A DNA stretch of 64,000 nucleotides from Candidatus Poribacteria bacterium (GCA_965208675.1 OZ242351.1:4320001-4384000), one strand, 5' to 3'. Counted from the first letter of the stretch, positions 1-64,000 are shown. Numbers and translations are program-made. Notes: generated by a model from the letters alone, not told the origin.

Positions 1-353
1 AAATCTGGAAAGACGGAAGGGTGTTCGCAGTGCTCGGGACGCCGGGAAGTCACGGCATTTTGCAAACGACTGCGCAAGTCAACCTCAACCTTCTTGAGCA
101 CGGTATGAACATCCAAGCCGCTATCGAAGCGCCGCGTGTCCGCCTTGAACACCCGGGTACGGATGTCGGTATAGAAAGCCGAATTCCGTCTGAAGTCAGG
201 AACGACCTTTCAGGGCGCGGTCATAATGTCCGTTTGTTGCCGGACTGGACGGCGCTCGTCGGGGGAGCGCAAGGCATTGTAATTGACTTGGATGAGGGTG
301 CATTCATGGGCGGAGCCGATCCGCGCCGCGATGGATACGCCATTGGAATTTAA
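1..353 (+). CDS. ggt: Gamma-glutamyltransferase, C-terminal part (5' end outside window)
   Basis: Frame open from window start; GTPGS...Q, AIEAPR and terminal GADPRRDG motifs of the GGT small subunit. Confidence 0.9.
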   Translation, partial: IWKDGRVFAVLGTPGSHGILQTTAQVNLNLLEHGMNIQAAIEAPRVRLEHPGTDVGIESRIPSEVRNDLSGRGHNVRLLPDWTALVGGAQGIVIDLDEGAFMGGADPRRDGYAIGI

Positions 354-407
354 GCGTGGGGTGTGATTAGACTAAACTGAACTCGAATACAACGCAGTGT
401 ATTCCGT

Positions 408-1514
408 TTGAACAAGGAAATGGCTAAAGGGGAAATTTCCCTCAAAAATGTAACGAAGTATTTTGGCAATACCCTCGCCGTTGACAACGTGTCGCTCGAC
501 ATCCAAAGCGGCGAATTTTTCTCGCTGCTAGGGCCAAGCGGCTGTGGAAAGACGACGACACTCCGCATGATTGGCGGGTTTGAACATCCGAATACAGGCG
601 ATATTTTCATTAACAATCAGTTAATGGAACAGACGCCGCCATTTCAGCGGGATGTCAATACGGTGTTCCAAAATTATGCCTTGTTCCCCCATAAATCGGT
701 TGCCCAAAACATCGCATTCGGTATTCAGATGAAGGGATTTGCTAAGCAGGAGATTAAAGAGCAAGTAAATCAATTTTTGAAGATGGTGCGGCTGCCGGAG
801 CATGGGAGCCGCAAACCCGATCAACTTTCAGGCGGGGAAAAACAACGCGTGGCTTTGGCGCGTGCACTCATCAACCGTCCGTCGATACTGTTGCTTGATG
901 AACCTTTGGCAGCGTTAGATCTCCAGTTGCGGAAACAGATGCAATCCGAACTCAAATCGCTAAAGTGCGAGATAGGAATCACGTTTGTATATGTCACTCA
1001 CGATCAGGGCGAAGCGCTGGCATTGTCTGACCGAATCGCTGTAATGAATCGGGGGAAAATTCTTCAGGTCGGTAAACCCACTGAAATATATGATTTACCG
1101 AATAACCGTTTTGTGGCGGAATTTATCGGATTGTCTAATTGCTTTGACGGCACACTGTCGGGAATTGAAGATGAGCGGGCGGAGGTCAAATTAGACATAG
1201 ACTCGCGGGCTCGATGCGTCGGACGACCAAATGGTAACCTCGCTCAGGGGGATGCCGTCACAGTGGTTGTGCGCCCTGAACGAATTGATATGGCGCTACA
1301 GCCCGTCCGGAACAATGTCAATCAGATGGAAGGAGTTTTACAAGATGAGAATTACATGGGCACCACCATCCAATATACAGTGCTCGTTTCCCATCAGATT
1401 CCGGTTGTAGTAAATCAACAAAATACGGGGTTGGCGAATGGAGACCGCATCCGAGTCGGTAATACGGTCTACCTGAGTTGGAGGACCGACAGCGCGACTG
1501 TATTGAAACGCTGA
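408..1514 (+). CDS. potA: PotA-like polyamine ABC transporter ATP-binding protein
   Basis: Walker A GPSGCGKTT, LSGGEKQR signature, VNTVFQNYALFPH, C-terminal TOBE-like region. Confidence 0.85.
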   Translation: MNKEMAKGEISLKNVTKYFGNTLAVDNVSLDIQSGEFFSLLGPSGCGKTTTLRMIGGFEHPNTGDIFINNQLMEQTPPFQRDVNTVFQNYALFPHKSVAQNIAFGIQMKGFAKQEIKEQVNQFLKMVRLPEHGSRKPDQLSGGEKQRVALARALINRPSILLLDEPLAALDLQLRKQMQSELKSLKCEIGITFVYVTHDQGEALALSDRIAVMNRGKILQVGKPTEIYDLPNNRFVAEFIGLSNCFDGTLSGIEDERAEVKLDIDSRARCVGRPNGNLAQGDAVTVVVRPERIDMALQPVRNNVNQMEGVLQDENYMGTTIQYTVLVSHQIPVVVNQQNTGLANGDRIRVGNTVYLSWRTDSATVLKR

Positions 1515-1690
1515 CAACGGTTCTTTACAGCGCCAAGTTCCCCCCAGATTGGCAAAAGAAGTGGGATGTTTAGCATAGCATTTGTCCTCGGAGTGGATTA
1601 TGCAATCGTGCGTATGTTGGGCAAATCCTTTAATCGACTAAAGAACAAACGAGTCTGGTAGGTGCCTTTTTTCGGCAAGGAGACTTTTAG

Positions 1691-2131
1691 ATGATAACCA
1701 ATTTGCACCATGTTGCAATCCTCACGTCAAACATTGAAGACGCCATAGAATATTACGCGAATTTGCTTGGCTGCCAGTCTCCAAGAATTGCAGAGGTGGA
1801 CCGCCCCGGCGTAAAGCTGAAGTCCGCAATGCTCCCAATCGGACCGACCGGAGATACGTATCTTCAGCTCATTGAGCCTTCGGAGGGGCCGGGCGTGGCG
1901 GAATTAGAGCGTGGCGGGGAAGGAACGTTATTCGAAGTCGGTTTTCAGGTGGATGATTTAGCGGACCTTCACGACGAGATGGACGCTAGAGAGATTATAC
2001 CGCAAGACCTTGCAGGCGATTCGATAGAAGACAAATTCATTGAATCAAAGTTTGGAAATCGGTACTTTTTTCTGCCAAAAGACAAAACGAGGGGCACAAG
2101 GTTGGAGTTTGTGCAGGTTATTAACAAATAG
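1691..2131 (+). CDS. VOC family protein (methylmalonyl-CoA epimerase-like)
   Basis: LHHVAI...LQLIEP...LEFVQ pattern; AGGAG RBS. Confidence 0.75.
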   Translation: MITNLHHVAILTSNIEDAIEYYANLLGCQSPRIAEVDRPGVKLKSAMLPIGPTGDTYLQLIEPSEGPGVAELERGGEGTLFEVGFQVDDLADLHDEMDAREIIPQDLAGDSIEDKFIESKFGNRYFFLPKDKTRGTRLEFVQVINK

Positions 2132-2228
2132 CGCGCGCTAACTGCCGGAAATTGTAGCCTCGTTCTGCACTGAACAATTTGAAGATACACCATCCTGGGG
2201 ATAACGTCTCAATAAGGAGCACATAACC

Positions 2229-2864
2229 GTGAAACCGAATTTCGTTGCAAACGTGATGTTTTCCGTCCTGTTTGGTATGCTAGCTATCCCTCTCCTTGCC
2301 GTTGGTATTCGCGGTCTCAAGGCTCGCCGGCCTTTTCTAACCTCAATGAGGTTGCCATTATTGATGATGCTTGTGTATTGCATATCGCTGCTCTTGCTGT
2401 TACTCTTCTTTTCGATTTCCAATCCTATACTTGTTGTGAGATGGACACCCCTTTTGCTATCAGCGTGCAGCCTTTTGATGCTATGTTACTCAATGAAGGG
2501 TTACCTGGCATTCGGTGTGACATATACTCCGTTTCGCCAGGTGCTGATGACAACGCTCGAAAAACTTCAGTTATCGTACGAAGAGCCCTTCTCCTTAAGA
2601 AGGCTTAAATCTCCTCTATCGGGTCGTGTGACAAAACTGAAATTGGGGGAGGTCGAGCTGCGGATGTGGATGGGAGCCCTCGCTGTTCATCTCCAGGTGA
2701 ATCACAGACTGCATTATCCCTTGCTCAGAGAAATAGTTGATACAATGGACGAATATTTCCGCACGTCTACTGTGCGCACAAATTTGACGCCGTTTGTTTT
2801 GCATGTAATCCTGGCGGTTCTTCTCCTAGCGGTTGGCGTGATGTTCTTTTCTGGCTCCTTCTAA
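2229..2864 (+). CDS. Hypothetical membrane protein
   Basis: AGGAG RBS, GTG start, about 4 hydrophobic segments. Confidence 0.6.
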   Translation: MKPNFVANVMFSVLFGMLAIPLLAVGIRGLKARRPFLTSMRLPLLMMLVYCISLLLLLLFFSISNPILVVRWTPLLLSACSLLMLCYSMKGYLAFGVTYTPFRQVLMTTLEKLQLSYEEPFSLRRLKSPLSGRVTKLKLGEVELRMWMGALAVHLQVNHRLHYPLLREIVDTMDEYFRTSTVRTNLTPFVLHVILAVLLLAVGVMFFSGSF

Positions 2865-3428
2865 CATGCCGATGAGTTTCAATTTGTTTCCCCGTGCAAT
2901 TGGCAAATCAAAATATACTTCATGGGTAGGTATCGCTTACAAGGCTTTTCAGCCAGATGCGTCCGTAGTCTGTGCCTATTATAATGAGGACAAGAGATGG
3001 CAATCAAAACATACAGGATGCGCGTGACAATTGAATTGACGGAGTCCATTGGGCGCATGTCAAACGCGCAGATGTTAAGTTAGGCGACGATAGTAAGCGG
3101 AATAGGTTAAGCCATATCTGGAAATTTGCACATAGCGTGAAGTGGTTTATTTGCCCGAAACGGTTCAGGCCTCTTCGCATCTTGCACCAAATGGTGCAGC
3201 CGCGCTTTTTGGATTTGAAGGAAGAAAAGTTACTCCGCACCGCTACAAAAATGACAAAGCAAACGTCAGCACCTGATAACAGCCAAGAGCGAAAGCACGC
3301 CAAATCTCGGTGTATAAAAACATAAAGGATTGGCACATTTATTGCAATAACACATGGCAGTTTGAGAGGAAACGGTCCACATGCTAGATTACTGAAGAGC
3401 ACCATTACAGAGACTAAGGAGGATTAAA

Positions 3429-4247
3429 ATGTTCTCTAAGACTGTTGTCACCGCTTTCGTATTAACGGTTATCGCATTGGCGGTTTTCCCTGTCAGTGAA
3501 GTAGAAGCTCAGGAATACGTGACAAAGGACCTCATGGGTTATTGGACGATGGACAAGGCAAATATCGATGGGCAAATCGTCAAAGATATTTCGGGAAATA
3601 ACAATCATGGAGTAATTATCGGAAATCCCCAAACCGCCCGTGGAATAATCGGCGAAGCTCTCGATTTTGACGGAGTGGATGATTTTATTGCCCTCCCGGA
3701 TTTGGGGCATGAATCCGAAGTGACGGTAGAGGTCTGGGCGAGGGGCGATTCGGCTTTCCGGGTTAATGGGTTGGTTTCTTCGTCCGTTATCCCGGAACAG
3801 ATGCCGGGAAGTGTTGTGACCTTCAGTGTTAGATTCAATCGAATTGACCTCAACTTAAAGGACAGGGACGGCTACATATCATACCAAGGCGGTACAGTGA
3901 AGCCGTACAAGTGGTATCACCTCGCCTATACTTCCAATTTGATTGAACCGGGTGAGGAACGGCTCGCGGTGTACATTAATGGAAGAGAAAGGGACAGGGG
4001 AATTCACGGCGTGAGGGAGTTTCCAGTCGTTGAAACGCCGCCAATCAATCTCACCCGCCTCAGAATCGGAAGCGAACTCAAGGGCAGGTACTTTCCTGGT
4101 ATCCTTGATGAAGTCCGCATCTATAATCGCGCATTAACGCGGGAAGAGATTCAGCAAAATTTTGAATACAAAAACAATGCGCTGGCGGTTGATTCGAGAG
4201 GGGAGTTAGCTGTTTCTTGGGGTGAGTTGAAGAAATCGAGACATTAG
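3429..4247 (+). CDS. Secreted LamG/concanavalin-A-like domain protein
   Basis: Signal peptide; ALDFDGVDD, WYHLA, GILDEVRIYNRAL motifs; C-terminal AVDSRGELAVSWGELK. Confidence 0.85.
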   Translation: MFSKTVVTAFVLTVIALAVFPVSEVEAQEYVTKDLMGYWTMDKANIDGQIVKDISGNNNHGVIIGNPQTARGIIGEALDFDGVDDFIALPDLGHESEVTVEVWARGDSAFRVNGLVSSSVIPEQMPGSVVTFSVRFNRIDLNLKDRDGYISYQGGTVKPYKWYHLAYTSNLIEPGEERLAVYINGRERDRGIHGVREFPVVETPPINLTRLRIGSELKGRYFPGILDEVRIYNRALTREEIQQNFEYKNNALAVDSRGELAVSWGELKKSRH

Positions 4248-4715
4248 ATTCCATTTCGCCCCTATCGCGGACGACAAATTGCATTGGGTTTCGATTCTAT
4301 CGGGTTGAACCGAAGAAGAGATCCCCGCTTGCAAACATTGGTGCCGCATTGGTCAAGCTAACGCTTACTTTCAGTCGAGGAAATAAGTAAAATTTAGAGT
4401 TCTGGGGAGTGGAGCGTAATCGTGAAAGGAATGGCAGTTGGCATTATCGAAGCCGGTGCAAATGCCGAATGGAAACATTTGCTAGGTCATCGCAATTTTG
4501 AAAGGGTTTACGTCATCGCCGTCTACGGCATAGATGAGGGTAGGGCGAGGCATTTTACTGGACGAAACGGGATTTAAAATGTATTCACTGATTAACATCA
4601 TTCGATTACGATTAGATTTGGCATATTCATTGCGACGGTTATCAAGTGGAGTGAAAAAAGCCGGTAGATTCACGGGTTAACTGATATACATTTACCAAGG
4701 AAAAGGAGGGCAAAA

Positions 4716-5561
4716 ATGATTTACAGGACTGTTGTAACCACAATCGTACTTATGGTTATAGTATCGGTAGTCTACTCCGTCGAAGCAGAATCCGAGGGAT
4801 TTGTTGCGGAGGGTCTCATTGGTTACTGGACGATGGATAGAGCTGATATCGAAGGGGACATCGTGAAAGATGTATCGGGAGAGGCAAACCATGGTAAAAT
4901 TGGAGGCACTCCTCAAATCGTACCTGGTAAAATCGGGGAAGCCCTCGATTTTGATGGCGTTGATGATTATGTAGCCCTCCCGGATTTAGGGCATAATCGC
5001 GAAGTAACGGTGGAAGTCTGGGCGAGAATAGATCGGCCGATTCGACCTCGAGAAGTGTATGAGTTGGTTTCCACCTTTGGTGTTCCACATCAGATGCCGG
5101 GAAGCGTTGTAACCTTCAGTGTTAGGTTCAATGTCGAATTCGATCAAATTCACCTCAGCAGAGATGATGAGTCGAGCAATTGGAGTAGGCGAGGCGGTCC
5201 AGTGAAGCCATTTAGGTGGTATCACTTTGCCTATTCTTGTGACGTAATGAAGCCGGGGCATGAACTCGTGTCGTATTTTAATGGAAATGGAGGGCCAATA
5301 GATCTTGAATTGGCATTTCAGCCCAACCCGGAATTACCAAGAGTTGAAGCGTCGCCAATCAACATGACTAGTCTTAGAATCGGAAGTGAGCGGACGGGCA
5401 GATTTTTTCCGGGCCTTCTCGACGAAGTTCGCATCTATGATAGAGCCTTAACGGTAGAGGAAGTGCAGCAAAATTTTGAGTATAGAAACAACGCACTGGC
5501 GGTTGATGCCGCGGGAAAGCTGGCTGTCACTTGGGGCGCGATGAAGAACTCGCAGAATTAA
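4716..5561 (+). CDS. Secreted LamG domain protein, tandem paralog of 3429-4247
   Basis: Same motifs with long identical blocks (GEALDFDGVDD, QMPGSVVTFSVRFN); C-terminal AVDAAGKLAVTWGAMK. Confidence 0.85.
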   Translation: MIYRTVVTTIVLMVIVSVVYSVEAESEGFVAEGLIGYWTMDRADIEGDIVKDVSGEANHGKIGGTPQIVPGKIGEALDFDGVDDYVALPDLGHNREVTVEVWARIDRPIRPREVYELVSTFGVPHQMPGSVVTFSVRFNVEFDQIHLSRDDESSNWSRRGGPVKPFRWYHFAYSCDVMKPGHELVSYFNGNGGPIDLELAFQPNPELPRVEASPINMTSLRIGSERTGRFFPGLLDEVRIYDRALTVEEVQQNFEYRNNALAVDAAGKLAVTWGAMKNSQN

Positions 5562-5838
5562 ATTCCTGTGAATATATCGCAGGGGAAGATGAGTTGCGTT
5601 AGCTCCTGATTCTATGGGGTAGAAACGAACGGCGATCTCTGCCTGAGGACATTGGTGTTGCAGTGGTCATACTCAGTCTTACATTCCGTAGAGAAAATAC
5701 GCAAAAATCAGAGTTTTAAGGAATGCGGAGGTTTTTTGGTGTGTGTTTAGAAGAGATGATTATTTTCGCTCTTTTCAAACCATTATATAATCGTATATAA
5801 TAATACGGTACAAACTTAAAACCCAATAAGGAGAAAAA

Positions 5839-6648
5839 ATGAAACACACGATTTTCATTGCATTAATGCTCTGTTTGACTCTCGCGTTCAAGCTTGGAGA
5901 CTCGGCGGCGCTCGAAGTTGACAAGGAAGTAGTCCTCGCTATCACGTTTGACGAAGGAAAGGGTGATGTCGCCAAAGACCTGTCGCCGCACGGCAACGAC
6001 GGCACGTTGCAACAGAAGGCAAAACGGGAAAAAGGAAAGTTTGGGCAGGCGATACGACTGGACGGTACGAACCAAGTTGACGTTGAGAACGACGACAGCC
6101 TCAGTCTACACAAATCCGATTTCACCATCGGGTTATGGCTCTACTTTGAGGAAGACCCGCCGAAAGGGAACCGGGGTTCTGCGGGCTTTACGCTGCTCGG
6201 ACATGACGAGGGCGGCGGTCCCACAAACAAGTGGATTTGGTGGTATTCCGGAAACGGAATCGACTTTCACATCAATACCGCCGGCGGCGCGGGCGTCGCT
6301 TGGGTCGATTCCGAGCCGTGGGATCCGAAGCTAAAGCAGTGGTATCAGATGGTGCTCACCAAGGAGGGAAGAAATTACACTTATTATCTGGATGGCAAAC
6401 CGTTCGGCAGAGTGAATGACAGCGTTCAAATCCCCGAAGAGATTGACCACGCGCTAAACATCGGCTGGTCGGAAGGCCCGTTCTTTTTCAACGGTATGCT
6501 CGACGAAGTCCTCATCGTTAAACGCGCCTTGAGCGAAGATGAGGTTGAATCGCACTTCGATGGCGGATTGAAAGGATTTCTCGCCGTTCGCCCGCACGGA
6601 AAGATTAGCACGACGTGGGGAAACCTGAAGGCAGGTGCATCAAATTGA
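5839..6648 (+). CDS. Secreted LamG domain protein
   Basis: Signal peptide; FDEGKGD..KDLSPHGNDG, GKFGQA, GMLDEV; C-terminal AVRPHGKISTTWGNLK. Confidence 0.85.
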   Translation: MKHTIFIALMLCLTLAFKLGDSAALEVDKEVVLAITFDEGKGDVAKDLSPHGNDGTLQQKAKREKGKFGQAIRLDGTNQVDVENDDSLSLHKSDFTIGLWLYFEEDPPKGNRGSAGFTLLGHDEGGGPTNKWIWWYSGNGIDFHINTAGGAGVAWVDSEPWDPKLKQWYQMVLTKEGRNYTYYLDGKPFGRVNDSVQIPEEIDHALNIGWSEGPFFFNGMLDEVLIVKRALSEDEVESHFDGGLKGFLAVRPHGKISTTWGNLKAGASN

Positions 6649-6668
6649 TGTTGGTTGGGTAGATAAGC

Positions 6669-7184
6669 GTGAAAATGAAACCATTCATTATCCTCGTCTA
6701 CATCTCATTCACCTCCGCTTGCGGCGGGGTGAAGTTAGTCGACATCACAAAATCCTCATCTGCGCTGAACCTGTCATCGGAACAGCTAAATGTCATTACG
6801 CCCAAAATTTCGCTCATTACGGACATAGTCGAAGACTACAAATTTGAAAAAGACGTGTTAGAGTCGCACTATCACGGCTATCGCAGCGAAGCACGGATGG
6901 ATCGATTGAGCCCGTACGAAGGTGACCGGAGAATGTATCGGCAGTCGGTAAGGGCACGACACGCGTTGAGAGCTAAGATTAGGGAGTTCATAGTTCAACG
7001 CAATGCGTACCTCAAGGAGATTGGCGGGCTCCTGAACGAAATTAAAGCCGCACTCACGCCGGAACAGCTGACTCGGTTCGACGAACTAAAGATGCCGGAT
7101 CTGAAACTACCGACAATGATTAAACCCAATCACTACCGCGGTTTAGACGCAATGCCCGGTACGTTCCCTTTTGGGCGCCTCTGA
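6669..7184 (+). CDS. Hypothetical lipoprotein
   Basis: Short hydrophobic N-terminus with TSA-C lipobox-like site; helical body with LTPEQ motif. Confidence 0.6.
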   Translation: MKMKPFIILVYISFTSACGGVKLVDITKSSSALNLSSEQLNVITPKISLITDIVEDYKFEKDVLESHYHGYRSEARMDRLSPYEGDRRMYRQSVRARHALRAKIREFIVQRNAYLKEIGGLLNEIKAALTPEQLTRFDELKMPDLKLPTMIKPNHYRGLDAMPGTFPFGRL

Positions 7185-7198
7185 GCGCAGCACACGCA

Positions 7199-7360
7199 GT
7201 ATGAGTAGAGCGGATATTTACAAACCTGTTCTTGCGGCAAACGCCGTGCCTTATGCCGCACGTCGAGATTGCTAGATTAACCCAAGCGAACCCCAGCGCT
7301 TGGGTAAACACCAGACGCAATAATTCAAATATTTCATCGCACCATTCTACCCAACCTAAC
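7199..7360. repeat. Degenerate family-A REPIN-like element
   Basis: Inner inverted repeat AACCCAAGCG/CGCTTGGGT (7279-7305) and right arm TCTACCCAACCTAAC (7346-7360). Confidence 0.55.
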
Positions 7361-7363
7361 TGG

Positions 7364-8080
7364 CTACGTGAAGAATTCCTCGTTATACGGGCGCAAATCC
7401 AGCTCAAACGTCCATGAACTCCGCGGCTGCTGGGCAAGACTCCAATAAGTCTCGGCAATCTCGTCCGGATCTAGCGTCGGTTCATCATCGTCTAGTTGGT
7501 ATCGGGTGCGCACGTCGGGCGTATCAATGATTCCGTCCACGATAATGTGAGCAACATGAATCCCTTGAGGCCCGATCTCGCGTGCCAAAGCCCACGCTAG
7601 ACCGCGCACGGCAAATTTCGCGCTGCTAAACGCTATTGCGCCCGCTCGTCCGCGAATGGCTGAGGTTGCACCGGTAAAGAGGATGGTCCCGCCTCCCCGC
7701 TCCACCATATCGGGCACGGCTTCCTGAGCGCACAAAAACGCCCCTAGTGCGCACACGCGCCAAGAATGCTCAAATGCATCGGGCGTCAACTCAGAAAAAT
7801 TGCCCCACGCGGCATTTCCGGCGTGGTTGACCAAGATATCGACCGGTCCCAACGCTTCTCGCACCGCCGAAAAGCTGCCCGCAATTTGAAGTGGGTCTGT
7901 AATGTCCGTCGGCAACGCGAGGCTAATCGTCCCCGCTTCCCGAAGTTCCGCAGCCAGCGTATCAATGTAACCCGGAGAACGTGCGAACAGCGCTACGCGG
8001 CATCCTTCGCGCGCGAATTTTTTCGCTAAGGACGCTCCCAATCCGGCGCCGACACCGGCGATTACCGCTGTCTTTGACAT
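7364..8080 (-). CDS. Short-chain dehydrogenase/reductase
   Basis: GVGAGLG Rossmann motif, NHAG, FTGAT, FSSAK. Confidence 0.9.
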   Translation of the reverse strand: MSKTAVIAGVGAGLGASLAKKFAREGCRVALFARSPGYIDTLAAELREAGTISLALPTDITDPLQIAGSFSAVREALGPVDILVNHAGNAAWGNFSELTPDAFEHSWRVCALGAFLCAQEAVPDMVERGGGTILFTGATSAIRGRAGAIAFSSAKFAVRGLAWALAREIGPQGIHVAHIIVDGIIDTPDVRTRYQLDDDEPTLDPDEIAETYWSLAQQPRSSWTFELDLRPYNEEFFT

Positions 8081-8133
8081 TTAGATTTCCTTCCTCCAAT
8101 TTCAGTACAATGATTTTAGTTTCCATGTCTCCT

Positions 8134-8320
8134 GTAGGTTGGGTTAAGGTGGGGTTTGCCAAATACATAGCAAAGAGAAACTACGCCGCGAACTTGAATC
8201 GGCGCCATTGGCATATACCCCGAACGTAACCCAACGCATTTAGGATTTTGAATCGCCTCAAATAGACCAATCGCATTGTGAAACCAAAAAACGTTGGGTT
8301 ACGCTATGTCAATCCCCTAC
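8134..8320. repeat. Family-A REPIN-like element
   Basis: GTAGGTTGGGTTAAG left arm; inner IR GTAACCCAACG (8226)/CGTTGGGTTACG (8292); degenerate right arm TCAATCCCCTAC overlaps the recQ stop. Confidence 0.75.
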
Positions 8321-10090
8321 GACCCTGTAATCCGGATTGCACAAATCGCAATTACCGCATCTGTAATCCTCCGGAACTGATTCGCCGAAATACCTCCGCG
8401 CGGCGCGCCCGCGGCAATGCTCTGCGAGCGCATAATGTACCACCTGATCAAGCTGCCGCCGCTTGCCTAGAATGTAATCCTCAAATCCCATCTGATCCTC
8501 AGAAATCGAACCGAAGAGGTTGCTCTCACGCAGCAGCTCAATGAGCATCGAATCCTCTGTCCCCCAATACCGCAGATACCCATCGTTCTGCAAGTCAATT
8601 AGTTGTTCCATCAAATCGTCCGGTCGGATATCTAAGTCCCTACAAAATTCCATCGTGTTCAACTCGGATTGCGTTCGCAGTTGCTCTAGGAGCGCACGTT
8701 GGTCGACACCTTCTAACCTGTAATTTGGGACGAACGGCGTCCGGATTGACAGTCTTGAAGGGATGTCATACAACCTTCGCAGAAACCCAAGTTTTTGCAG
8801 GTAGCTGATGCCGACTCTGATTTTTCCGGCGCTAAAGCCGCTCAACCACTCCAGTTCTTCTGCAGGAATCATGCGGAATTGGTGCAGGGCGGGAAATGTT
8901 TCAATCAACTTGAGGAGTTTAAGCAGATTGCGCTTGTTTGGCGCGTCTTCCTTGATAAACCATTCGCGCAGCCGCCGATCGTCGGGACAATAAAATAGCA
9001 CACAAGTGGAGTCTTCGCCATCGCGGCCAGCACGTCCAGATTCCTGATAATATTCCTCCAGTGATCCCGTCATCGCCCAATGGATGATGTATCGGATATT
9101 TGGTTTATCAATCCCCATTCCGAATGCGTTGGTCGCCGCGATGAGGTCTATGCCGTCAGGCCCATCTTCAAAGAATCCATCCTGTACCCGTTTTCGCTCT
9201 GGCGCATCGCGCCCGGCATGGTAATAATCGACGCGCCGGCCGCGCGATCCCAAAACGGCCGCAATTTCCTCCGTGTCGCGTCGGCGTCCCGCGTAAATAA
9301 TTCCTTTGCCGTCGAGTTCTTGCAGGCAGGCGTGCAGCATCGAGAATTTTTCGGACTGGCCGGAGACGGCACAGACGCTAAATTTCAGATTGCGGCGCAC
9401 AATACTTCGTAAAAAGGTTTCACAGCGATCAACGTCCAACTCACGCAAGACGTCCGCACGCACTTCCGGGGTCGCGGTCGCTGTGAAAAGGGCGATTGAA
9501 CGCGGGTGCAGTACCCGGATGGCGTCGCGCAACGCCAGGTACGCGGGTCGAAAGTCGTGCCCCCACTGGGATATGCAGTGCGCTTCATCTATGACGAAAA
9601 GCGAGATAGGGAACGCGTCGAGACGCGCCAAAAACCGACGGCTCCGAAACCGTTCCGGTGCAGCATAGAGCAATTTAATTTCACCGCGTTTCAAACGGTC
9701 CAACTCCGCCTGATACTCCTCCAAATTTAGGCTGCTGTTGATTAACCCAACCGAATGGATACCACGCCTACGCAATGCGTCCACCTGATCTTTCATCAGG
9801 GAGATTAGCGGCGAAACGATGATGGCGACGCCGGGCTGAATGAGCGCAGGCAACTGATAACAGAGTGATTTGCCGTAACCGGTCGGAAACGCAGCGAGCA
9901 CATTGCCGCCGTTAAGGATTGCTTCAATTATTTCGCGCTGCCCGCCTCGGAACGTGGAAAGTCCGAAATATTGTTTGAGCGCAGCAAGCAACTCGTCTGA
10001 AGTATTGACGGGCAGTGCCGGCGGCGCCGAGGAAGGCTGTAGGTTAATGAGTTGATCGATATTTTCAAGTAGATTCTGTAAATTCTTCAT
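8309..10090 (-). CDS. recQ: RecQ family ATP-dependent DNA helicase
   Basis: PTGYGKSLCYQ, DEAHCISQWGHDFRP, ATNAFGMGIDK, QESGRAGRDG, C-terminal Zn motif CR...CGNCDLC; start 10090 or 10138. Confidence 0.93.
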   Translation of the reverse strand: MKNLQNLLENIDQLINLQPSSAPPALPVNTSDELLAALKQYFGLSTFRGGQREIIEAILNGGNVLAAFPTGYGKSLCYQLPALIQPGVAIIVSPLISLMKDQVDALRRRGIHSVGLINSSLNLEEYQAELDRLKRGEIKLLYAAPERFRSRRFLARLDAFPISLFVIDEAHCISQWGHDFRPAYLALRDAIRVLHPRSIALFTATATPEVRADVLRELDVDRCETFLRSIVRRNLKFSVCAVSGQSEKFSMLHACLQELDGKGIIYAGRRRDTEEIAAVLGSRGRRVDYYHAGRDAPERKRVQDGFFEDGPDGIDLIAATNAFGMGIDKPNIRYIIHWAMTGSLEEYYQESGRAGRDGEDSTCVLFYCPDDRRLREWFIKEDAPNKRNLLKLLKLIETFPALHQFRMIPAEELEWLSGFSAGKIRVGISYLQKLGFLRRLYDIPSRLSIRTPFVPNYRLEGVDQRALLEQLRTQSELNTMEFCRDLDIRPDDLMEQLIDLQNDGYLRYWGTEDSMLIELLRESNLFGSISEDQMGFEDYILGKRRQLDQVVHYALAEHCRGRAARRYFGESVPEDYRCGNCDLCNPDYRVVGD

Positions 10091-10170
10091 GTGATGATCC
10101 GGGTGAATTGCGATTTGAGACCCGTCGATCCACCCCAAGTGTCCAAATGTCCCCGATGTTCAAGCTCGGA

Positions 10171-10869
10171 TTAGTCCTTGAATCGAAAACGGATAATATG
10201 GTACATTGCTGCAATCCCATCCTTCCAACTCACTTTTTTCCCCTCGTGATAGTCGCGTCCACGATAGGTTATCGGCACCTCACAGATTCGGCATTTGCGT
10301 TTTGCGAGTTTCGCGGTGATCTCCGGTTCAAATCCGAATCGATCCGACCGCAGCGGAATATTCAACAAAATTGAGGATTTTATTGCCTTGTAGCAGGTCT
10401 CCATATCCGTCAGATTAAAGCCGGTGCACAGATTGGAGAAAGCGGTCAAAAATCTATTTGCGGCGTAACTCGATAACAGCGCATGTCCACGTCCCGTTTG
10501 GAAGCGCGAACCATAGACCGCGTCCGCCGCACCGTCCAAAATTGGCTGGATTAGTTCCGGATAGTCTTGTGGATTATACTCCAGATCGGCGTCCTGAATG
10601 AGAGTTATGTCACCCTCAACGTGCTGGAATCCGGTGCGTAAGGCTGCTCCTTTGCCAAAATTTACATCGTGGTAAAAGACGCGGATGGATGAGTCGCTAG
10701 ACGATTCAATCTCCCGGAGAAGTTCACGCGCCCCATCGGTTGAGCAATCGTCCACCAAAACAATCTCTTTTTCAATCCCGATGTCGACCGCTTGTACCTG
10801 CCGGAGCAATTCCTCCAATGTGTCGACCTCATTATAAACGGGAATTACAATGGAGAGCTTATGCTGCAT
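10171..10869 (-). CDS. Glycosyltransferase family 2 (DPM1-like)
   Basis: SIVIPVYNE, VDDCSTDG, QDADLEY, TDMETCYK. Confidence 0.9.
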   Translation of the reverse strand: MQHKLSIVIPVYNEVDTLEELLRQVQAVDIGIEKEIVLVDDCSTDGARELLREIESSSDSSIRVFYHDVNFGKGAALRTGFQHVEGDITLIQDADLEYNPQDYPELIQPILDGAADAVYGSRFQTGRGHALLSSYAANRFLTAFSNLCTGFNLTDMETCYKAIKSSILLNIPLRSDRFGFEPEITAKLAKRKCRICEVPITYRGRDYHEGKKVSWKDGIAAMYHIIRFRFKD

Positions 10870-10936
10870 TTCCGACCACCTGACGGACGAAAGCAGATGT
10901 TACTTTGTAATTTAACACATTAACACCTAACACGCC

Positions 10937-11189
10937 GTTGGTTGGGTTGAACGGATTTGGCAGATTCATACTTTCGAAAAAACGCGGCGGGCAAAATCGA
11001 GGTTGATAACACAATCCGCGAAGCGATATTCAGCGCGGTTCGTAAGACAGTACCAACTCCGTTCAACGAGATGACTCTCAATAGCCAAAAGGAGTTGGGT
11101 TACGGAGAAGACTACCGCCTAAAATCTCTTTCACCCAAAATATTCCTCCCGTTGGTGCTGTTCGATCGCGCGGCCTCAACCCAACCTAA
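10937..11189. repeat. Family-A REPIN-like element
   Basis: Outer IR GGTTGGGTTGA/TCAACCCAACC; inner IR CCAACTCC/GGAGTTGG. Confidence 0.75.
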
Positions 11190-11308
11190 GACCGCTGTGA
11201 TTGCCTCCTAAAAGAGAAGATAGCATAACATATCTACACTGTCGAATCAAGCGTTTTCACGTCTCGCCTTTTGTGTCCTGGGGCTGCTTCGTTCAGGGTG
11301 CGGAAGGG

Positions 11309-13255
11309 TTATGGAATCATACTTGGGCGTCCGTGCCATGCCATGTTATACGTGACGATATTTAAGGATGCGCTGATAATGCTCCAAATGCAACCCATCG
11401 TGTAATCGCCGAGGACCAATCCCGCGAAAAACGGGATGGCGCGGCGATACCCCTTCAAGCCGCCATACCGTAGGATGGTGAATTTAAGAAACCAACTAAC
11501 TAGCACCGGACACCAGATGTAACTCATCTCCGACGGGCTTACCCCCATGACATATCCCACTGGATGAAATGGCCACCACAGAAACCGCATCTTCATGGCT
11601 AGCAGAACCGTTGTTATGCCAAAACCGAGGCTAATCATGCTCATAGTCAGGTAGTCCGGTTCGAGGGGAACGCTCAACCACGGCTGAAGCCGTCTCGTAA
11701 AATAGTCTGTACCCATCCCAACAATGTGTGATGCGGAATTTCCCGCCCCGTGGTGGTATGTGAGGCCGAGGTATATAACGAAGGTCGCGGGTATACCGAT
11801 GATGAGGGTAATAAGTATTGCCCATAACACTCTTCGAAAACTCGTGCCCGTTTGCTCGGCGATGCGGAATGCTTCGAGCTGATTCGGCATCGGGTGAGCG
11901 ACCAGCTCTCGGTTCAGCCAAAAAAGGAAGGTCAGCACCGTCAGGTTCCGCGCCCCGAATGTGCGTGTCCCAAACGCGGTCACCATCGTGCGCTGCGGAT
12001 CTACCCAGATGATGTGATGGATCGACACGCCCAAGCTCGCCCTGAGTTTGGTTACTCCGATGGCGATGGAACAGTACAAAACCAAAAACATAATCATTAC
12101 CCATGCCGACAGCCCTGCTTTGTACGCAAATGCAATTAGAAACAGTAATCCTGCAATAATGCCAAATACAGCGGTGCGATACCGCATCGGCTCGTTCGTG
12201 TCATGGAACCGGTTATTGCCGCTGAACGTCTGAAAGAAGACGCGCTTGAGGTGTCTGCGCCCAACCCATAAAGCCAGAATACCCAATCCAATCCAACCAC
12301 CCTGTGCTTGTTCATCGAAGTACGGGTTGCGTATTCCCATCGCCGCACCCAACACCACTCGAATCAGAAGCTGTAAGATGAAGAAAAACCACGCGGAAAA
12401 CGCGAGATCCAACGGCATGAAATACGAAAGTCCAATCACAAATGGCTGGAAAGAGACCAGCACTCCACCGGCGTAACTCCACGGTTTTTCCACGAAACTA
12501 ACCCGTTGCCACCAGACGGGCACGGCGGGGACGAATGGGAATAAGGTGTGCAAGCCGTTTAGCAGACTGATGCCTGCCGCGATTCCAAAGCCTAACCACA
12601 TTAGCTTGTTCCTCAGAAACCCCGAGATATCTCTCCCCATCTCCAAGGGCATCCAAGTAATCGGATAGGTGAGCCGTTCATGCTCGGTGAATTGCTTTCG
12701 CAGAATCACGTTGATGCAGATTAGTACGAAGTAAAGGACAAACATGAAAGCTGACCAATAGAGCATCGGTGCCAGCCACGGTTCGACGTATTTTCGGTCA
12801 AAGAACGAGGTCTCGCCGTGAAAAAAGCTGCTGAGGGCATGTGTGTCTCGGGTGGTGAACCAGTCGGGAATATACTGCCAGAACAGATTGCGCCAGTCAT
12901 TTTCCGGCGTGGCAAACCAGTATGGGTGCGCGAGAATTCCGATCACATGGCTCATGCTCGGATGGCCAGATACCGTTGTCACGGTGACAACCATAACGTA
13001 GATAACGAACAGGTCGGATCTGCTGAGCATAAACCGCGGCAGGAGTCTTTTCAGAAGCAAATTCAGTAGAATGAGCGCAAATAGGGTGAAGACCGCGTTG
13101 CTGAACAACGACATATAGTTGTGCAAGGGACCGACGATAATGTCATTGATTGCGACCCAATATGCATTAAGCGCCATCAATATTAGACCGATGACAACGA
13201 CTCTGATTCGAACACCGCCTCGAATTCGGTTCTGGATTGCGGTCGCTTCATTCAC
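11309..13255 (-). CDS. Polytopic membrane protein, DUF6785/DUF6784-type putative transporter
   Basis: Many TM segments; WFATPEN.W, ERLTYPI, WWPFHPVGY, LRYGG...YRRAIPFFAGL.LGD motifs. Confidence 0.7.
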   Translation of the reverse strand: MNEATAIQNRIRGGVRIRVVVIGLILMALNAYWVAINDIIVGPLHNYMSLFSNAVFTLFALILLNLLLKRLLPRFMLSRSDLFVIYVMVVTVTTVSGHPSMSHVIGILAHPYWFATPENDWRNLFWQYIPDWFTTRDTHALSSFFHGETSFFDRKYVEPWLAPMLYWSAFMFVLYFVLICINVILRKQFTEHERLTYPITWMPLEMGRDISGFLRNKLMWLGFGIAAGISLLNGLHTLFPFVPAVPVWWQRVSFVEKPWSYAGGVLVSFQPFVIGLSYFMPLDLAFSAWFFFILQLLIRVVLGAAMGIRNPYFDEQAQGGWIGLGILALWVGRRHLKRVFFQTFSGNNRFHDTNEPMRYRTAVFGIIAGLLFLIAFAYKAGLSAWVMIMFLVLYCSIAIGVTKLRASLGVSIHHIIWVDPQRTMVTAFGTRTFGARNLTVLTFLFWLNRELVAHPMPNQLEAFRIAEQTGTSFRRVLWAILITLIIGIPATFVIYLGLTYHHGAGNSASHIVGMGTDYFTRRLQPWLSVPLEPDYLTMSMISLGFGITTVLLAMKMRFLWWPFHPVGYVMGVSPSEMSYIWCPVLVSWFLKFTILRYGGLKGYRRAIPFFAGLVLGDYTMGCIWSIISASLNIVTYNMAWHGRPSMIP

Positions 13256-13263
13256 AAATCATC

Positions 13264-13695
13264 TCACAGTGATAGTCTTGGATTTCCGCATCCTTTTGTG
13301 GCGGAGAAATTCCATGCCGTCCACTTCTCTGGATCCACTGTAACCCCGTGTACAACCATACCCAAGTGAAGATGCGAGCCGGGGACCTGACCCGTTTCCT
13401 CCATCAAACCGATTCGCCACCCTTTTTCTACCGTGTCACCAACGTTTAAGCCGATTTCGTTGAGATAATTAAAGCTTGTCAAGACACTATGTCCAACCAA
13501 ATCTTTGGCCTGCAACAAGAGCGGATAGGTGTCTGCTTGCAGCGTATCGCTCACTCCAATTAAACCTCGGTGCACGTTTTTCCATCTAATCGGATAGAAT
13601 CGAATTATTTGATCGAAAATCTTGCCGTTTGTTTCAGCCAAGGGTTTATTAGATCGGGCGAAAATCCCGTGCGTTTTAACTTGTAGAACGCTCAA
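13264..13695 (-). pseudogene. M23 family peptidase fragment
   Basis: C-terminal half present (VGDTVEKG..IG...TG..PGSHLHLG...VDP) but no upstream HxxxD motif or signal peptide in frame; upstream DNA is broken into short ORFs. Confidence 0.55.
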
Positions 13696-14623
13696 TTATT
13701 GGGTAGAGAGCTGAAACTCCGACGGGTTTTTTCAACGAAGGACACGAACGCCTTGCAGGTAGATTGTTTCTACAACAATTTATCCATGCCGTAGGCGCAA
13801 TTGTGTTTACGCCGTGGCGGCGGGCTGTTGTATCCGGTGTCCTGATAGTGTGATTTTTTTCTGTTCTCACCGAGCTTCAAATGTACTGGGACGCCATGAC
13901 TAACTTGGATTGTGACCGTGCCGTGTTTTGAACGTTCGCCGCTTGCTGCGGCAAATAAAGCATATTCCCCACGGATAGGTGTTCTGCGAGGCGATTATGT
14001 TCAGATTGAGCCGCAGCGGTACCGCATCGAACACTACGTACCGATAACGGCAGCTCAACAACCACAGCCGCGAGATAATCAAGAGGCGGACGGCCCCAGG
14101 GCGAAGGCGAGGTTGAATTCTGTTGGCACGGGGATGAGGCGATTTGAGGGATGTCCATGTTGTGTACTGCATGTGAATTTGACTGTAGAGGTTGCCAACC
14201 AAGCACGGAAATTATATCACAACCGCGAGTCAATACAAAATGTTTGATTTGATTTTGCCACACCAAATTGCGCGTGATACTCAGGGTTCAGACCGCGGCG
14301 GTTCTCTCTTAACATATGGTCATAATGGATACTCTATTTTCGCATAAAGAATCGGCGTCCCTCGCTGATTTTACGACCGATTGTGGCAGAATCTGCGGAT
14401 TTATGGTATTATATTATGAAAGGGTGTATGCGTCGAACAATTGCGTTAAATCGGTTGCATGTGTTGGATGGATTCAAGGTGTGGAGCATGTACCGGTTCC
14501 GCAGCGGGCCGTCGGGAGACAATCATTCCACGCATTGGACGCGCAAGAATGGTTCGACTGCCATACGCTAGAACAACGTAGGCTGCGATATGCGAAACGG
14601 TTCATTTTTAGGAGGAGATTTTA

Positions 14624-14917
14624 ATGAATATCTACGTCGGAAATTTGTCCTTTAGTGCCACCGATGATGACGTGCTTGAAGCTTTTCAAGAATTTGGGAA
14701 AGTGGAAACGGTGAATGTAATTCGAGATTCATATGACGGTCGATCTAGAGGATTCGGGTTTGTCGAAATGCCAGAAGATGCAGAAGCGAAATCAGCCATA
14801 GAAGCGTTAGATGGCAGCGAGTTTATGGGACGAAATTTGAAAGTGAACGAGGCGCGCCCAAAATCTAGACGAAATCAATCAAGAGATTACCGAGGGGGCG
14901 GATCTGATAGATGGTAG
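14624..14917 (+). CDS. RRM-domain RNA-binding protein
   Basis: RNP2 IYVGNL, RNP1 RGFGFVEM, LKVNEARP; AGGAGG RBS. Confidence 0.95.
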   Translation: MNIYVGNLSFSATDDDVLEAFQEFGKVETVNVIRDSYDGRSRGFGFVEMPEDAEAKSAIEALDGSEFMGRNLKVNEARPKSRRNQSRDYRGGGSDRW

Positions 14918-14949
14918 CGCGCGCGGTTTATACCATGGGATATCATCGT

Positions 14950-14985
14950 AAGCACCGGTTCCGTGTGATGAATCGGTGCTTTTTT
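14950..14985 (+). terminator. Intrinsic terminator
   Basis: AAGCACCGGTTC...GAATCGGTGCTT hairpin followed by a T-tract. Confidence 0.75.
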
Positions 14986-15097
14986 ATGATACAGGTAGGT
15001 TAGGTGTTGAAAAAAAGCGCCGAGAGGAAAATTTTCACGTCCGCCGCAAACTCCTATGTGATTTACTTCATCGCTAAGAATTGAGGTAATCAAAGCC

Positions 15098-16375
15098 GTG
15101 AAAAATGGATCTCAAATGCTAAATCATCTGGTCGATACGGAATTTGCAGGTGACTTTGAAGTGCCGGAAAAAGAAGGTTTGAAAATGCCGCCCAGTAAGA
15201 ATCTAACCGATGAAAGAGGGGAGCAGTTGCCGGTTTCAGACCTTGATGAACTCATCCCCGCCTCAAATGCGAGTAGCGACGCGGTATTCAATTTTGAGGA
15301 TGGTATGGTTCCTTACCTTCAGCAGATTTCGAAAACACCGCTGCTAACACCTATCGAAGAGACCCAACTCTTTGAACAGTTTTCAGTCAAGATACAGCGG
15401 ATTGACGAATTGTTCAAGCAACTCCCGCCTTCGATGCTGGAGTCTGTGCAGACTAATCTGCGGCGCAGTAGAAAGGCAAAGCGGAAGTCCGTACGCCGTT
15501 GGTGGTCGCCGATGGAGGTTGGCGCAATAATAGATTTAATTTCTGCCGAGATTGGGGCGTATCAAAACGGGCAAACCGCGGATTATCCATACCAGAAAAA
15601 TGCCATCGAAACACTCCGGGAAAAGATTAGTATTGCAGTCGACGAGATGACGGCCGTACGAGAGAAGATTATACGCGCAAACCTGTTGCTCGTCGCCAGC
15701 GTCGTGATGCAGTATCGCGCTTATTCAGCATCAATGACGTTGCAAGATTTGATGCAAGAGGGGAATATCGGTTTGATGAAAGCCGTCGAAAAGTTCGATC
15801 TTCGAAAAGGGTGCAAGTTTAGCACTTACGCCTATTGGTGGATTATGCAAGCGGTTCAACGAGCTTTAGCACAACATAGCCGCACCGTTCGGTTGCCCTG
15901 CTACATTGGAACTTTACGACAATCGATTTTCGACACTCAGACTCGACTAACCAATGAACTTAACCGCGAACCTACTTACAGAGAGGTTGCGAAGGCAATG
16001 GGTTTGGATGAGAATCGTGTCGTCGAAATACTTCAAAGCGGACAAAGCACCATTTCACTCGATTCGCCGCTGTTCGACTCAAACGACGCGACCGTTTCTG
16101 ACACACTGGAGGACGAATCAAGCCTTGCTCCCGATAAGGAAGTACTTACGCGGTCAAGGAAGGAGTCGTTAGAAAAGGCGCTTAACACGCTAACATGGCG
16201 TGAAAAGGTTGTAATGCAGCTACGTTTCGGCTTGACTGACGGCACAGAATATACTTTGGCTGAAATTGGACGAGAATTGGGAATTAGCCGCGAGCGCGTT
16301 CGCCAGATTCAGGAGGAGGTCCTCCGAAAATTCCGCCATCCAATCTATTCAAAATCCCTCAAAGAACTGCTTTAA
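15098..16375 (+). CDS. RpoD/SigA-family sigma-70 factor
   Basis: YLQQISKTPLL (1.2), DLMQEGNIGLMKAVEKFD..KG.KFSTYAYWWI (2), TLAEIG.ELGISRERVRQI (4). Confidence 0.92.
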   Translation: MKNGSQMLNHLVDTEFAGDFEVPEKEGLKMPPSKNLTDERGEQLPVSDLDELIPASNASSDAVFNFEDGMVPYLQQISKTPLLTPIEETQLFEQFSVKIQRIDELFKQLPPSMLESVQTNLRRSRKAKRKSVRRWWSPMEVGAIIDLISAEIGAYQNGQTADYPYQKNAIETLREKISIAVDEMTAVREKIIRANLLLVASVVMQYRAYSASMTLQDLMQEGNIGLMKAVEKFDLRKGCKFSTYAYWWIMQAVQRALAQHSRTVRLPCYIGTLRQSIFDTQTRLTNELNREPTYREVAKAMGLDENRVVEILQSGQSTISLDSPLFDSNDATVSDTLEDESSLAPDKEVLTRSRKESLEKALNTLTWREKVVMQLRFGLTDGTEYTLAEIGRELGISRERVRQIQEEVLRKFRHPIYSKSLKELL

Positions 16376-16519
16376 GTGATGCGGTATCAACAGAAATTCA
16401 ATGCGGGAAATTGGGCTTCCTCACGACTCAAAACATCGTCCAAAGTAGCCATGCAGGAGAAAATGCGCGCCGCTCACCAATTTGGAACCACCTTTTAAAC
16501 CTTTCGGAAGGACTTCAAC

Positions 16520-16909
16520 ATGAGCAACGGTTCCGCGTATGATGGATTGCAGAATCATATCCGGCAGATGGAAACGCCGGGAATCGAAACTTGGAAAAAC
16601 GAGTACTACGACAGAGATTACACTATCGAAATTACCAACCTAGAATTTACGACTATCTGCCCCAAGACCGGCCATCCCGATTTTGCGTCCATCCGAATTA
16701 CGTATGTTCCGGACAGGTACTGTGTTGAGCTCAAGTCCTTAAAAGAGTATTTCCTGTCTTTTCGCGAGGTAGGAATTTTTCACGAGCATCTTGTCAACAA
16801 GGTCATGGACGATTTTGTGGCTGCTTGCAAACCGCGCCGTGTTCAGGTGGAAGGGGATTTTAACATTCGCGGCGGACTGAAGACGGTAGTGCGCACGAGT
16901 CACGACTAA
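16520..16909 (+). CDS. queF: NADPH-dependent preQ0 reductase
   Basis: EFTTICPKTGHPDFA, VELKSLKEY, IFHE, FNIRGG. Confidence 0.95.
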   Translation: MSNGSAYDGLQNHIRQMETPGIETWKNEYYDRDYTIEITNLEFTTICPKTGHPDFASIRITYVPDRYCVELKSLKEYFLSFREVGIFHEHLVNKVMDDFVAACKPRRVQVEGDFNIRGGLKTVVRTSHD

Positions 16910-17053
16910 TCAGTTTGAATGCCTTTCCCAACCTACTACCTATGGATTCCATCTCGGTGCAGAGTGAATCACACCGGTCAATGTCAGGGGACTAGCGGTG
17001 GTTTCGCTTGCAGCCTCATGCACGCATGTGCTAAACTTTCCCATCTAGTAAAG

Positions 17054-19021
17054 ATGTACCGCTTTGCCAAACTTGCCCTGCGGCGATTCATGTTGTTCAG
17101 TATCGCAATATCGATCGCCATCACCTTTTTCGTATTTAGTCCAACCGGGTTGTTTGCTGTAATAGACCTGTCGATTGTGCGTCCTAGGACAGACTTTACC
17201 ACAAACAACCAGGCGTTGTCGATTGAAGGAATTGTTGAATCCTCAATTCCGACAAAAGTTGTTGTCACGACCAACACACCGGCCGGGGTTCCCGATTTGG
17301 AGCAGTTGGCACATTCTCTCCACGCAATTGTTCTTGACCTTGGAAGTTCACGCCAGCTTAAGGCAGCTATAATAAGTCCCGATGCTGACCTAGATTTATC
17401 GTTCGGACCCAGAATGGTACAGATGGCATTCGCGCAAGACGACACAAATTTTCCAGAAGGTCATCGCCTGAACGTTCCCTCCACCATAGGTACGTCTTTC
17501 AACAAGACCGTGGTTGACTTTCCGAGCATCATTTCTGCGCAGTTCGTCCAGATTGTGATGCTAGAAGGCTGGCAGCGAGAGAGAATTGCCATCGAATCCA
17601 TTGAATTTCTAGATTCAACCAATCAGATTATACAGGCCGGTATCCAGTCCATTTCTATCTTGCTAGATCTATCAGTGGAGAATCGGGCGCCATTTTCCGT
17701 TCAGGTTTTGCTCAAGACGGGAGAGAACCGACTTACGTTGTTCGCCCGCACACTCGTGCTGCCAGGCGCCAATCAGATTGAAACCGCCGATTGGGTGACA
17801 ATTTCGCCGTTTTATCTTTCTGAATTGCGACCAGATGCCGCCGATGCGGGATATTACACGTTGAGCGATGGCCATCGGGCGCAGATTGTATTGGCAGTTG
17901 ATGCTTTTGATGAGAAAATTAAAAAATTACAGTTCTATTCCGTTCCACGCGAGCAGTTTGATTCTTTGTCCTATTCGGAAAACGAACAAATTGTTGAAGG
18001 GACGGCTCCTGCCGTGGTGTACCGATTTGAACCGCTGAAGCAGGGCGTGTTCGCTGCAGAGGCGTCGAATTCCTTACGCGATCAACCACCCACGCTCGCG
18101 TTTGACGGCATATTGGATTTCCCTTCGACATGGGTCGCAGGGTTAGTGCCGTTGCCTATCTCGCTTACTGCCGATTTGGGTGAGGTCCGTGCAATCAGCC
18201 GAATTGTCGTGCACGCGAACGTTACCGAGAACGGTTCTTTTGGACCGCAAAGCGCAATAATATTCACCTCCAATGATAATGTAAACTTCACAGAGTTATT
18301 TGAGTATTCGGAGTTTGATGATCGGTCGACAGCAATTCAGTTGCCATCTCATCCGTCGGCTCGGTATGTCCGACTCAAAATCACGGAGAGCAAACAGGCA
18401 AATAATGTTCAAATTAACGAGGTCGAATTATTTGACATGTCTGACTCAAAACTTGTTCCGCTTTTAGCGGTTGATCGGATTTTGCTCCAACGTCCGGCGC
18501 ATCTAGAATTGAGTTATACCGCGTCCGATTTGCTTGCGGCGAATATCCGCCGAAAATCGGACCTTAGAATTTTTGCATGGGATGACCTTGGCAAGGAATG
18601 GCAATTAGTAGGAGGAGAAATTGACCTGGATCGTCAGACGGTCAGTTTAGAACTCAACTATATTTCCGAATTTGCGTTGTTCCAAGCTGTCACTTCGAAA
18701 ATACAGACGGCGTGGAGTTTGAACCCGTTTTCGCCTGACGGAAACGGAATCGCAGATGTAACACGTCTAACAATTATTAACGCGGACACCTCGCCGTTCC
18801 GACGGAATGAACTTATCGTTGAAATCTTTGATCTCAACAACAGACTCGTGCGGACGCTGGTAAATCGAAATGTCATGCATTCAAACGCAATGAGTGTCGA
18901 ATGGGACGGTCGGGACGGAACGGGGCGAATTGTAAATATTGGGCCGTATATCTATCAGATTCAGATCCAATCTGATACGCAGACAGACGTCCGAAACGGC
19001 GTGATTGTTGTGGGAAAATGA
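17054..19021 (+). CDS. Secreted protein with two discoidin/F5-8C-like domains and a C-terminal FlgD-Ig/gliding-motility-CTD-like domain
   Basis: Signal peptide; LTADLG..RAISRIVV, ARYVRLKI, INEVEL; C-terminal NPFSPDGNGIAD...IFDLNNRLVRTL...WDGRD..G..V..GPYIY. Confidence 0.7.
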   Translation: MYRFAKLALRRFMLFSIAISIAITFFVFSPTGLFAVIDLSIVRPRTDFTTNNQALSIEGIVESSIPTKVVVTTNTPAGVPDLEQLAHSLHAIVLDLGSSRQLKAAIISPDADLDLSFGPRMVQMAFAQDDTNFPEGHRLNVPSTIGTSFNKTVVDFPSIISAQFVQIVMLEGWQRERIAIESIEFLDSTNQIIQAGIQSISILLDLSVENRAPFSVQVLLKTGENRLTLFARTLVLPGANQIETADWVTISPFYLSELRPDAADAGYYTLSDGHRAQIVLAVDAFDEKIKKLQFYSVPREQFDSLSYSENEQIVEGTAPAVVYRFEPLKQGVFAAEASNSLRDQPPTLAFDGILDFPSTWVAGLVPLPISLTADLGEVRAISRIVVHANVTENGSFGPQSAIIFTSNDNVNFTELFEYSEFDDRSTAIQLPSHPSARYVRLKITESKQANNVQINEVELFDMSDSKLVPLLAVDRILLQRPAHLELSYTASDLLAANIRRKSDLRIFAWDDLGKEWQLVGGEIDLDRQTVSLELNYISEFALFQAVTSKIQTAWSLNPFSPDGNGIADVTRLTIINADTSPFRRNELIVEIFDLNNRLVRTLVNRNVMHSNAMSVEWDGRDGTGRIVNIGPYIYQIQIQSDTQTDVRNGVIVVGK

Positions 19022-19055
19022 AGACTAATTGCCTTAGAATTACGCCGGTCAATTA

Positions 19056-20138
19056 TTGTTGAACTCGTCGGAGACGTGTAACCGTCATAGTGGAAGGAGG
19101 CAGAGAAAGGGGGCTAAACCGAAGGTGTTAAAATGGAAGAGTGAGAGACCATCGAATTGGAGTAATCCCTTTTTCTTACCGCTTCATCGCTTAAACCGCC
19201 CGCCAACCCATCGATTGACACTCCTAATATTCTTATTTTGCGTGGGGATAGTCAGTCTATCTCATTGGGCGCATGCTGCATTCGACGATCAGTTCGTGGG
19301 GGCGCGTGCTTATGCGATGGGAGGCGCGTTCGCGGCCACAGCGAATGAATCAGACGGTCTACTCGTAAATCCGGCGTCAATCTCGAATCATTCCGCGCCG
19401 CGGCAGTTGTCTGCGACAATGGCGAGACTCCACGTAGGCTTGACCGACGAGACTTCAATCTCGCAAAACCTAATCAGCTATACGAATCCAGTTCCTCTCA
19501 GAGGTTCAATTGGATTGCTTTGGAAGCGGTTGAACGTCAGCGAACTTTATTCGGAGAATTATTTGGTCATGGGATTGAGCAAGGGTTTAGCGTTTGGAAC
19601 GAATGAAGAACGCCGTCTGTCAATCGGAGCGGCGTTAAAGCTGTTACATTGGGACACGGCGCCTACAATTGGGACAAGCGGTAGTATTGTAGAGGATTTG
19701 CCGGGCTCAAGACGGTTTAGCTTAGACGCAGGCGTGGTTTTTCGCCCGTCCGAGAATATTCCGCTTGCGTTGTCTGTCCAGAACATCAATACCCCCAACA
19801 TTGCTTCGAAGTCGTCGAAGATTACGGAGGAGTTGCCGGCGCAGGTGACGCTTGGCATCGGAATATTGGGGCGGCGGTCTACATGGGGGATGGATTTGGT
19901 ATTCAACCGCAGCCAGACTGATGTCAAGATTGGGATTGAGCAACAATTTTATGATGGTAGGGTGTTGCTGCGCGGCGGATTTCGGTTGGAAAACCTCGCT
20001 TGGGGAGCAAATATGACGCTCGGGGGAGGGTATCACTTGAACAGTAGTGTTCGAATGGATTACGGATCCGCTTTTCCGATTGGTGGCATTGTAGACACGT
20101 ACGGCAGCCATCGAGTTAGCCTTGTATATATTTTATGA
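19056..20138 (+). CDS. PorV/PorP(SprF)-like outer-membrane beta-barrel protein
   Basis: After signal peptide: GARAYAMGGAFAATAN....LLVNPA; amphipathic strands; terminal SHRVSLVY; start uncertain. Confidence 0.65.
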   Translation: MLNSSETCNRHSGRRQRKGAKPKVLKWKSERPSNWSNPFFLPLHRLNRPPTHRLTLLIFLFCVGIVSLSHWAHAAFDDQFVGARAYAMGGAFAATANESDGLLVNPASISNHSAPRQLSATMARLHVGLTDETSISQNLISYTNPVPLRGSIGLLWKRLNVSELYSENYLVMGLSKGLAFGTNEERRLSIGAALKLLHWDTAPTIGTSGSIVEDLPGSRRFSLDAGVVFRPSENIPLALSVQNINTPNIASKSSKITEELPAQVTLGIGILGRRSTWGMDLVFNRSQTDVKIGIEQQFYDGRVLLRGGFRLENLAWGANMTLGGGYHLNSSVRMDYGSAFPIGGIVDTYGSHRVSLVYIL

Positions 20139-20200
20139 TACAATCGAGCAGCGGAAGACGAGTGGAATGCGTGGTTGGAATAGTCTAAGAAGGACGGAAT

Positions 20201-22546
20201 ATGGGTATGGGAGCAATCATGCGTCACGTCTCACACATAATCCGTTACGCATTGCACCCGATGCTATGGTTGTTAGTCTGTGCCCACTTTTTGAGTTCGG
20301 CGTATGCACAGCGTGTAGATCCACTGGGAAATCCTGTATTTGATAAGAGCGGAAAAGAACTCTATAGGATTCAGGCAACGTTTGGCGTATTAGGAGGCGA
20401 TTCGACGTTGCGCCGTGATGAGGAATTTCGGAAAAAGACAAGTAATCGAAACTTTTTCACTTTCAACATCCCCAGCGAAAATGTCCGTCATCAGTTAACT
20501 GTCGGCAATTTTTCGACGAAATTTTCCAGCTTTACGTTAAACAAGGAGCTGTTTGATGCAGCACGCTGGAATATTTCGATTCCGAAAGCGCGTGGAGGAA
20601 TATCGGCGTTTGTCGGGCGGGTGACCAACAATACTTTTGACATTTTAGGAGAGCGTGCTACCCCCATCGAAAACGTTGATATTACGAGTACCGCAGATTG
20701 GTTCATGGTCGGGTTCCGAGCGGAGGCAAATCTTGGCGCACACGATATCCGACTGGGGACGTTACCAGAGCTCACGTTGCCATTGCCTCGGCTCGGCATC
20801 AACTATGTGAATCGTTTTTTTACAAACTACGACCTAACTCGTAAAACGAATCCATTTCGAGGGGTCACCGTCGCCAATCCGCCGCCTGAGCTATTTCTCC
20901 GCTTCAGTGACGCTTCACCGGAAAACCCCGGCGGCGGGAAAGTTTTCCATGTGCGCGTTTACGTTGACGGCGCCCTTGAACACGAGATAGTCGGCGGGAA
21001 AGAGCCACCGGGCGTTCTGCTTCTGCCGCATCAGAGCCGCCGGGATTATCAGTCACGCTGGGTGGATGGCGAAGGGGCATTCACGTATCGATTTCTTCTT
21101 TTCAACCCACAGGAAATCAGAAGCGTACGGTTTGAAGTCGATATTGCCAATGATTATCGGGTTGAATTGTCGCCGAACAATCGGGACTTTCAATTGGAAC
21201 TCAGCGCCGCAGGCAACGTCAAAGACGAGTCGAACCGCCAGCTACACAGATTCTACTACGGGGAATTGACAGATGAAACCACAATGGGTCTCGATTTCCA
21301 TACGACGCTGTTCGGTTTTTCGATTGAGGCGGAACGTGCATGGTATTCACAGACGAGGCAGTATCCTATTCTGAACGGGCGAAGCACACAGCGAACCACC
21401 GGCGCATGGTTCGTTGATGTGAATCGAAATTTTGGCCCCCTTACTTGGCGCAGCGAATATACGCGAATCGATCCCTTTTATACGGCGGACAACTTCGTCG
21501 ACGACAACGATGATGACGATCCATACGCAGATTCGCGTGAACCAGAGATTTTGATATCAGGAAATACAAAGGATGATCTGGATGGCGACCGCATTAAAGA
21601 TTGGGATGACGATTTTCTACTTTTCTTTGCAGACCCGCCGAGATTTCGCTTGGGACTCAATCGAGAATCAATTGATTTTAACAACAATGGGGAGCCGGAT
21701 AATCTAGAAGATGATGACAAACCCAACTACCGCTACGATTACGACAGAGGTTCTTACGGTCATCACACCTATTTTAAGCTGGATTTACCATTCACCGAAG
21801 GACTTTCGGTTATACCTGGATATTATTCGAAACACTTGATTCTTGAACATAAAAGCGCAAGAGGATGGTATAATATATTTGCGTACGCGCCAAATCGGAT
21901 TCGTCACTTTGGAACGGTCAAATTCCGCCATACGCTTCGCCGTTCGCACGACATTATCCCTGATGACGTTGTTATTCGCAGCACTGGGGAACAGATTGAG
22001 GACAATTTGGCACTTCAAGATTATCTGAGCAATATCTTCACGATGATTGTCGATTACGAGAACATTGAGAACCTCACAATCGTCAGTAAGTTCAAATATC
22101 AGCGCGATGCGCTGTTTCACACTCGCCAGCACGTTATTGATACTGCGTTGATTAACCAGATTCGATATGACTATAAAGTGCGCGACGATCTCACGGTCGC
22201 ACCCGCCTTTAGGAGCGACCGTACAATCGGTTATATCGTCCCGTTAGATAAACTGATGTCAGTTGATTTCATCCGAAATGCCTACATCTTGACCTTGACG
22301 CATCAAGTTGCGGCACAATTGCAATTAAGCGCCGGCGGGCAGTTTCTCACATGGCGTGACTTCAACGATTCACAGAACAATTTCAACCGTACGGTCGGCT
22401 TCTTAGAGCTCGTGTTACAGGGCGATGTCTTCGGTCAGAAGATGGGGCTCTTGATTGCTTCCGACTATATCATTCAAAGCTTTATTGAACCCATCGGCGG
22501 CGCGGAAAAACGCACAAATATCGGAATTTCGTTGTTTTTATTATAG
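20201..22546 (+). CDS. Large putative outer-membrane protein with acidic Ca-binding repeats
   Basis: Signal peptide; DDNDDDD, DLDGDRIKDWDD, DFNNNGEPD motifs; alternating beta-strand pattern to the C-terminus. Confidence 0.55.
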   Translation: MGMGAIMRHVSHIIRYALHPMLWLLVCAHFLSSAYAQRVDPLGNPVFDKSGKELYRIQATFGVLGGDSTLRRDEEFRKKTSNRNFFTFNIPSENVRHQLTVGNFSTKFSSFTLNKELFDAARWNISIPKARGGISAFVGRVTNNTFDILGERATPIENVDITSTADWFMVGFRAEANLGAHDIRLGTLPELTLPLPRLGINYVNRFFTNYDLTRKTNPFRGVTVANPPPELFLRFSDASPENPGGGKVFHVRVYVDGALEHEIVGGKEPPGVLLLPHQSRRDYQSRWVDGEGAFTYRFLLFNPQEIRSVRFEVDIANDYRVELSPNNRDFQLELSAAGNVKDESNRQLHRFYYGELTDETTMGLDFHTTLFGFSIEAERAWYSQTRQYPILNGRSTQRTTGAWFVDVNRNFGPLTWRSEYTRIDPFYTADNFVDDNDDDDPYADSREPEILISGNTKDDLDGDRIKDWDDDFLLFFADPPRFRLGLNRESIDFNNNGEPDNLEDDDKPNYRYDYDRGSYGHHTYFKLDLPFTEGLSVIPGYYSKHLILEHKSARGWYNIFAYAPNRIRHFGTVKFRHTLRRSHDIIPDDVVIRSTGEQIEDNLALQDYLSNIFTMIVDYENIENLTIVSKFKYQRDALFHTRQHVIDTALINQIRYDYKVRDDLTVAPAFRSDRTIGYIVPLDKLMSVDFIRNAYILTLTHQVAAQLQLSAGGQFLTWRDFNDSQNNFNRTVGFLELVLQGDVFGQKMGLLIASDYIIQSFIEPIGGAEKRTNIGISLFLL

Positions 22547-22607
22547 CCTCAATTAACCCCAAATTAGACCGAGGATTTTATTCGGTTCACTGAAAGGAGT
22601 AATTTAA

Positions 22608-23573
22608 ATGCAACAGCAATCGTGGGATGATTTGCAGCCGTATATTCGGTTCATCACCGCAAAACGTGTATTTTGGGTGATACTCATTGTAATAGGCGTG
22701 GCAGCAGCCGCAACGAGTTTCTACACCGTTGAAGCCGATGAGGAGGGCGTCGTGCTCCGGTTTGGAGAATACGTCAGATCTGTCCCGCCGGGGCTGCACT
22801 TCAAGGCGCCGTTCGGAATTGAAAAAGCAACGGGCGTCCCTGTCCGTAAAGTTTTGAAAGAAGAATTCGGTTTTCGCACGCTTCGAGCTGGCGTCCGTAC
22901 TCAATACGATGCTCGAGATTTTCCGGAGGAGTCACTTCTGTTATCGGGAGATCTCAACATTGCCGATGTGGAGTGGGTTGTACAATACCGCATTGACGAA
23001 CCCCGAAAATTTCTGTATGAAATCCGTAGTGCGAATCAAGCCTTGCGGGATCTCTCCGAAGCCGTTATGAGCATTGTTGTCGGTGACCGCACTGTCACAG
23101 AGGTGCTTACCGTCGGGCGCGAAGAGATTGCCATGGACGTCAAACAAGGGCTGCAACAGTTGTTGGATTTGTACAATGCGGGATTACACATTGAAAACGT
23201 TACGTTGCAAGATATTAATCCGCCGGAGGCCGTGAAGTCCGCTTTTAATGAGGTAAATGAAGCGAAGCAAGAGAAGGAGCGGTTAATCAACGAAGCCTTG
23301 CGTGATTACAACGAGTCCGTTCCGAAAGCCAAAGGGCTCGCGTTGCAACAGATTTCCGAGGCGGAGGGGTACGCCCTGAAACGCGTGAACGAGGCAACGG
23401 GAGATGCCGATCGATTCAATTCGATTCGGAAAGAATACCAAGGCGCCAAGGATGTAACCCGGCGCAGGCTTTACCTTGAAACGATGAGTGAGATTCTACC
23501 GAAAGTAAAAGAGATTTATATAATTGACGATGAATCGAACAGTCCCATTCCAATTTTGCAACTCGGACAATAA
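22608..23573 (+). CDS. hflK: FtsH protease modulator HflK
   Basis: SPFH domain, GVVLRFG, PPEAVKSAFNEV, VTRRRLYLETM. Confidence 0.93.
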   Translation: MQQQSWDDLQPYIRFITAKRVFWVILIVIGVAAAATSFYTVEADEEGVVLRFGEYVRSVPPGLHFKAPFGIEKATGVPVRKVLKEEFGFRTLRAGVRTQYDARDFPEESLLLSGDLNIADVEWVVQYRIDEPRKFLYEIRSANQALRDLSEAVMSIVVGDRTVTEVLTVGREEIAMDVKQGLQQLLDLYNAGLHIENVTLQDINPPEAVKSAFNEVNEAKQEKERLINEALRDYNESVPKAKGLALQQISEAEGYALKRVNEATGDADRFNSIRKEYQGAKDVTRRRLYLETMSEILPKVKEIYIIDDESNSPIPILQLGQ

Positions 23574-23585
23574 AGGAGATTCGCA

Positions 23586-24554
23586 TTGAACGCAAAAATT
23601 TTGATACCGTTAATCATAATCGTTGTAATCGCCATAGTGATTGGTCCTTCAATGCTCTATATTGTCCACGAAGGCAAGCAGGCGGTGATTACCGAATTTG
23701 GCCGACCGATTGGTGAACCAATTGACAGTGCCGGTTTAAAGATTAAAACTCCGTTTATTCAGAAAGTCCATCGATTTGAGAAGCGAATCCTCGAATGGGA
23801 CGCCTCACCAAATCAGATCACGACGAAGGACAAACGTTTCATCTGGTTGGATACGAGCGCGCGGTGGCGCATTAAAGACGCGCTTAAATTCTACCAAGCC
23901 CTCGGTACGGAGACCTCCGCTCAGTCGCGTCTGGACGACATAATCGACTCGGCTGCCCGTGATTTGGTGACAGGACAGCTTTTGGTCGAGGTGGTGCGCG
24001 ATTCAAATCGTATCATCGACCTGAACCTCGAAGGACTGGAAGCAGAAGAAGGGGGCGGCAGCGCTGAACCGTTGGAACGGATTAATGTCGGAAGAGGGCA
24101 AGTTGCGCAAATGATCCTTGAGAAAGCGCAGCAGAGCTTGCCCGACAGATTCGGAATCGAACTCATCGATGTGCGGATTAAGCGCATTAACTATGTAAAA
24201 GAAGTCCAACAGAAAGTGTTTGCCCGCATGATTTCCGAACGGCAGCGAATCGCGGCAAAATACCGATCGGAGGGCGAAGGCGAAGCCGCGGATATTAAGG
24301 GGCAAAAACAGAAAGAACTGGAGCGCATTCAGTCTGAAGCCTATAAACAGGCAGAGCAGATTAGAGGAAATGCGGATGCCGAAGCGATAAAAATTTATGC
24401 GCAGGCGCACGGCAGAGATTCGGAATTTTACGCCTTTCTCCAGACCTTGCAGACTTACCGGGCAACAACGACTGAAAACACGAAGCTGATTTTATCGACG
24501 GATAGCGATCTCTACCGATATCTGAAAAAAAGCGGCATTCTGAATCGTCGATAA
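23586..24554 (+). CDS. hflC: FtsH protease modulator HflC
   Basis: DVRIKRIN, RMISERQRIA..YRSEG, EFYAF; follows hflK. Confidence 0.93.
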   Translation: MNAKILIPLIIIVVIAIVIGPSMLYIVHEGKQAVITEFGRPIGEPIDSAGLKIKTPFIQKVHRFEKRILEWDASPNQITTKDKRFIWLDTSARWRIKDALKFYQALGTETSAQSRLDDIIDSAARDLVTGQLLVEVVRDSNRIIDLNLEGLEAEEGGGSAEPLERINVGRGQVAQMILEKAQQSLPDRFGIELIDVRIKRINYVKEVQQKVFARMISERQRIAAKYRSEGEGEAADIKGQKQKELERIQSEAYKQAEQIRGNADAEAIKIYAQAHGRDSEFYAFLQTLQTYRATTTENTKLILSTDSDLYRYLKKSGILNRR

Positions 24555-24741
24555 TGTTTGTGTAGCAACTTGAATAAACGGCGATTCGTCCTTTAATTCC
24601 ACTGCCGGGAGCGGCAAAATCCTCAGTGTTGAAAAGGGGATTTTCCGGTCGCGTCTTGGAGGGACGTGCCCCAAATTTTCGTTGCGTCCATTTGTTGTCT
24701 TAAGATTACGTATCACGACTGACAATTGAGGGTGATGAAGT

Positions 24742-25683
24742 ATGATTCGTTCCCTTCCACTATATGAAACTGACAAAGGATCTGCATGCGCGGCGGGCAA
24801 AGAATCCGCCCGGTATTCGTCCGGGCGGCGCCATCCGCCCTGGATTCGAGCTCGAATACCAGCAGGACCAAACTATGCAGATCTCAAGGCAATGATGCGT
24901 GACTTAGAGCTCCATTCAGTTTGCGAGGAGGCACGCTGCCCCAATATCGGTGAGTGTTGGGGAAATCGAACGGCGACCTTTATGATTTTGGGGGATGTGT
25001 GCACACGCCGCTGCATGTTTTGCGCAGTCACCAAAGGGAAACCGACAGAAGTAGACCGTGATGAACCCCGGCGGATTGGGGAGGCAGTAGCCTATCTGAA
25101 ACTCAAACATGTCGTCATTACCTCGGTCAACCGTGATGATCAAGTTGACGGCGGCGCCAGTATCTTTGCTGCATGCATCCAAGAAGCGCGCGCCAATAAC
25201 CCCGATTGCACCGTTGAAGTGCTTATCCCGGACCTTGAAGGAAATTGGGATGCATTAACAGTAATCCTACACGCAAAACCGGATGTGCTCAATCATAACA
25301 CTGAAACGGTACCGCGGCTTTATCGGCGAGCCCGTCCCCAGGCCGACTATCACCGCTCTTTAGACCTCTTGCGCATTAGCAAGGAGGTTGACGGTACAAT
25401 CCTGACCAAATCGGGATTGATGGTTGGCTTAGGTGAAACAGATTCCGAGTTGTTGCAGACTATGCAGGATATTCGCCATTCCTACTGTGACATTCTGACA
25501 ATTGGGCAGTACCTCGCGCCAACCTCACGACACCTGCCAATTCAAAAGTATTACACTCCAGAGGAATTCAATGCGTTGAAAACGGCGGGCATGGACATGG
25601 GATACCGCCATGTGGAGTCGGGGCCGCTGGTGCGGAGTTCCTACCATGCGGGAGAACAAGCTGCATTGTCAATTAGCCGTTGA
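24742..25683 (+). CDS. lipA: Lipoyl synthase
   Basis: CEEARCPNIGECW and CTRRCMFC motifs, VRSSYHA. Confidence 0.96.
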   Translation: MIRSLPLYETDKGSACAAGKESARYSSGRRHPPWIRARIPAGPNYADLKAMMRDLELHSVCEEARCPNIGECWGNRTATFMILGDVCTRRCMFCAVTKGKPTEVDRDEPRRIGEAVAYLKLKHVVITSVNRDDQVDGGASIFAACIQEARANNPDCTVEVLIPDLEGNWDALTVILHAKPDVLNHNTETVPRLYRRARPQADYHRSLDLLRISKEVDGTILTKSGLMVGLGETDSELLQTMQDIRHSYCDILTIGQYLAPTSRHLPIQKYYTPEEFNALKTAGMDMGYRHVESGPLVRSSYHAGEQAALSISR

Positions 25684-25707
25684 ACAAAAGAACTCAGTAA
25701 AGATTGC

Positions 25708-25736
25708 TTGACATGAAATTCTAATTTCGCTAAGAT
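25708..25736 (+). promoter_or_regulatory. Sigma-70-type promoter for the LamG pair
   Basis: TTGACA-17 bp-TAAGAT. Confidence 0.6.
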
Positions 25737-25850
25737 TGAGGTTGATGCCACGGTACTTAATTTATGGGATTCTCAACGGGGTTTAGAATTCGGTTTTCAT
25801 TGTGGGTTCTCATTGCGGTTGAATCTAGTTGTCAAAAAAGGAGGGTTTTA

Positions 25851-26687
25851 ATGTTTCGTTCTTTCTCACTTCTAATGATAATTTCCTTTCTTGCCATGCC
25901 GAGCCTCGCTTCAGGAGCGCTGACCGATGGCTTAATATCAGTTTGGAACTTTGACGATGAAACCGCAAGTGACGCACTTGGCCGCAACGATGGCATACTT
26001 AGGGGCGGTGCGGCGTTCTCGGACGGCCAGAGCGGCAAGGCGGTTGATCTCAACGGAGTTGATGCTTTTGTAGAAGTTCCTCACAGCGATTCCATGAACG
26101 GCCTCGAGAATGCATTCAGCGTCTCTGCATGGGCATTCTTCCGGGAGCACGGCAATTTTGTTGGTATTGTTTGGAAAGGAAGACAAGTTGGCTGGGCAGC
26201 CGGTTTCACGTTTGAAATTGTAAGCCTAGCAAACAGGAATCCAGAATTGATGGGATGGGGTGCTTGTACTGCGGATACTGAAGGTTGGTATCATTCTCTA
26301 CACCCGCATCTGCAAACTTGGTTTCACGTGGCGCAAATCGCGGACGGCAAAGAACTCCGTTCTTACTTTAACGGCGAACTTGTGGAAGTACCCCATGCTG
26401 GCGAAACTTGGCTTGGGGCGGCCGGAGTCGGTAAAATTCCACAGCCACTCTCCGCACCCTATGCGCTCTTTCCAGATCAACCGATTCGGATGGGAATGAG
26501 CCAAGGGTTAAATAACAACCTAGACACGAAAACTTATCTTGACGGATTCGTTGATGAGGTGATGCTATGGGACCGTGCTCTCTCAGAAGGTGAGGTCAAT
26601 CAGGTCATGCGGGGCGAACTTGTAGCGGTTGAACCGAAGAGCAAGCTCGCCGTTACTTGGGGCGCACTAAAGGCACACCATCGTTAA
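25851..26687 (+). CDS. Secreted LamG domain protein
   Basis: AGGAGG RBS; GLISVWNFDD, AVDLNG, DGFVDEVMLWDRAL; C-terminal AVEPKSKLAVTWGALK. Confidence 0.85.
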   Translation: MFRSFSLLMIISFLAMPSLASGALTDGLISVWNFDDETASDALGRNDGILRGGAAFSDGQSGKAVDLNGVDAFVEVPHSDSMNGLENAFSVSAWAFFREHGNFVGIVWKGRQVGWAAGFTFEIVSLANRNPELMGWGACTADTEGWYHSLHPHLQTWFHVAQIADGKELRSYFNGELVEVPHAGETWLGAAGVGKIPQPLSAPYALFPDQPIRMGMSQGLNNNLDTKTYLDGFVDEVMLWDRALSEGEVNQVMRGELVAVEPKSKLAVTWGALKAHHR

Positions 26688-26725
26688 TCTGCCGAACGTC
26701 TAATTTGAGAAGGAGGTTATTCACG

Positions 26726-27484
26726 ATGAGAACGATGTTTTATTTTACGGCAATTGCTATTTGTGTACTTGTCTTTCATCTGAGTGCTCCTGCTGACATT
26801 CTAGATGGGCTTGTGGCTTTCTGGAGTTTTGATGAAGGCGAAGGTGATACGGCTGGAGATTCCATCGGGGAACATCATGGAGAAATCGACGGCGCTACTT
26901 GGACAGAGGATGCCATGGAAGGCACAGCGTTGGATTTTTCTCCGAAGAAAGACTCATCTGTAAATATCGAACACATAGAGGGCATTGACGAGTTGCCGAG
27001 CGGGTTTACGATATCGCATTGGGCAAAACAGCGCGGACGGGGTGCGATGATGGATAAATCCGAGAACGATGGCGCGAGGATTCAATGGTTCTTGCTCGAT
27101 GACACACGCCTGCATTGGGGAATCGGTAATTCCTTTGGGTTCGCCCCCGGACTTGGTGAGGTTAGGCAGTGGATGTATCTAACATGGTCACACGAGCCAG
27201 GCGACAGTCAGGTGTACATCAACGGCGAAAAAGTCGGCGGCGGGCCAGAAGGCCCTGTTCCAGTAACCGGCCGCCCCATGTATTTTGGGACCCGGATGCC
27301 TTGGCAGCAATTTGGTAAGGAGCAGCGGTTCGACGGCATTCTGGACGAAGTGGCTTTTTGGATCCGCCCGTTGTCAGTCAAGGAAATTGAAGAAGTCACC
27401 GAGAAGGGAATACAGCAAATTCTAGCTGTTTCGCCGAAAGCCAAATTGGCGACAAAGTGGGCAAGCCTGAAAACCCAACTGTGA
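26726..27484 (+). CDS. Secreted LamG domain protein
   Basis: AGGAGG RBS; GLVAFWSFDEGEG, FDGILDEV; C-terminal AVSPKAKLATKWASLK. Confidence 0.85.
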   Translation: MRTMFYFTAIAICVLVFHLSAPADILDGLVAFWSFDEGEGDTAGDSIGEHHGEIDGATWTEDAMEGTALDFSPKKDSSVNIEHIEGIDELPSGFTISHWAKQRGRGAMMDKSENDGARIQWFLLDDTRLHWGIGNSFGFAPGLGEVRQWMYLTWSHEPGDSQVYINGEKVGGGPEGPVPVTGRPMYFGTRMPWQQFGKEQRFDGILDEVAFWIRPLSVKEIEEVTEKGIQQILAVSPKAKLATKWASLKTQL

Positions 27485-27633
27485 GAGTGTATCTGATGAT
27501 CCCCCAAGGTGCAACAAAATTGCTAGTTTGTGGTCTTTAACATCACTCTTCGCGCCGCGAAGAGAATGCAAAACCCTCGGGCGATCACACGAAAATCGAG
27601 GAAGCCAATACTTGAATACTGTCGAAGTGTAGA

Positions 27634-28071
27634 TTGGCAATAATGACGATGTTGAAAATGACGCGCCCTATCGTTGATATTGCAATTACGTGCAGCAACT
27701 TCAAAGAATCGCTTCGATTCTACCATGAACTCTTGGGATTTGAGATAGTGATGCAGGTTGACACTTCAGACGAATTGGCAGAAGCGATTGGGCTCGCACC
27801 CCGCGGGTTTCATCAAATCCGCTTAAAGGCGGGGAACACGCTGATTAAATTGATGGATATTGAATCCCCGCCGCCGTCCGCTAATCACGGCTTTGACACG
27901 GGATTGGGATGGTTCACTATTCTCATTGAAAACATAGCCGAAACCGTGAGGGAATTGAAGGGGAAGGGAGTGGAGTTTGTATCTGAGCCAGTCGATGCGC
28001 CGGAAGCTGTAGTGGCTTGTGTTAAAGCCCCCGATGGAATCCTCATTGAGTTCGTGCAACTCAAAAAGTGA
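27634..28071 (+). CDS. VOC/glyoxalase family protein
   Basis: SLRFYHELLGF, ELKGKGVEF, PDGILIEFVQ. Confidence 0.85.
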   Translation: MAIMTMLKMTRPIVDIAITCSNFKESLRFYHELLGFEIVMQVDTSDELAEAIGLAPRGFHQIRLKAGNTLIKLMDIESPPPSANHGFDTGLGWFTILIENIAETVRELKGKGVEFVSEPVDAPEAVVACVKAPDGILIEFVQLKK

Positions 28072-28075
28072 AGGC

Positions 28076-29203
28076 TTAACTTAAATTGATTTCTCTTCGC
28101 TCATTTGCGGAGCGGTACATCTCCTCAATGAGACGGGCCACGGTCAAACCGATAGACGCCGTATCAATCATTTTAACCCGGCCTAACGCCCCCCAAACGA
28201 AGTGCTGCTGTGGGTCGTCGCAGCCTTCCGCCATCAATCCGAGCAATCGCATCCGTCTTTCATAAGCGTCGATATTGAAGTGGACATCAGCCTCGATGCC
28301 ATAGACATCTGTGTATAGCGTGAACGGCTGTTGTGCAGTTTCATTCGACTTTGTATCGACGTGGAACGCCAACGGTTCTAGCCGCAGCCCTCCTTTGGAT
28401 CCCATGATGCAATCTCCATCGCCGCCGTCCAGATTTACAGCCCATGCGGTCTCGACAAACATCGTGATGTCGCCTTTGAATCGAATAAAGCCGGTGCCGA
28501 TTTCTTCCACGTTGTAGCCGCTCTCTCGACAGCGGATTTCGTCCATATCCAGCGACTGAAATGTTGACGCGGTTACGGATTCAACCTCCGGATTGTTTAG
28601 CAGGTAAACCATTCTCGCCATCTGATAGACCCCTACGTCTATCAGAGCACCGCCGCCGGATTTCTGCTTCTGCACAAAATGGGGCGTCGCGTAGCCATCC
28701 ACATACACCCGTGCACGGCGGAGATAGCGACTCGTCTTAGCATAGTAGGTTCGCCCGAGTGCGCCCTCTTGGATTAAGTATTTAGCCGTTCGTGTCTCTT
28801 TGCTAAAGAGCGTTCTCATCTGCACCGCCAGTCTTTTCCCCGTCCGCTGTGCAGTGTCATACATCGCCCGCGCTTCTGCATACGTGGTCGCCATTGGTTT
28901 CTCACAGTAGACATGCTTGCCAGCTTCCAATGCTGCGATTGTAACCGGGGCATGCAAGAAATTGGGGAGACAGACATCAACACTGTCAATCTCGTCAATG
29001 TTGAGCAGGTCACGATAATCGGAAAATACGCGTGCGATGCCGTGTTCATGACCGACACGCTGTGCGGCAGCGACATTGACATCCGCTACCGCGACAATCT
29101 CAACCTCCTGGCGCATTGATTGGTAGTTTTGAATGTGGCGTTTGCCGACTAGTCCTGTTCCAATTATTCCGACTCTGAGCTTGTCTGACATAAGTTTCTC
29201 CAC
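28076..29203 (-). CDS. Gfo/Idh/MocA family oxidoreductase
   Basis: GIIGTG, AGKHVYCEKP, GGGALIDVGVY. Confidence 0.92.
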   Translation of the reverse strand: MEKLMSDKLRVGIIGTGLVGKRHIQNYQSMRQEVEIVAVADVNVAAAQRVGHEHGIARVFSDYRDLLNIDEIDSVDVCLPNFLHAPVTIAALEAGKHVYCEKPMATTYAEARAMYDTAQRTGKRLAVQMRTLFSKETRTAKYLIQEGALGRTYYAKTSRYLRRARVYVDGYATPHFVQKQKSGGGALIDVGVYQMARMVYLLNNPEVESVTASTFQSLDMDEIRCRESGYNVEEIGTGFIRFKGDITMFVETAWAVNLDGGDGDCIMGSKGGLRLEPLAFHVDTKSNETAQQPFTLYTDVYGIEADVHFNIDAYERRMRLLGLMAEGCDDPQQHFVWGALGRVKMIDTASIGLTVARLIEEMYRSANERREINLS

Positions 29204-29212
29204 AAAACTGGT

Positions 29213-30940
29213 CTACCAGCGGACAACTTCATTGGGAATGAAATAGGTCCGGGCGATTTCCGATACGCCGATTTGTACCGGCTTGCCTTGCCACATCGGC
29301 CCAATATTTCCGGGCGGGTCGAAGTCGACGACTTCGTTTCCACGCAAGGTGACGGTTGCCTCAATGTGCCCCACCTGCATCCGCACCGTGTGCTCCGGTA
29401 AATCAAAGGTCAAAAGAAGTTCCTCTCCAACCGAACGCTGCGATATTGTCGCGTACGGCCCGTCAATGTTGAATGCTACCGATTCTCCAGATGGTCTGGA
29501 CGTGATGGCTAGCGATCTGGGGTTTAGCCATGAGGGCATACGAACCCGTAGGTTTGCCCGCTTCTTCATCTGGATACTCACCCTACCCGCATACGGTAGG
29601 TCGCTGGTTACGTCCGCAAATTTGGACGCTCGATTCATCAGCAGTTCGACCGTTACACGCTCCGGTTCCTCGTTTAGCATGCGACACCAAACGAAGTAGA
29701 GGGCTCGCGACGAATTCGCGACACAGCACTGGGTGATGCCCGGATTCCATACACGGAACTCATTGGGGCTTGCCCAAGCCGCAAAATTACCCACGAGCCG
29801 TTCGGGAACCTGCTGAATCTCATCCATCTCCGGATCAATCGGCGTCTTTGGTACGGATAAGAGTGATTCCTCTATCCACCGAGAACTCGTCAACTGGCAT
29901 TCGGTCAGCATATTTCTCACGTAACAATCTACGTGTTCCCAATAGTCCCCGATTCCCGCTTCAGTCAGCTTAAGCGCGGTTCCAGTCATTGCGGCGGTAT
30001 CGCACGCCTCGCAGTTGATAACGCCGCCGCGGTCTTGGGGCCACTCGAGATATTCCGGGAAAAAGCCAATCTCTGGAGCGCCGTGTGTCCTGGCAAATTT
30101 GTAGCCCTTTCTGGCGAACTCCGCAAACTCTCGATCGCCCGAAACGAGGGTATATTCAGAAAGCACGAGAAGTCCATTCGCGTGACAGTAGAAATGTATG
30201 GCAGATTTTGGCCCCAAATAACCCTCATGGCGCGCCAAAAATCGGCCATCCTCGTCGAAATACTCTGCATGGTAACGTATGAATCGGGCAAGTTGTCCGG
30301 CAAGATTCGCTGCAACTTCGTCGCCCGTTTCCCGAACGAACGCACATAGCCCCTGGAGCAGATAGACGCTGTGACGCGCCGGCCACCCTTTCGCATGCTC
30401 GATGCCCATGTACTCCGGGCGTCTCCCCGACTGCGTCGCCGGACGGTAGTTCAAGTCATATTTCGCCGGGATATAAGCGTAGTCATCTATCTTAGGACAA
30501 ATCGCGTCAAGGCGTTCAACCACGCGCTGTCCAGTTTCCAACCATGCTGGATCGCTTGTGAGTCGGTAATGGAGGGCAATAGCACATAGGCTGCGGCCCA
30601 TGTACACCGGATGAAGATGTCCAATACCATCGCGACGTGCATGAAGCCATTTAATCCAAGCCGCATCGACATCCATGTTGGCTAGATTGCCTGTCATCAA
30701 TCGGTTAAGCAGGAGCGGCTCGGAGAGCTTCCCCTGTGCTGATTCCCATGTGTGACTGATTCGCGGCGGGTTCACGATGATATTGCCGCGAAAGTAGGTG
30801 TCGTAATTCCGCCGCGGATTGACGCTGCGCGTGATGGCGTGTAGCGCAAGTTCAGCGCGGTACGCTAAATCGAGTGTATCGGGAACAACCCGAAGCTCGT
30901 AAAGCCCCTCGGGGATAGGTAAGGTTGATGAAGTATGCAT
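29213..30940 (-). CDS. GH127/GH146-like (beta-L-arabinofuranosidase-like) glycoside hydrolase
   Basis: HFYCHA, CEACD and QCCVAN motifs matching the E-x-C and CC-x-x-N Zn/Cys site; C-terminal SDLPYAG.V..RVRMPSW beta-sandwich. Confidence 0.6.
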   Translation of the reverse strand: MHTSSTLPIPEGLYELRVVPDTLDLAYRAELALHAITRSVNPRRNYDTYFRGNIIVNPPRISHTWESAQGKLSEPLLLNRLMTGNLANMDVDAAWIKWLHARRDGIGHLHPVYMGRSLCAIALHYRLTSDPAWLETGQRVVERLDAICPKIDDYAYIPAKYDLNYRPATQSGRRPEYMGIEHAKGWPARHSVYLLQGLCAFVRETGDEVAANLAGQLARFIRYHAEYFDEDGRFLARHEGYLGPKSAIHFYCHANGLLVLSEYTLVSGDREFAEFARKGYKFARTHGAPEIGFFPEYLEWPQDRGGVINCEACDTAAMTGTALKLTEAGIGDYWEHVDCYVRNMLTECQLTSSRWIEESLLSVPKTPIDPEMDEIQQVPERLVGNFAAWASPNEFRVWNPGITQCCVANSSRALYFVWCRMLNEEPERVTVELLMNRASKFADVTSDLPYAGRVSIQMKKRANLRVRMPSWLNPRSLAITSRPSGESVAFNIDGPYATISQRSVGEELLLTFDLPEHTVRMQVGHIEATVTLRGNEVVDFDPPGNIGPMWQGKPVQIGVSEIARTYFIPNEVVRW

Positions 30941-31225
30941 ACTGCTGACCCCCTTTCAAAGGATTTGATTCGGCAATCTTCTGATAAAATTTGTTAACCG
31001 CGTGAGATACTTTCCACTCTCAAAATGTTTGCTTCGGCTATTTTGTGCAGGAATTGTAGCGAGGAATACGTGTAACCAGTTTATAAAGACATATCCTCAA
31101 CTGTTTTAGCATTGCTTATCCATAAAAAAGGTTTCACGTTAAACGATTTTTCAGCTAAAGCGTCAAATTGACATGATGCTAATTTATTGACCATGTTTTC
31201 CAAAAAGAATAAGGAGAATGAAACA

Positions 31226-31819
31226 ATGGAAATGCGAAACTGGCCGCACAAGCATTGGATTTATGAATCTGTTGTGTTCTTGTTTATACTTTCACTCATT
31301 GGCTGCGACGCCCTGGAACAGGCGCAGCAACGGCGGAATAAACGACTTAATCCGAACTTTACCCAACAGAATCCGCCTTCAAGTGTTCAAAGCGCAACAA
31401 CTTCGCTCACCAATCAACCCGCGCCATCCTTCACGTTGCAGGATTTAAACGGTAATCAGGTGAGTCTGGCAGATTTCAAAGGCAAGCCAGTTATTTTAAA
31501 CTTCTGGACGACTTCGTGAGGGCCATGTCGTGTGGAGGTTCCACACTTGAACAGGCTATACCAGAAATACAAAGATCAAGGGCTAGTGGTCATTGGTGTG
31601 AGCAGTGAACCAGATTCTAGAGTGAAAAGTTTTGTGCAACGGACACCAATCGCTTATACCATCCTGTTGAACGGGCAGGCTCAATTTCAGGCATACAGTG
31701 TGCAGGGTGTCCCATCCACCTATTATATTGATAAAGAGGGCATTGTGCGCTACCGTGAGGTTGGCTTTGGACCCGGCGGCGAGATAGCCATAGAGCAGAA
31801 GATAAAGGAACTCCTTTAA
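31226..31819 (+). CDS. TlpA/ResA-like thiol-disulfide oxidoreductase, selenocysteine-containing (Sec at TGA 31517-31519), probable lipoprotein
   Basis: ORFs 31187-31519 and 31532-31819 are in the same frame; read-through gives [23 protein letters not shown]...[14 protein letters not shown]; SECIS-like hairpin follows. Confidence 0.85.
31530..31546 (+). promoter_or_regulatory. Bacterial SECIS-like hairpin
   Basis: GTGTGGA-GGT-TCCACAC; G-starting apical loop 18 nt after the UGA. Confidence 0.75.
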
Positions 31820-31890
31820 CTACGCCCATCAATAGAACAATTTATCCGCAAACGTTTGAGAATTTGTAAATTGAATGAAAAGGTACCGCC

Positions 31891-32721
31891 TTAGAATTCT
31901 GGATATCCTTCTGTGTCCAATTCAGGAGACTCCGGTGGTTGAGAAATTATGTCCGCCGATTCATTTCCAGTTACTTCAATTTCGACGATTCGGGCGGTAC
32001 TCTTTTCTATCACGCTACCAAACGTGCGATTCACTACCTTTCGGTCATTGCTGCGATACACGACAAATTGAACCTTAGTGATTTTCATTGGGGAAAACCT
32101 GAACTCAATTTTGCCGCCAGCCGGTTTTCCATAGGAGGCCTGAGTCCTATACTCAATCTTTCCGGTTTTAATTCGACCTAAGGTTTCCCACCGTTTTTCG
32201 CGCCAAACTCTGAGAAGTCCCGAATAAATGCCAAATTTCGAAGCTGGATACTCGGATGAATCCAGTGTGTAAATCACAATCCGATTGACCCGTTTTGGTT
32301 CAGGAAAATGCACTTCAATCCAAGCGCAACCTTGTGATTCCCCGGGTATGTTGTCATCGAACGGATTTAGGAAGGGGTTGTAGCCGTGAATCCGTTCAAA
32401 TTGAAATTCCCAACCGTCCCCCTTGTCCCAATTTTCTGAGGAAGAAATACCGTTAATAGCCGTTGCGGCGTCATGTCCTGGGGTAGAGGTTGAAGTTATG
32501 GAGTATTCGATGCCGTCGTGAGTGGAATCGATCATGGATTGAACCCTATGTCCGGGTGTTCCCATTGAAGCAATAACTGTGGCGCCGTTTTCTGCGGTTG
32601 CATAGTCGAGTAGCTTTTTGTCCCATGCAACTTCCGGTATCACTTGCGAGAGGCAGCCAATCCCACCAACAGATACCAAAAACACAATCCAAATCCTAAC
32701 CAAAGCGTATAGGCTTTTCAT
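31891..32721 (-). CDS. Hypothetical lipoprotein with discoidin-like domain
   Basis: GIG-C lipobox-like site; WIEVHFPEPKRVNRIVIY, ARIVEIEV; GGAGG RBS. Confidence 0.6.
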   Translation of the reverse strand: MKSLYALVRIWIVFLVSVGGIGCLSQVIPEVAWDKKLLDYATAENGATVIASMGTPGHRVQSMIDSTHDGIEYSITSTSTPGHDAATAINGISSSENWDKGDGWEFQFERIHGYNPFLNPFDDNIPGESQGCAWIEVHFPEPKRVNRIVIYTLDSSEYPASKFGIYSGLLRVWREKRWETLGRIKTGKIEYRTQASYGKPAGGKIEFRFSPMKITKVQFVVYRSNDRKVVNRTFGSVIEKSTARIVEIEVTGNESADIISQPPESPELDTEGYPEF

Positions 32722-33154
32722 GCCAAGCCTCCCTGATATTGGATCGCCGAAGCGGTTATCTCAACAAAACAGTGTTGGAATATTAATATAGGTACTTTGG
32801 AATGTCAAGTAAACGTCTGGTGCATGCTGTCTATCTTATAACACTTGGTGTAGGTGAGGACGCGATTTTTGCGGCTTGGTAACTTAGACAAAGCCGCGGT
32901 TAGAAAACGTCTGATTACGGCTGTGAGCGATTGAATAGGGGTAGGACACAAAGAGGTTTGACTTAACCTGCGATAGCGGTTTGCCTTTCTACGTAAACTT
33001 CAAAGTGACATCAGACCTCAATAAGGCATTGCCGGAGCTATTTCAAGACAACTGCGATGATAATGGCCGGTTGGACGAAAAATTGAAACGATGGGGAAAA
33101 TTTGGTAGTGATGATTGGGTGTTGCCTTGTCGTGAAATTTTCACTTCAACAAGT

Positions 33155-33787
33155 TTACCCTTTACTCGGTTGGTAGTAGGGATTTGTACCTGCGGCGTGA
33201 TCCGTGGTATCTACGATTTGAGTAATCTCCGGGAATACATCCTTAATCATTGATTCAATCCCGTGCTTCAATGTGACATTCGCCATGCCGCAACCCTGAC
33301 ATCCGCCTCCCATGTGTATGTAGATTGAATCATCCTTGACGTCCAAAAGGTCAATATGCCCGCCGTGCGCTGCCACCGCGGGATTAATCTGTTCGTCAAT
33401 GAGTTCCTGAATCTTTTGAGCTTTGGCGTTATCCCAAGTTGGCGTGTTTGGATTCTCAACATTAAAACCGCTCGAATTCAGGTTTTCCACATAGTCAATG
33501 GTCGCGCCCTTCAGATTTTCAGCGCTCTCCGGATCAATTAAAACCTTGAAGTCGCCGCAGTCAACGACGACATCGTCCGGAGCTGCCTCTTCTTCAAGCC
33601 CTAGCCCGTATTGGAAGGCAGACGCTGTACGTCCTTCAATGGAAATTCGGAGACCTTCAACTTTTGCCTCTTGTCCATCAATAATCGAATTTACCTTTTG
33701 CCTTGCAGCGTCGGTAACCGAGATGGAAAAACCCCCGTCCCCTGCGTCGGGCTGTTTCATCCTTAGCTTATTCAGCAGATTTTTCAT
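33155..33787 (-). CDS. nfuA: NfuA-type Fe-S cluster carrier (degenerate A-type domain + NifU-C)
   Basis: LKGATIDY....SGFNVENPN; INPAVAAHGG; GGGCQGC; DTTDH. Confidence 0.88.
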   Translation of the reverse strand: MKNLLNKLRMKQPDAGDGGFSISVTDAARQKVNSIIDGQEAKVEGLRISIEGRTASAFQYGLGLEEEAAPDDVVVDCGDFKVLIDPESAENLKGATIDYVENLNSSGFNVENPNTPTWDNAKAQKIQELIDEQINPAVAAHGGHIDLLDVKDDSIYIHMGGGCQGCGMANVTLKHGIESMIKDVFPEITQIVDTTDHAAGTNPYYQPSKG

Positions 33788-33913
33788 TGTCTTTGAAACA
33801 TTCCGTAGAGAATGCTCTCTCCTTTCGTAGTATGGGAAGTCAAATTTAAAACATGCCGCGGCGCGAAAGCGAATTCCTTCCCGGTAAACCAGTGGTTTTC
33901 GATGGCTGAATTG

Positions 33914-34879
33914 CTACGCTGCAGATCTACACAGGGGTTTGGCCAGCAAACGAAGTTCGCCGTTTTCGTCATACAAACGCTGAAGCCGGGCGATAGCTTC
34001 CGCTTCCAATTGGCGAATGCGCTCTCGTGTAACGTTTAGTTTCTCTCCGATTTCAAGTAAGGTCCTCTCCTCACCATCTTCAAGGCCGAACCTCATTCGT
34101 AGAACGGCTCGCTCTCTTGCCTTTAATTTGCCAAGCAGCGAATCCACTAAATCTCGATCAATCAGTTCTGAAATCAACCCAACCTCCGGGTTTGCCTCCG
34201 AGTCTTCGATCAAATCTCCCAAACTATTCGCGTCTCTTTCATCGGTCAGAGGCAACTCTAACGACAGAATCTCCGAGTTGAATTCGAGAATTTCTTCGAT
34301 CTGTTTATCGGTAAATTCAAGTGATTTGGATAATTCTTCAACTGTTGGCTCCCGTTGCAAATCCTGACTCAGGTTCGCATAAGTCGAGTCAATTTTATTG
34401 ACTTTCGCAACGATATAGGAAGGCAGCCGAATTGAACGAGAACAATTATCTAGCGTTCTCATTATGGCTTGTCTAATCCACCAAATGGCATATGTACTAA
34501 ACTTAAAGCCTTTACGGTAATCGAATTTATTTACCGCTTTCATTAATCCAATATTACCCTCTTGAATGAGATCTTCCAAGGGAACATTGTGCCCTTGGTA
34601 TTTTAGCGCTACGGAAATTACTAACCGCAAGTTTGCCTGAATCAATTCACTACGAGCTGACTCATCCGCTTCTTCAATTCGTTTGGCAAGCTCTATTTCT
34701 TCTTCCCGGGATAAAAGTTCATGATGCGACGCTTCGCGCAACCAGCTACTTAGCGCATCAACCTGAGTGCTGCTCGATTCATCGTCTGCTAACGCGGTTA
34801 TCCATTCCTCGTCGCCCTCCACATACGCTTCTTCTGCCTCCTCAACCAAGGTCTTTCCCCGGACATTATTTTCGGTCAT
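33914..34879 (-). CDS. RpoD/RpoS-family sigma-70 factor (lacks region 1.1)
   Basis: LLSREEEIELA, ANLRLVISVA, DLIQEGNIGLMKAV.KFDYRKGFKFSTYA.WWIRQAI, VTRERIRQLE. Confidence 0.92.
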   Translation of the reverse strand: MTENNVRGKTLVEEAEEAYVEGDEEWITALADDESSSTQVDALSSWLREASHHELLSREEEIELAKRIEEADESARSELIQANLRLVISVALKYQGHNVPLEDLIQEGNIGLMKAVNKFDYRKGFKFSTYAIWWIRQAIMRTLDNCSRSIRLPSYIVAKVNKIDSTYANLSQDLQREPTVEELSKSLEFTDKQIEEILEFNSEILSLELPLTDERDANSLGDLIEDSEANPEVGLISELIDRDLVDSLLGKLKARERAVLRMRFGLEDGEERTLLEIGEKLNVTRERIRQLEAEAIARLQRLYDENGELRLLAKPLCRSAA

Positions 34880-34955
34880 TTCCTTTATTCCCCTCAATCC
34901 GATTTCCGCTCCATTTGAGTATTTTCCATGATCTGCTTCTCACCTAAACGCAGGA

Positions 34956-34984
34956 ATAATATCATCTTATCTAAGTTTAGTCAA
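34956..34984 (-). promoter_or_regulatory. Promoter of the sigma-nfuA unit
   Basis: Minus strand TTGACT-17 bp-TATTAT. Confidence 0.65.
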
Positions 34985-35011
34985 GTAAATAACTTAAAAA
35001 ATCATTTTAAC

Positions 35012-35040
35012 TTGTAAATTTTGACTTTTGTTGATATAAT
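35012..35040 (+). promoter_or_regulatory. Promoter of the SufR-like regulator
   Basis: TTGTAA-17 bp-TATAAT in an AT-rich spacer, divergent from the previous promoter. Confidence 0.6.
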
Positions 35041-35067
35041 CTAAATACGTAAATTGAAGGAGGTGCC

Positions 35068-35703
35068 ATGGTGAAATCGCTACCGAAGGAAACACGGGGA
35101 GAGATTGTTTCTCTATTGAAAAAGAGCGATGGTATGACTGCGGGCGAAATCGCTACGAAATTAGACCTCCATTCAATGACGGTTCGTCAGCATCTAACCG
35201 TTCTGGAGCGCGAGGGTTATATCCAATACAACCGAGAGAAAATCGGGCGGGGTAGGCCGACGTATGTATATCGCTTAGCAGAAGGGGCTGAAAGGTTATT
35301 TCCTAGCAACTATCCGCGATTCACGATGGGTATCTTGGATGCATTAGTTATGGTGGATGGTGCAGAGAAGGTCGACCAGATTCTTGCTTACGACATGGAA
35401 GCAAAGATTTCAACACACTTTAAAAACATTGAGGAAAAGAGTTTAGAACGAAGGGTCGAAATGCTCGTGGATTTCTTGAATGAGGAGGGCTACATGGTTG
35501 AGGTTGAAGAAACGCCAACGGCTTTCATCATGAAAGAGCATAATTGTGCGCTCGGTTCGGTGGTTGAAAAGTACAATCAGCTCTGTCAGCAAGAACTGTC
35601 TCTTTTCGAAAGGTTACTCAGTGTTCCGGTTGAACGGCAATGCCACATGGTTACGGGCGATCACCTCTGCAGCTATAAGATTTCCAAAGTGGGCAACGCA
35701 TAG
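35068..35703 (+). CDS. SufR-like (ArsR/DeoR-type wHTH) transcriptional regulator
   Basis: TVRQHL..LE.EG, GRGRP..VY.L, LFP.NY; C-terminal Cys set HNC...LC..E...C.....C.Y. Confidence 0.8.
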   Translation: MVKSLPKETRGEIVSLLKKSDGMTAGEIATKLDLHSMTVRQHLTVLEREGYIQYNREKIGRGRPTYVYRLAEGAERLFPSNYPRFTMGILDALVMVDGAEKVDQILAYDMEAKISTHFKNIEEKSLERRVEMLVDFLNEEGYMVEVEETPTAFIMKEHNCALGSVVEKYNQLCQQELSLFERLLSVPVERQCHMVTGDHLCSYKISKVGNA

Positions 35704-35768
35704 CGTGCGTGAAAACTACAAACTATACATCGCTCCGTCCACACTCCAATCTTCCAAGGATTATTCTC

Positions 35769-36938
35769 TTACCCCAGCGCTTTGCGAATCCGAGCAAGCG
35801 CCTCTTCCAATCGTAAATCGGGAACCGTCAGTGCGACCCGAAAATAGCCTTCACCAAACTCACCGTAGGCTGAACCAGCCGTAATGACAACTGCGGCTTT
35901 CTCAAAGATAAACGTCGCAAAGTCGATCGAATTCATCTCCTTTGGAGTCGGCAACCAGAGGTAAAATGTCCCCTTTGGCGGCGCGTAGCTATCCGGGACA
36001 ATATCCTTGAAGGTATGCAGGATTTTCTCACGGCGCCGCGCATATATTTGCAACATTTGCCCGATGTTATCCTGGCATTGGGACAACGCCGCAATTCCAG
36101 CATATTGAATAGCGTTAAAGACCCCAGAATCGGTATTTTCCTTGACCTTGGCAATTCCAGAAATGAGTTCTTCGTTGCCCATCGCCATACCGATTCGCCA
36201 GCCGGTCATGTTGAACGGTTTCGACAGTGAGTTGAGTTCAACCCCCACATCTATTGCGCCCGGAGTCGATAGAAAACTCAGCGGCTCAGCATCGTCAAAC
36301 ACGATTTCGCTGTACGGATTATCGTGGCAAATTGCAATTTCGTATGTTTTTGCAAATTCGACGACCTCGGCGAAGAATTCTGGCGTTGCGATTGCGCCGG
36401 TAGGATTGTTCGGGTAATTCAGGAACATCGCCGTCGAGCGTTTAGCTGCATCTGGCGGGATTTCTGCTAGCCTTGGAAGAAACCCGTTGTCTACGGTAAT
36501 AGGCACATTATACGGCTCGGCTTCCGCCATCAAAATGCTCGCGCGGTAAGCCGGATACCCTGGATCTGTCATCAACACCGTATCGCCGGGATTAACAACA
36601 GCCAAAATAAAATGATGGCATCCCTCCTTAGAGCCGATTAAGCCCAACACTTCGCGTTCCGGGTCTAAATCAGTGTTGTATCTGGCCGTATACCAATCTG
36701 CGACGGCTTCCCGATACGCAAACATTCCTTTTTCTTCGTCCGTTGGATAACGGTGGTTAGCTGCTTCTGCAGCCGATCGATTGAGTGCGTCAATGACCGG
36801 TTGGGGCGTTGGTTCAACCGGATCCCCGACCGCGAGGCTGATGACATCAATTCCCTCGGCTTTTGCCTTGTTGATTTTGTTGCGCAATTCCATGAACAGA
36901 TAAGGCGGAATCCTCTTTAAACGGTTCGCAATCTGCAT
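35769..36938 (-). CDS. dapL: LL-diaminopimelate aminotransferase
   Basis: PPYLF, LIGSKEG, LNYPNNPTG, SLSKPFNMTGWRIG, KENTDSG. Confidence 0.85.
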   Translation of the reverse strand: MQIANRLKRIPPYLFMELRNKINKAKAEGIDVISLAVGDPVEPTPQPVIDALNRSAAEAANHRYPTDEEKGMFAYREAVADWYTARYNTDLDPEREVLGLIGSKEGCHHFILAVVNPGDTVLMTDPGYPAYRASILMAEAEPYNVPITVDNGFLPRLAEIPPDAAKRSTAMFLNYPNNPTGAIATPEFFAEVVEFAKTYEIAICHDNPYSEIVFDDAEPLSFLSTPGAIDVGVELNSLSKPFNMTGWRIGMAMGNEELISGIAKVKENTDSGVFNAIQYAGIAALSQCQDNIGQMLQIYARRREKILHTFKDIVPDSYAPPKGTFYLWLPTPKEMNSIDFATFIFEKAAVVITAGSAYGEFGEGYFRVALTVPDLRLEEALARIRKALG

Positions 36939-37115
36939 ATTTTCTCCCAGACGTTTGTTGAATTTGGTGTTATGAAATGTTTTTTTTGCCGATTTTACTT
37001 GCTTTTGACAATTAATACGCCGGATTTTTTGCAAAATAAAACTTCACGGCATGTCGAAGTGTATTTTAAGGGAAAGGTCGTGCGTTCTCTTGCATCTGCC
37101 CCTGCGAGGCTGACA

Positions 37116-37958
37116 TCAAATGTCTACGAATTCGGCTTCCACGGAATTTTTGATGATTCCAGATTTATAGCCGCGGCGCAGCAATTCTTTGACGCCGGCT
37201 CTGCCCTTCTCGCCGTAGTCAAGGGTGTAGTCGTTGACATACATACCGACAAATCGATCCGTAAGTTTAGTTTCCATATCACGTGCAAAGGTCATTGCAT
37301 ACGCCAATCCCTGTTCGCGATGTTCCAGCGCGTATTGGATGCTCTGCTTAAGGAGCGATGTAATCTGTTGGATGTCCTCGTCCCCGATATTTCGGCGGAT
37401 TGCATTAGCGCCCAGCGGAAGCGGCAACCCGGTTTCCTCGAACCACCATTCCCCCAGATCTGCAACTTTGCACAATCCTTCGCGTGAATACGTCAGTTGG
37501 CCCTCGTGTATGATCAAACCGGCATCGGCACGTCCGTCTTGGACAAATTCCAATATTTGGTCGAATCGGACTACTTCGGGTTGGAAGTCCGGTTGGAAAA
37601 GACGCATCGTCAGATAGGCTGTTGTCATCTTGCCGGGAATCGCGACTTTTTTGCCGGCAAGTTCACCTCTCGACATGGGTTCTCTAGAGACGACTAGCGG
37701 ACCGTACTGGTCGCCGATGCTTGCGCCGCAGGGCGTCAAAACGTAGTGTTCTGCGACGTAAGCGTAAGCGTGAACAGAAATCGCCGTAACCTCCAATTCC
37801 GCATTGAGCGCACGGCGGTTTAAGCTCTCAATGTCTTCAATAACGTGCACAATCTCAAGATTGTTGGTAGGGATAAGTCCTTCGGCGAGGGCATAAAACA
37901 TGAAGGCATCATCGGAATCAGGGCTGTGACCAATTCGAATTTTTTCAGTTTGCTGCAT
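37116..37958 (-). CDS. mqnD: 1,4-dihydroxy-6-naphthoate synthase (futalosine pathway)
   Basis: GHSPDSDDAFMFYAL, DIESLN, IIHEGQLTY, LPLPLG, MYVN. Confidence 0.88.
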   Translation of the reverse strand: MQQTEKIRIGHSPDSDDAFMFYALAEGLIPTNNLEIVHVIEDIESLNRRALNAELEVTAISVHAYAYVAEHYVLTPCGASIGDQYGPLVVSREPMSRGELAGKKVAIPGKMTTAYLTMRLFQPDFQPEVVRFDQILEFVQDGRADAGLIIHEGQLTYSREGLCKVADLGEWWFEETGLPLPLGANAIRRNIGDEDIQQITSLLKQSIQYALEHREQGLAYAMTFARDMETKLTDRFVGMYVNDYTLDYGEKGRAGVKELLRRGYKSGIIKNSVEAEFVDI

Positions 37959-38214
37959 GTCTTCTCCGATTAAACTCCAGAAAGTCAGGAAATTTCGTAA
38001 TATTCGTGACGTTAACGTTCGAAAATCCGGGCTGATTATAGCAGACGGAGACATTTGTGTCAAGACCTAACCGGGCGGGAACGTAGTCCGGGATGCTTAG
38101 CATTGACAGTATCTATTTGGATATGCCAAAATATAAATTATTGACACAGCTTTCGGCGTTATTTTCCGATTAAACGCCGCACATCGAGTAAAGGACAGGT
38201 AGGTAAGAGGTTGA

Positions 38215-38784
38215 ATGAAAATCTACACAAAAACCGGTGACACAGGCGATACAGGACTTTATGGCGGCCAGCGGATCTCCAAGGACGCCAAGCGGGTAGA
38301 GGCGTTCGGCACGATTGATGAAATCAATGCTTGCATAGGGTTCGCGGAATCGCAGATTGAAGACGAGGAAACCTGTACAATCCTGGCTGGCATCCAGAAT
38401 GATCTCTTCGATCTCGGCGCAGATCTCGCGACGCCGAATGCACACCGAAGAGCGGAAGGTCTGAGAATTACTTCAGATTTGACGGTTTCATTGGAGCAAA
38501 TGATAGATAGATTTCAAGAAATACTTCCGCCTATGAGGCATTTTATTTTACCGGGCGGGACCGAGGGCGCCGCCGTGCTGCACCTCGCTCGAACGGTGTG
38601 CCGGCGCGGTGAGCGCTGCGTTGTCAACCTTGCAAAAACGGAATCAGTTAACCCGGAAATCTTGCGGTACTTGAACCGGCTTTCAGATTTTCTGTTTGTG
38701 CTTGCCCGCCTCGTAAACCACCGCAGCGGGATTCCTGAACCAGTTTGGCGTTCTCGGTTAGAGCGAGTTGAAGAGGACTCGTGA
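38215..38784 (+). CDS. pduO: ATP:cob(I)alamin adenosyltransferase, PduO type
   Basis: KIYTKTGD.G.T, GTIDE.N, FILPGG, RTVCRR.ER, YLNRLSD. Confidence 0.93.
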   Translation: MKIYTKTGDTGDTGLYGGQRISKDAKRVEAFGTIDEINACIGFAESQIEDEETCTILAGIQNDLFDLGADLATPNAHRRAEGLRITSDLTVSLEQMIDRFQEILPPMRHFILPGGTEGAAVLHLARTVCRRGERCVVNLAKTESVNPEILRYLNRLSDFLFVLARLVNHRSGIPEPVWRSRLERVEEDS

Positions 38785-38864
38785 GTATTGTTTAATCGTT
38801 GGCAGTATGGGCGCCGTTCTGACCGAGGCGAATTTACCGAAATTCCGGCATGTAAAGCATTGGT

Positions 38865-39578
38865 TCACCCACTCTTCAACAGCCCCGATAATTCCACAAT
38901 TTTGGATAGTTCGAGGACAGTCTGCGGTGCCGAAATTTCTTCTCCAGCAAGCTGCATAGCAAAAAGGTGGTCGCATAAGCGTTGCAATCCTTCTGGATTA
39001 TCCACGTCATACCACGGCGGCAGCAGTTCCAAGCGCGCATTGACGGCTTTGGTCCTTTCTAGAGTCTGTCGGAAAACTACGTCCGTACTCCATGAAACAT
39101 CCTGAAAGACTTTGGGGATCGCCAACGATGCTCCGTGGGCGGAAAACCCAATCAGGTAGTACCCACCATCCATACTCGGTCCAATAACCACATCGCAGGA
39201 ATCCAACAACTTGAACGCGCGCTCTACATACTGGAGCGGCAACGTTGGACTGTCGGTACCCACCAACAGCAATTTTGAATAGTTTTGACTGGACGCCCAT
39301 TGAACAGCGGAGATTAGGCGTTCGCCAAGATTCGATCCAACTTGGGAGACATAAATTGCCTCTAAGCCAATCAGATTTTTCATAGGAATCAGGCTGTCAG
39401 GCGGAGTGTAGGCGATAACAAGCTGCGCGGCAGCAATTTTGTGGAGCGCATTGCACCAATCGACAAGAAATGCACGGTATAATGATGCTGCTCGTTCTGG
39501 CGGCAGGAAGGGAATCAGACGAGTTTTTACTTCGTTGGGAACTGGATTTTTGGCGAAGACAATTATACAATTTGCCAA
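38865..39578 (-). CDS. DUF2064/TIGR04282-type glycosyltransferase-like protein
   Basis: FAK.P....VKTRL, Q.G.NLGERL, GTDSP.L, GPS.DGGYYLIG, DVD. Confidence 0.82.
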   Translation of the reverse strand: MANCIIVFAKNPVPNEVKTRLIPFLPPERAASLYRAFLVDWCNALHKIAAAQLVIAYTPPDSLIPMKNLIGLEAIYVSQVGSNLGERLISAVQWASSQNYSKLLLVGTDSPTLPLQYVERAFKLLDSCDVVIGPSMDGGYYLIGFSAHGASLAIPKVFQDVSWSTDVVFRQTLERTKAVNARLELLPPWYDVDNPEGLQRLCDHLFAMQLAGEEISAPQTVLELSKIVELSGLLKSG

Positions 39579-39630
39579 AATTCGTCTCTACGCGAGATGG
39601 TTCAAAAGTTAGCGGGTGCAACGAAGTGAA

Positions 39631-40551
39631 TCAGCCGCCCAAAAAAGAAAAAGTGGTTCTCAAAACCATCGCAACGCAGGCTATGATAACAGCGAGCATG
39701 GCGATGCGGCCTCCCTTCAACGCGCCGCCGCGGGAATTAATATGAAATTTTGCCCCGATTCCGGTGACGATGGCGAGCAGAGACAACCCATACCCGACAT
39801 TCCATTGGAGTTGGAAGTTGGCGGCCAACAGAGAAATTAACGCAAAACCCAAGCTGACTTTGGCAAATACGCTGATTCGGACTGCCGACTCCTCCTGACT
39901 GCTCGTATTTGAAGCCGCCGCGGCGTCCGGTTGTTGATTGCGGCGGCGAGGGGGAGGCACTTCGCGATAGGTTGATTCGGCCAGACGGATGAACTCAGCC
40001 ATTAATTTTCGCGCTTTCAGCCACTGAAAAAGTTGGAAATATTCGTGCCGAAGGAGCATTGAGAATTCTTGACGTTGGGCACTGAGATCGATAAACTCGT
40101 CCCATCGGCTCTCCTCTATTACCCCATAGGGTTCTGGACCGACTTGCAACTCGTATCCCCGGCCCGGGTAATGAATAATCCTGCCAATGCCTTCACGTTC
40201 GGCAATGGTAACCTCTTCAAACACGGCTGGTGCGGCTTTTGGCGGCTCGTTCAAAGTCGGAGGGTTAGGATGGTTAAGTGGGGGAACCTTCGCTGTTTCA
40301 CGTTCAGCGTGTTCCTCATTAGCGATTGCCAAGTTGATTTCGCTTACAATTTCTAATGCTTCGACTTGATCACCACGAGAAACGGAAAGTATAATTTGGC
40401 GTTTTCCGTCCGCGTCTCTCTCGCGTGTGGGTCGGCACTGGATGTGCTGATTCTTAAGTGTAGTCTGAACCAAATTGGATTCCCACTCATCGGTCGTGCG
40501 ATAGATTTCGACCCAATCGACTGTACTGAAGAGTGAATCGTCGTGAGGCAC
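39631..40551 (-). CDS. Hypothetical membrane protein
   Basis: GGAG RBS with GTG start; N-terminal DUF2007-like pattern; C-terminal TM hairpin resembling DUF4190. Confidence 0.55.
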   Translation of the reverse strand: MPHDDSLFSTVDWVEIYRTTDEWESNLVQTTLKNQHIQCRPTRERDADGKRQIILSVSRGDQVEALEIVSEINLAIANEEHAERETAKVPPLNHPNPPTLNEPPKAAPAVFEEVTIAEREGIGRIIHYPGRGYELQVGPEPYGVIEESRWDEFIDLSAQRQEFSMLLRHEYFQLFQWLKARKLMAEFIRLAESTYREVPPPRRRNQQPDAAAASNTSSQEESAVRISVFAKVSLGFALISLLAANFQLQWNVGYGLSLLAIVTGIGAKFHINSRGGALKGGRIAMLAVIIACVAMVLRTTFSFLGG

Positions 40552-40759
40552 ACGTTCTCCTTTGCCGATTGCGGTTTAGTCAGCCGCTCCCGGTTTTAAA
40601 CCTGCTAGATTCATCTCGCTGCAAAATCGAACCTAATTCAGATTTTATCACGATTCAAAATTGATGTCAACGGGTGCAATCCTTCTTCCAAGACGGCGTA
40701 TTAAGGCTTCCCAGCACGCCTTTGTGGAAACCGTTGCAGTGCGGCATTCGTATTTATTC

Positions 40760-40788
40760 TTGCATTCACTGGGAAAATAGTGTATAAT
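40760..40788 (+). promoter_or_regulatory. cspA promoter
   Basis: TTGCAT-17 bp-TATAAT. Confidence 0.65.
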
Positions 40789-40961
40789 GTGCGCGCTAAC
40801 TGTTGAATGGTTAAACTTAGCATTGTAAGTAAGTAAGTAGTATGAGGGGCAAAACTGAAGCATCTTCCCCAGATTCGCTGTCTTTTTGTACCTCTATGCT
40901 TCTTCAGCTTCATGCGACATTTGCAGTATAGAATCTTACAGAAGAAAGGAGGTGCAACTCG

Positions 40962-41162
40962 ATGGCAAGAGGTCAAGTGAAATGGTTCAATGACCAAAAA
41001 GGTTATGGATTCATAACCACTGATGAGGGGGAAGATGTGTTTGTGCATTATTCCGCCATTGAAGGATCCGGCTTCAAATCTCTTCAAGAGGGACAAGAGG
41101 TCGAGTTCAAAATTGTAAGCGGCCCCAAGGGCTTTCAGGCAGAAGAAGTGATGAAGGTTTAA
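40962..41162 (+). CDS. cspA: Cold-shock protein
   Basis: [33 protein letters not shown]. Confidence 0.96.
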
Positions 41163-41210
41163 TGTGGTAAAGCACAAAACCTGATTCACGATTCTCAAAA
41201 TTTTGTACCG

Positions 41211-41243
41211 AAAGGCTCCCAAGTTTTTGGGAGCCTTTTTTTT
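41211..41243 (+). terminator. Intrinsic terminator after cspA
   Basis: AAAGGCTCCCAA...TTGGGAGCCTTT plus T-tract. Confidence 0.85.
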
Positions 41244-41436
41244 GATTGCGGGCAAACGACCGTAGCAATCAATGGTTTTTTGGTCGTAGATGTTATCGAG
41301 ATTTGCTATAATGCAGGGCGAGTGGCCTTTACCAAGAGTATCAAGAAATTTTACGCTGATGAGATGTCACTGTATTTTAACGGTGATGCTGCAAGTTTTC
41401 GGTAATAGCAGTAATTAACGCGTTCTAACAGTACAA

Positions 41437-42450
41437 ATGATAAAGATTGATAATTTAGAACTAGGCGATTTTCCGATTCTGTTGGCGCCCATGGAAGATG
41501 TCAGCGATCCGCCTTTTCGCAAGGTTTGCCACGATAACGGCGCGGACCTGATGTTTACGGAATTCATCTCTTCGGAGGGACTCATCAGGAACGCTGCTAA
41601 GAGCGTATCGAAGCTAGATATCTTCGAGTATGAGCGTCCTATCGGCATTCAGATTTTCGGCAGCGAAATTTCATCAATGAGAGAGGCGGTTGGAATTGCC
41701 GAGAAGGCTGATCCCGATCTGATTGACATCAACTACGGCTGCCCTGTGAAAAAGGTGGCGTGCAAGGGGGCGGGCGCCGGGATTTTACTGGATCTTCCGA
41801 AGATGATTAAAATGACGGACGAGATTGTAAAGTCCACGGCATTGCCGGTAACGGTCAAAACCCGGCTTGGTTGGGATGAAAAGACGAAATTCATTGTGGA
41901 TATCGCGGAAAGATTGCAGGATGTAGGGATTCAGGCAATTACTGTTCACGGCAGAACGCGGGTGCAGATGTACAAAGGTGACGCCGACTGGACTTTGATA
42001 GGGGAAATAAAAAATAATCCTCGCATGAAAATTCCCGTTTTTGGAAACGGCGATGTCGACAGCCCCCAAAAGGCGTTTGAATTACGCCAAACGTACGGCG
42101 TGGATGGCATAATGATTGGGCGGGCTGCGATTGGTTATCCGTGGATTTTCAACGAAATCAAACACTACCTTGCCACGGGACAAAAACTGCCTCCGCCAAC
42201 CCTGAAAGAGTGCCTACACGTCATGGAACAACATCTGAATCTCTCCGTCAAATGGAAGGGGATGCGGTTGGGCATCCTAGAGATGAGAAGGCATTATAAG
42301 AACTATCTCAAGGGCATACCGAACATGAAACCTTACCGCTCAAAGCTAGTGACGAGCGATAGTTATGGAGAAATTATCCAAGTTATAGACGATTTACAAG
42401 AACGTACTGGATTGACCGGATACGATCAAATCGAACAACATGGAGGATAA
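41437..42450 (+). CDS. dusB: tRNA-dihydrouridine synthase B
   Basis: LAPME, DINYGCP, VTVKTRLG, VHGRT, GNGD, MIGRA. Confidence 0.92.
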   Translation: MIKIDNLELGDFPILLAPMEDVSDPPFRKVCHDNGADLMFTEFISSEGLIRNAAKSVSKLDIFEYERPIGIQIFGSEISSMREAVGIAEKADPDLIDINYGCPVKKVACKGAGAGILLDLPKMIKMTDEIVKSTALPVTVKTRLGWDEKTKFIVDIAERLQDVGIQAITVHGRTRVQMYKGDADWTLIGEIKNNPRMKIPVFGNGDVDSPQKAFELRQTYGVDGIMIGRAAIGYPWIFNEIKHYLATGQKLPPPTLKECLHVMEQHLNLSVKWKGMRLGILEMRRHYKNYLKGIPNMKPYRSKLVTSDSYGEIIQVIDDLQERTGLTGYDQIEQHGG

Positions 42451-42454
42451 GATT

Positions 42455-43207
42455 ATGAAAATCAGGCCAAACCGGGTGAAGCAGAAACTTGCAGCGGGGG
42501 AACTATCTTACACAATCAGCGGCATCACCCACGCGGACGACATTGACGCATTCGGCCCGAACGGATTTGACGGTGTGTGGCTGGAAGCCGAGCACGGGGC
42601 AGTGGACGCGGCGGATCTCGGCAACCTCACCCGCGCCTGCGACATTTGGAATTTGACTTCGGTGGTTCGCGTCAACCGCAACGACCAGGCACTCATTTAT
42701 CGCACACTCGACCGCGGCGCGCAGGGCATCGTCGTCCCGCACGTGAACACCAAGGAGGAAGCCCAGAACGTCGTCGACGGCGGCAAGTTCGCGCCGATGG
42801 GGCACCGCGGCATGTTCACGAGCCGCCAGGGCTACGCAGTGCCCGATTATTACGATGTCGCGAACGATGAGACGCTGCTAATCGTACTGATTGAGGACAT
42901 TGCTGCTATCGGGAATCTTGATGAAATTCTGAGTGTGGACGGAATTGACGTGTTCATGGTTGCCCCGACAGATTTGGCGGCTTCGATGGGGCATCTCGCG
43001 AATATTCAACACCCGGAAGTTCAAGCTACAATTGATGACGCACTCGCGCGCATTCAGACGGCGGGACGGGTAGCCGGCACGCTTGTCAATAACCGAAACG
43101 TCGCCAAATACGTTCAGGCGGGGGTGCGATTCTTATTGACACAAGTTAAACCGTGGCTTGCTGACGGCGCAGCCGAATTCATGACCAACGCCGAGAACGC
43201 TAGGTGA
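42455..43207 (+). CDS. HpcH/HpaI aldolase family protein
   Basis: WLEAEHG, LDRGAQGIVVP, IEDIAA..NLDEIL.VDGID, PTDL. Confidence 0.88.
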   Translation: MKIRPNRVKQKLAAGELSYTISGITHADDIDAFGPNGFDGVWLEAEHGAVDAADLGNLTRACDIWNLTSVVRVNRNDQALIYRTLDRGAQGIVVPHVNTKEEAQNVVDGGKFAPMGHRGMFTSRQGYAVPDYYDVANDETLLIVLIEDIAAIGNLDEILSVDGIDVFMVAPTDLAASMGHLANIQHPEVQATIDDALARIQTAGRVAGTLVNNRNVAKYVQAGVRFLLTQVKPWLADGAAEFMTNAENAR

Positions 43208-43287
43208 CGCGAGCGAGCGTTCGCCGATGTTTAACCGGTGCGAAATAGTGCATGATTAGATGAAGCTGCGGATTCCTTCAAAAAAAC

Positions 43288-44475
43288 TCACACGACACCT
43301 TGACCCTTCAATCGGGCGACTTCATCGGGGGCCATTCCCAACAATCCGGTTAGAATCTCGCCGGTATGCTCACCGAGATTGGGTGCGGGCGCATCAACAC
43401 TTCCGGGTGTTTCCGATAGCTTAATCGGAACACCCGGAATTCCAACGGCGCCCGTCATTTGGTGTTCGACTTCGACAATCATCTCCCTCGCCAGGACTTG
43501 CGGATCGCTGGCTACCTTGTCCACTGTGTTGACGGGACCGCAGGGCACACCAATCTCTTCAAGCGCAGTCTCCCACTGCTCGGTTGAACGTTGGCGCATA
43601 ATCTCCGCAAGGATTGGGAATAGTTCCTCATGATTCTCGGTGCGCAGCGCATTCGTGCAGAACCTACTGTCGTTGATTAGCTCACGCTGGTTGACATGCT
43701 CGCAAAACTTCTTCCACAGCACATTGTTTCCCATGGCTATGACCACATAGCCGTCTGCGGATTCAAACGCCTCAAACGGCGTTATTGTTGGATGGCGCCT
43801 GCCCAACGGCTGCGGCACCTCGCCGGTAGAGAGGTAGCGCACCATGGCGTTTTCCAGGATTGCTACTTGGCAGTCCAACATACCGACATCAATGAATTGC
43901 CCTTCGCCAGTCTTGTCGCGGTGCCGCAGCGCCGAGAGGATCCCGATCGCCGTAAACAGTGCGGCGGTGATGTCGCTAATCGACGTACCGACGCGAACTG
44001 GCGGACGATCCGGTTCGCCGGTGATGCTAATCATACCGCCCATCCCTTGGATAATCATGTCGTAAGCGCCTCGACCGGCATAGGGTCCAGTCTGGCCAAA
44101 TCCCGAACAGGCTGCATAAAGCAGCGGCGGGTGGTGTTTCTTTAGAGATTCGTAGTCCAAGCCGAGTTTTTTCATGGCGCCCGGTCGAAAATTTTCGAGG
44201 AGTACATCCGACTTTTTCACCAACTCCACGAAGATATCCTTGCCAGGCTGGGATTTGAGGTTCAGTGTCAGGCTTTTTTTGCCCCGGTTTATGCTCATAA
44301 AGTACAGGCTAAAGTCGTTTTTAAATGGGCCGATGCCTCTGGCTTCGTCTCCGACAATAGGCTGCTCAATTTTTATGACTTCGGCGCCGAGATCTCGCAA
44401 GATCATGGCTGCGTAGGGTCCTGCCAAAATGCGGGTGAGATCCAAGACTCGTATGCCTTTTAATGGGCCTTGCAT
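43288..44475 (-). CDS. Family III CoA-transferase (CaiB/BaiF)
   Basis: GIRVLDLT..LAGP, LGAEVIKIE, NRGKKS, ENFRPG, GFGQTGP. Confidence 0.93.
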   Translation of the reverse strand: MQGPLKGIRVLDLTRILAGPYAAMILRDLGAEVIKIEQPIVGDEARGIGPFKNDFSLYFMSINRGKKSLTLNLKSQPGKDIFVELVKKSDVLLENFRPGAMKKLGLDYESLKKHHPPLLYAACSGFGQTGPYAGRGAYDMIIQGMGGMISITGEPDRPPVRVGTSISDITAALFTAIGILSALRHRDKTGEGQFIDVGMLDCQVAILENAMVRYLSTGEVPQPLGRRHPTITPFEAFESADGYVVIAMGNNVLWKKFCEHVNQRELINDSRFCTNALRTENHEELFPILAEIMRQRSTEQWETALEEIGVPCGPVNTVDKVASDPQVLAREMIVEVEHQMTGAVGIPGVPIKLSETPGSVDAPAPNLGEHTGEILTGLLGMAPDEVARLKGQGVV

Positions 44476-44663
44476 GTATTTTCCTTTCTGTCCGTGGTGA
44501 CACGTATTTTAACACGATTCACGTATCTATTTGAATCGAAAACCGATACGGCGGCCTCATGGTAGCGCCGGCAAATTTATGTTGATTTTCCCTCAAACAC
44601 CTGTACAATATAGCGCGTGAAAATTCAGATAAACAGGCGACGCGAGTTTTGGAGGAAGAGATT

Positions 44664-45449
44664 ATGCGACACAACAAATTGCGCGAAATACTGAACACGG
44701 GCCAACCGAGCATTAGCACGCACGTGCACAGCACTTGGCCGAGTGTTGTCGAAGCTATCGGGCATACCGGCATGTACGACTACGTCGAATTCGTCGCGGA
44801 ATATGCGCCTTTCGACCTGTATGCGCTCGACAACTTCTGCCGCGCGGTTGAACTTTTTGACATGTCCGCCATGATTAAAATCGATCAGGAACCTCGAAAC
44901 TTTCTGGCGCAGCGCGCGATCGGATCCGGCTTCCAGAGTGTTTTATTTGCGGATGTCCGGACGGTCGAGGATGCACACGAGTGTGTTCGAGCGGTACGCC
45001 CCGAAACGCCCGAAGCCGGCGGATATCACGGAGTTGCCACGCGGCGCGCCACATATATGGGATATGGCGGCACAAAAGACTATGTAAACGCACTAAATGA
45101 CATCGTAATTGCGTTTATGATAGAAAAAAAGCCTACAATAGATGCCCTAGCGGACATCCTGTCAGTGGATGGCGTAGATATGCTCCAGTGGGGCGGGGCG
45201 GACTTTTCTATGAGTATTGGACGCCCCGGAGAGCGTTACAAACCGGACATCAGAGCCATTGAGCGGACCGTAATAGAAACGGGTCTTAAAATGAACGTTC
45301 CGCCGCGAGCGGAAATTGACAGTGTGGACGACGCAAAATATTACCTAGATTTAGGCGTGCGCCATTTTTCCATAGGTACAGACATTATGGTGCTGCACAG
45401 GTGGATGAAGGAAAACGGGGAGGCGCTGCGTAAAGAGATTTTGGGGTAA
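44664..45449 (+). CDS. HpcH/HpaI aldolase family protein
   Basis: DYVEFVAEY, MIEK..IDALADILSVDGVD, ADFS.S.G.PG. Confidence 0.82.
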   Translation: MRHNKLREILNTGQPSISTHVHSTWPSVVEAIGHTGMYDYVEFVAEYAPFDLYALDNFCRAVELFDMSAMIKIDQEPRNFLAQRAIGSGFQSVLFADVRTVEDAHECVRAVRPETPEAGGYHGVATRRATYMGYGGTKDYVNALNDIVIAFMIEKKPTIDALADILSVDGVDMLQWGGADFSMSIGRPGERYKPDIRAIERTVIETGLKMNVPPRAEIDSVDDAKYYLDLGVRHFSIGTDIMVLHRWMKENGEALRKEILG

Positions 45450-45661
45450 GCAGCGTTGGAACAGTTTTTGCGTTAAAAAACATTGCCATCATGGGCAGAA
45501 TAGGGGTGGGGGTTATGACGTGCGGTGTGGATGCAATACGATTTTGCAAAATATCACAGCACGCGGAGTGTGCCGTTATGAGCGGCGAGACGCCGTGCCT
45601 ACTGCGGAGGCGTGGTGAGATGGCGCGCTTTCGGGGGAGGGAAAATATTACAGTTCGGGCA

Positions 45662-46942
45662 ATGAGAATTTTTGTGTTGGCGGTGATAAGCACCGTGTTG
45701 TTTGGACACGCCGTTGCCGACGACTGGCCGCAGTGGCGAGGCGTTAACCGCGACGGCGTATGGCTGGAAACCGGCATTGTCGAGAAATTCGACGAACTTT
45801 CGATTCGGTGGCGGGCAGAGATTGGCGCCGGATACAGCGGGCCCACCGTCGCCGAGGGACGTGTGTACGTGACCGACCGCATCACGAAACCGCAGCAGAT
45901 GGAGCGCGTCCACTGTTTTGACTGGGAAACCGGAAACGAGATCTGGACTTACGCTTACGTCTGCGAATACCGAAATGTCGGTTACACCGCAGGACCGCGC
46001 GCCAACGTGACTGTGCACGAGGGTCTGGCGTATGCGCTCGGCGCCATGGGGCATCTGCACTGCTTTAACGCGGCGGATGGCGAGGTCGTCTGGAAAAAAG
46101 ACCTCAACGGCGAATACAATATTCGCATGCCGACATGGGGGATTACGAGCGCGCCGATTATCGACAAGGATTTAATCATCGTGCAGATCGGCGGTTCTCC
46201 CGGCGCATGCCTCGTTGCCTTCGACCGCAAAAACGGCGAAGAGCGGTGGACAGCGCTCGACGACCGCGCCTCCTACGCTGCGCCGATTATTATCAGTCAG
46301 TCAGGCGAGCGGGTGCTGGTCTGTTGGACCGGCGACAACGTTGCCGGACTTAACCCGCAAACGGGCGAACTACATTGGAAACACCCGTTTGCACCCGACA
46401 AAAGCGTCATATCCATAGCGACGCCGGTATTTCACGGCGGACGTCTTTTCGTCTCCAACTTTTTCGAAGGTTCGCTCATGCTCAGGGTTCACCCCGACCG
46501 ATTGTCGGTTGAGAAGATTTGGCGGCGAAAAGGCGTTGATGAGAAAAATACCGACAGCCTACACGCCATCATGTCGACGCCGCTTCTGATTGGCGACTAC
46601 ATTTACGGCGTTGACAGCTACGGCGAGCTGCGGTGCCTTGAAGCCGACACGGGCGACCGAATCTGGGAAGATGTCACCGCGGTTCCTAGAGCGCGCTGGG
46701 GTACGATTCACTGTGTACGCAACGGCGATAGGGTCTGGATGTTCAACGAACGCGGCGAATTGCTTGTCACCACGCTGTCTCCGGCGGGGCTTAACATCAT
46801 CAGCCGCGCCAATCTCATCGAGCCGACACGCGGCCAACTCAACAGCCGCGGCGGCGTTTGCTGGTCGCATCCGGCATTCGCGTATAAGCATGTTTTTGCC
46901 CGCAATGACGAGGAACTGGTGTGCGCGACGTTGGCGAAGTAG
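45662..46942 (+). CDS. Secreted PQQ-like beta-propeller repeat protein
   Basis: Signal peptide, DWPQWRG.NRDG, repeated A.D..TG...W, WSHPA. Confidence 0.85.
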   Translation: MRIFVLAVISTVLFGHAVADDWPQWRGVNRDGVWLETGIVEKFDELSIRWRAEIGAGYSGPTVAEGRVYVTDRITKPQQMERVHCFDWETGNEIWTYAYVCEYRNVGYTAGPRANVTVHEGLAYALGAMGHLHCFNAADGEVVWKKDLNGEYNIRMPTWGITSAPIIDKDLIIVQIGGSPGACLVAFDRKNGEERWTALDDRASYAAPIIISQSGERVLVCWTGDNVAGLNPQTGELHWKHPFAPDKSVISIATPVFHGGRLFVSNFFEGSLMLRVHPDRLSVEKIWRRKGVDEKNTDSLHAIMSTPLLIGDYIYGVDSYGELRCLEADTGDRIWEDVTAVPRARWGTIHCVRNGDRVWMFNERGELLVTTLSPAGLNIISRANLIEPTRGQLNSRGGVCWSHPAFAYKHVFARNDEELVCATLAK

Positions 46943-47146
46943 CTGAACGTTGGATGAACGTAGTCGCCGTGCCGTGCGCGCCGCCATGCCCAATCTCTCA
47001 CGCCAATTCGCGTTCTTCTCTCAACCCACGATGCGGACAGACGTTCCGGCGAGACAGATTGCATTGGGATATGCGAAACATTTAACATGATATACTTGAT
47101 GGTTCTGTGTTCGATACTGGTATCGAGCCAACGCGAGGTTATTCCG

Positions 47147-48592
47147 ATGACCAACGATTCCAATCAGGCGCATCTAAAGCGGCAGCAGATGGCTGGCGAC
47201 CCATACCGCCCGCTATATCACTTCCTACCGCCGGCGAACTGGATGAACGACCCGAACGGCGCAATCTTTTGGAAAGGGAAATACCATCTGTTTTACCAAT
47301 ACAACCCCAACGGCGCATTCCACGGCACGATTCACTGGGGGCACACGGTGAGCAAGAATTTGGTGCATTGGACCGATCTGCCAATCGCACTGGCGCCGAC
47401 GCCGGGCGGCGCTGACCGGGAGGGTTGCTATAGCGGAGGCGCAGTCGTTAATGACGGCGTTCCGACGCTAATTTACTTCGGCAATCCTGACGGTAATTGC
47501 ATTGCGACCAGTACAGACGATCTGCTGACATGGCAAAAACCGCCCGAAAATCCGGTTATTCCGCAGTCTGCGCCGGGCGCGGAGTGGCGGGCGTTTGATC
47601 CGTGTGCGTGGCGGGAAGGCGACACCTGGTACTCGCTCGCCGGCGGGCGGCTCGACGACATTGGAGACACGGCGTTTCTATTCCGGTCGCCGGACATGAT
47701 AAATTGGGAATTCTTGCACCCATTTTACGCCAGTGAATTGGACAAGGAATCGGAATCGGATTGTGCCGTCCCCGATTTCTTTCCGCTCGGCGAGAAGCAC
47801 ATGCTGTTGTTCGCCAGCCACGAGCGCGGCGTACAATACTATATCGGCAGATATGCAGATCAGAGGTTTTATCCTGAGCGCCACGGCAGGCTGAATTTCG
47901 GGGAATTCGGCGGCAACAGCGGGCACCTGTGTGCAGGCATCACGTTGAGAGACGGCGGGGGAAGGCGAATTTTCTTCGGCTGGGTTTCAGAGGGCCGCAG
48001 CGAAACGGCGCAGCGCGCCTCCGGTTGGGCGGGGGTGATGTGTATCCCGCGGGTGTTGTCGCTGTTTGACGACGATTCGCTGCGCATCGAGCCTGTGCCG
48101 GAAATAGAAAAGCTGCGCGGCAATCATCACCGGACTACCAGTCTCCGCATTAACGGCGGCCGATCGGTACGGCTAGCCGGTATTTCCGGGGATTGCCTTG
48201 AGCTCGACGTTGAACTGGATCCGGGCGGCGCGGAGGAATTCGGCGTCAAGGTGCGCTGCGCGCCCGACGGCGGCGAACAGACGATAATCGCTTATAACCG
48301 TACGGAGAAACGCCTCATTTTGGATGCGGAGCGATCGAGCGTAAATCCTGACGCGGTTAACCGCGGCGTGCAGCGCACGCCGTTTGCGTTGGATGCGGGC
48401 GAACTGTTGAAGTTGCGAATTTTCGTAGACCGTTCTATCGTTGAGGTCTTCGCCAATAAGCGGGTGTGCCTCACAAAACGGATCTATCCGTCGGGGCAGG
48501 ACAGCGTTGGGGTGGAAGTTTTCGCTCGCGGCGGGGACGCTGTAGTAAAGTCGGTTGATGCTTGGCAGATGGGGGCGATTTGGCCGCAGTGA
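47147..48592 (+). CDS. Glycoside hydrolase family 32 protein with variant catalytic motifs
   Basis: WMNDPNG, YHLFYQYNP, HWGH, YSG, C-terminal DRSIVEVF. Confidence 0.88.
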   Translation: MTNDSNQAHLKRQQMAGDPYRPLYHFLPPANWMNDPNGAIFWKGKYHLFYQYNPNGAFHGTIHWGHTVSKNLVHWTDLPIALAPTPGGADREGCYSGGAVVNDGVPTLIYFGNPDGNCIATSTDDLLTWQKPPENPVIPQSAPGAEWRAFDPCAWREGDTWYSLAGGRLDDIGDTAFLFRSPDMINWEFLHPFYASELDKESESDCAVPDFFPLGEKHMLLFASHERGVQYYIGRYADQRFYPERHGRLNFGEFGGNSGHLCAGITLRDGGGRRIFFGWVSEGRSETAQRASGWAGVMCIPRVLSLFDDDSLRIEPVPEIEKLRGNHHRTTSLRINGGRSVRLAGISGDCLELDVELDPGGAEEFGVKVRCAPDGGEQTIIAYNRTEKRLILDAERSSVNPDAVNRGVQRTPFALDAGELLKLRIFVDRSIVEVFANKRVCLTKRIYPSGQDSVGVEVFARGGDAVVKSVDAWQMGAIWPQ

Positions 48593-48656
48593 GTCGGATG
48601 CGGCGAGTAATCTTTTGATTAAATGATGGGATGTGATTAAGCTCTTGTAGGTTTGG

Positions 48657-48687
48657 GATCAACCGAGTGAATAACGAGGGCGATAGT
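48657..48687 (+). repeat. Family-B modular hairpin repeat (1 unit + tail)
   Basis: GATCAA-CCGAGTGAATAACGAGG-GCGATAGT. Confidence 0.85.
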
Positions 48688-49292
48688 TTTTGTAGGTTGG
48701 GTTAAGCGGTGATGACGAAAGGAAGAACATACTCTGCGTGCGTTTCGAAGTTAGAAAGCGTTTGAAATTTTGATAAGATGTAGCGAACCCAACGCTTTTC
48801 GGTAATTGCGAGGTGTTCAGGTCATTGGGCGACGTTCGGAATTACGAAAAGCGTTGGGTTACGCTCTGTGTATCGGGTTTGTACGCGGTTAGGTTTCCGT
48901 AGCGCTATGTAAAATTGTACGTTATTTGGTAATACCCGCTCAACCCAACCTACAAGAAGCTTTATCGCGGCTGGAAGCCGCTCCCACAGTTTTTGTAGGT
49001 TGGGTTAAGCGGTGGTGACGCAAGGAAGAACATACTCTGCGTGCGTTTCGAAGTTAGAAAGCGTTTGAAATTTTGATAAGATGTAGCGAACCCAACGCTT
49101 TTCGGTAATTGCGAGGTGTTCAGGTCATTGGGCGACGTTCGGAATTACGAAAAGCGTTGGGTTACGCTCTGTGTATCGGGTTTGTACGCGGTTAGGTTTC
49201 CGTAGCGCTATGTAAAATTGTACGTTATTTGGTAATACCCGCTCAACCCAACCTACAAGAAGCTTTATCGCGGCTGAAAGCCGCACCCACAG
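48685..49292. repeat. Tandem duplication, 2 x 303 bp, each a family-A REPIN plus a family-C REP
   Basis: Near-identical copies (4 differences seen); outer IR GTAGGTTGGGTT.AGCGG/CCGCT.AACCCAACCTAC, inner IR AACCCAACGCTTTTCG/CGAAAAGCGTTGGGTT. Confidence 0.92.
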
Positions 49293-49299
49293 GGGCGGG

Positions 49300-49375
49300 T
49301 CGCGATTCGGAGATCGCTCCTACAGGATACAGTGTAGGGTTAAAGAAACGGAGTTTTGAAGAAAAATTCCGTTTC
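49300..49375. repeat. Family-C REP followed by family-D hairpin
   Basis: TCGCGATTCGGAGATCGCTCCTAC then GAAACGGAGTTTT..AAAATTCCGTTTC; same arrangement at 54726-54802. Confidence 0.75.
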
Positions 49376-49416
49376 AAGGAAACGCGCCGGTTCGTGTAAG
49401 GTCAAGGTTCTTTTCC

Positions 49417-49445
49417 TTGCGGCGGGGTGGGTATTGTGCTATAAT
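49417..49445 (+). promoter_or_regulatory. smpB promoter (near-leaderless mRNA)
   Basis: TTGCGG-17 bp-TATAAT with extended TGn; GTG start 8 nt downstream. Confidence 0.55.
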
Positions 49446-49453
49446 TTAAGCGG

Positions 49454-49927
49454 GTGAAAAACGTGGCTGCACCAATCAAAATAATCACTGTTAATCGGAA
49501 AGCACGCCACGAGTATCACTTGCAGGATCGGTTTGAAGCGGGGGTTGTGCTTCAGGGCACGGAGGTAAAATCCATCCGCGCCGGCAACTTTAGCCTGACC
49601 GATAGTTACGTGCGGGTTCAAGACGGTGAGACGTTCCTGATTGATGCGCACATTCCCGCTTACACGCACGGAAACCGCGAAAATCACGAACCCAAGCGGG
49701 CGCGCAAGTTGCTGCTGCATCGGCGGGAAATTAAGAAAATCTCGGAAAAGACGAATTCGTCCGGGATGACAATTGTGCCGACCAGGGCCTATTTTAGCGA
49801 CAGTAACGTCAAGGTCGAAATCGCGGTGGCGCGCGGCAAACAAGACTACGACAAGCGCGAAGATATGAAAAAGGATGCGGATAGGCGCGCGATCCAATTA
49901 TACAAACAGCGGTATTCAGCGCGGTAG
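49454..49927 (+). CDS. smpB: SsrA-binding protein
   Basis: NRKARHEY, EAG.VL.GTEVKSIR, RKLLLHRREI, ARGK..YDKRE. Confidence 0.96.
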   Translation: MKNVAAPIKIITVNRKARHEYHLQDRFEAGVVLQGTEVKSIRAGNFSLTDSYVRVQDGETFLIDAHIPAYTHGNRENHEPKRARKLLLHRREIKKISEKTNSSGMTIVPTRAYFSDSNVKVEIAVARGKQDYDKREDMKKDADRRAIQLYKQRYSAR

Positions 49928-49973
49928 CAGTGCAAGAACGGGTTTTGACCGCCGGGTTCTTGCGCACCGATTA

Positions 49974-50326
49974 GGGGGTGAAAAGGTTTCGACGGAAGTA
50001 GATGAGATGAAGGTTGCATGCCGAGGTCTCCGCAGGCCTCGTTAAACAGGCGGAACAAACACAACTGCCGATTACGAAGAATTGGCTCTAGCCGCTTAAA
50101 GCGGCTACGTTCGGTTTGCTTGCGGCCCGTCGGGTTAACCGGGCGTCGAGATACGGGCTGTGCGATTTGCTTTTTCTTCAGGGGCAACCCGCGAGATTTA
50201 CTGGGGATAGCTAATGCGAATCCGGCATAAGGGAGCCGCTGCGGTGAAGCATTAAAACTTATGCTAAGCATGTAGTAGCCTTTGTTGAAATGCCTCCGGA
50301 CGCGGGTTCGATTCCCGCCACCTCCA
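49974..50326 (+). ncRNA. ssrA: tmRNA; tag (A)ADYEELALAA encoded at 50067-50099
   Basis: 5' GGGGGTGAAAAGGTTTCGAC; T-arm GCGGGTTCGATTCCCGC; acceptor CACCTCCA with G.U pair; directly downstream of smpB; CCA not encoded. Confidence 0.95.
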
Positions 50327-50666
50327 TCACGTTATTTGGTTCGCTAGTTTGGTTGAAGCACAATCATCATGCGCCGCGCGTGATTACACGCGTTGCGGCT
50401 TGTGCCGTGCCCATTTTTAAGCGCAGTAACAGGATTTAGGTCTAACACTCCTTTTTGGCGTATGATTTACTATATCCATACCGAAAAGGAGGATGCAAGC
50501 CGCGGTTATTTTATGAAAATCGAAAACGATTAGGATTTGCGTTCTCATTTAGCTCACTCGTTCTTTGATAGGCTTGGCAACTGTGCAGCCTAGTTTTGGA
50601 TTTACCATCTGAAAGATTGTTGTGCGTGAATTAGGAAACAACAGTTTCTTGATTAAATGCTGGAGC

Positions 50667-53144
50667 ATGACGGGTGCGGCAATCAAGAGTGCAATTGCGC
50701 TGGCCTTGATCGTCTGCACGATCGGGAGGGTATCCGTTGCCCGCGATCCGGTCGACATACCGGTCGTCACCTTCGATACTGTGGTCGTGACAGCAACCCG
50801 CGTCGGGGAGCCGCTGCAGCAAGTGCCGCTTAGCATCTCGGCGGTGACCGGTGCAGACCTTGAGCAGCGCGCAATCGGGAACCTCACGGAGTTGGCGCGC
50901 TGGATGCCCGGTTTCACCGTGGTCGACCAGGGTGCGCGCGGCAGCAACGCCGTCATTGCCCGCGGACTCAACACGGATTCGTTGAGCGGATCGGAGTTCA
51001 ATGGCAACAACTACAACAATAGCGTCGCCACATATCTCGGGGACATCCCCCTAGCGGTTGACCTGCGGCTGTACGACATTGAGCGGGTCGAAGTGCTACT
51101 CGGACCGCAAGGGACACTGTACGGCGCCGGCACGCTAGCGGGAGCGGTTCGCTACCTGCCGCGCCGGCCCGACACTGGGCGGCGCACGTTCGAGGGACGC
51201 GGCGACCTGTTCGCCCTAGCGCACGGCGGCGTGCCCGGTTCGGATGCCGGTGTCACGTTCAACCTGCCGCTGGTTTCGCGCAAGTTAGCACTACGCGGCT
51301 CGATCGACTACTACGTCGACCCCGGGTTCATAGACTACGACTATCTGCTGCGCACGCCAGGCGTTTCCGAGCCGGAGCCGGACGTGAGCGACCCCTCCAC
51401 GGTGGAGGCAAACCTGCGCAGCGAGCCGGACGCCAACACCGAGGAGACGGTTTCGTCGCGTCTCTCGTTGCTGTGGGAGGCGACCGCGGAGCTGTCGGCT
51501 CTTTTCACCTACCATCTACAGGATCAGCGGGTCGGCGCGCGCCAGATCAACCATGTCAAGTCGTTCGACACCGGCCGCTACGCCGCGGCGCATCGCTACC
51601 TTGAGCCAAACGATCGCAAGAACCAGTTATGGAGCCTGGAACTGACCTGGACGCCGGATTGGGCGGAGTTGACCACCGCCGTCGGCTACTCCCGTTTTAC
51701 GGCGGAGGGTCAGCGCGACCAAACCGACCTGCTGATCCAAGCCTTCGGCATCAAGGGGCTGCTGCCGGCGGAGTTCCCGGCGTTAGCGCAAGCTCAGGCG
51801 TTGGATCCGAACGTCTCCGCCGCCGACCTGACGGCGCAGTTCCGGTCTTTCTCGGCTTACACGCATGAAGACTCCTGGGAGGAGCGTTTCAACTGGGAGA
51901 CGCGGCTAGTCTCGACGGGCGATGGACCGTGGCGCTGGGTCGGCGGCGTCTTTTTCAACAACTACGACAGTAGCGGGACGAGCTTCGAATTCACACCCGG
52001 TCTGACGGAATTTTCGGGCATCACGCCCGTCCGGGGAGGTGTGCCGGTATCCGAGCCGGTCGAGTATTACAGCGTCGACAGCCAGTCAGTAGACGAACGC
52101 GCCCTGTTCGGGGAAATCTCCCGCGGCCTGGGTGACCACTGGCACGTGACGGTCGGCGGCCGCTGGTTTGGCTACCTCATCGACACCGGCAGCCTGACCG
52201 AGTTTCCCTATACGCCGCTGTACAATTCGCCGTTCACCGCCTTCGAGTCCGACGACCGGGGCGTGCTGCTCAAGGCAAGCGCCAGCCACCGTTTCGATGA
52301 CCAGACGAGCGCCTACTTTACCCGTTCGGAAGGCTACCGCATCGGCGGCGGCAACAACTTCCGAATCTGCACGGACGAGGAGATTGCGCTGCTCAGCGAC
52401 GCGGATCCCGGCAACGACCCGCCGCAATCCGGCTGTATCTACGAGGACCAGGCTCTGATTAAGCCCGACAGGACGACCAACTACGAGGTGGGCTTGCGCC
52501 GCTCGTGGAGCAACAGGCGTTTCCTTGCCAGCGGTTCGTTGTTCCACGTGGACTGGACGGACATTCAAGTCGCGGGTGAGACGCCTTTCAGCGCGCAGCC
52601 GATCATTCTGAACGGCGCCGCGGCTATAAGCCGCGGCGTGGAGGTCTCCGGCGCCGCCGGGCTGTCGAGTGCGCTGCACCTGCGCGGGACTTGGTCGTAC
52701 ACGCACGCGGAGCTGAGTCAGGACTCGCCAGGTCTGCTTGATGCCGGCGCGGACACCTTCAAAGGCGACCGCCTGCCGGGCGCGCCGCGGCAGCAAGGCA
52801 GCCTGCTTGCGTCCTACGGCGTGCGGCTCGGCGGCAGAACTACGCTGGACCTGCTGTACGGCTACACCTACGTTGGCGACGTGTTTACACGAATCGGCTT
52901 GCGCGCGGGCGGCGAAGTGCTGCCGGCATACGACCTCCACAACTTCTCGGCGGCAGTCTTGATGGACGGCTGGGCGCTTACGTTCTACGCCGAAAACTTG
53001 TTCGACAAGTACGCCGTAACCGGCGTGCGCCAGACGCCTGATCAGATTGGTACCACGGAGGACGGTTTCCGTGCACGCCGCTACTTCGCCAACGTGCTCA
53101 CCCCGCGGCGAGTGGGTGCGCGCATCCGCTACACGTTTCAGTAA
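50667..53144 (+). CDS. TonB-dependent receptor
   Basis: TonB box DTVVVTA, plug motifs (VPLSISAV, IERVEVLLGPQGTLYG), NYEVG, NLFD, terminal RYTFQ; start 50622 or 50667. Confidence 0.92.
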   Translation: MTGAAIKSAIALALIVCTIGRVSVARDPVDIPVVTFDTVVVTATRVGEPLQQVPLSISAVTGADLEQRAIGNLTELARWMPGFTVVDQGARGSNAVIARGLNTDSLSGSEFNGNNYNNSVATYLGDIPLAVDLRLYDIERVEVLLGPQGTLYGAGTLAGAVRYLPRRPDTGRRTFEGRGDLFALAHGGVPGSDAGVTFNLPLVSRKLALRGSIDYYVDPGFIDYDYLLRTPGVSEPEPDVSDPSTVEANLRSEPDANTEETVSSRLSLLWEATAELSALFTYHLQDQRVGARQINHVKSFDTGRYAAAHRYLEPNDRKNQLWSLELTWTPDWAELTTAVGYSRFTAEGQRDQTDLLIQAFGIKGLLPAEFPALAQAQALDPNVSAADLTAQFRSFSAYTHEDSWEERFNWETRLVSTGDGPWRWVGGVFFNNYDSSGTSFEFTPGLTEFSGITPVRGGVPVSEPVEYYSVDSQSVDERALFGEISRGLGDHWHVTVGGRWFGYLIDTGSLTEFPYTPLYNSPFTAFESDDRGVLLKASASHRFDDQTSAYFTRSEGYRIGGGNNFRICTDEEIALLSDADPGNDPPQSGCIYEDQALIKPDRTTNYEVGLRRSWSNRRFLASGSLFHVDWTDIQVAGETPFSAQPIILNGAAAISRGVEVSGAAGLSSALHLRGTWSYTHAELSQDSPGLLDAGADTFKGDRLPGAPRQQGSLLASYGVRLGGRTTLDLLYGYTYVGDVFTRIGLRAGGEVLPAYDLHNFSAAVLMDGWALTFYAENLFDKYAVTGVRQTPDQIGTTEDGFRARRYFANVLTPRRVGARIRYTFQ

Positions 53145-53153
53145 ATCTTGGGC

Positions 53154-53272
53154 GATCAACAGAGTGAATAACGAGGGATCAAGCGACTGAATAGGGAGCG
53201 CGATAGTCCTCTCCTATCTTGTCTTCTTCAGCTTGCCGGAATAATGTGTCGCGATTTGAAGATTGTTCCTAC
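53154..53272 (+). repeat. Family-B array (2 units + tail) followed by linker and degenerate family-C REP
   Basis: GATCAACAGAGTGAATAACGAGG GATCAAGCGACTGAATAGGGAGC GCGATAGT; downstream TGTCTTCTTCAG.TTGCCG.AATA shared with about 54697-54720. Confidence 0.85.
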
Positions 53273-53305
53273 CGTGTTTTGGATGTTTCATTGAGTTAAG
53301 GAGTT

Positions 53306-53701
53306 TTGGGCAAGATGGCTGAGTTTCAACGCTTGCCATCTCGAATTCGTGATACGGTCACGTCGCAACTGGGCGCAAATGAGCAGATCGAATTATGCTT
53401 TCTCGGTAGATCCAATTTCCTAAGCCCAGATTTTGTTATCATCACTTCACATCGGTTGCTGGTGCTGGAAGAACGCAGTATGGGGAGCTTGGGTGCATCC
53501 TACACCAACATTCGGTGCAACCTTCTGTTTTCTGAAATTTCGGCGGTAAAGCTGAGCCGCGATTGGAAACACCGCCTGTTACGCCAAGCCTGCGTCGAAA
53601 TTGATAAACGTAATAGCGATAGATATCTCATCAATCGCGTGAGTCTGCGTGAAGCCAAGCTGGCGCTTGAATTGATTTCCACACAGATTCAGCCGGGTTG
53701 A
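53306..53701 (+). CDS. Bacterial PH-domain-like hypothetical protein
   Basis: L..NEQI...IITSHRLLV...SEI..V pattern; AAGGAG RBS. Confidence 0.55.
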   Translation: MGKMAEFQRLPSRIRDTVTSQLGANEQIELCFLGRSNFLSPDFVIITSHRLLVLEERSMGSLGASYTNIRCNLLFSEISAVKLSRDWKHRLLRQACVEIDKRNSDRYLINRVSLREAKLALELISTQIQPG

Positions 53702-53759
53702 GAATGGGGCTGATTGCCGCCCGAGATGCGCACTGCATTTCAAGTCTGAGATATTAATC

Positions 53760-54428
53760 ATGTTGGAATTTCTCGTTGAACTCACCCGTTGGTATAACCT
53801 GTTTTTCGTCCTACCCGTCCTCGTCGCGCTCATTTATCTATTCTTGCACACAATGACAGCGTCGGACATCGGCGGTTTAGAAGCAGGATTCGGGGATTTG
53901 AGCGTCATAGCGGCAGATCGGCTGCCCGCGGCGCAAGAACGCACTGTATTGGTTCGCTTCTTCACGTTTCTGAATGCGGGCCGTCTCCCTCCATTAATGG
54001 TTGTTGCGCCCTTTTTTCTTTGCTGGGGATTTATCGGGTTTGTATGTAATCACTGGTTCGTCCCGTTGTTCGAGGGCATGATATTGCTAGCCGTACTGGT
54101 TTCAGCCTTGACGGCATTCGTCCTCAGCAGCCTGGTTACGCGGTTGTTGTCGCAAGTCATCGCCTACGTATTCCCGACCGCTCTAGCGGATGAAATTCAG
54201 CGAGCCGACTTGGTGGGAACGGTTGCGACGGTGACGAGCATTGACGTGAATGCGGATTTTGGTATGGCGCGCACGGAAGACGTTCCGTTCAATGTGACGA
54301 TATTCTGCCGGATTGACGAAGGGGAGGCGCGCATTAAACAGGGCCAGCGAGTCGTATTGTGGGATTATGACCCGCAGATGAATTGCTATAAGGTGCAGGA
54401 ATTTAACGAGGATCAACCGACCGAATAG
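53760..54428 (+). CDS. YqiJ/NfeD-like membrane protein with C-terminal OB fold
   Basis: TM segments, GRLPP, LVG.VATV, I.QG.RVV..DY; stop codon lies inside a family-B unit. Confidence 0.65.
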   Translation: MLEFLVELTRWYNLFFVLPVLVALIYLFLHTMTASDIGGLEAGFGDLSVIAADRLPAAQERTVLVRFFTFLNAGRLPPLMVVAPFFLCWGFIGFVCNHWFVPLFEGMILLAVLVSALTAFVLSSLVTRLLSQVIAYVFPTALADEIQRADLVGTVATVTSIDVNADFGMARTEDVPFNVTIFCRIDEGEARIKQGQRVVLWDYDPQMNCYKVQEFNEDQPTE

Positions 54429-54464
54429 GGAGGGATCAACTGAGCGAACAGCGAAGGCGATAGT
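54411..54464 (+). repeat. Family-B array (2 units + tail)
   Basis: GATCAACCGACCGAATAGGGAGG GATCAACTGAGCGAACAGCGAAG GCGATAGT. Confidence 0.85.
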
Positions 54465-54479
54465 CTTTCTTGGTTTTCT

Positions 54480-54686
54480 CTAGGGCGTGTTGACATTTGG
54501 CATCCCGTAGGTTGAATTGAACGGTTAAACGGCAGTCTTTATCAAGTACAAAGGAATCTTTTGTAACACAATCTGTTAGATTGTGATCCGAGCCCGCAAA
54601 CTAACAGTTTGCGCTACTTATATCAGATTATCCAATGGTGACAACGTTTGCCGAATCAGTAGCCTCAAAATGTCAACAGAACCTAG
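54480..54686. mobile_element. MITE of about 200 bp (IS5-like ends) containing an internal REP doublet
   Basis: Terminal IRs CTAGG-GCG-TGTTGACATTT / AAATGTCAACA-GAA-CCTAG; absent from the homologous repeat cluster at 53200-53272. Confidence 0.7.
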
Positions 54687-54898
54687 TTTATAGGCCTGTC
54701 TTCTTCAGTTTGCCGAAATATTATGTCGCGATTCGCAGATCGCTCCTACGGGATACAGTGCTGTGTTAAAGAAACGGCTCATTCAAGAAAAAAATCGGTT
54801 TCAAATACTGAAATACCTCTTGCCTTGTGCATAGTAAAAGGCTTATAATACAGAGCGCATTATTGGTGGACATATTAAAATAACATGGAGGAGCAACC

Positions 54899-55405
54899 AT
54901 GGTAGAGGTAGAAGTTGCACTCATTACTGTTGATACGAGAGTAAATATGCCGATAGTTCTTCTGAAAGAGAAGGAAGGCAGTCCGAAGCGGGTATTGCCC
55001 ATCTGGATTGGACAGGCGGAAGCAACGGCGATCCAATTAAAACTGAAGAACGCGCCCAGTACCCCCCGCCCAATGACGCACGATTTGATGAAGAACCTCA
55101 TTGAAAGCCTTGATGCTCAGGTTGATTCCATTTTTGTTCATTCAGTGATTGCATCGGAGGGCGAAGGCGGCACATACTTGGGCCAGATTAACCTTGAGGT
55201 GGATGGTAAGAAAATCGAGGTTGATTCCCGTCCAAGCGACGCAATCGCACTCGCATTAAGGCTCGAAGCGCCCATTCATGTTGCGGAAAAGATTTTGGAC
55301 GAGAACGGATTTTCCGAAGACGAAATAAAAGAGTCGGGCAAGGAAGCCGCGAAGAACACCCTGGAGAACTTGGACGAGGACGCATTGGGGCGATACAGTG
55401 TGTAG
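54899..55405 (+). CDS. Bifunctional nuclease family protein (DUF151)
   Basis: LPIWIG..EA.AI, RPMTHDL, DSRPSDAIALA. Confidence 0.93.
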   Translation: MVEVEVALITVDTRVNMPIVLLKEKEGSPKRVLPIWIGQAEATAIQLKLKNAPSTPRPMTHDLMKNLIESLDAQVDSIFVHSVIASEGEGGTYLGQINLEVDGKKIEVDSRPSDAIALALRLEAPIHVAEKILDENGFSEDEIKESGKEAAKNTLENLDEDALGRYSV

Positions 55406-55565
55406 TCGTTGCGTTTGGTAAACGGAATCGCTGGAATTTTACGCGTTAATCGAATTAATCAGTTACGTATCATGCAGCTATTCAACCTCTGGTATGGTTT
55501 GAGGTTAGCCGCCGCCGTGTCGTGCGCCGACGGCAAATATATGTAAAACCCCTATTTTTGGCAAG

Positions 55566-55763
55566 GTGGAAAATCCGATGAAAGTCCTCAGAAATGTCGC
55601 ACTATTAGCGTTAATTTTGGTACTTGTCTATATTGCGCTAGAAATAATTACGACGTTTGTCTTCCCGTTAATCACTTGGGTCATTAACATCGTTATTACG
55701 CTGGTGCTGCTCGTCGCGATTGGCGTTGCGCTTGTTTACCTATACCGAAAGCTTAAGGCGTAG
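55566..55763 (+). CDS. Small membrane protein
   Basis: Two hydrophobic helices, basic C-terminus, followed by a terminator. Confidence 0.55.
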   Translation: MENPMKVLRNVALLALILVLVYIALEIITTFVFPLITWVINIVITLVLLVAIGVALVYLYRKLKA

Positions 55764-55846
55764 CGGGTAGTTGGATAAGTACGGGTTCGGAAGCCGAACC
55801 TGCCGGGATGAAAAAAAATATTTTCGGTTGGGATTTGCGGATATTG

Positions 55847-55884
55847 AGCCGAGGGAGCGCGGTTTTCTCTACTCGGCTTTTTTT
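55847..55884 (+). terminator. Intrinsic terminator
   Basis: AGCCGAG...CTCGGCT plus T-tract. Confidence 0.65.
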
Positions 55885-55911
55885 GTTGGAGTTTTGGAGT
55901 AAACGGCGCAT

Positions 55912-55946
55912 AAAGTAATAGGCACACGGCGTGTGCCTATTACTTT
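55912..55946. repeat. Perfect 35-bp palindrome (REP-like)
   Basis: AAAGTAATAGGCACACG-G-CGTGTGCCTATTACTTT. Confidence 0.75.
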
Positions 55947-56094
55947 GATTTTTTGTTTGATTCTCGAATGATAATCTGTTACAATCGTGGTGTTTGCGAA
56001 TTGGATTCTCGAACATCTAATTGATTTTCTACGGATAATTATGCGCGTACACGATAAATTTTCCGTCCTACCAGCCGATGAAGGGAGGCAGTAA

Positions 56095-56526
56095 ATGGAC
56101 GCACGAACGCTGTCGTCACCCATTCATACGCTGAATCTGAATGAACCTTGCTATGTGGACCTCGGCACTCCTGTACTGGAGGTAATCAACCTCATGCAGA
56201 AGGGTCAATTTGGGTGTGCGCTGGTCATAGATAGCCGCGACCGACTTGTCGGCATCGTCACCGAGCGTGATTTTCTTGTCAAAATCATGGGAGTGCAGAT
56301 TGATCCGGAGGATGTGATTGTCGATGAGATTATGACGCCGTCGCCGGAGTGTTTGCGTCCGACCGATACCGTTGCATTTGCTTTGAACCTCATGCAGTTG
56401 GGGCACTACCGTAATATTCCTTTAGTGATACGCGATGAGATAGACAGATATCCTGTAGGTGTAGTCTCGATTAAGGACATCCTGAATCATTTTGCCGCAT
56501 TTTTGGAGACGGGTAAGGAGGAATAA
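56095..56526 (+). CDS. CBS domain protein
   Basis: LVGIVTERD, IMTPSP, YRNIPLV, PVGVVS.KD. Confidence 0.88.
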   Translation: MDARTLSSPIHTLNLNEPCYVDLGTPVLEVINLMQKGQFGCALVIDSRDRLVGIVTERDFLVKIMGVQIDPEDVIVDEIMTPSPECLRPTDTVAFALNLMQLGHYRNIPLVIRDEIDRYPVGVVSIKDILNHFAAFLETGKEE

Positions 56527-56529
56527 AAT

Positions 56530-57069
56530 ATGCTTTACGAAGAAATGGTTGACGAAGAGCTGGCGATTATGGATGAAGAGCCCGAGGAACCCTCAAAAAC
56601 CCGGAGCCAACCTGACATTCAGGCGCCGCTTCGTTCTCTGATGCGTGTACCGGTTACAATTGAAATGGGGGCAAGTGTACAGGAGGCAGTCAATCTGATG
56701 ATTGAGAATCGGGTCGGCGCTATCCTCGTCGTATCCGATGGCGTGCTCAAGGGCATTTTCGGTGAGCGCGATGTGCTTTTGAAAATATTGAACAAGCCGG
56801 TGGGCGATATCTCGGAGATTCCGGTCGAAAATTTTATGAAAGTCGATCCACATACGGCGCGGGTTGAGGATTCGCTTGGCGCGGCGATATTGCATATGGC
56901 GCAGGGCGGATTCCGCCATATCCCGGTCGTAAATGAGCTGAATCAACCCGTTGGGATGGTTTCGACTCGCCATGTTGTCTCCAACATCATTGATCATTAT
57001 CCGCAAGAGGTGTTGACGCTGCCGCGCGAACCGGTTCGGAAGGCGATGCAGGCGCGCGAAGGGGCGTAG
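56530..57069 (+). CDS. CBS domain protein
   Basis: GIFGERD, GGFRHIPVV, PVGMVS. Confidence 0.88.
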   Translation: MLYEEMVDEELAIMDEEPEEPSKTRSQPDIQAPLRSLMRVPVTIEMGASVQEAVNLMIENRVGAILVVSDGVLKGIFGERDVLLKILNKPVGDISEIPVENFMKVDPHTARVEDSLGAAILHMAQGGFRHIPVVNELNQPVGMVSTRHVVSNIIDHYPQEVLTLPREPVRKAMQAREGA

Positions 57070-57100
57070 TGTGGAGGATATATGTGAGGGGTGTGCCAAT

Positions 57101-57205
57101 GTTGAAGAAACCGAGTTTTGAAGAAAAAACTCGGTTTTAAATGAGGGTCGAGATACGGCGCCTACACCCCCTCCGCCCGTAGGCGCGGCATCTTGCCGCG
57201 CGTAT
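57101..57205. repeat. Family-D hairpin and GTAG-type REP
   Basis: AAACCGAGTTTT..AAAACTCGGTTT; GTAGGCGCGGCATCTTGCCGCGC. Confidence 0.65.
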
Positions 57206-57336
57206 TTCCGAGGTGTGGCGAGATAGCGCGGGTACGTTGAAATTTAGATGAAACTGATGCTTGGTAATATACGTGTTAATCATGGAATCCATATACGCAG
57301 ATTGCGGTTGAATGAACAGAGAGAAGGACACATGTA

Positions 57337-59175
57337 ATGAGAAAGGACGTGCAATCTATTGAGTCGGCTACGCTCCTGTTCGCCGGTGACTCCGGCGATG
57401 GCTCGCAGACGATTGGCACGCAAATGACAGAAGCGTCGGCGATTGCAGGGAACGATGTAGCGACGCTTCCGGACTACCCTGCGGAGATACGCGCACCTGC
57501 CGGTTCGCTAGCCGGCGTATCCGGATTCCAACTGCACTTCTCCAGCGAAACCATCCACACCCCCGGCGATACGTGCGATGTTTTGGTCGCAATGAATCCT
57601 GCGGCGTTGAGAGTTAATCTCGATAAGCTCAAGCCCAACGGCATTCTGATTGTCAACACGGACAATTTTGCAGCGCGGAATCTCAAGCTGGCTGGATACA
57701 CCGACAACCCCTTAGAGGACGGGTCGCTGGTAAAATACCAAATTTTTCCTGTGCCGTTAACGCGATTAACACGAGATTCGCTTAAAGGCACAAGCCTTAT
57801 GCAAAGAGAGGCTGACCGGTGCAAGAATTTTTTTGCGCTCGGAATGGTGTGCTGGCTGTACAACCGGCCGATGGATAACACCGTCAAGTTCATCAGAGAG
57901 AAGTACCGCAGTAAACCGCAGTATGTTGAAGCCAATACGATTGCATTGAAGGCGGGAAACGTCTATTGTGAAGCGACCGAGCAGTTCGCGACCTCTTATG
58001 AGGTCAAGCCGGCGCATTTTGAGCCGGGTACGTACCGCAATATTGAAGGCAACATGGCGGCAGCCTTTGGGCTGATTGCCGCCGCGCAACAGTCGGGGCT
58101 GCCGCTTGTATACGGGAGTTACCCCATTACGCCTGCGAGCTCGATACTCCACGAACTCGCGAAATATAAGAACTTTGGCGTTATCACGATGCAGATGGAA
58201 GACGAAATCGCAGCCATTGGCGCTGCGATTGGTGCGGCGTTTAGCGGCGCATTGGGTGCGACCGGCAGCAGCGGGCCCGGGCTTGCGCTCAAGTCGGAGT
58301 CGATTAACCTAGCGGTGATGGCGGAGTTGCCGCTGGTCATCTGCAACATCCAGCGGTCGGGCCCTTCGACGGGTATGCCGACGAAGACGGAACAGACGGA
58401 TTTGCTCCAGATGTTTTACGGACGCAACGGCGAGTCGCCCGTACCGATTATTGCGGCGTCGCGCCCGGCGGATTGCTTTGAAACCATCTATGAAGCCGCT
58501 CGAATCGCCGTTAAATACATGACGCCCGTGATTTTCATGTCCGAGCTTTATATCGCCTTCGGCGCCGAGCCGTGGCGTATCCCGAAGGTTTCGGATTTGC
58601 CGTCGATCAAGGTAAATTACGAAACCACCGCCGACGGGTTTCAGCCGTACATGCGCGACGAAAAGACGCTTGCCCGCCCCTGGGCTATCCCCGGCACGCC
58701 CGGTTTGGAACATCGGATTGGCGGCTTGGAAAAGGCGGACATTTCCGGAAACGTGAGTTATGACCCCGAGAACCATGAGCAAATGTCGCTGCTCAGGGCG
58801 GAAAAGGTGGCTCGAATTGCGGATGACATCCCGCCGACCGAGATATTTGGCGAACCAGAGGGCGAACTACTTGTATTGGCGTGGGGCGGAACCTACGGCG
58901 CGGTTAGAACCGCGGTCGAACACAAGCTAGGAGAGGGCGCGTCGGTGTCGCACGTGCACCTGCGTTATCTCAATCCGCTGCCGAGCGATCTCGGCGGTAT
59001 TCTCAAGCAGTTTGACAAGGTGCTTATACCCGAACTGAATTTCGGGCAACTGCTCAAACTGATTCGTGCGGAATTTTTGATAGACGCGGTTGGATTGAAT
59101 AAAGTGCAAGGCTTGCCGTTCTATGTTTTTGAGGTTGAAACTAAAATCGATGAGTTGCTAAGGGGCGATGCATGA
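57337..59175 (+). CDS. korA: 2-oxoacid:ferredoxin oxidoreductase alpha subunit
   Basis: FAGDSGDG, PAEIRAPAG, YPITPAS, EDEIAA, SGPG, GPSTGMPTK. Confidence 0.93.
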   Translation: MRKDVQSIESATLLFAGDSGDGSQTIGTQMTEASAIAGNDVATLPDYPAEIRAPAGSLAGVSGFQLHFSSETIHTPGDTCDVLVAMNPAALRVNLDKLKPNGILIVNTDNFAARNLKLAGYTDNPLEDGSLVKYQIFPVPLTRLTRDSLKGTSLMQREADRCKNFFALGMVCWLYNRPMDNTVKFIREKYRSKPQYVEANTIALKAGNVYCEATEQFATSYEVKPAHFEPGTYRNIEGNMAAAFGLIAAAQQSGLPLVYGSYPITPASSILHELAKYKNFGVITMQMEDEIAAIGAAIGAAFSGALGATGSSGPGLALKSESINLAVMAELPLVICNIQRSGPSTGMPTKTEQTDLLQMFYGRNGESPVPIIAASRPADCFETIYEAARIAVKYMTPVIFMSELYIAFGAEPWRIPKVSDLPSIKVNYETTADGFQPYMRDEKTLARPWAIPGTPGLEHRIGGLEKADISGNVSYDPENHEQMSLLRAEKVARIADDIPPTEIFGEPEGELLVLAWGGTYGAVRTAVEHKLGEGASVSHVHLRYLNPLPSDLGGILKQFDKVLIPELNFGQLLKLIRAEFLIDAVGLNKVQGLPFYVFEVETKIDELLRGDA

Positions 59176-60218
59176 GAAAGCGTACTTCCACTGAGATACC
59201 GGTAGCGGTGCCCACGTTAACCAAAAAGAATTTTGAATCGGATCAGGACGTCCGGTGGTGCCCGGGTTGCGGAGATTATTCGATACTGTCTCAAACGCAG
59301 CGAATTCTCCCGGATCTCGGCGTCCCGAAGGAGGATTTTGTTTTCATCTCCGGGATTGGCTGTTCGAGCCGGTTTCCGTATTACATGAACGCGTACGGTT
59401 TTCATACGATTCACGGTCGCGCGCCGACGGTTGCGGCTGGCGTAAAAGTCGCCCACCCGGAACTTTCGGTATGGGTGATTACGGGCGACGGCGATGCGCT
59501 GTCGATTGGCGGCAACCACTTTATCCACCTGATGCGGCGCAATTTCGACATCAACGTGCTGTTGTTCAACAACCAAATTTATGGGTTGACGAAGGGGCAG
59601 TATTCGCCCACGTCGGAACAGGGTAAAAAGACCTTCTCCACGCCGATGGGGTCGCTTGATAACCCGTTCAATCCGATCAGCCTCGCATTGGCATCGGGCG
59701 CGACATTTGTTGCCCGTTCGCTGGATAGGGACCCGGAACATCTACGGGGCGTCATCAAGGCGGCGTTTGAACACAAGGGCACGTCGTTTGTGGAGATTTA
59801 CCAGAACTGCAATGTTTATAACGACGGCGCGTTTTTCTCCTTTACGGAAAAGGAGACAAAAGCCGAGAACACGGTGTTTTTGGAACATGGAGAGCCGCTT
59901 GTTTTTGGCAAGGACCGCGACAAGGGTATCCGCCTGAACGAGTTTCAACCGGAGGTTTTTTCACTCACCGAGGGCAACTATTCGCCCGATGAACTCATCA
60001 AACACAACCAGTACGCCGAGAATCCAACGCTTGCGTACTTCCTTGCGCGGATGAGCGTGATACCGGATTTGCCGCATCCGATTGGCGTGTTTCGGAGCAT
60101 CCAGCACGCCTGCTATGAAGATTTGATGGCACAGCAGGTTGAGACGGCGAAGCGGCAGCGCGGCGAAGGCGATCTTGAGGCGCTGCTCAACGAAGCCGAT
60201 ACCTGGCGCGTTGAATAG
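59172..60218 (+). CDS. korB: 2-oxoacid:ferredoxin oxidoreductase beta subunit
   Basis: WCPGCGD, SGIGCSS, HGRAP, GDGD...NN TPP motif; ATGA overlap with the alpha gene. Confidence 0.93.
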   Translation: MRKRTSTEIPVAVPTLTKKNFESDQDVRWCPGCGDYSILSQTQRILPDLGVPKEDFVFISGIGCSSRFPYYMNAYGFHTIHGRAPTVAAGVKVAHPELSVWVITGDGDALSIGGNHFIHLMRRNFDINVLLFNNQIYGLTKGQYSPTSEQGKKTFSTPMGSLDNPFNPISLALASGATFVARSLDRDPEHLRGVIKAAFEHKGTSFVEIYQNCNVYNDGAFFSFTEKETKAENTVFLEHGEPLVFGKDRDKGIRLNEFQPEVFSLTEGNYSPDELIKHNQYAENPTLAYFLARMSVIPDLPHPIGVFRSIQHACYEDLMAQQVETAKRQRGEGDLEALLNEADTWRVE

Positions 60219-60315
60219 GACGCGGCACGGAACCGCACCGTATTCATTTGCCCTCAAGATACACACATGACTGCGCGGGCCATTTGCTCCCACCCTGAAC
60301 CGGTAAATTGTCAAT

Positions 60316-61371
60316 TTGCACATCAAACCATCCCAGATTCTCATTCCAATCCTCATCATAGTCATAGCGCTGCTCATTAACGCCCTCATCATGCTCGCGT
60401 GCGGTTACCAACCGGCGGCGGCATTTGCCGCGCTGTTTCAGGGGGCGTTGGGCGGACCGAAACAGGTCACAGAGACGTTTGTCAAAACGTGCCCGTTGCT
60501 GCTGACCGGGTTAGCGGTTGCGTTTGCGTTTCGGTGCGGCGTGTGGAACATTGGCGCCGAGGGGCAGTACCTTGCCGCCGCCTTGGTTGCGACGTGGATT
60601 GGGACATCGATTACATACCTGCCGTCAATTTTGCTGATTCCGCTGGTGCTGGCTGCAGGGTTTGCCGCGGGCGGGTTTTGGGCTGCGATTGCCGGGATAC
60701 TCAAGGCGTACCGCGGCGTCGGCGAAGTGATTAGCACCATCATGCTCAATTTCATTGCCATCCAACTGGTTAGCTATTCCGTTGACGGCGGGCCGCTGCA
60801 GGAGGCGTCGAAATCGTACCAGTGGAGCGATCGGATTGTCTCTAACGCGCTGCTGCCGCATCTCCTGCCGAAATCTTTGATTCCCGGCAACCGCTTCCAT
60901 TTGGGCATTCTGATCGCGTTAATGTCCGCATTGTGCTTGTATGTCGTGCTGTTTCAGACTTCGCTGGGTTATCAGATTCGTGCGGTCGGGAAAAACCAAG
61001 TCGCGGCGCGGGCGGCGGGGATTCAGGTTTCCAAGAATATTATCATTGCGATGTTGATTAGCGGCGGGCTGGCGGGGTTGGCGGGCGCCATTGAGTTGAC
61101 GGGGTTAAGCCCGCATCGGCTCGACCAGAGCGCTCCGGGTTACGGTTATACGGCAATCGCCGTGGCGTTGCTTGGGCGTTTGCACCCGATTGGGGTGGTT
61201 TTTTCGGCGCTGCTTTTTGGGGTTTTGCAAGCCGGGTCGGAGACGATGAAGTTGGAGGCGCAGGTTCCCACAAAATTGACGTGGGTGATTCAAGCCACGG
61301 TGTTGCTGCTGGTGTTGGGGGTTAGTATTTATGAGGCGAGGCGGGAGAAGATGAGGCGTTCAACCGAGTGA
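60316..61371 (+). CDS. Nucleoside/sugar ABC transporter permease (NupB/YufP-like)
   Basis: NIGAEGQ, EVISTIMLNFIA, G...RAVG.N..AA..AGI. Confidence 0.88.
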   Translation: MHIKPSQILIPILIIVIALLINALIMLACGYQPAAAFAALFQGALGGPKQVTETFVKTCPLLLTGLAVAFAFRCGVWNIGAEGQYLAAALVATWIGTSITYLPSILLIPLVLAAGFAAGGFWAAIAGILKAYRGVGEVISTIMLNFIAIQLVSYSVDGGPLQEASKSYQWSDRIVSNALLPHLLPKSLIPGNRFHLGILIALMSALCLYVVLFQTSLGYQIRAVGKNQVAARAAGIQVSKNIIIAMLISGGLAGLAGAIELTGLSPHRLDQSAPGYGYTAIAVALLGRLHPIGVVFSALLFGVLQAGSETMKLEAQVPTKLTWVIQATVLLLVLGVSIYEARREKMRRSTE

Positions 61372-61682
61372 ATAGCGAGGGATCAACCGACCGAATAGGG
61401 AGGGCGATAGTCTTCTCCTTTCCGGCCTATTCTAATCTTCTCCCAAACCCAGCGATTGTGTAGTATCGAGGCTAGGAAGCCTCTGCTACAGGTGGAGGTT
61501 GTGGTTAGGACGGCAGTAACCGCCCTCAGTCCCCCCTTGGTAAGAGTGAGGTTGAGGACTCCTAATTCCCCCCCTTACCAAGGGGGGGTTAGATCCTGGG
61601 CGTATTGAGGTTTGGGAGTTTCTGTCACGGTTGTTTACCGGAGTGTGCCTACTACTTTATCGCGGCTGGAAGCCGCTCCCAC
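61358..61682. repeat. Mosaic repeat cluster between two permease genes
   Basis: Family-B array 61358-61411; family-C REPs 61465-61490 and 61659-61682; CCCCCCTTACCAAGGGGGG palindrome near 61570-61588. Confidence 0.8.
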
Positions 61683-61700
61683 GAGCGGTAGGGGATTGGT

Positions 61701-62636
61701 ATGGTTCAAGATATTTTTGAGGCGACTGTGCGGCAGGCGACGCCGCTGCTGATTGTGGCGCTCGGCGAGGTTATTGTTCAGCGGTCGGGTGTCATCAATA
61801 TCGGGCTTGAAGGCATCATGATTTTCAGCGCATTTATCGGGTGGCTGGGTTCTTACGCCATTCAGAGCGCATCGCCGGAACTTGCGCCGTGGGCGGGTAT
61901 TCTGTTCGGCGGCGCCAGCGGCTTGCTGCTCGCCGCGTTTTTCGGTTTTTTCGCGCTGCGCTTGAAAACCGATCAGATTGTGACCGGCACCGGCATTAAC
62001 CTGTTGGCGTTCGGACTGGTGGAGGTGCTGTACCGCCGCATCTTCGGCGCGACCGGCAGGTCGCTCAAGGTGCCTATTTTTGAGCCGCTGCATATCCCGC
62101 TGTTGTCGGACATACCGTTTCTGGGCGGCATCTTGTTTCAGCACAATATTCTCGTCTACGGCGCTTTTCTGGCGGTGCCTGCGGCTTACTTTTACCTGTT
62201 TCACACCTATCCCGGATTGTCGATTCAGGCGTGCGGCGAACACCCGATGGCAGCGGATGCCGCCGGTGTCAGCGTGCCCGGGCTGCAAGCGAAATGTGTG
62301 CTATTTGGCGGGTTTATGGCGGGGATTGCCGGCGGTTACCTCTCGCTGGTCGACGTGCCGTACTTCAGCCCGGAGATGACCGCCGGGCGCGGCTTTATCG
62401 CGCTTGCAATCGTGGTGTTCGGCAAGTGGCACCCAGTCAAGGCTTGCGGCGCGGCGCTCTTGTTTAGCCTGTGCAACGCCGTGCTGAATCGGTTTCAGGC
62501 AATACCCGATCTCGGTTTTATCCCCTACCAGTTTTTCCTTATGCTGCCCTACATCTTGACGCTTCTGGTGCTCACGGGGTTTGTCGGGCAGGCGAGACAG
62601 CCAGCCGCGTTAGCCGTACCCTATGAACGGGAATAG
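61701..62636 (+). CDS. Nucleoside/sugar ABC transporter permease (NupC/YufQ-like)
   Basis: ATPLL..ALGE...RSGVINIGLEG, GEHP.AADAAG, GRGFIALA..FGKW.P, MLPY. Confidence 0.9.
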   Translation: MVQDIFEATVRQATPLLIVALGEVIVQRSGVINIGLEGIMIFSAFIGWLGSYAIQSASPELAPWAGILFGGASGLLLAAFFGFFALRLKTDQIVTGTGINLLAFGLVEVLYRRIFGATGRSLKVPIFEPLHIPLLSDIPFLGGILFQHNILVYGAFLAVPAAYFYLFHTYPGLSIQACGEHPMAADAAGVSVPGLQAKCVLFGGFMAGIAGGYLSLVDVPYFSPEMTAGRGFIALAIVVFGKWHPVKACGAALLFSLCNAVLNRFQAIPDLGFIPYQFFLMLPYILTLLVLTGFVGQARQPAALAVPYERE

Positions 62637-62683
62637 CGTCGCCCCGCATACTGCGCTTGCATACGCTCCGCCCGGATTCCATT

Positions 62684-63724
62684 TTACAACGGCAGGTCGA
62701 CCGATCTGCCCTGTTCAGCCGACAGGTAACAGGCTTGCATGAGTTCAGTCAGGTTGCGTCCATCCTGTATGGTGATAGTGGTGGGTTCGCCGTGCAGGAT
62801 GGCGTTAAACCACTGCTGCATCGGCGGGGGCGGCGGCGGCGGGCTGCAGGCGGCGTATTCCGCTTTTTCTTCGTCGGACAGGTTGCGCGTCTCGAAGTGG
62901 ATATTCTCTTGACCGACGGCGATGGAGTGAAGCGTTTCGAAGTGTTTATCGCCGTAACCGCTGACGATGGCGCCGTCGGTGCCGTAGAGTTCGAGCATGT
63001 TGGGCCCGTGCCGGTGCACCCAAGATACATCAACGACGCCGAGCGCACTGTTCTCAAATTCAATCACGGACGCGCTGTTGTCGTCGATGGGGTAGGTGCC
63101 ACGGTGGTTGTTAATCTTTGCGATAACGCTCTTGGGCGTGCCCATCAGCCACGGGACAACGTCCATTCGGTGGCAGCCGAGGTCAAACAGCGCACCGCCG
63201 CCGGCTCGTTTTGCGTCCGCGAACCAGATACTGGTGTCTCTGAGCCATCCATCGACCGCGGCGGGATGTGCGATACGTCCTCTGCCGAAGGTTAAATCGC
63301 CCAGCAGCCCGTCATTGACGGCTCTTTTGGCGAATAGGAGGCCGGCGTTGCAACGCGATGGCAGCGAAATCATGAATTTGACGCCCGCCTTTTCGACGGC
63401 GGCGATAATCTCGTCGCATTCGTCGACCGTGATTGCCAAGGCTTTTTCGGTGAAGATGTGTTTGCCAGCCTCCGCCGCGGCAATCATGACGCGCGGATGT
63501 TCCGATGTCGGCGCGTTGACGACGACGGCATCCACGTCGTCCAACTCGAGGATGGCGTCGAGGTCGGCGTAAAAGGGTGCGTTAAAGTCGCTCGCAGCTT
63601 CACGCCCGCCGTATTCCTCCTCGTCCCACACCGCAACGATTTGGGCGTCCGGGTTGTTTTGAACATCGTTAGCGTATCCTCTGGCGTGCGTGTGGGCGAA
63701 ACTCAACATTGCGACGTTGACCAT
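62684..63724 (-). CDS. Gfo/Idh/MocA family oxidoreductase
   Basis: AGKHIFTEK, GGGALFDLGCH; GGAGG RBS. Confidence 0.9.
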   Translation of the reverse strand: MVNVAMLSFAHTHARGYANDVQNNPDAQIVAVWDEEEYGGREAASDFNAPFYADLDAILELDDVDAVVVNAPTSEHPRVMIAAAEAGKHIFTEKALAITVDECDEIIAAVEKAGVKFMISLPSRCNAGLLFAKRAVNDGLLGDLTFGRGRIAHPAAVDGWLRDTSIWFADAKRAGGGALFDLGCHRMDVVPWLMGTPKSVIAKINNHRGTYPIDDNSASVIEFENSALGVVDVSWVHRHGPNMLELYGTDGAIVSGYGDKHFETLHSIAVGQENIHFETRNLSDEEKAEYAACSPPPPPPPMQQWFNAILHGEPTTITIQDGRNLTELMQACYLSAEQGRSVDLPL

Positions 63725-63753
63725 GATTGTGCCTCCTAGTTTTTGTAGTTTTT

Positions 63754-64000
63754 GTAGGTTGGGTTAAGCGGTGTAAATGAGAGGCGCGAAAAATGTCGAA
63801 TGGATATCGGTATTCGAATATGTGCGGTAATTGTTAAAGGGTAGCGAACCCAACGATCAACCGACCGAATAGGATCAACCGAGTGAATAACGAGGGCGAT
63901 AGTTTTCAACTACGATAGTCTTGTTTTAATTGCGAGGCGTTCAGGTCACCGCGCGACGTTCGTAAATACGAAAAGCGTTGGGATCAACTGAGCGAACAGC
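63754..64000. repeat. Family-A REPIN interrupted twice by family-B arrays (runs off the window)
   Basis: Colinear with 48692-48858 except for B insertions at 63855-63919 and 63982-64000. Confidence 0.85.

Follow-up and report, generated by a model that had tools for sequence, protein, structure and literature searches.

Repeat arrays and genes of the window

The window, a stretch of 64,000 nucleotides from the sponge-symbiont-type genome of a Candidatus Poribacteria bacterium (G000), contains six arrays of a short repeat, all located between position 48,657 and the 3' edge. The first is a single-unit element (48657..48687, +), composed of the unit GATCAA-CC-GA-GT-GAATA-AC-GA-GG (48657-48679) and the tail GCGATAGT, and is flanked on both sides by repeat heads of the GTAGGTTGGGT type. 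A two-unit array (53154..53211, +; units 53154-53176, with an A.G mismatch at 53161, and 53177-53199; tail GCGATAGTCCTC) starts 10 nt past the TAA stop codon of a TonB-receptor-like ORF (50622..53144); the orthologous site in the congener G002, the genes of which are ~93% identical, harbours one unit of another type. The second two-unit array (54411..54468, +; units 54411-54433 and 54434-54456; tail GCGATAGTCTTT) provides through its first unit the end of a YqiJ_N-like ORF (53760..54428, +), namely five codons followed by TAG as stop (54426-54428), and G002 possesses no array at this site, its gene there being nine codons longer. Likewise, the final codons and the TGA stop (61369-61371) of an ORF for a branched-chain amino-acid permease (BPD_transp_2; 60316..61371, +) lie inside the first unit of a third two-unit array (61358..61415, +; units 61358-61380, degenerate with GTTCAA, and 61381-61403; tail GCGATAGTCTTC). 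No array was found at the corresponding G002 site, and a 97.5% identical contig from a different sponge metagenome and a separate study (X6) reads across the array at 61358-61409.

The fifth copy (63855..63922, +) is nested or composite: a truncated 18-nt unit ending in GAATAG (63855-63872) precedes a full unit (63873-63895) and the tail GCGATAGT (63896-63903), after which TTTCAACTA and then a second tail remnant CGATAGTCTT (63913-63922) follow. It is located directly 3' of the ACCCAAC arm of a host repeat, and G002 displays the empty site, with CCCGAC joined directly to GTTTTTGAG. At the window edge, the first 19 nt of a further unit are present (63982..64000, +). This array had been described as cut, which is true of the window; in the genome it is complete (GATCAA-CT-GA-GC-GAACA-GC-GA-GG and GCGATAGT).

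All 17-mers listed in the original prediction, which had been made from the window sequence, and the A.G mismatch at 53161 are present, and the complete arrays end in a common tail as claimed (GCGATAGT at 48680, 53200, 54457, 61404 and 63896). The proposed construction from GATCAA-[17 nt] units holds generally, with the exception of the degenerate unit at 61358 and the truncated unit at 63855-63872. A sixth window match to GCGATAGT, at 42356, is unrelated background.

Element architecture and genomic census

The element consists of one to three units of 23 nt each (GATCAA plus a 17-nt hairpin) followed by a single tail GCGATAGTCTTC. In each hairpin, a tandem G.A separates two stems of 2 bp, the inner of which is closed by a GAAYA loop. 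Overall, 279 arrays with 330 units were detected in G000, with both strands represented. The strict pattern GATCAA-NN-GA-NN-GAAYA-NN-GA-NN is matched by 169 units, 144 of which form all four stem pairs; the commonest unit type occurs in 37 exact copies. The claim that all arrays reside on the + strand applies to the window (seven strict matches versus none in 100 shuffles) but not to the genome (98 units on the + strand, 71 on the - strand).

Neighbouring units are spaced at 23 nt, i.e. abut directly, in 47 of 51 pairs, and arrays contain three units at most; the absence of unique spacers agrees with the exclusion of CRISPR by the original prediction. The mixing of unit types within single arrays was also borne out, as none of the 51 neighbours are of identical type versus 3.3 expected. 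GCGATAG directly follows 212 of the 279 arrays, and no other conservation is apparent in the flanks beyond this tail; by itself, the motif occurs chiefly as background. An array model with one tail per inserted element was rejected, since double arrays mostly carry a single tail. Based on gene calls from a crude home-made ORF model, 260 of the 279 arrays are intergenic and 19 are located at ORF ends.

Distribution among genomes and databases

Matches were found in 20 of 176 genomes of the phylum (none with the reversed-pattern control), and high copy numbers only in genus g1 (4/4) and genus g11 (10/10), i.e. in 14 of the 176 genomes, while the element is sharply absent from sister genera with a similar repeat load. 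All 80 database matches listed belong to Candidatus Poribacteria MAGs from several distinct assemblies, again with no match for the reversed-pattern control. Viral contigs yielded no match to the element, and blastn of an array against plasmids retrieved nothing beyond two chance-level matches. Among Rfam models, tmRNA alone matched between 47000 and 64000 (E <= 1), and none matched the array region 54380-54490 (E <= 10). A literature search on Poribacteria and REP-type repeats retrieved no relevant account.

Short-read contigs break within arrays, as would be expected of an adapter or assembly artefact. However, the lack of matches in shuffles and reversed-pattern controls, the hundreds of copies across 14 genomes, the multiple source assemblies of the listed database matches and the independent contig crossing the array at 61358-61409 render an artefact or a chance pattern exceedingly improbable.

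Covariation and strand specificity of the hairpin

The hairpin is maintained through compensatory change, as anticipated by the original prediction. Paired cells amount to 89.4% versus 58.3% in shuffles, with none of 500 shuffles scoring as high, and double-change cells to 124 versus 34 in shuffles. Covariation is evident at all four stem pairs, slid controls being only 22-52% paired, and 13 columns, including the G.A core and the loop, are invariant across 78 aligned units. From this invariant tandem G.A core it follows that the recognised structure is no plain duplex palindrome and, therefore, overlooked by palindrome-based repeat finders.

G.T pairs exceed A.C pairs by ~5:1 (51:10 in G000; 85:14 in loci of other MAGs), which assigns the fold to the G.A strand and sustains the proposed strand specificity. 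With RNA parameters, the G.A strand alone adopts the proposed hairpin as its minimum-energy fold, albeit a weak one (-2 to -4.9 kcal/mol). DNA nearest-neighbour folding of the arrays produced no stable fold and none better than shuffles.

Gene context and orientation

Arrays at the 3' ends of genes run predominantly sense, as emerged when orientation was compared with transcription: 39 sense versus 10 antisense arrays lie 1-100 nt past the stops of well-scored genes (p = 4e-5), the ratio being 40:4 within 40 nt downstream of genes, and 14 of the 15 arrays overlapping an ORF stop are sense. The element sometimes donates the stop codon of the gene upstream of it. Ahead of gene starts no bias exists (16:13), and only 15% of the arrays, versus 33% of random intergenic points, have a gene start no more than 100 nt away. 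In tandem gene contexts overall, 125 arrays are sense and 60 antisense. Under a lagging-strand ssDNA mechanism, the orientation bias should follow replication, yet it tracks transcription and not demonstrably replication; the GC skew of G000 is weak, follows the gene strand and sets no origin or terminus.

Such an element might operate mainly on the RNA level, with a sense 3'-end hairpin that binds a protein or blocks exonucleases and has spread through its usefulness or via an RNA intermediate, similar to a proposal for the cyanobacterial small dispersed repeats (SDRs). The sense excess behind but not before genes, the orientation of the stop-overlapping arrays, the restriction of the RNA minimum-energy hairpin to the sense strand and the tolerance of G.T wobbles but not of A.C would all be accounted for. 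This explanation is nevertheless judged unlikely, because sites are unconserved (2 of 11 common with the congener), 60 arrays are antisense in tandem gene contexts, many copies reside within other repeats, the hairpin is weak and no Rfam family matches.

Turnover, insertion sites and junctions

At precise points, an entire 23-nt unit or an entire element is either there or missing, and no target duplication accompanies it. The element turns over fast: where the DNA of G002 is syntenic, counterparts were found for only 2 of 11 G000 arrays. Comparison of filled and empty alleles, as suggested by the original prediction, demonstrated the behaviour of an insertion: empty sites exist in G002, paralogous host repeats occur both filled and empty, with nested element copies present, and G000 and G002 differ by an exact 23-nt unit indel 5' of a unit common to both. 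No outgroup was found for the polarity (gain or loss) of this indel, the locus being rearranged in G001 and G003. Contig joints between arrays resemble graph joins through a repeat and were excluded from the comparison. Counts of target-site duplications equalled those of the permuted control at all offsets.

The 5' flanks of the G000 arrays are diverse (CCCAAC 34, TAGAGC 15, GAATAG 14, and others), with a consensus similar to the unit 3' end; nested forms with GAATAG directly ahead of a unit are present. The insertion point of 31.5% of the arrays coincides with the end of a stem of 7 bp or more, versus 19.6% of random intergenic points, a modest excess. In several filled/empty pairs, 5-12 host bases are replaced instead of a clean insertion having occurred, which classical peel-and-paste does not predict. 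Moreover, different unit types are seen at one orthologous or paralogous site, and junction bases are common with unit ends (GAGGAT at 54411, GAGTGA at 61366).

These replacements, type differences and few-base overlaps, together with the resemblance of the 5' flank consensus to the unit 3' end and the absent target duplication, would also be compatible with microhomology-mediated template switching or gene conversion during replication without any dedicated enzyme, whereby hairpins would stall the polymerase and GATCAA and GCGATAG would provide the microhomology. However, homologies of 6-8 nt are very short for repeated ectopic copying at ~280 dispersed loci, and the high copy number in two genera, as opposed to the sharp absence from similarly repeat-loaded sister genera, fits better with a specific factor. 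Furthermore, the strict non-Watson-Crick G.A core and loop (13 columns without change throughout the 78 units) imply recognition. An enzyme-free origin is accordingly considered rather improbable.

Search for a mobilising enzyme

Four Y1-like genes were detected in G000. Three of the matches are located within called genes, the flanks of which carry other REPs, and the fourth (190577-190780) lies outside any called ORF. The original prediction had suggested looking for a transposase gene flanked by the motif; none of the three Y1 genes with examined flanks, which alone this result covers, is flanked by the element. Neighbouring opposite-strand array pairs 200-3500 nt apart are restricted to 17 and enclose 21 ORFs, 19 of which were scanned (omitted: 64 and 76 aa) and revealed no nuclease or transposase; the scanned ORFs are all ordinary (acetyl-CoA synthetase, lectin-like proteins, ParE/HTH, SOD, etc.).

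One G000 Y1 gene is subclass-1.2-like and bracketed by a REP with the flanks CAAA-hairpin-CGAYAG, which are similar to those of the element. To our knowledge, no DNA partner has been published for the subclass-1.2 Y1 type. Its motifs are tabulated in PMC6006769. This REP-P has the consensus CCAAAGCCCCAGCGGGGCGACAGGT, and a GCGATAG variant adjoins the Y1 gene in G000. REP-P is present in 99 of 176 genomes, its strict pattern being absent from the element carriers G001 and G003. PF01797 occurs in 36 of 41 relatives, the majority of which lack the element, and G002 and G003 yielded no strong subclass-1.2-type match, though each possesses ~100 elements. A small Y1 HUH enzyme as candidate mobiliser is a lead only.

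Enrichment of the element near Y1 genes was rejected: across 17 Y1 loci of G029, G032 and G038, five strict units with tail in ~61 kb correspond to the genome average. Many degenerate units occur near the Y1 genes of these g11 members, and in g11 an element copy is located inside a REP downstream of a Y1 gene.

Proposed mode of propagation

The explanation preferred here, tentatively and with slightly less than even confidence, is that of a lineage-specific, tiny non-autonomous repeat, at the G.A hairpin of which a candidate trans-acting enzyme cuts and rejoins single-stranded DNA, with selection subsequently filtering the copies. Such an enzyme, most likely a small Y1 HUH transposase, would read one strand by recognising the G.A hairpin and the fixed flanks, and would cut and rejoin beside the hairpin in the geometry of the ends of IS200/IS605 elements. 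Like a guide with its cleavage site, the ATC within GATCAA, 5' of the hairpin, could pair with a GAT located either in the tail or in the unit that follows. Cutting and rejoining of this kind would gain, drop or exchange units without duplication. Copies close to gene starts would then be lost through selection, and those directly behind genes would persist mainly in sense orientation, as transcribed 3'-UTR hairpins and possible stop-codon donors. A more specific version, in which a subclass-1.2 Y1 HUH enzyme writes, erases and swaps a 23-nt tandem sheared G.A hairpin cassette at ssDNA and the host keeps sense copies as 3'-UTR hairpins and stop donors, appears doubtful.

If 23-nt units truly move as such, they approach the lower size limit of mobile DNA, and, should the Y1 cassette version be correct, they would represent the smallest transposition unit known. 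Moving units would also mean that such elements exist in two unrelated bacterial lineages, the first being Nostocaceae, and would turn the mechanism, open since 2008, into a general question. Next to these implications, the arrays fragment short-read assemblies of sponge symbionts, rewrite 3' ends and stop codons of genes, and change fast enough for use as strain markers. A hairpin-guided enzyme inserting a defined 23-nt cassette, if real, would be attractive for tool development.

Comparison with known systems

Tandem sheared G.A motifs and GCGAAGC-type mini-hairpins are structural motifs of DNA and RNA. The element shares with them the 5'-GA/GA-3' enclosed by Watson-Crick pairs, for the most part with Y-GA-R as the favourable context, and a loop closed by G...A; the known ones, however, are structural motifs rather than genomic elements, and the present assignment derives from sequence. 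The right end of IS200/IS605 members (e.g. IS608) combines a guide tetranucleotide, a subterminal hairpin and a cleavage site. Resemblances to the element are the one-strand recognition proposed for it, the lack of target duplication and a 5' motif able to pair with a 3' motif across the hairpin (ATC with GAT), whereas the element, with only 35 nt, has neither an internal transposase gene nor a separate left end.

REP, BIME and REPIN sequences are presumed to be mobilised in trans by host Y1 HUH genes (RAYT, TnpA-REP) (PMC3116915, PMC6006769). As described there, they agree with the element in being short, abundant, intergenic and lineage-specific repeats that form a hairpin next to a fixed motif, in forming mosaics with other motifs and in the presence of Y1 HUH genes in the host genome. 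In contrast to REPs, the hairpin of the element departs from a Watson-Crick palindrome and forms on just one of the strands, no examined Y1 gene of G000 is bracketed, inverted doublets are not formed and the unit has about half the usual REP length. The original distinction from GTAG REPs was upheld, as the consensus GATCAA-hairpin-GCGATAGTCTTC lacks a GT[AG]G head and the stem holds G.A mismatches.

The notion of a new class, by contrast, could not be retained, because tiny hairpin repeats nesting in themselves and in other repeats have already been published for Nostocaceae. SDR1-8 of Nostoc punctiforme and relatives are 21-27 nt in size, were reported as confined to Nostocaceae and include SDR5 with precise insertion within HIP1 (Elhai et al. 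2008, Genome Res 18:1484). By the published descriptions of SDRs, these and the 23-nt unit are comparable in size, in the dispersal of near-identical intergenic copies, in residing within other short repeats or mini-transposons and their own copies, and apparently in precise insertion beside a fixed short motif. HIP1 is present in G000 in 81 copies without enrichment, and the element has no HIP1 link. The predicted hairpins of SDR4-6 are reportedly backed by compensatory changes, as is the hairpin of the element, and we know of no enzyme for SDRs. Compared by description rather than by sequence, the two differ in their hosts (Poribacteria for all 80 matches listed, Nostocaceae for SDRs), and the element is further distinguished by the invariant tandem G.A in its stem, the in-phase stacking of units into mixed arrays with one common tail and the strong sense bias behind genes. 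It is best read as a non-autonomous, strand-specific mini mobile element that is nearest to SDRs and REPs and a member of neither.

Repeat arrays in the window and in the genome

Seven strict units, i.e., matches to GATCAA-NN-GA-NN-GAAYA-NN-GA-NN, were detected in the window versus none in 100 shuffles, and the array-closing GCGATAGT locates to window positions 48680, 53200, 54457, 61404 and 63896. All 17-mers listed in the original prediction, as well as the A.G mismatch at 53161, were found again by direct reading of the sequence. Other details required amendment: the strict units of the window indeed begin with GATCAA, but the first unit at 61358 opens with GTTCAA; the element at 63855 is present, but starts with a unit truncated to 18 nt, to which a full unit is fused; the array that the window edge interrupts at 63982 is whole when read in the genome; and the claimed restriction to the + strand holds for the window (7/7 strict units) but not for the genome.

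The single 4.89-Mb contig (49 % G+C) containing the window harbours 169 strict units, 98 on the + and 71 on the − strand, with all four stem pairs formed in 144, three in 18, two in 5 and one in 2. Allowing up to two mismatches in the fixed positions, the count rises to 330 units, which form 232 single, 43 double and 4 triple arrays (279 altogether), neighbours being spaced by 23 nt in 47 of 51 cases. Of these arrays, 212 are followed by GCGATAG; the consensus of the array tail is GCGATAGTCTTC, and the flanks display no conservation beyond the tail or before GATCAA. Double arrays usually possess a single tail. Since unit-less GCGATAGT is only about as frequent as expected by chance (by our own arithmetic), the tail is regarded as part of the element rather than a free target.

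T/C-rich short words ending in TAG or CAG (TAGTCTTTCC, TAGTCTTCTCC, TTTTCCTATAG and others) often lie 3′ of the tail, e.g., at 61404–61440 in the window and 4386815–4386860 in the genome, and are a second layer of 8–16-nt modular repeats. The tetramer GATC is depleted genome-wide (12026 observed vs about 25200 expected from trimers, ratio 0.48; other 4-bp palindromes, 0.86–0.99), and HIP1 (GCGATCGC), at 81 copies in the whole genome, shows no enrichment.

Distribution within the phylum

Pattern plus tail was matched in 20 of the 176 genomes of the phylum. High copy numbers are limited to the genus of the window, all 4 genomes of which have 103–123 matches, and a single genus from another family, with 145–494 matches in 10/10 genomes. 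Of the other genomes, one has 10 matches, five have 1–2 and 156 have none. The reversed pattern, used as control, yielded 0 matches in every genome of this set. At least 139 stretches in a public collection match, and the 80 matches listed all belong to Candidatus Poribacteria MAGs from several assemblies. Searches of viral contigs returned no match and those of plasmids nothing meaningful, and no match to an Rfam family was obtained, even at E ≤ 10 for an array. Taken together, this distribution shows that the element is confined to two lineages.

Contigs of public runs end within arrays. In the best-matching run, contigs cross array junctions without differences, and a 97.5 % identical contig from another study covers 57113–61409 and with it the array at 61358. 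In the stretch 57000–57140, all four runs show a very high summed contig depth and numerous loose ends at about 57104–57137, which indicates another highly repeated short element, located between a CBS-domain gene and oxidoreductase genes.

Hairpin structure and covariation

The seven window units were aligned with 71 distinct units from loci of other genomes, picked on fixed positions only. Standard pairs occupy 89.4 % of cells compared to 58.3 % in shuffles (0/500 equally high), double-sided changes 124 cells compared to 34, and sliding the partners by 1–3 columns lowers pairing to 22–52 %. Each of the four stem pairs occurs as several Watson-Crick types, and 13 columns are invariant, both GA dinucleotides among them. 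The covarying hairpin originally proposed is thus borne out at all four pairs.

The proposed strand specificity agrees with the excess of G.T over A.C (51:10 in the strict units of the genome, 85:14 in the other loci) and with folding under RNA parameters, by which the hairpin is the predicted minimum-energy fold of each 17-mer (−2.0 to −4.9 kcal/mol) and the complementary strands are predicted to fold weakly or not at all. Folding with DNA parameters gave no fold better than shuffles; such parameters may under-credit the stability claimed for tandem G.A pairs, and this null result is therefore not decisive. In a modelled 66-nt context, the 5′ GATC is also predicted to pair with that of the following unit, and ATC can pair with GAT in the tail, positions which are beyond the reach of covariation because they never vary.

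Gene context and orientation

Relative to 3608 genes from our own ORF and codon-score calls, 260 of the 279 arrays are intergenic and 19 lie over ORF ends. Sense arrays prevail near gene 3′ ends (40 sense vs 4 antisense within 40 nt, 66:11 within 100 nt), as compared to 6:13 and 16:24, respectively, near 5′ ends. With only well-scored genes (≥ 150 aa) retained and ORF-overlapping arrays removed, the counts were 39:10 at 1–100 nt downstream of stops (p = 4e-5) and 16:13 upstream of starts. Arrays are not enriched within 100 nt of 3′ ends (26 % vs 30 % of random intergenic points) and are depleted within 100 nt of 5′ ends (15 % vs 33 %). Those overlapping ORF stops are in sense in 14 of 15 cases, and units supply the stop codons of the ORFs at 53760..54428 and 60316..61371 in the window, orthologues of which have different ends in the syntenic congener G002. 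This placement shows that the element is filtered by selection around genes. A role at the RNA level, or spread via RNA, would best account for the orientation, but not for the poor conservation of sites, and is judged unlikely. The window also contains smpB (ORF 49454..49927, PF01668), directly followed by a full-length tmRNA gene (49974–50329, RF00023, 184 bits).

Turnover of units

Filled and empty alleles, the comparison of which had been suggested originally, were studied on syntenic DNA of G002 (genes 86–95 % identical). Over about 29 kb, a count that leaves out about 3.5 kb of G002, the genome of the window carries 11 arrays and G002 three, with two sites common to both. At 53154, 10 nt past a stop codon, two units correspond to one unit of another type at the same point in G002. 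At genome position 4387750 the difference, by gain or loss, is exactly 23 nt, i.e., one CT-GC-type unit 5′ of a common CC-CC-type unit plus tail; this locus is rearranged in two more distant congeners. At 63855, the empty G002 site CCCGAC|GTTTTTGAG is opposed to 68 inserted bases ending in CGATAGTCTT.

Host repeats occur within the genome in element-bearing as well as element-free copies, and one position of a host family may receive several unit types, e.g., after GATAAGG, CGTAGGG, ACCCAAC and GGTAGAGC. The commonest host is a larger repeat, seen in the window at 48690–49200 and 63740–63990, with CTTGTAGGTTGGGTTAAGCGG ... CCGCTCAACCCAACCTACAAG as arms and GCGAACCCAACGCTTTTCG / CGAAAAGCGTTGGGTT as inner hairpins, which looks like a MITE or REPIN; its 5′ flanks CCCAAC, TAGAGC, TTGAGC and TTAAGC precede 65 of the 279 arrays. 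Some copies are nested within another unit, immediately 3′ of the loop GAATAG. A segment of about 790 nt at genome position 4388850–4390050 (extracted locus L201, 4849–6044) is missing in G002 and partly duplicated within the genome, its two copies carrying two full units and one 16-nt truncated unit, respectively.

Neighbours of the same stem type were found in 0 of 51 cases (3.3 expected), which agrees with the mixing of unit types noted originally and argues against slippage as origin of the arrays. Together with the covariation, these comparisons show whole-unit turnover of a repeat that is structured and strand-specific. No target duplication was found, and in several filled/empty pairs 5–12 host bases are replaced by the element rather than cleanly interrupted. 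Template switching without an enzyme would account for these replacements and for the swapping of units, but leaves the sharp phyletic limits and the invariant G.A core unaccounted for and is considered slightly less probable than an RNA-level role. Preferred, albeit tentatively and at somewhat less than even confidence, is a trans-acting HUH-type enzyme that would recognise the G.A hairpin with its fixed flanks, and cut and rejoin single-strand DNA. Such an enzyme could account for one-strand structure, lack of duplication, in-phase stacking by hairpins and entry into other hairpin repeats. The replaced host segments and the transcription-linked orientation do not follow from it; for these, selection would have to be invoked.

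Search for an enzyme partner

Matches to PF01797 (Y1 transposase) are present in 36 of 41 relatives and therefore do not discriminate. Four were found in the genome of the window, three within called genes and the fourth in no called ORF. The proposed transposase gene flanked by the motif did not emerge, as the flanks of the three called genes hold other REP families and lack the element. The Y1 gene at 2029831..2030331 (166 aa) displays the motifs DHIH, WQ and YIKNQEEHH, which fit subclass 1.2 of a published survey (PMC6006769), where this subclass is tabulated without REPs. Inverted copies of the REP family REP-P (consensus CCAAAGCCCCAGCGGGGCGACAGGT; CCAAAGCCCCAGCGGGGCGA[CT]AGGT) bracket this subclass-1.2-like gene here as well as in three genomes from the second high-copy genus (including loci L184, L191 and L198), where the downstream REP-P holds an old inserted G.A element. 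REP-P and the element have the layout CAA(A)-hairpin-CGAYAG in common, and the REP-P copy upstream of the Y1 gene in the genome of the window contains an exact GCGATAG. This tie is a lead and not a link, because the density of strict units is not raised near Y1 genes, the distribution of REP-P is mismatched (99 of the phylum's 176 genomes; strict pattern absent from two element-bearing congeners) and a strong subclass-1.2-type hit is missing from two congeners. A scan of 19 ORFs situated between inverted array pairs revealed ordinary genes in all cases.

Two more Y1/RAYT-like genes (3522614..3523105 and 2071473..2072174) are each flanked by a REP family of their own, of the TGTGGGAGAGGCATCCCTGCCTC and GTAGTAGGCACACGGAGTGTGCC type, respectively; the latter also occurs in the window near 61640–61680, as CTACTTTATCGCGGCTGGAAGCCGCTCCC neighbours.

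Comparison with known systems

A literature search for such repeats in Poribacteria revealed no paper. Identity with REPs was rejected: the defining GTAG head is absent, as already stated in the original prediction, and the element brackets none of the three called Y1 genes, the bracketing of a RAYT gene being the other defining feature. Among published repeats, the SDR families of Nostocaceae come closest in kind. Compared by description, SDRs belong to another phylum and sequence context and are not known to have a G.A core, phased mixed arrays or an orientation bias, all of which are features of the present element. They share with it the size class, a hairpin with compensatory changes, nesting, and the lack of an assigned enzyme.
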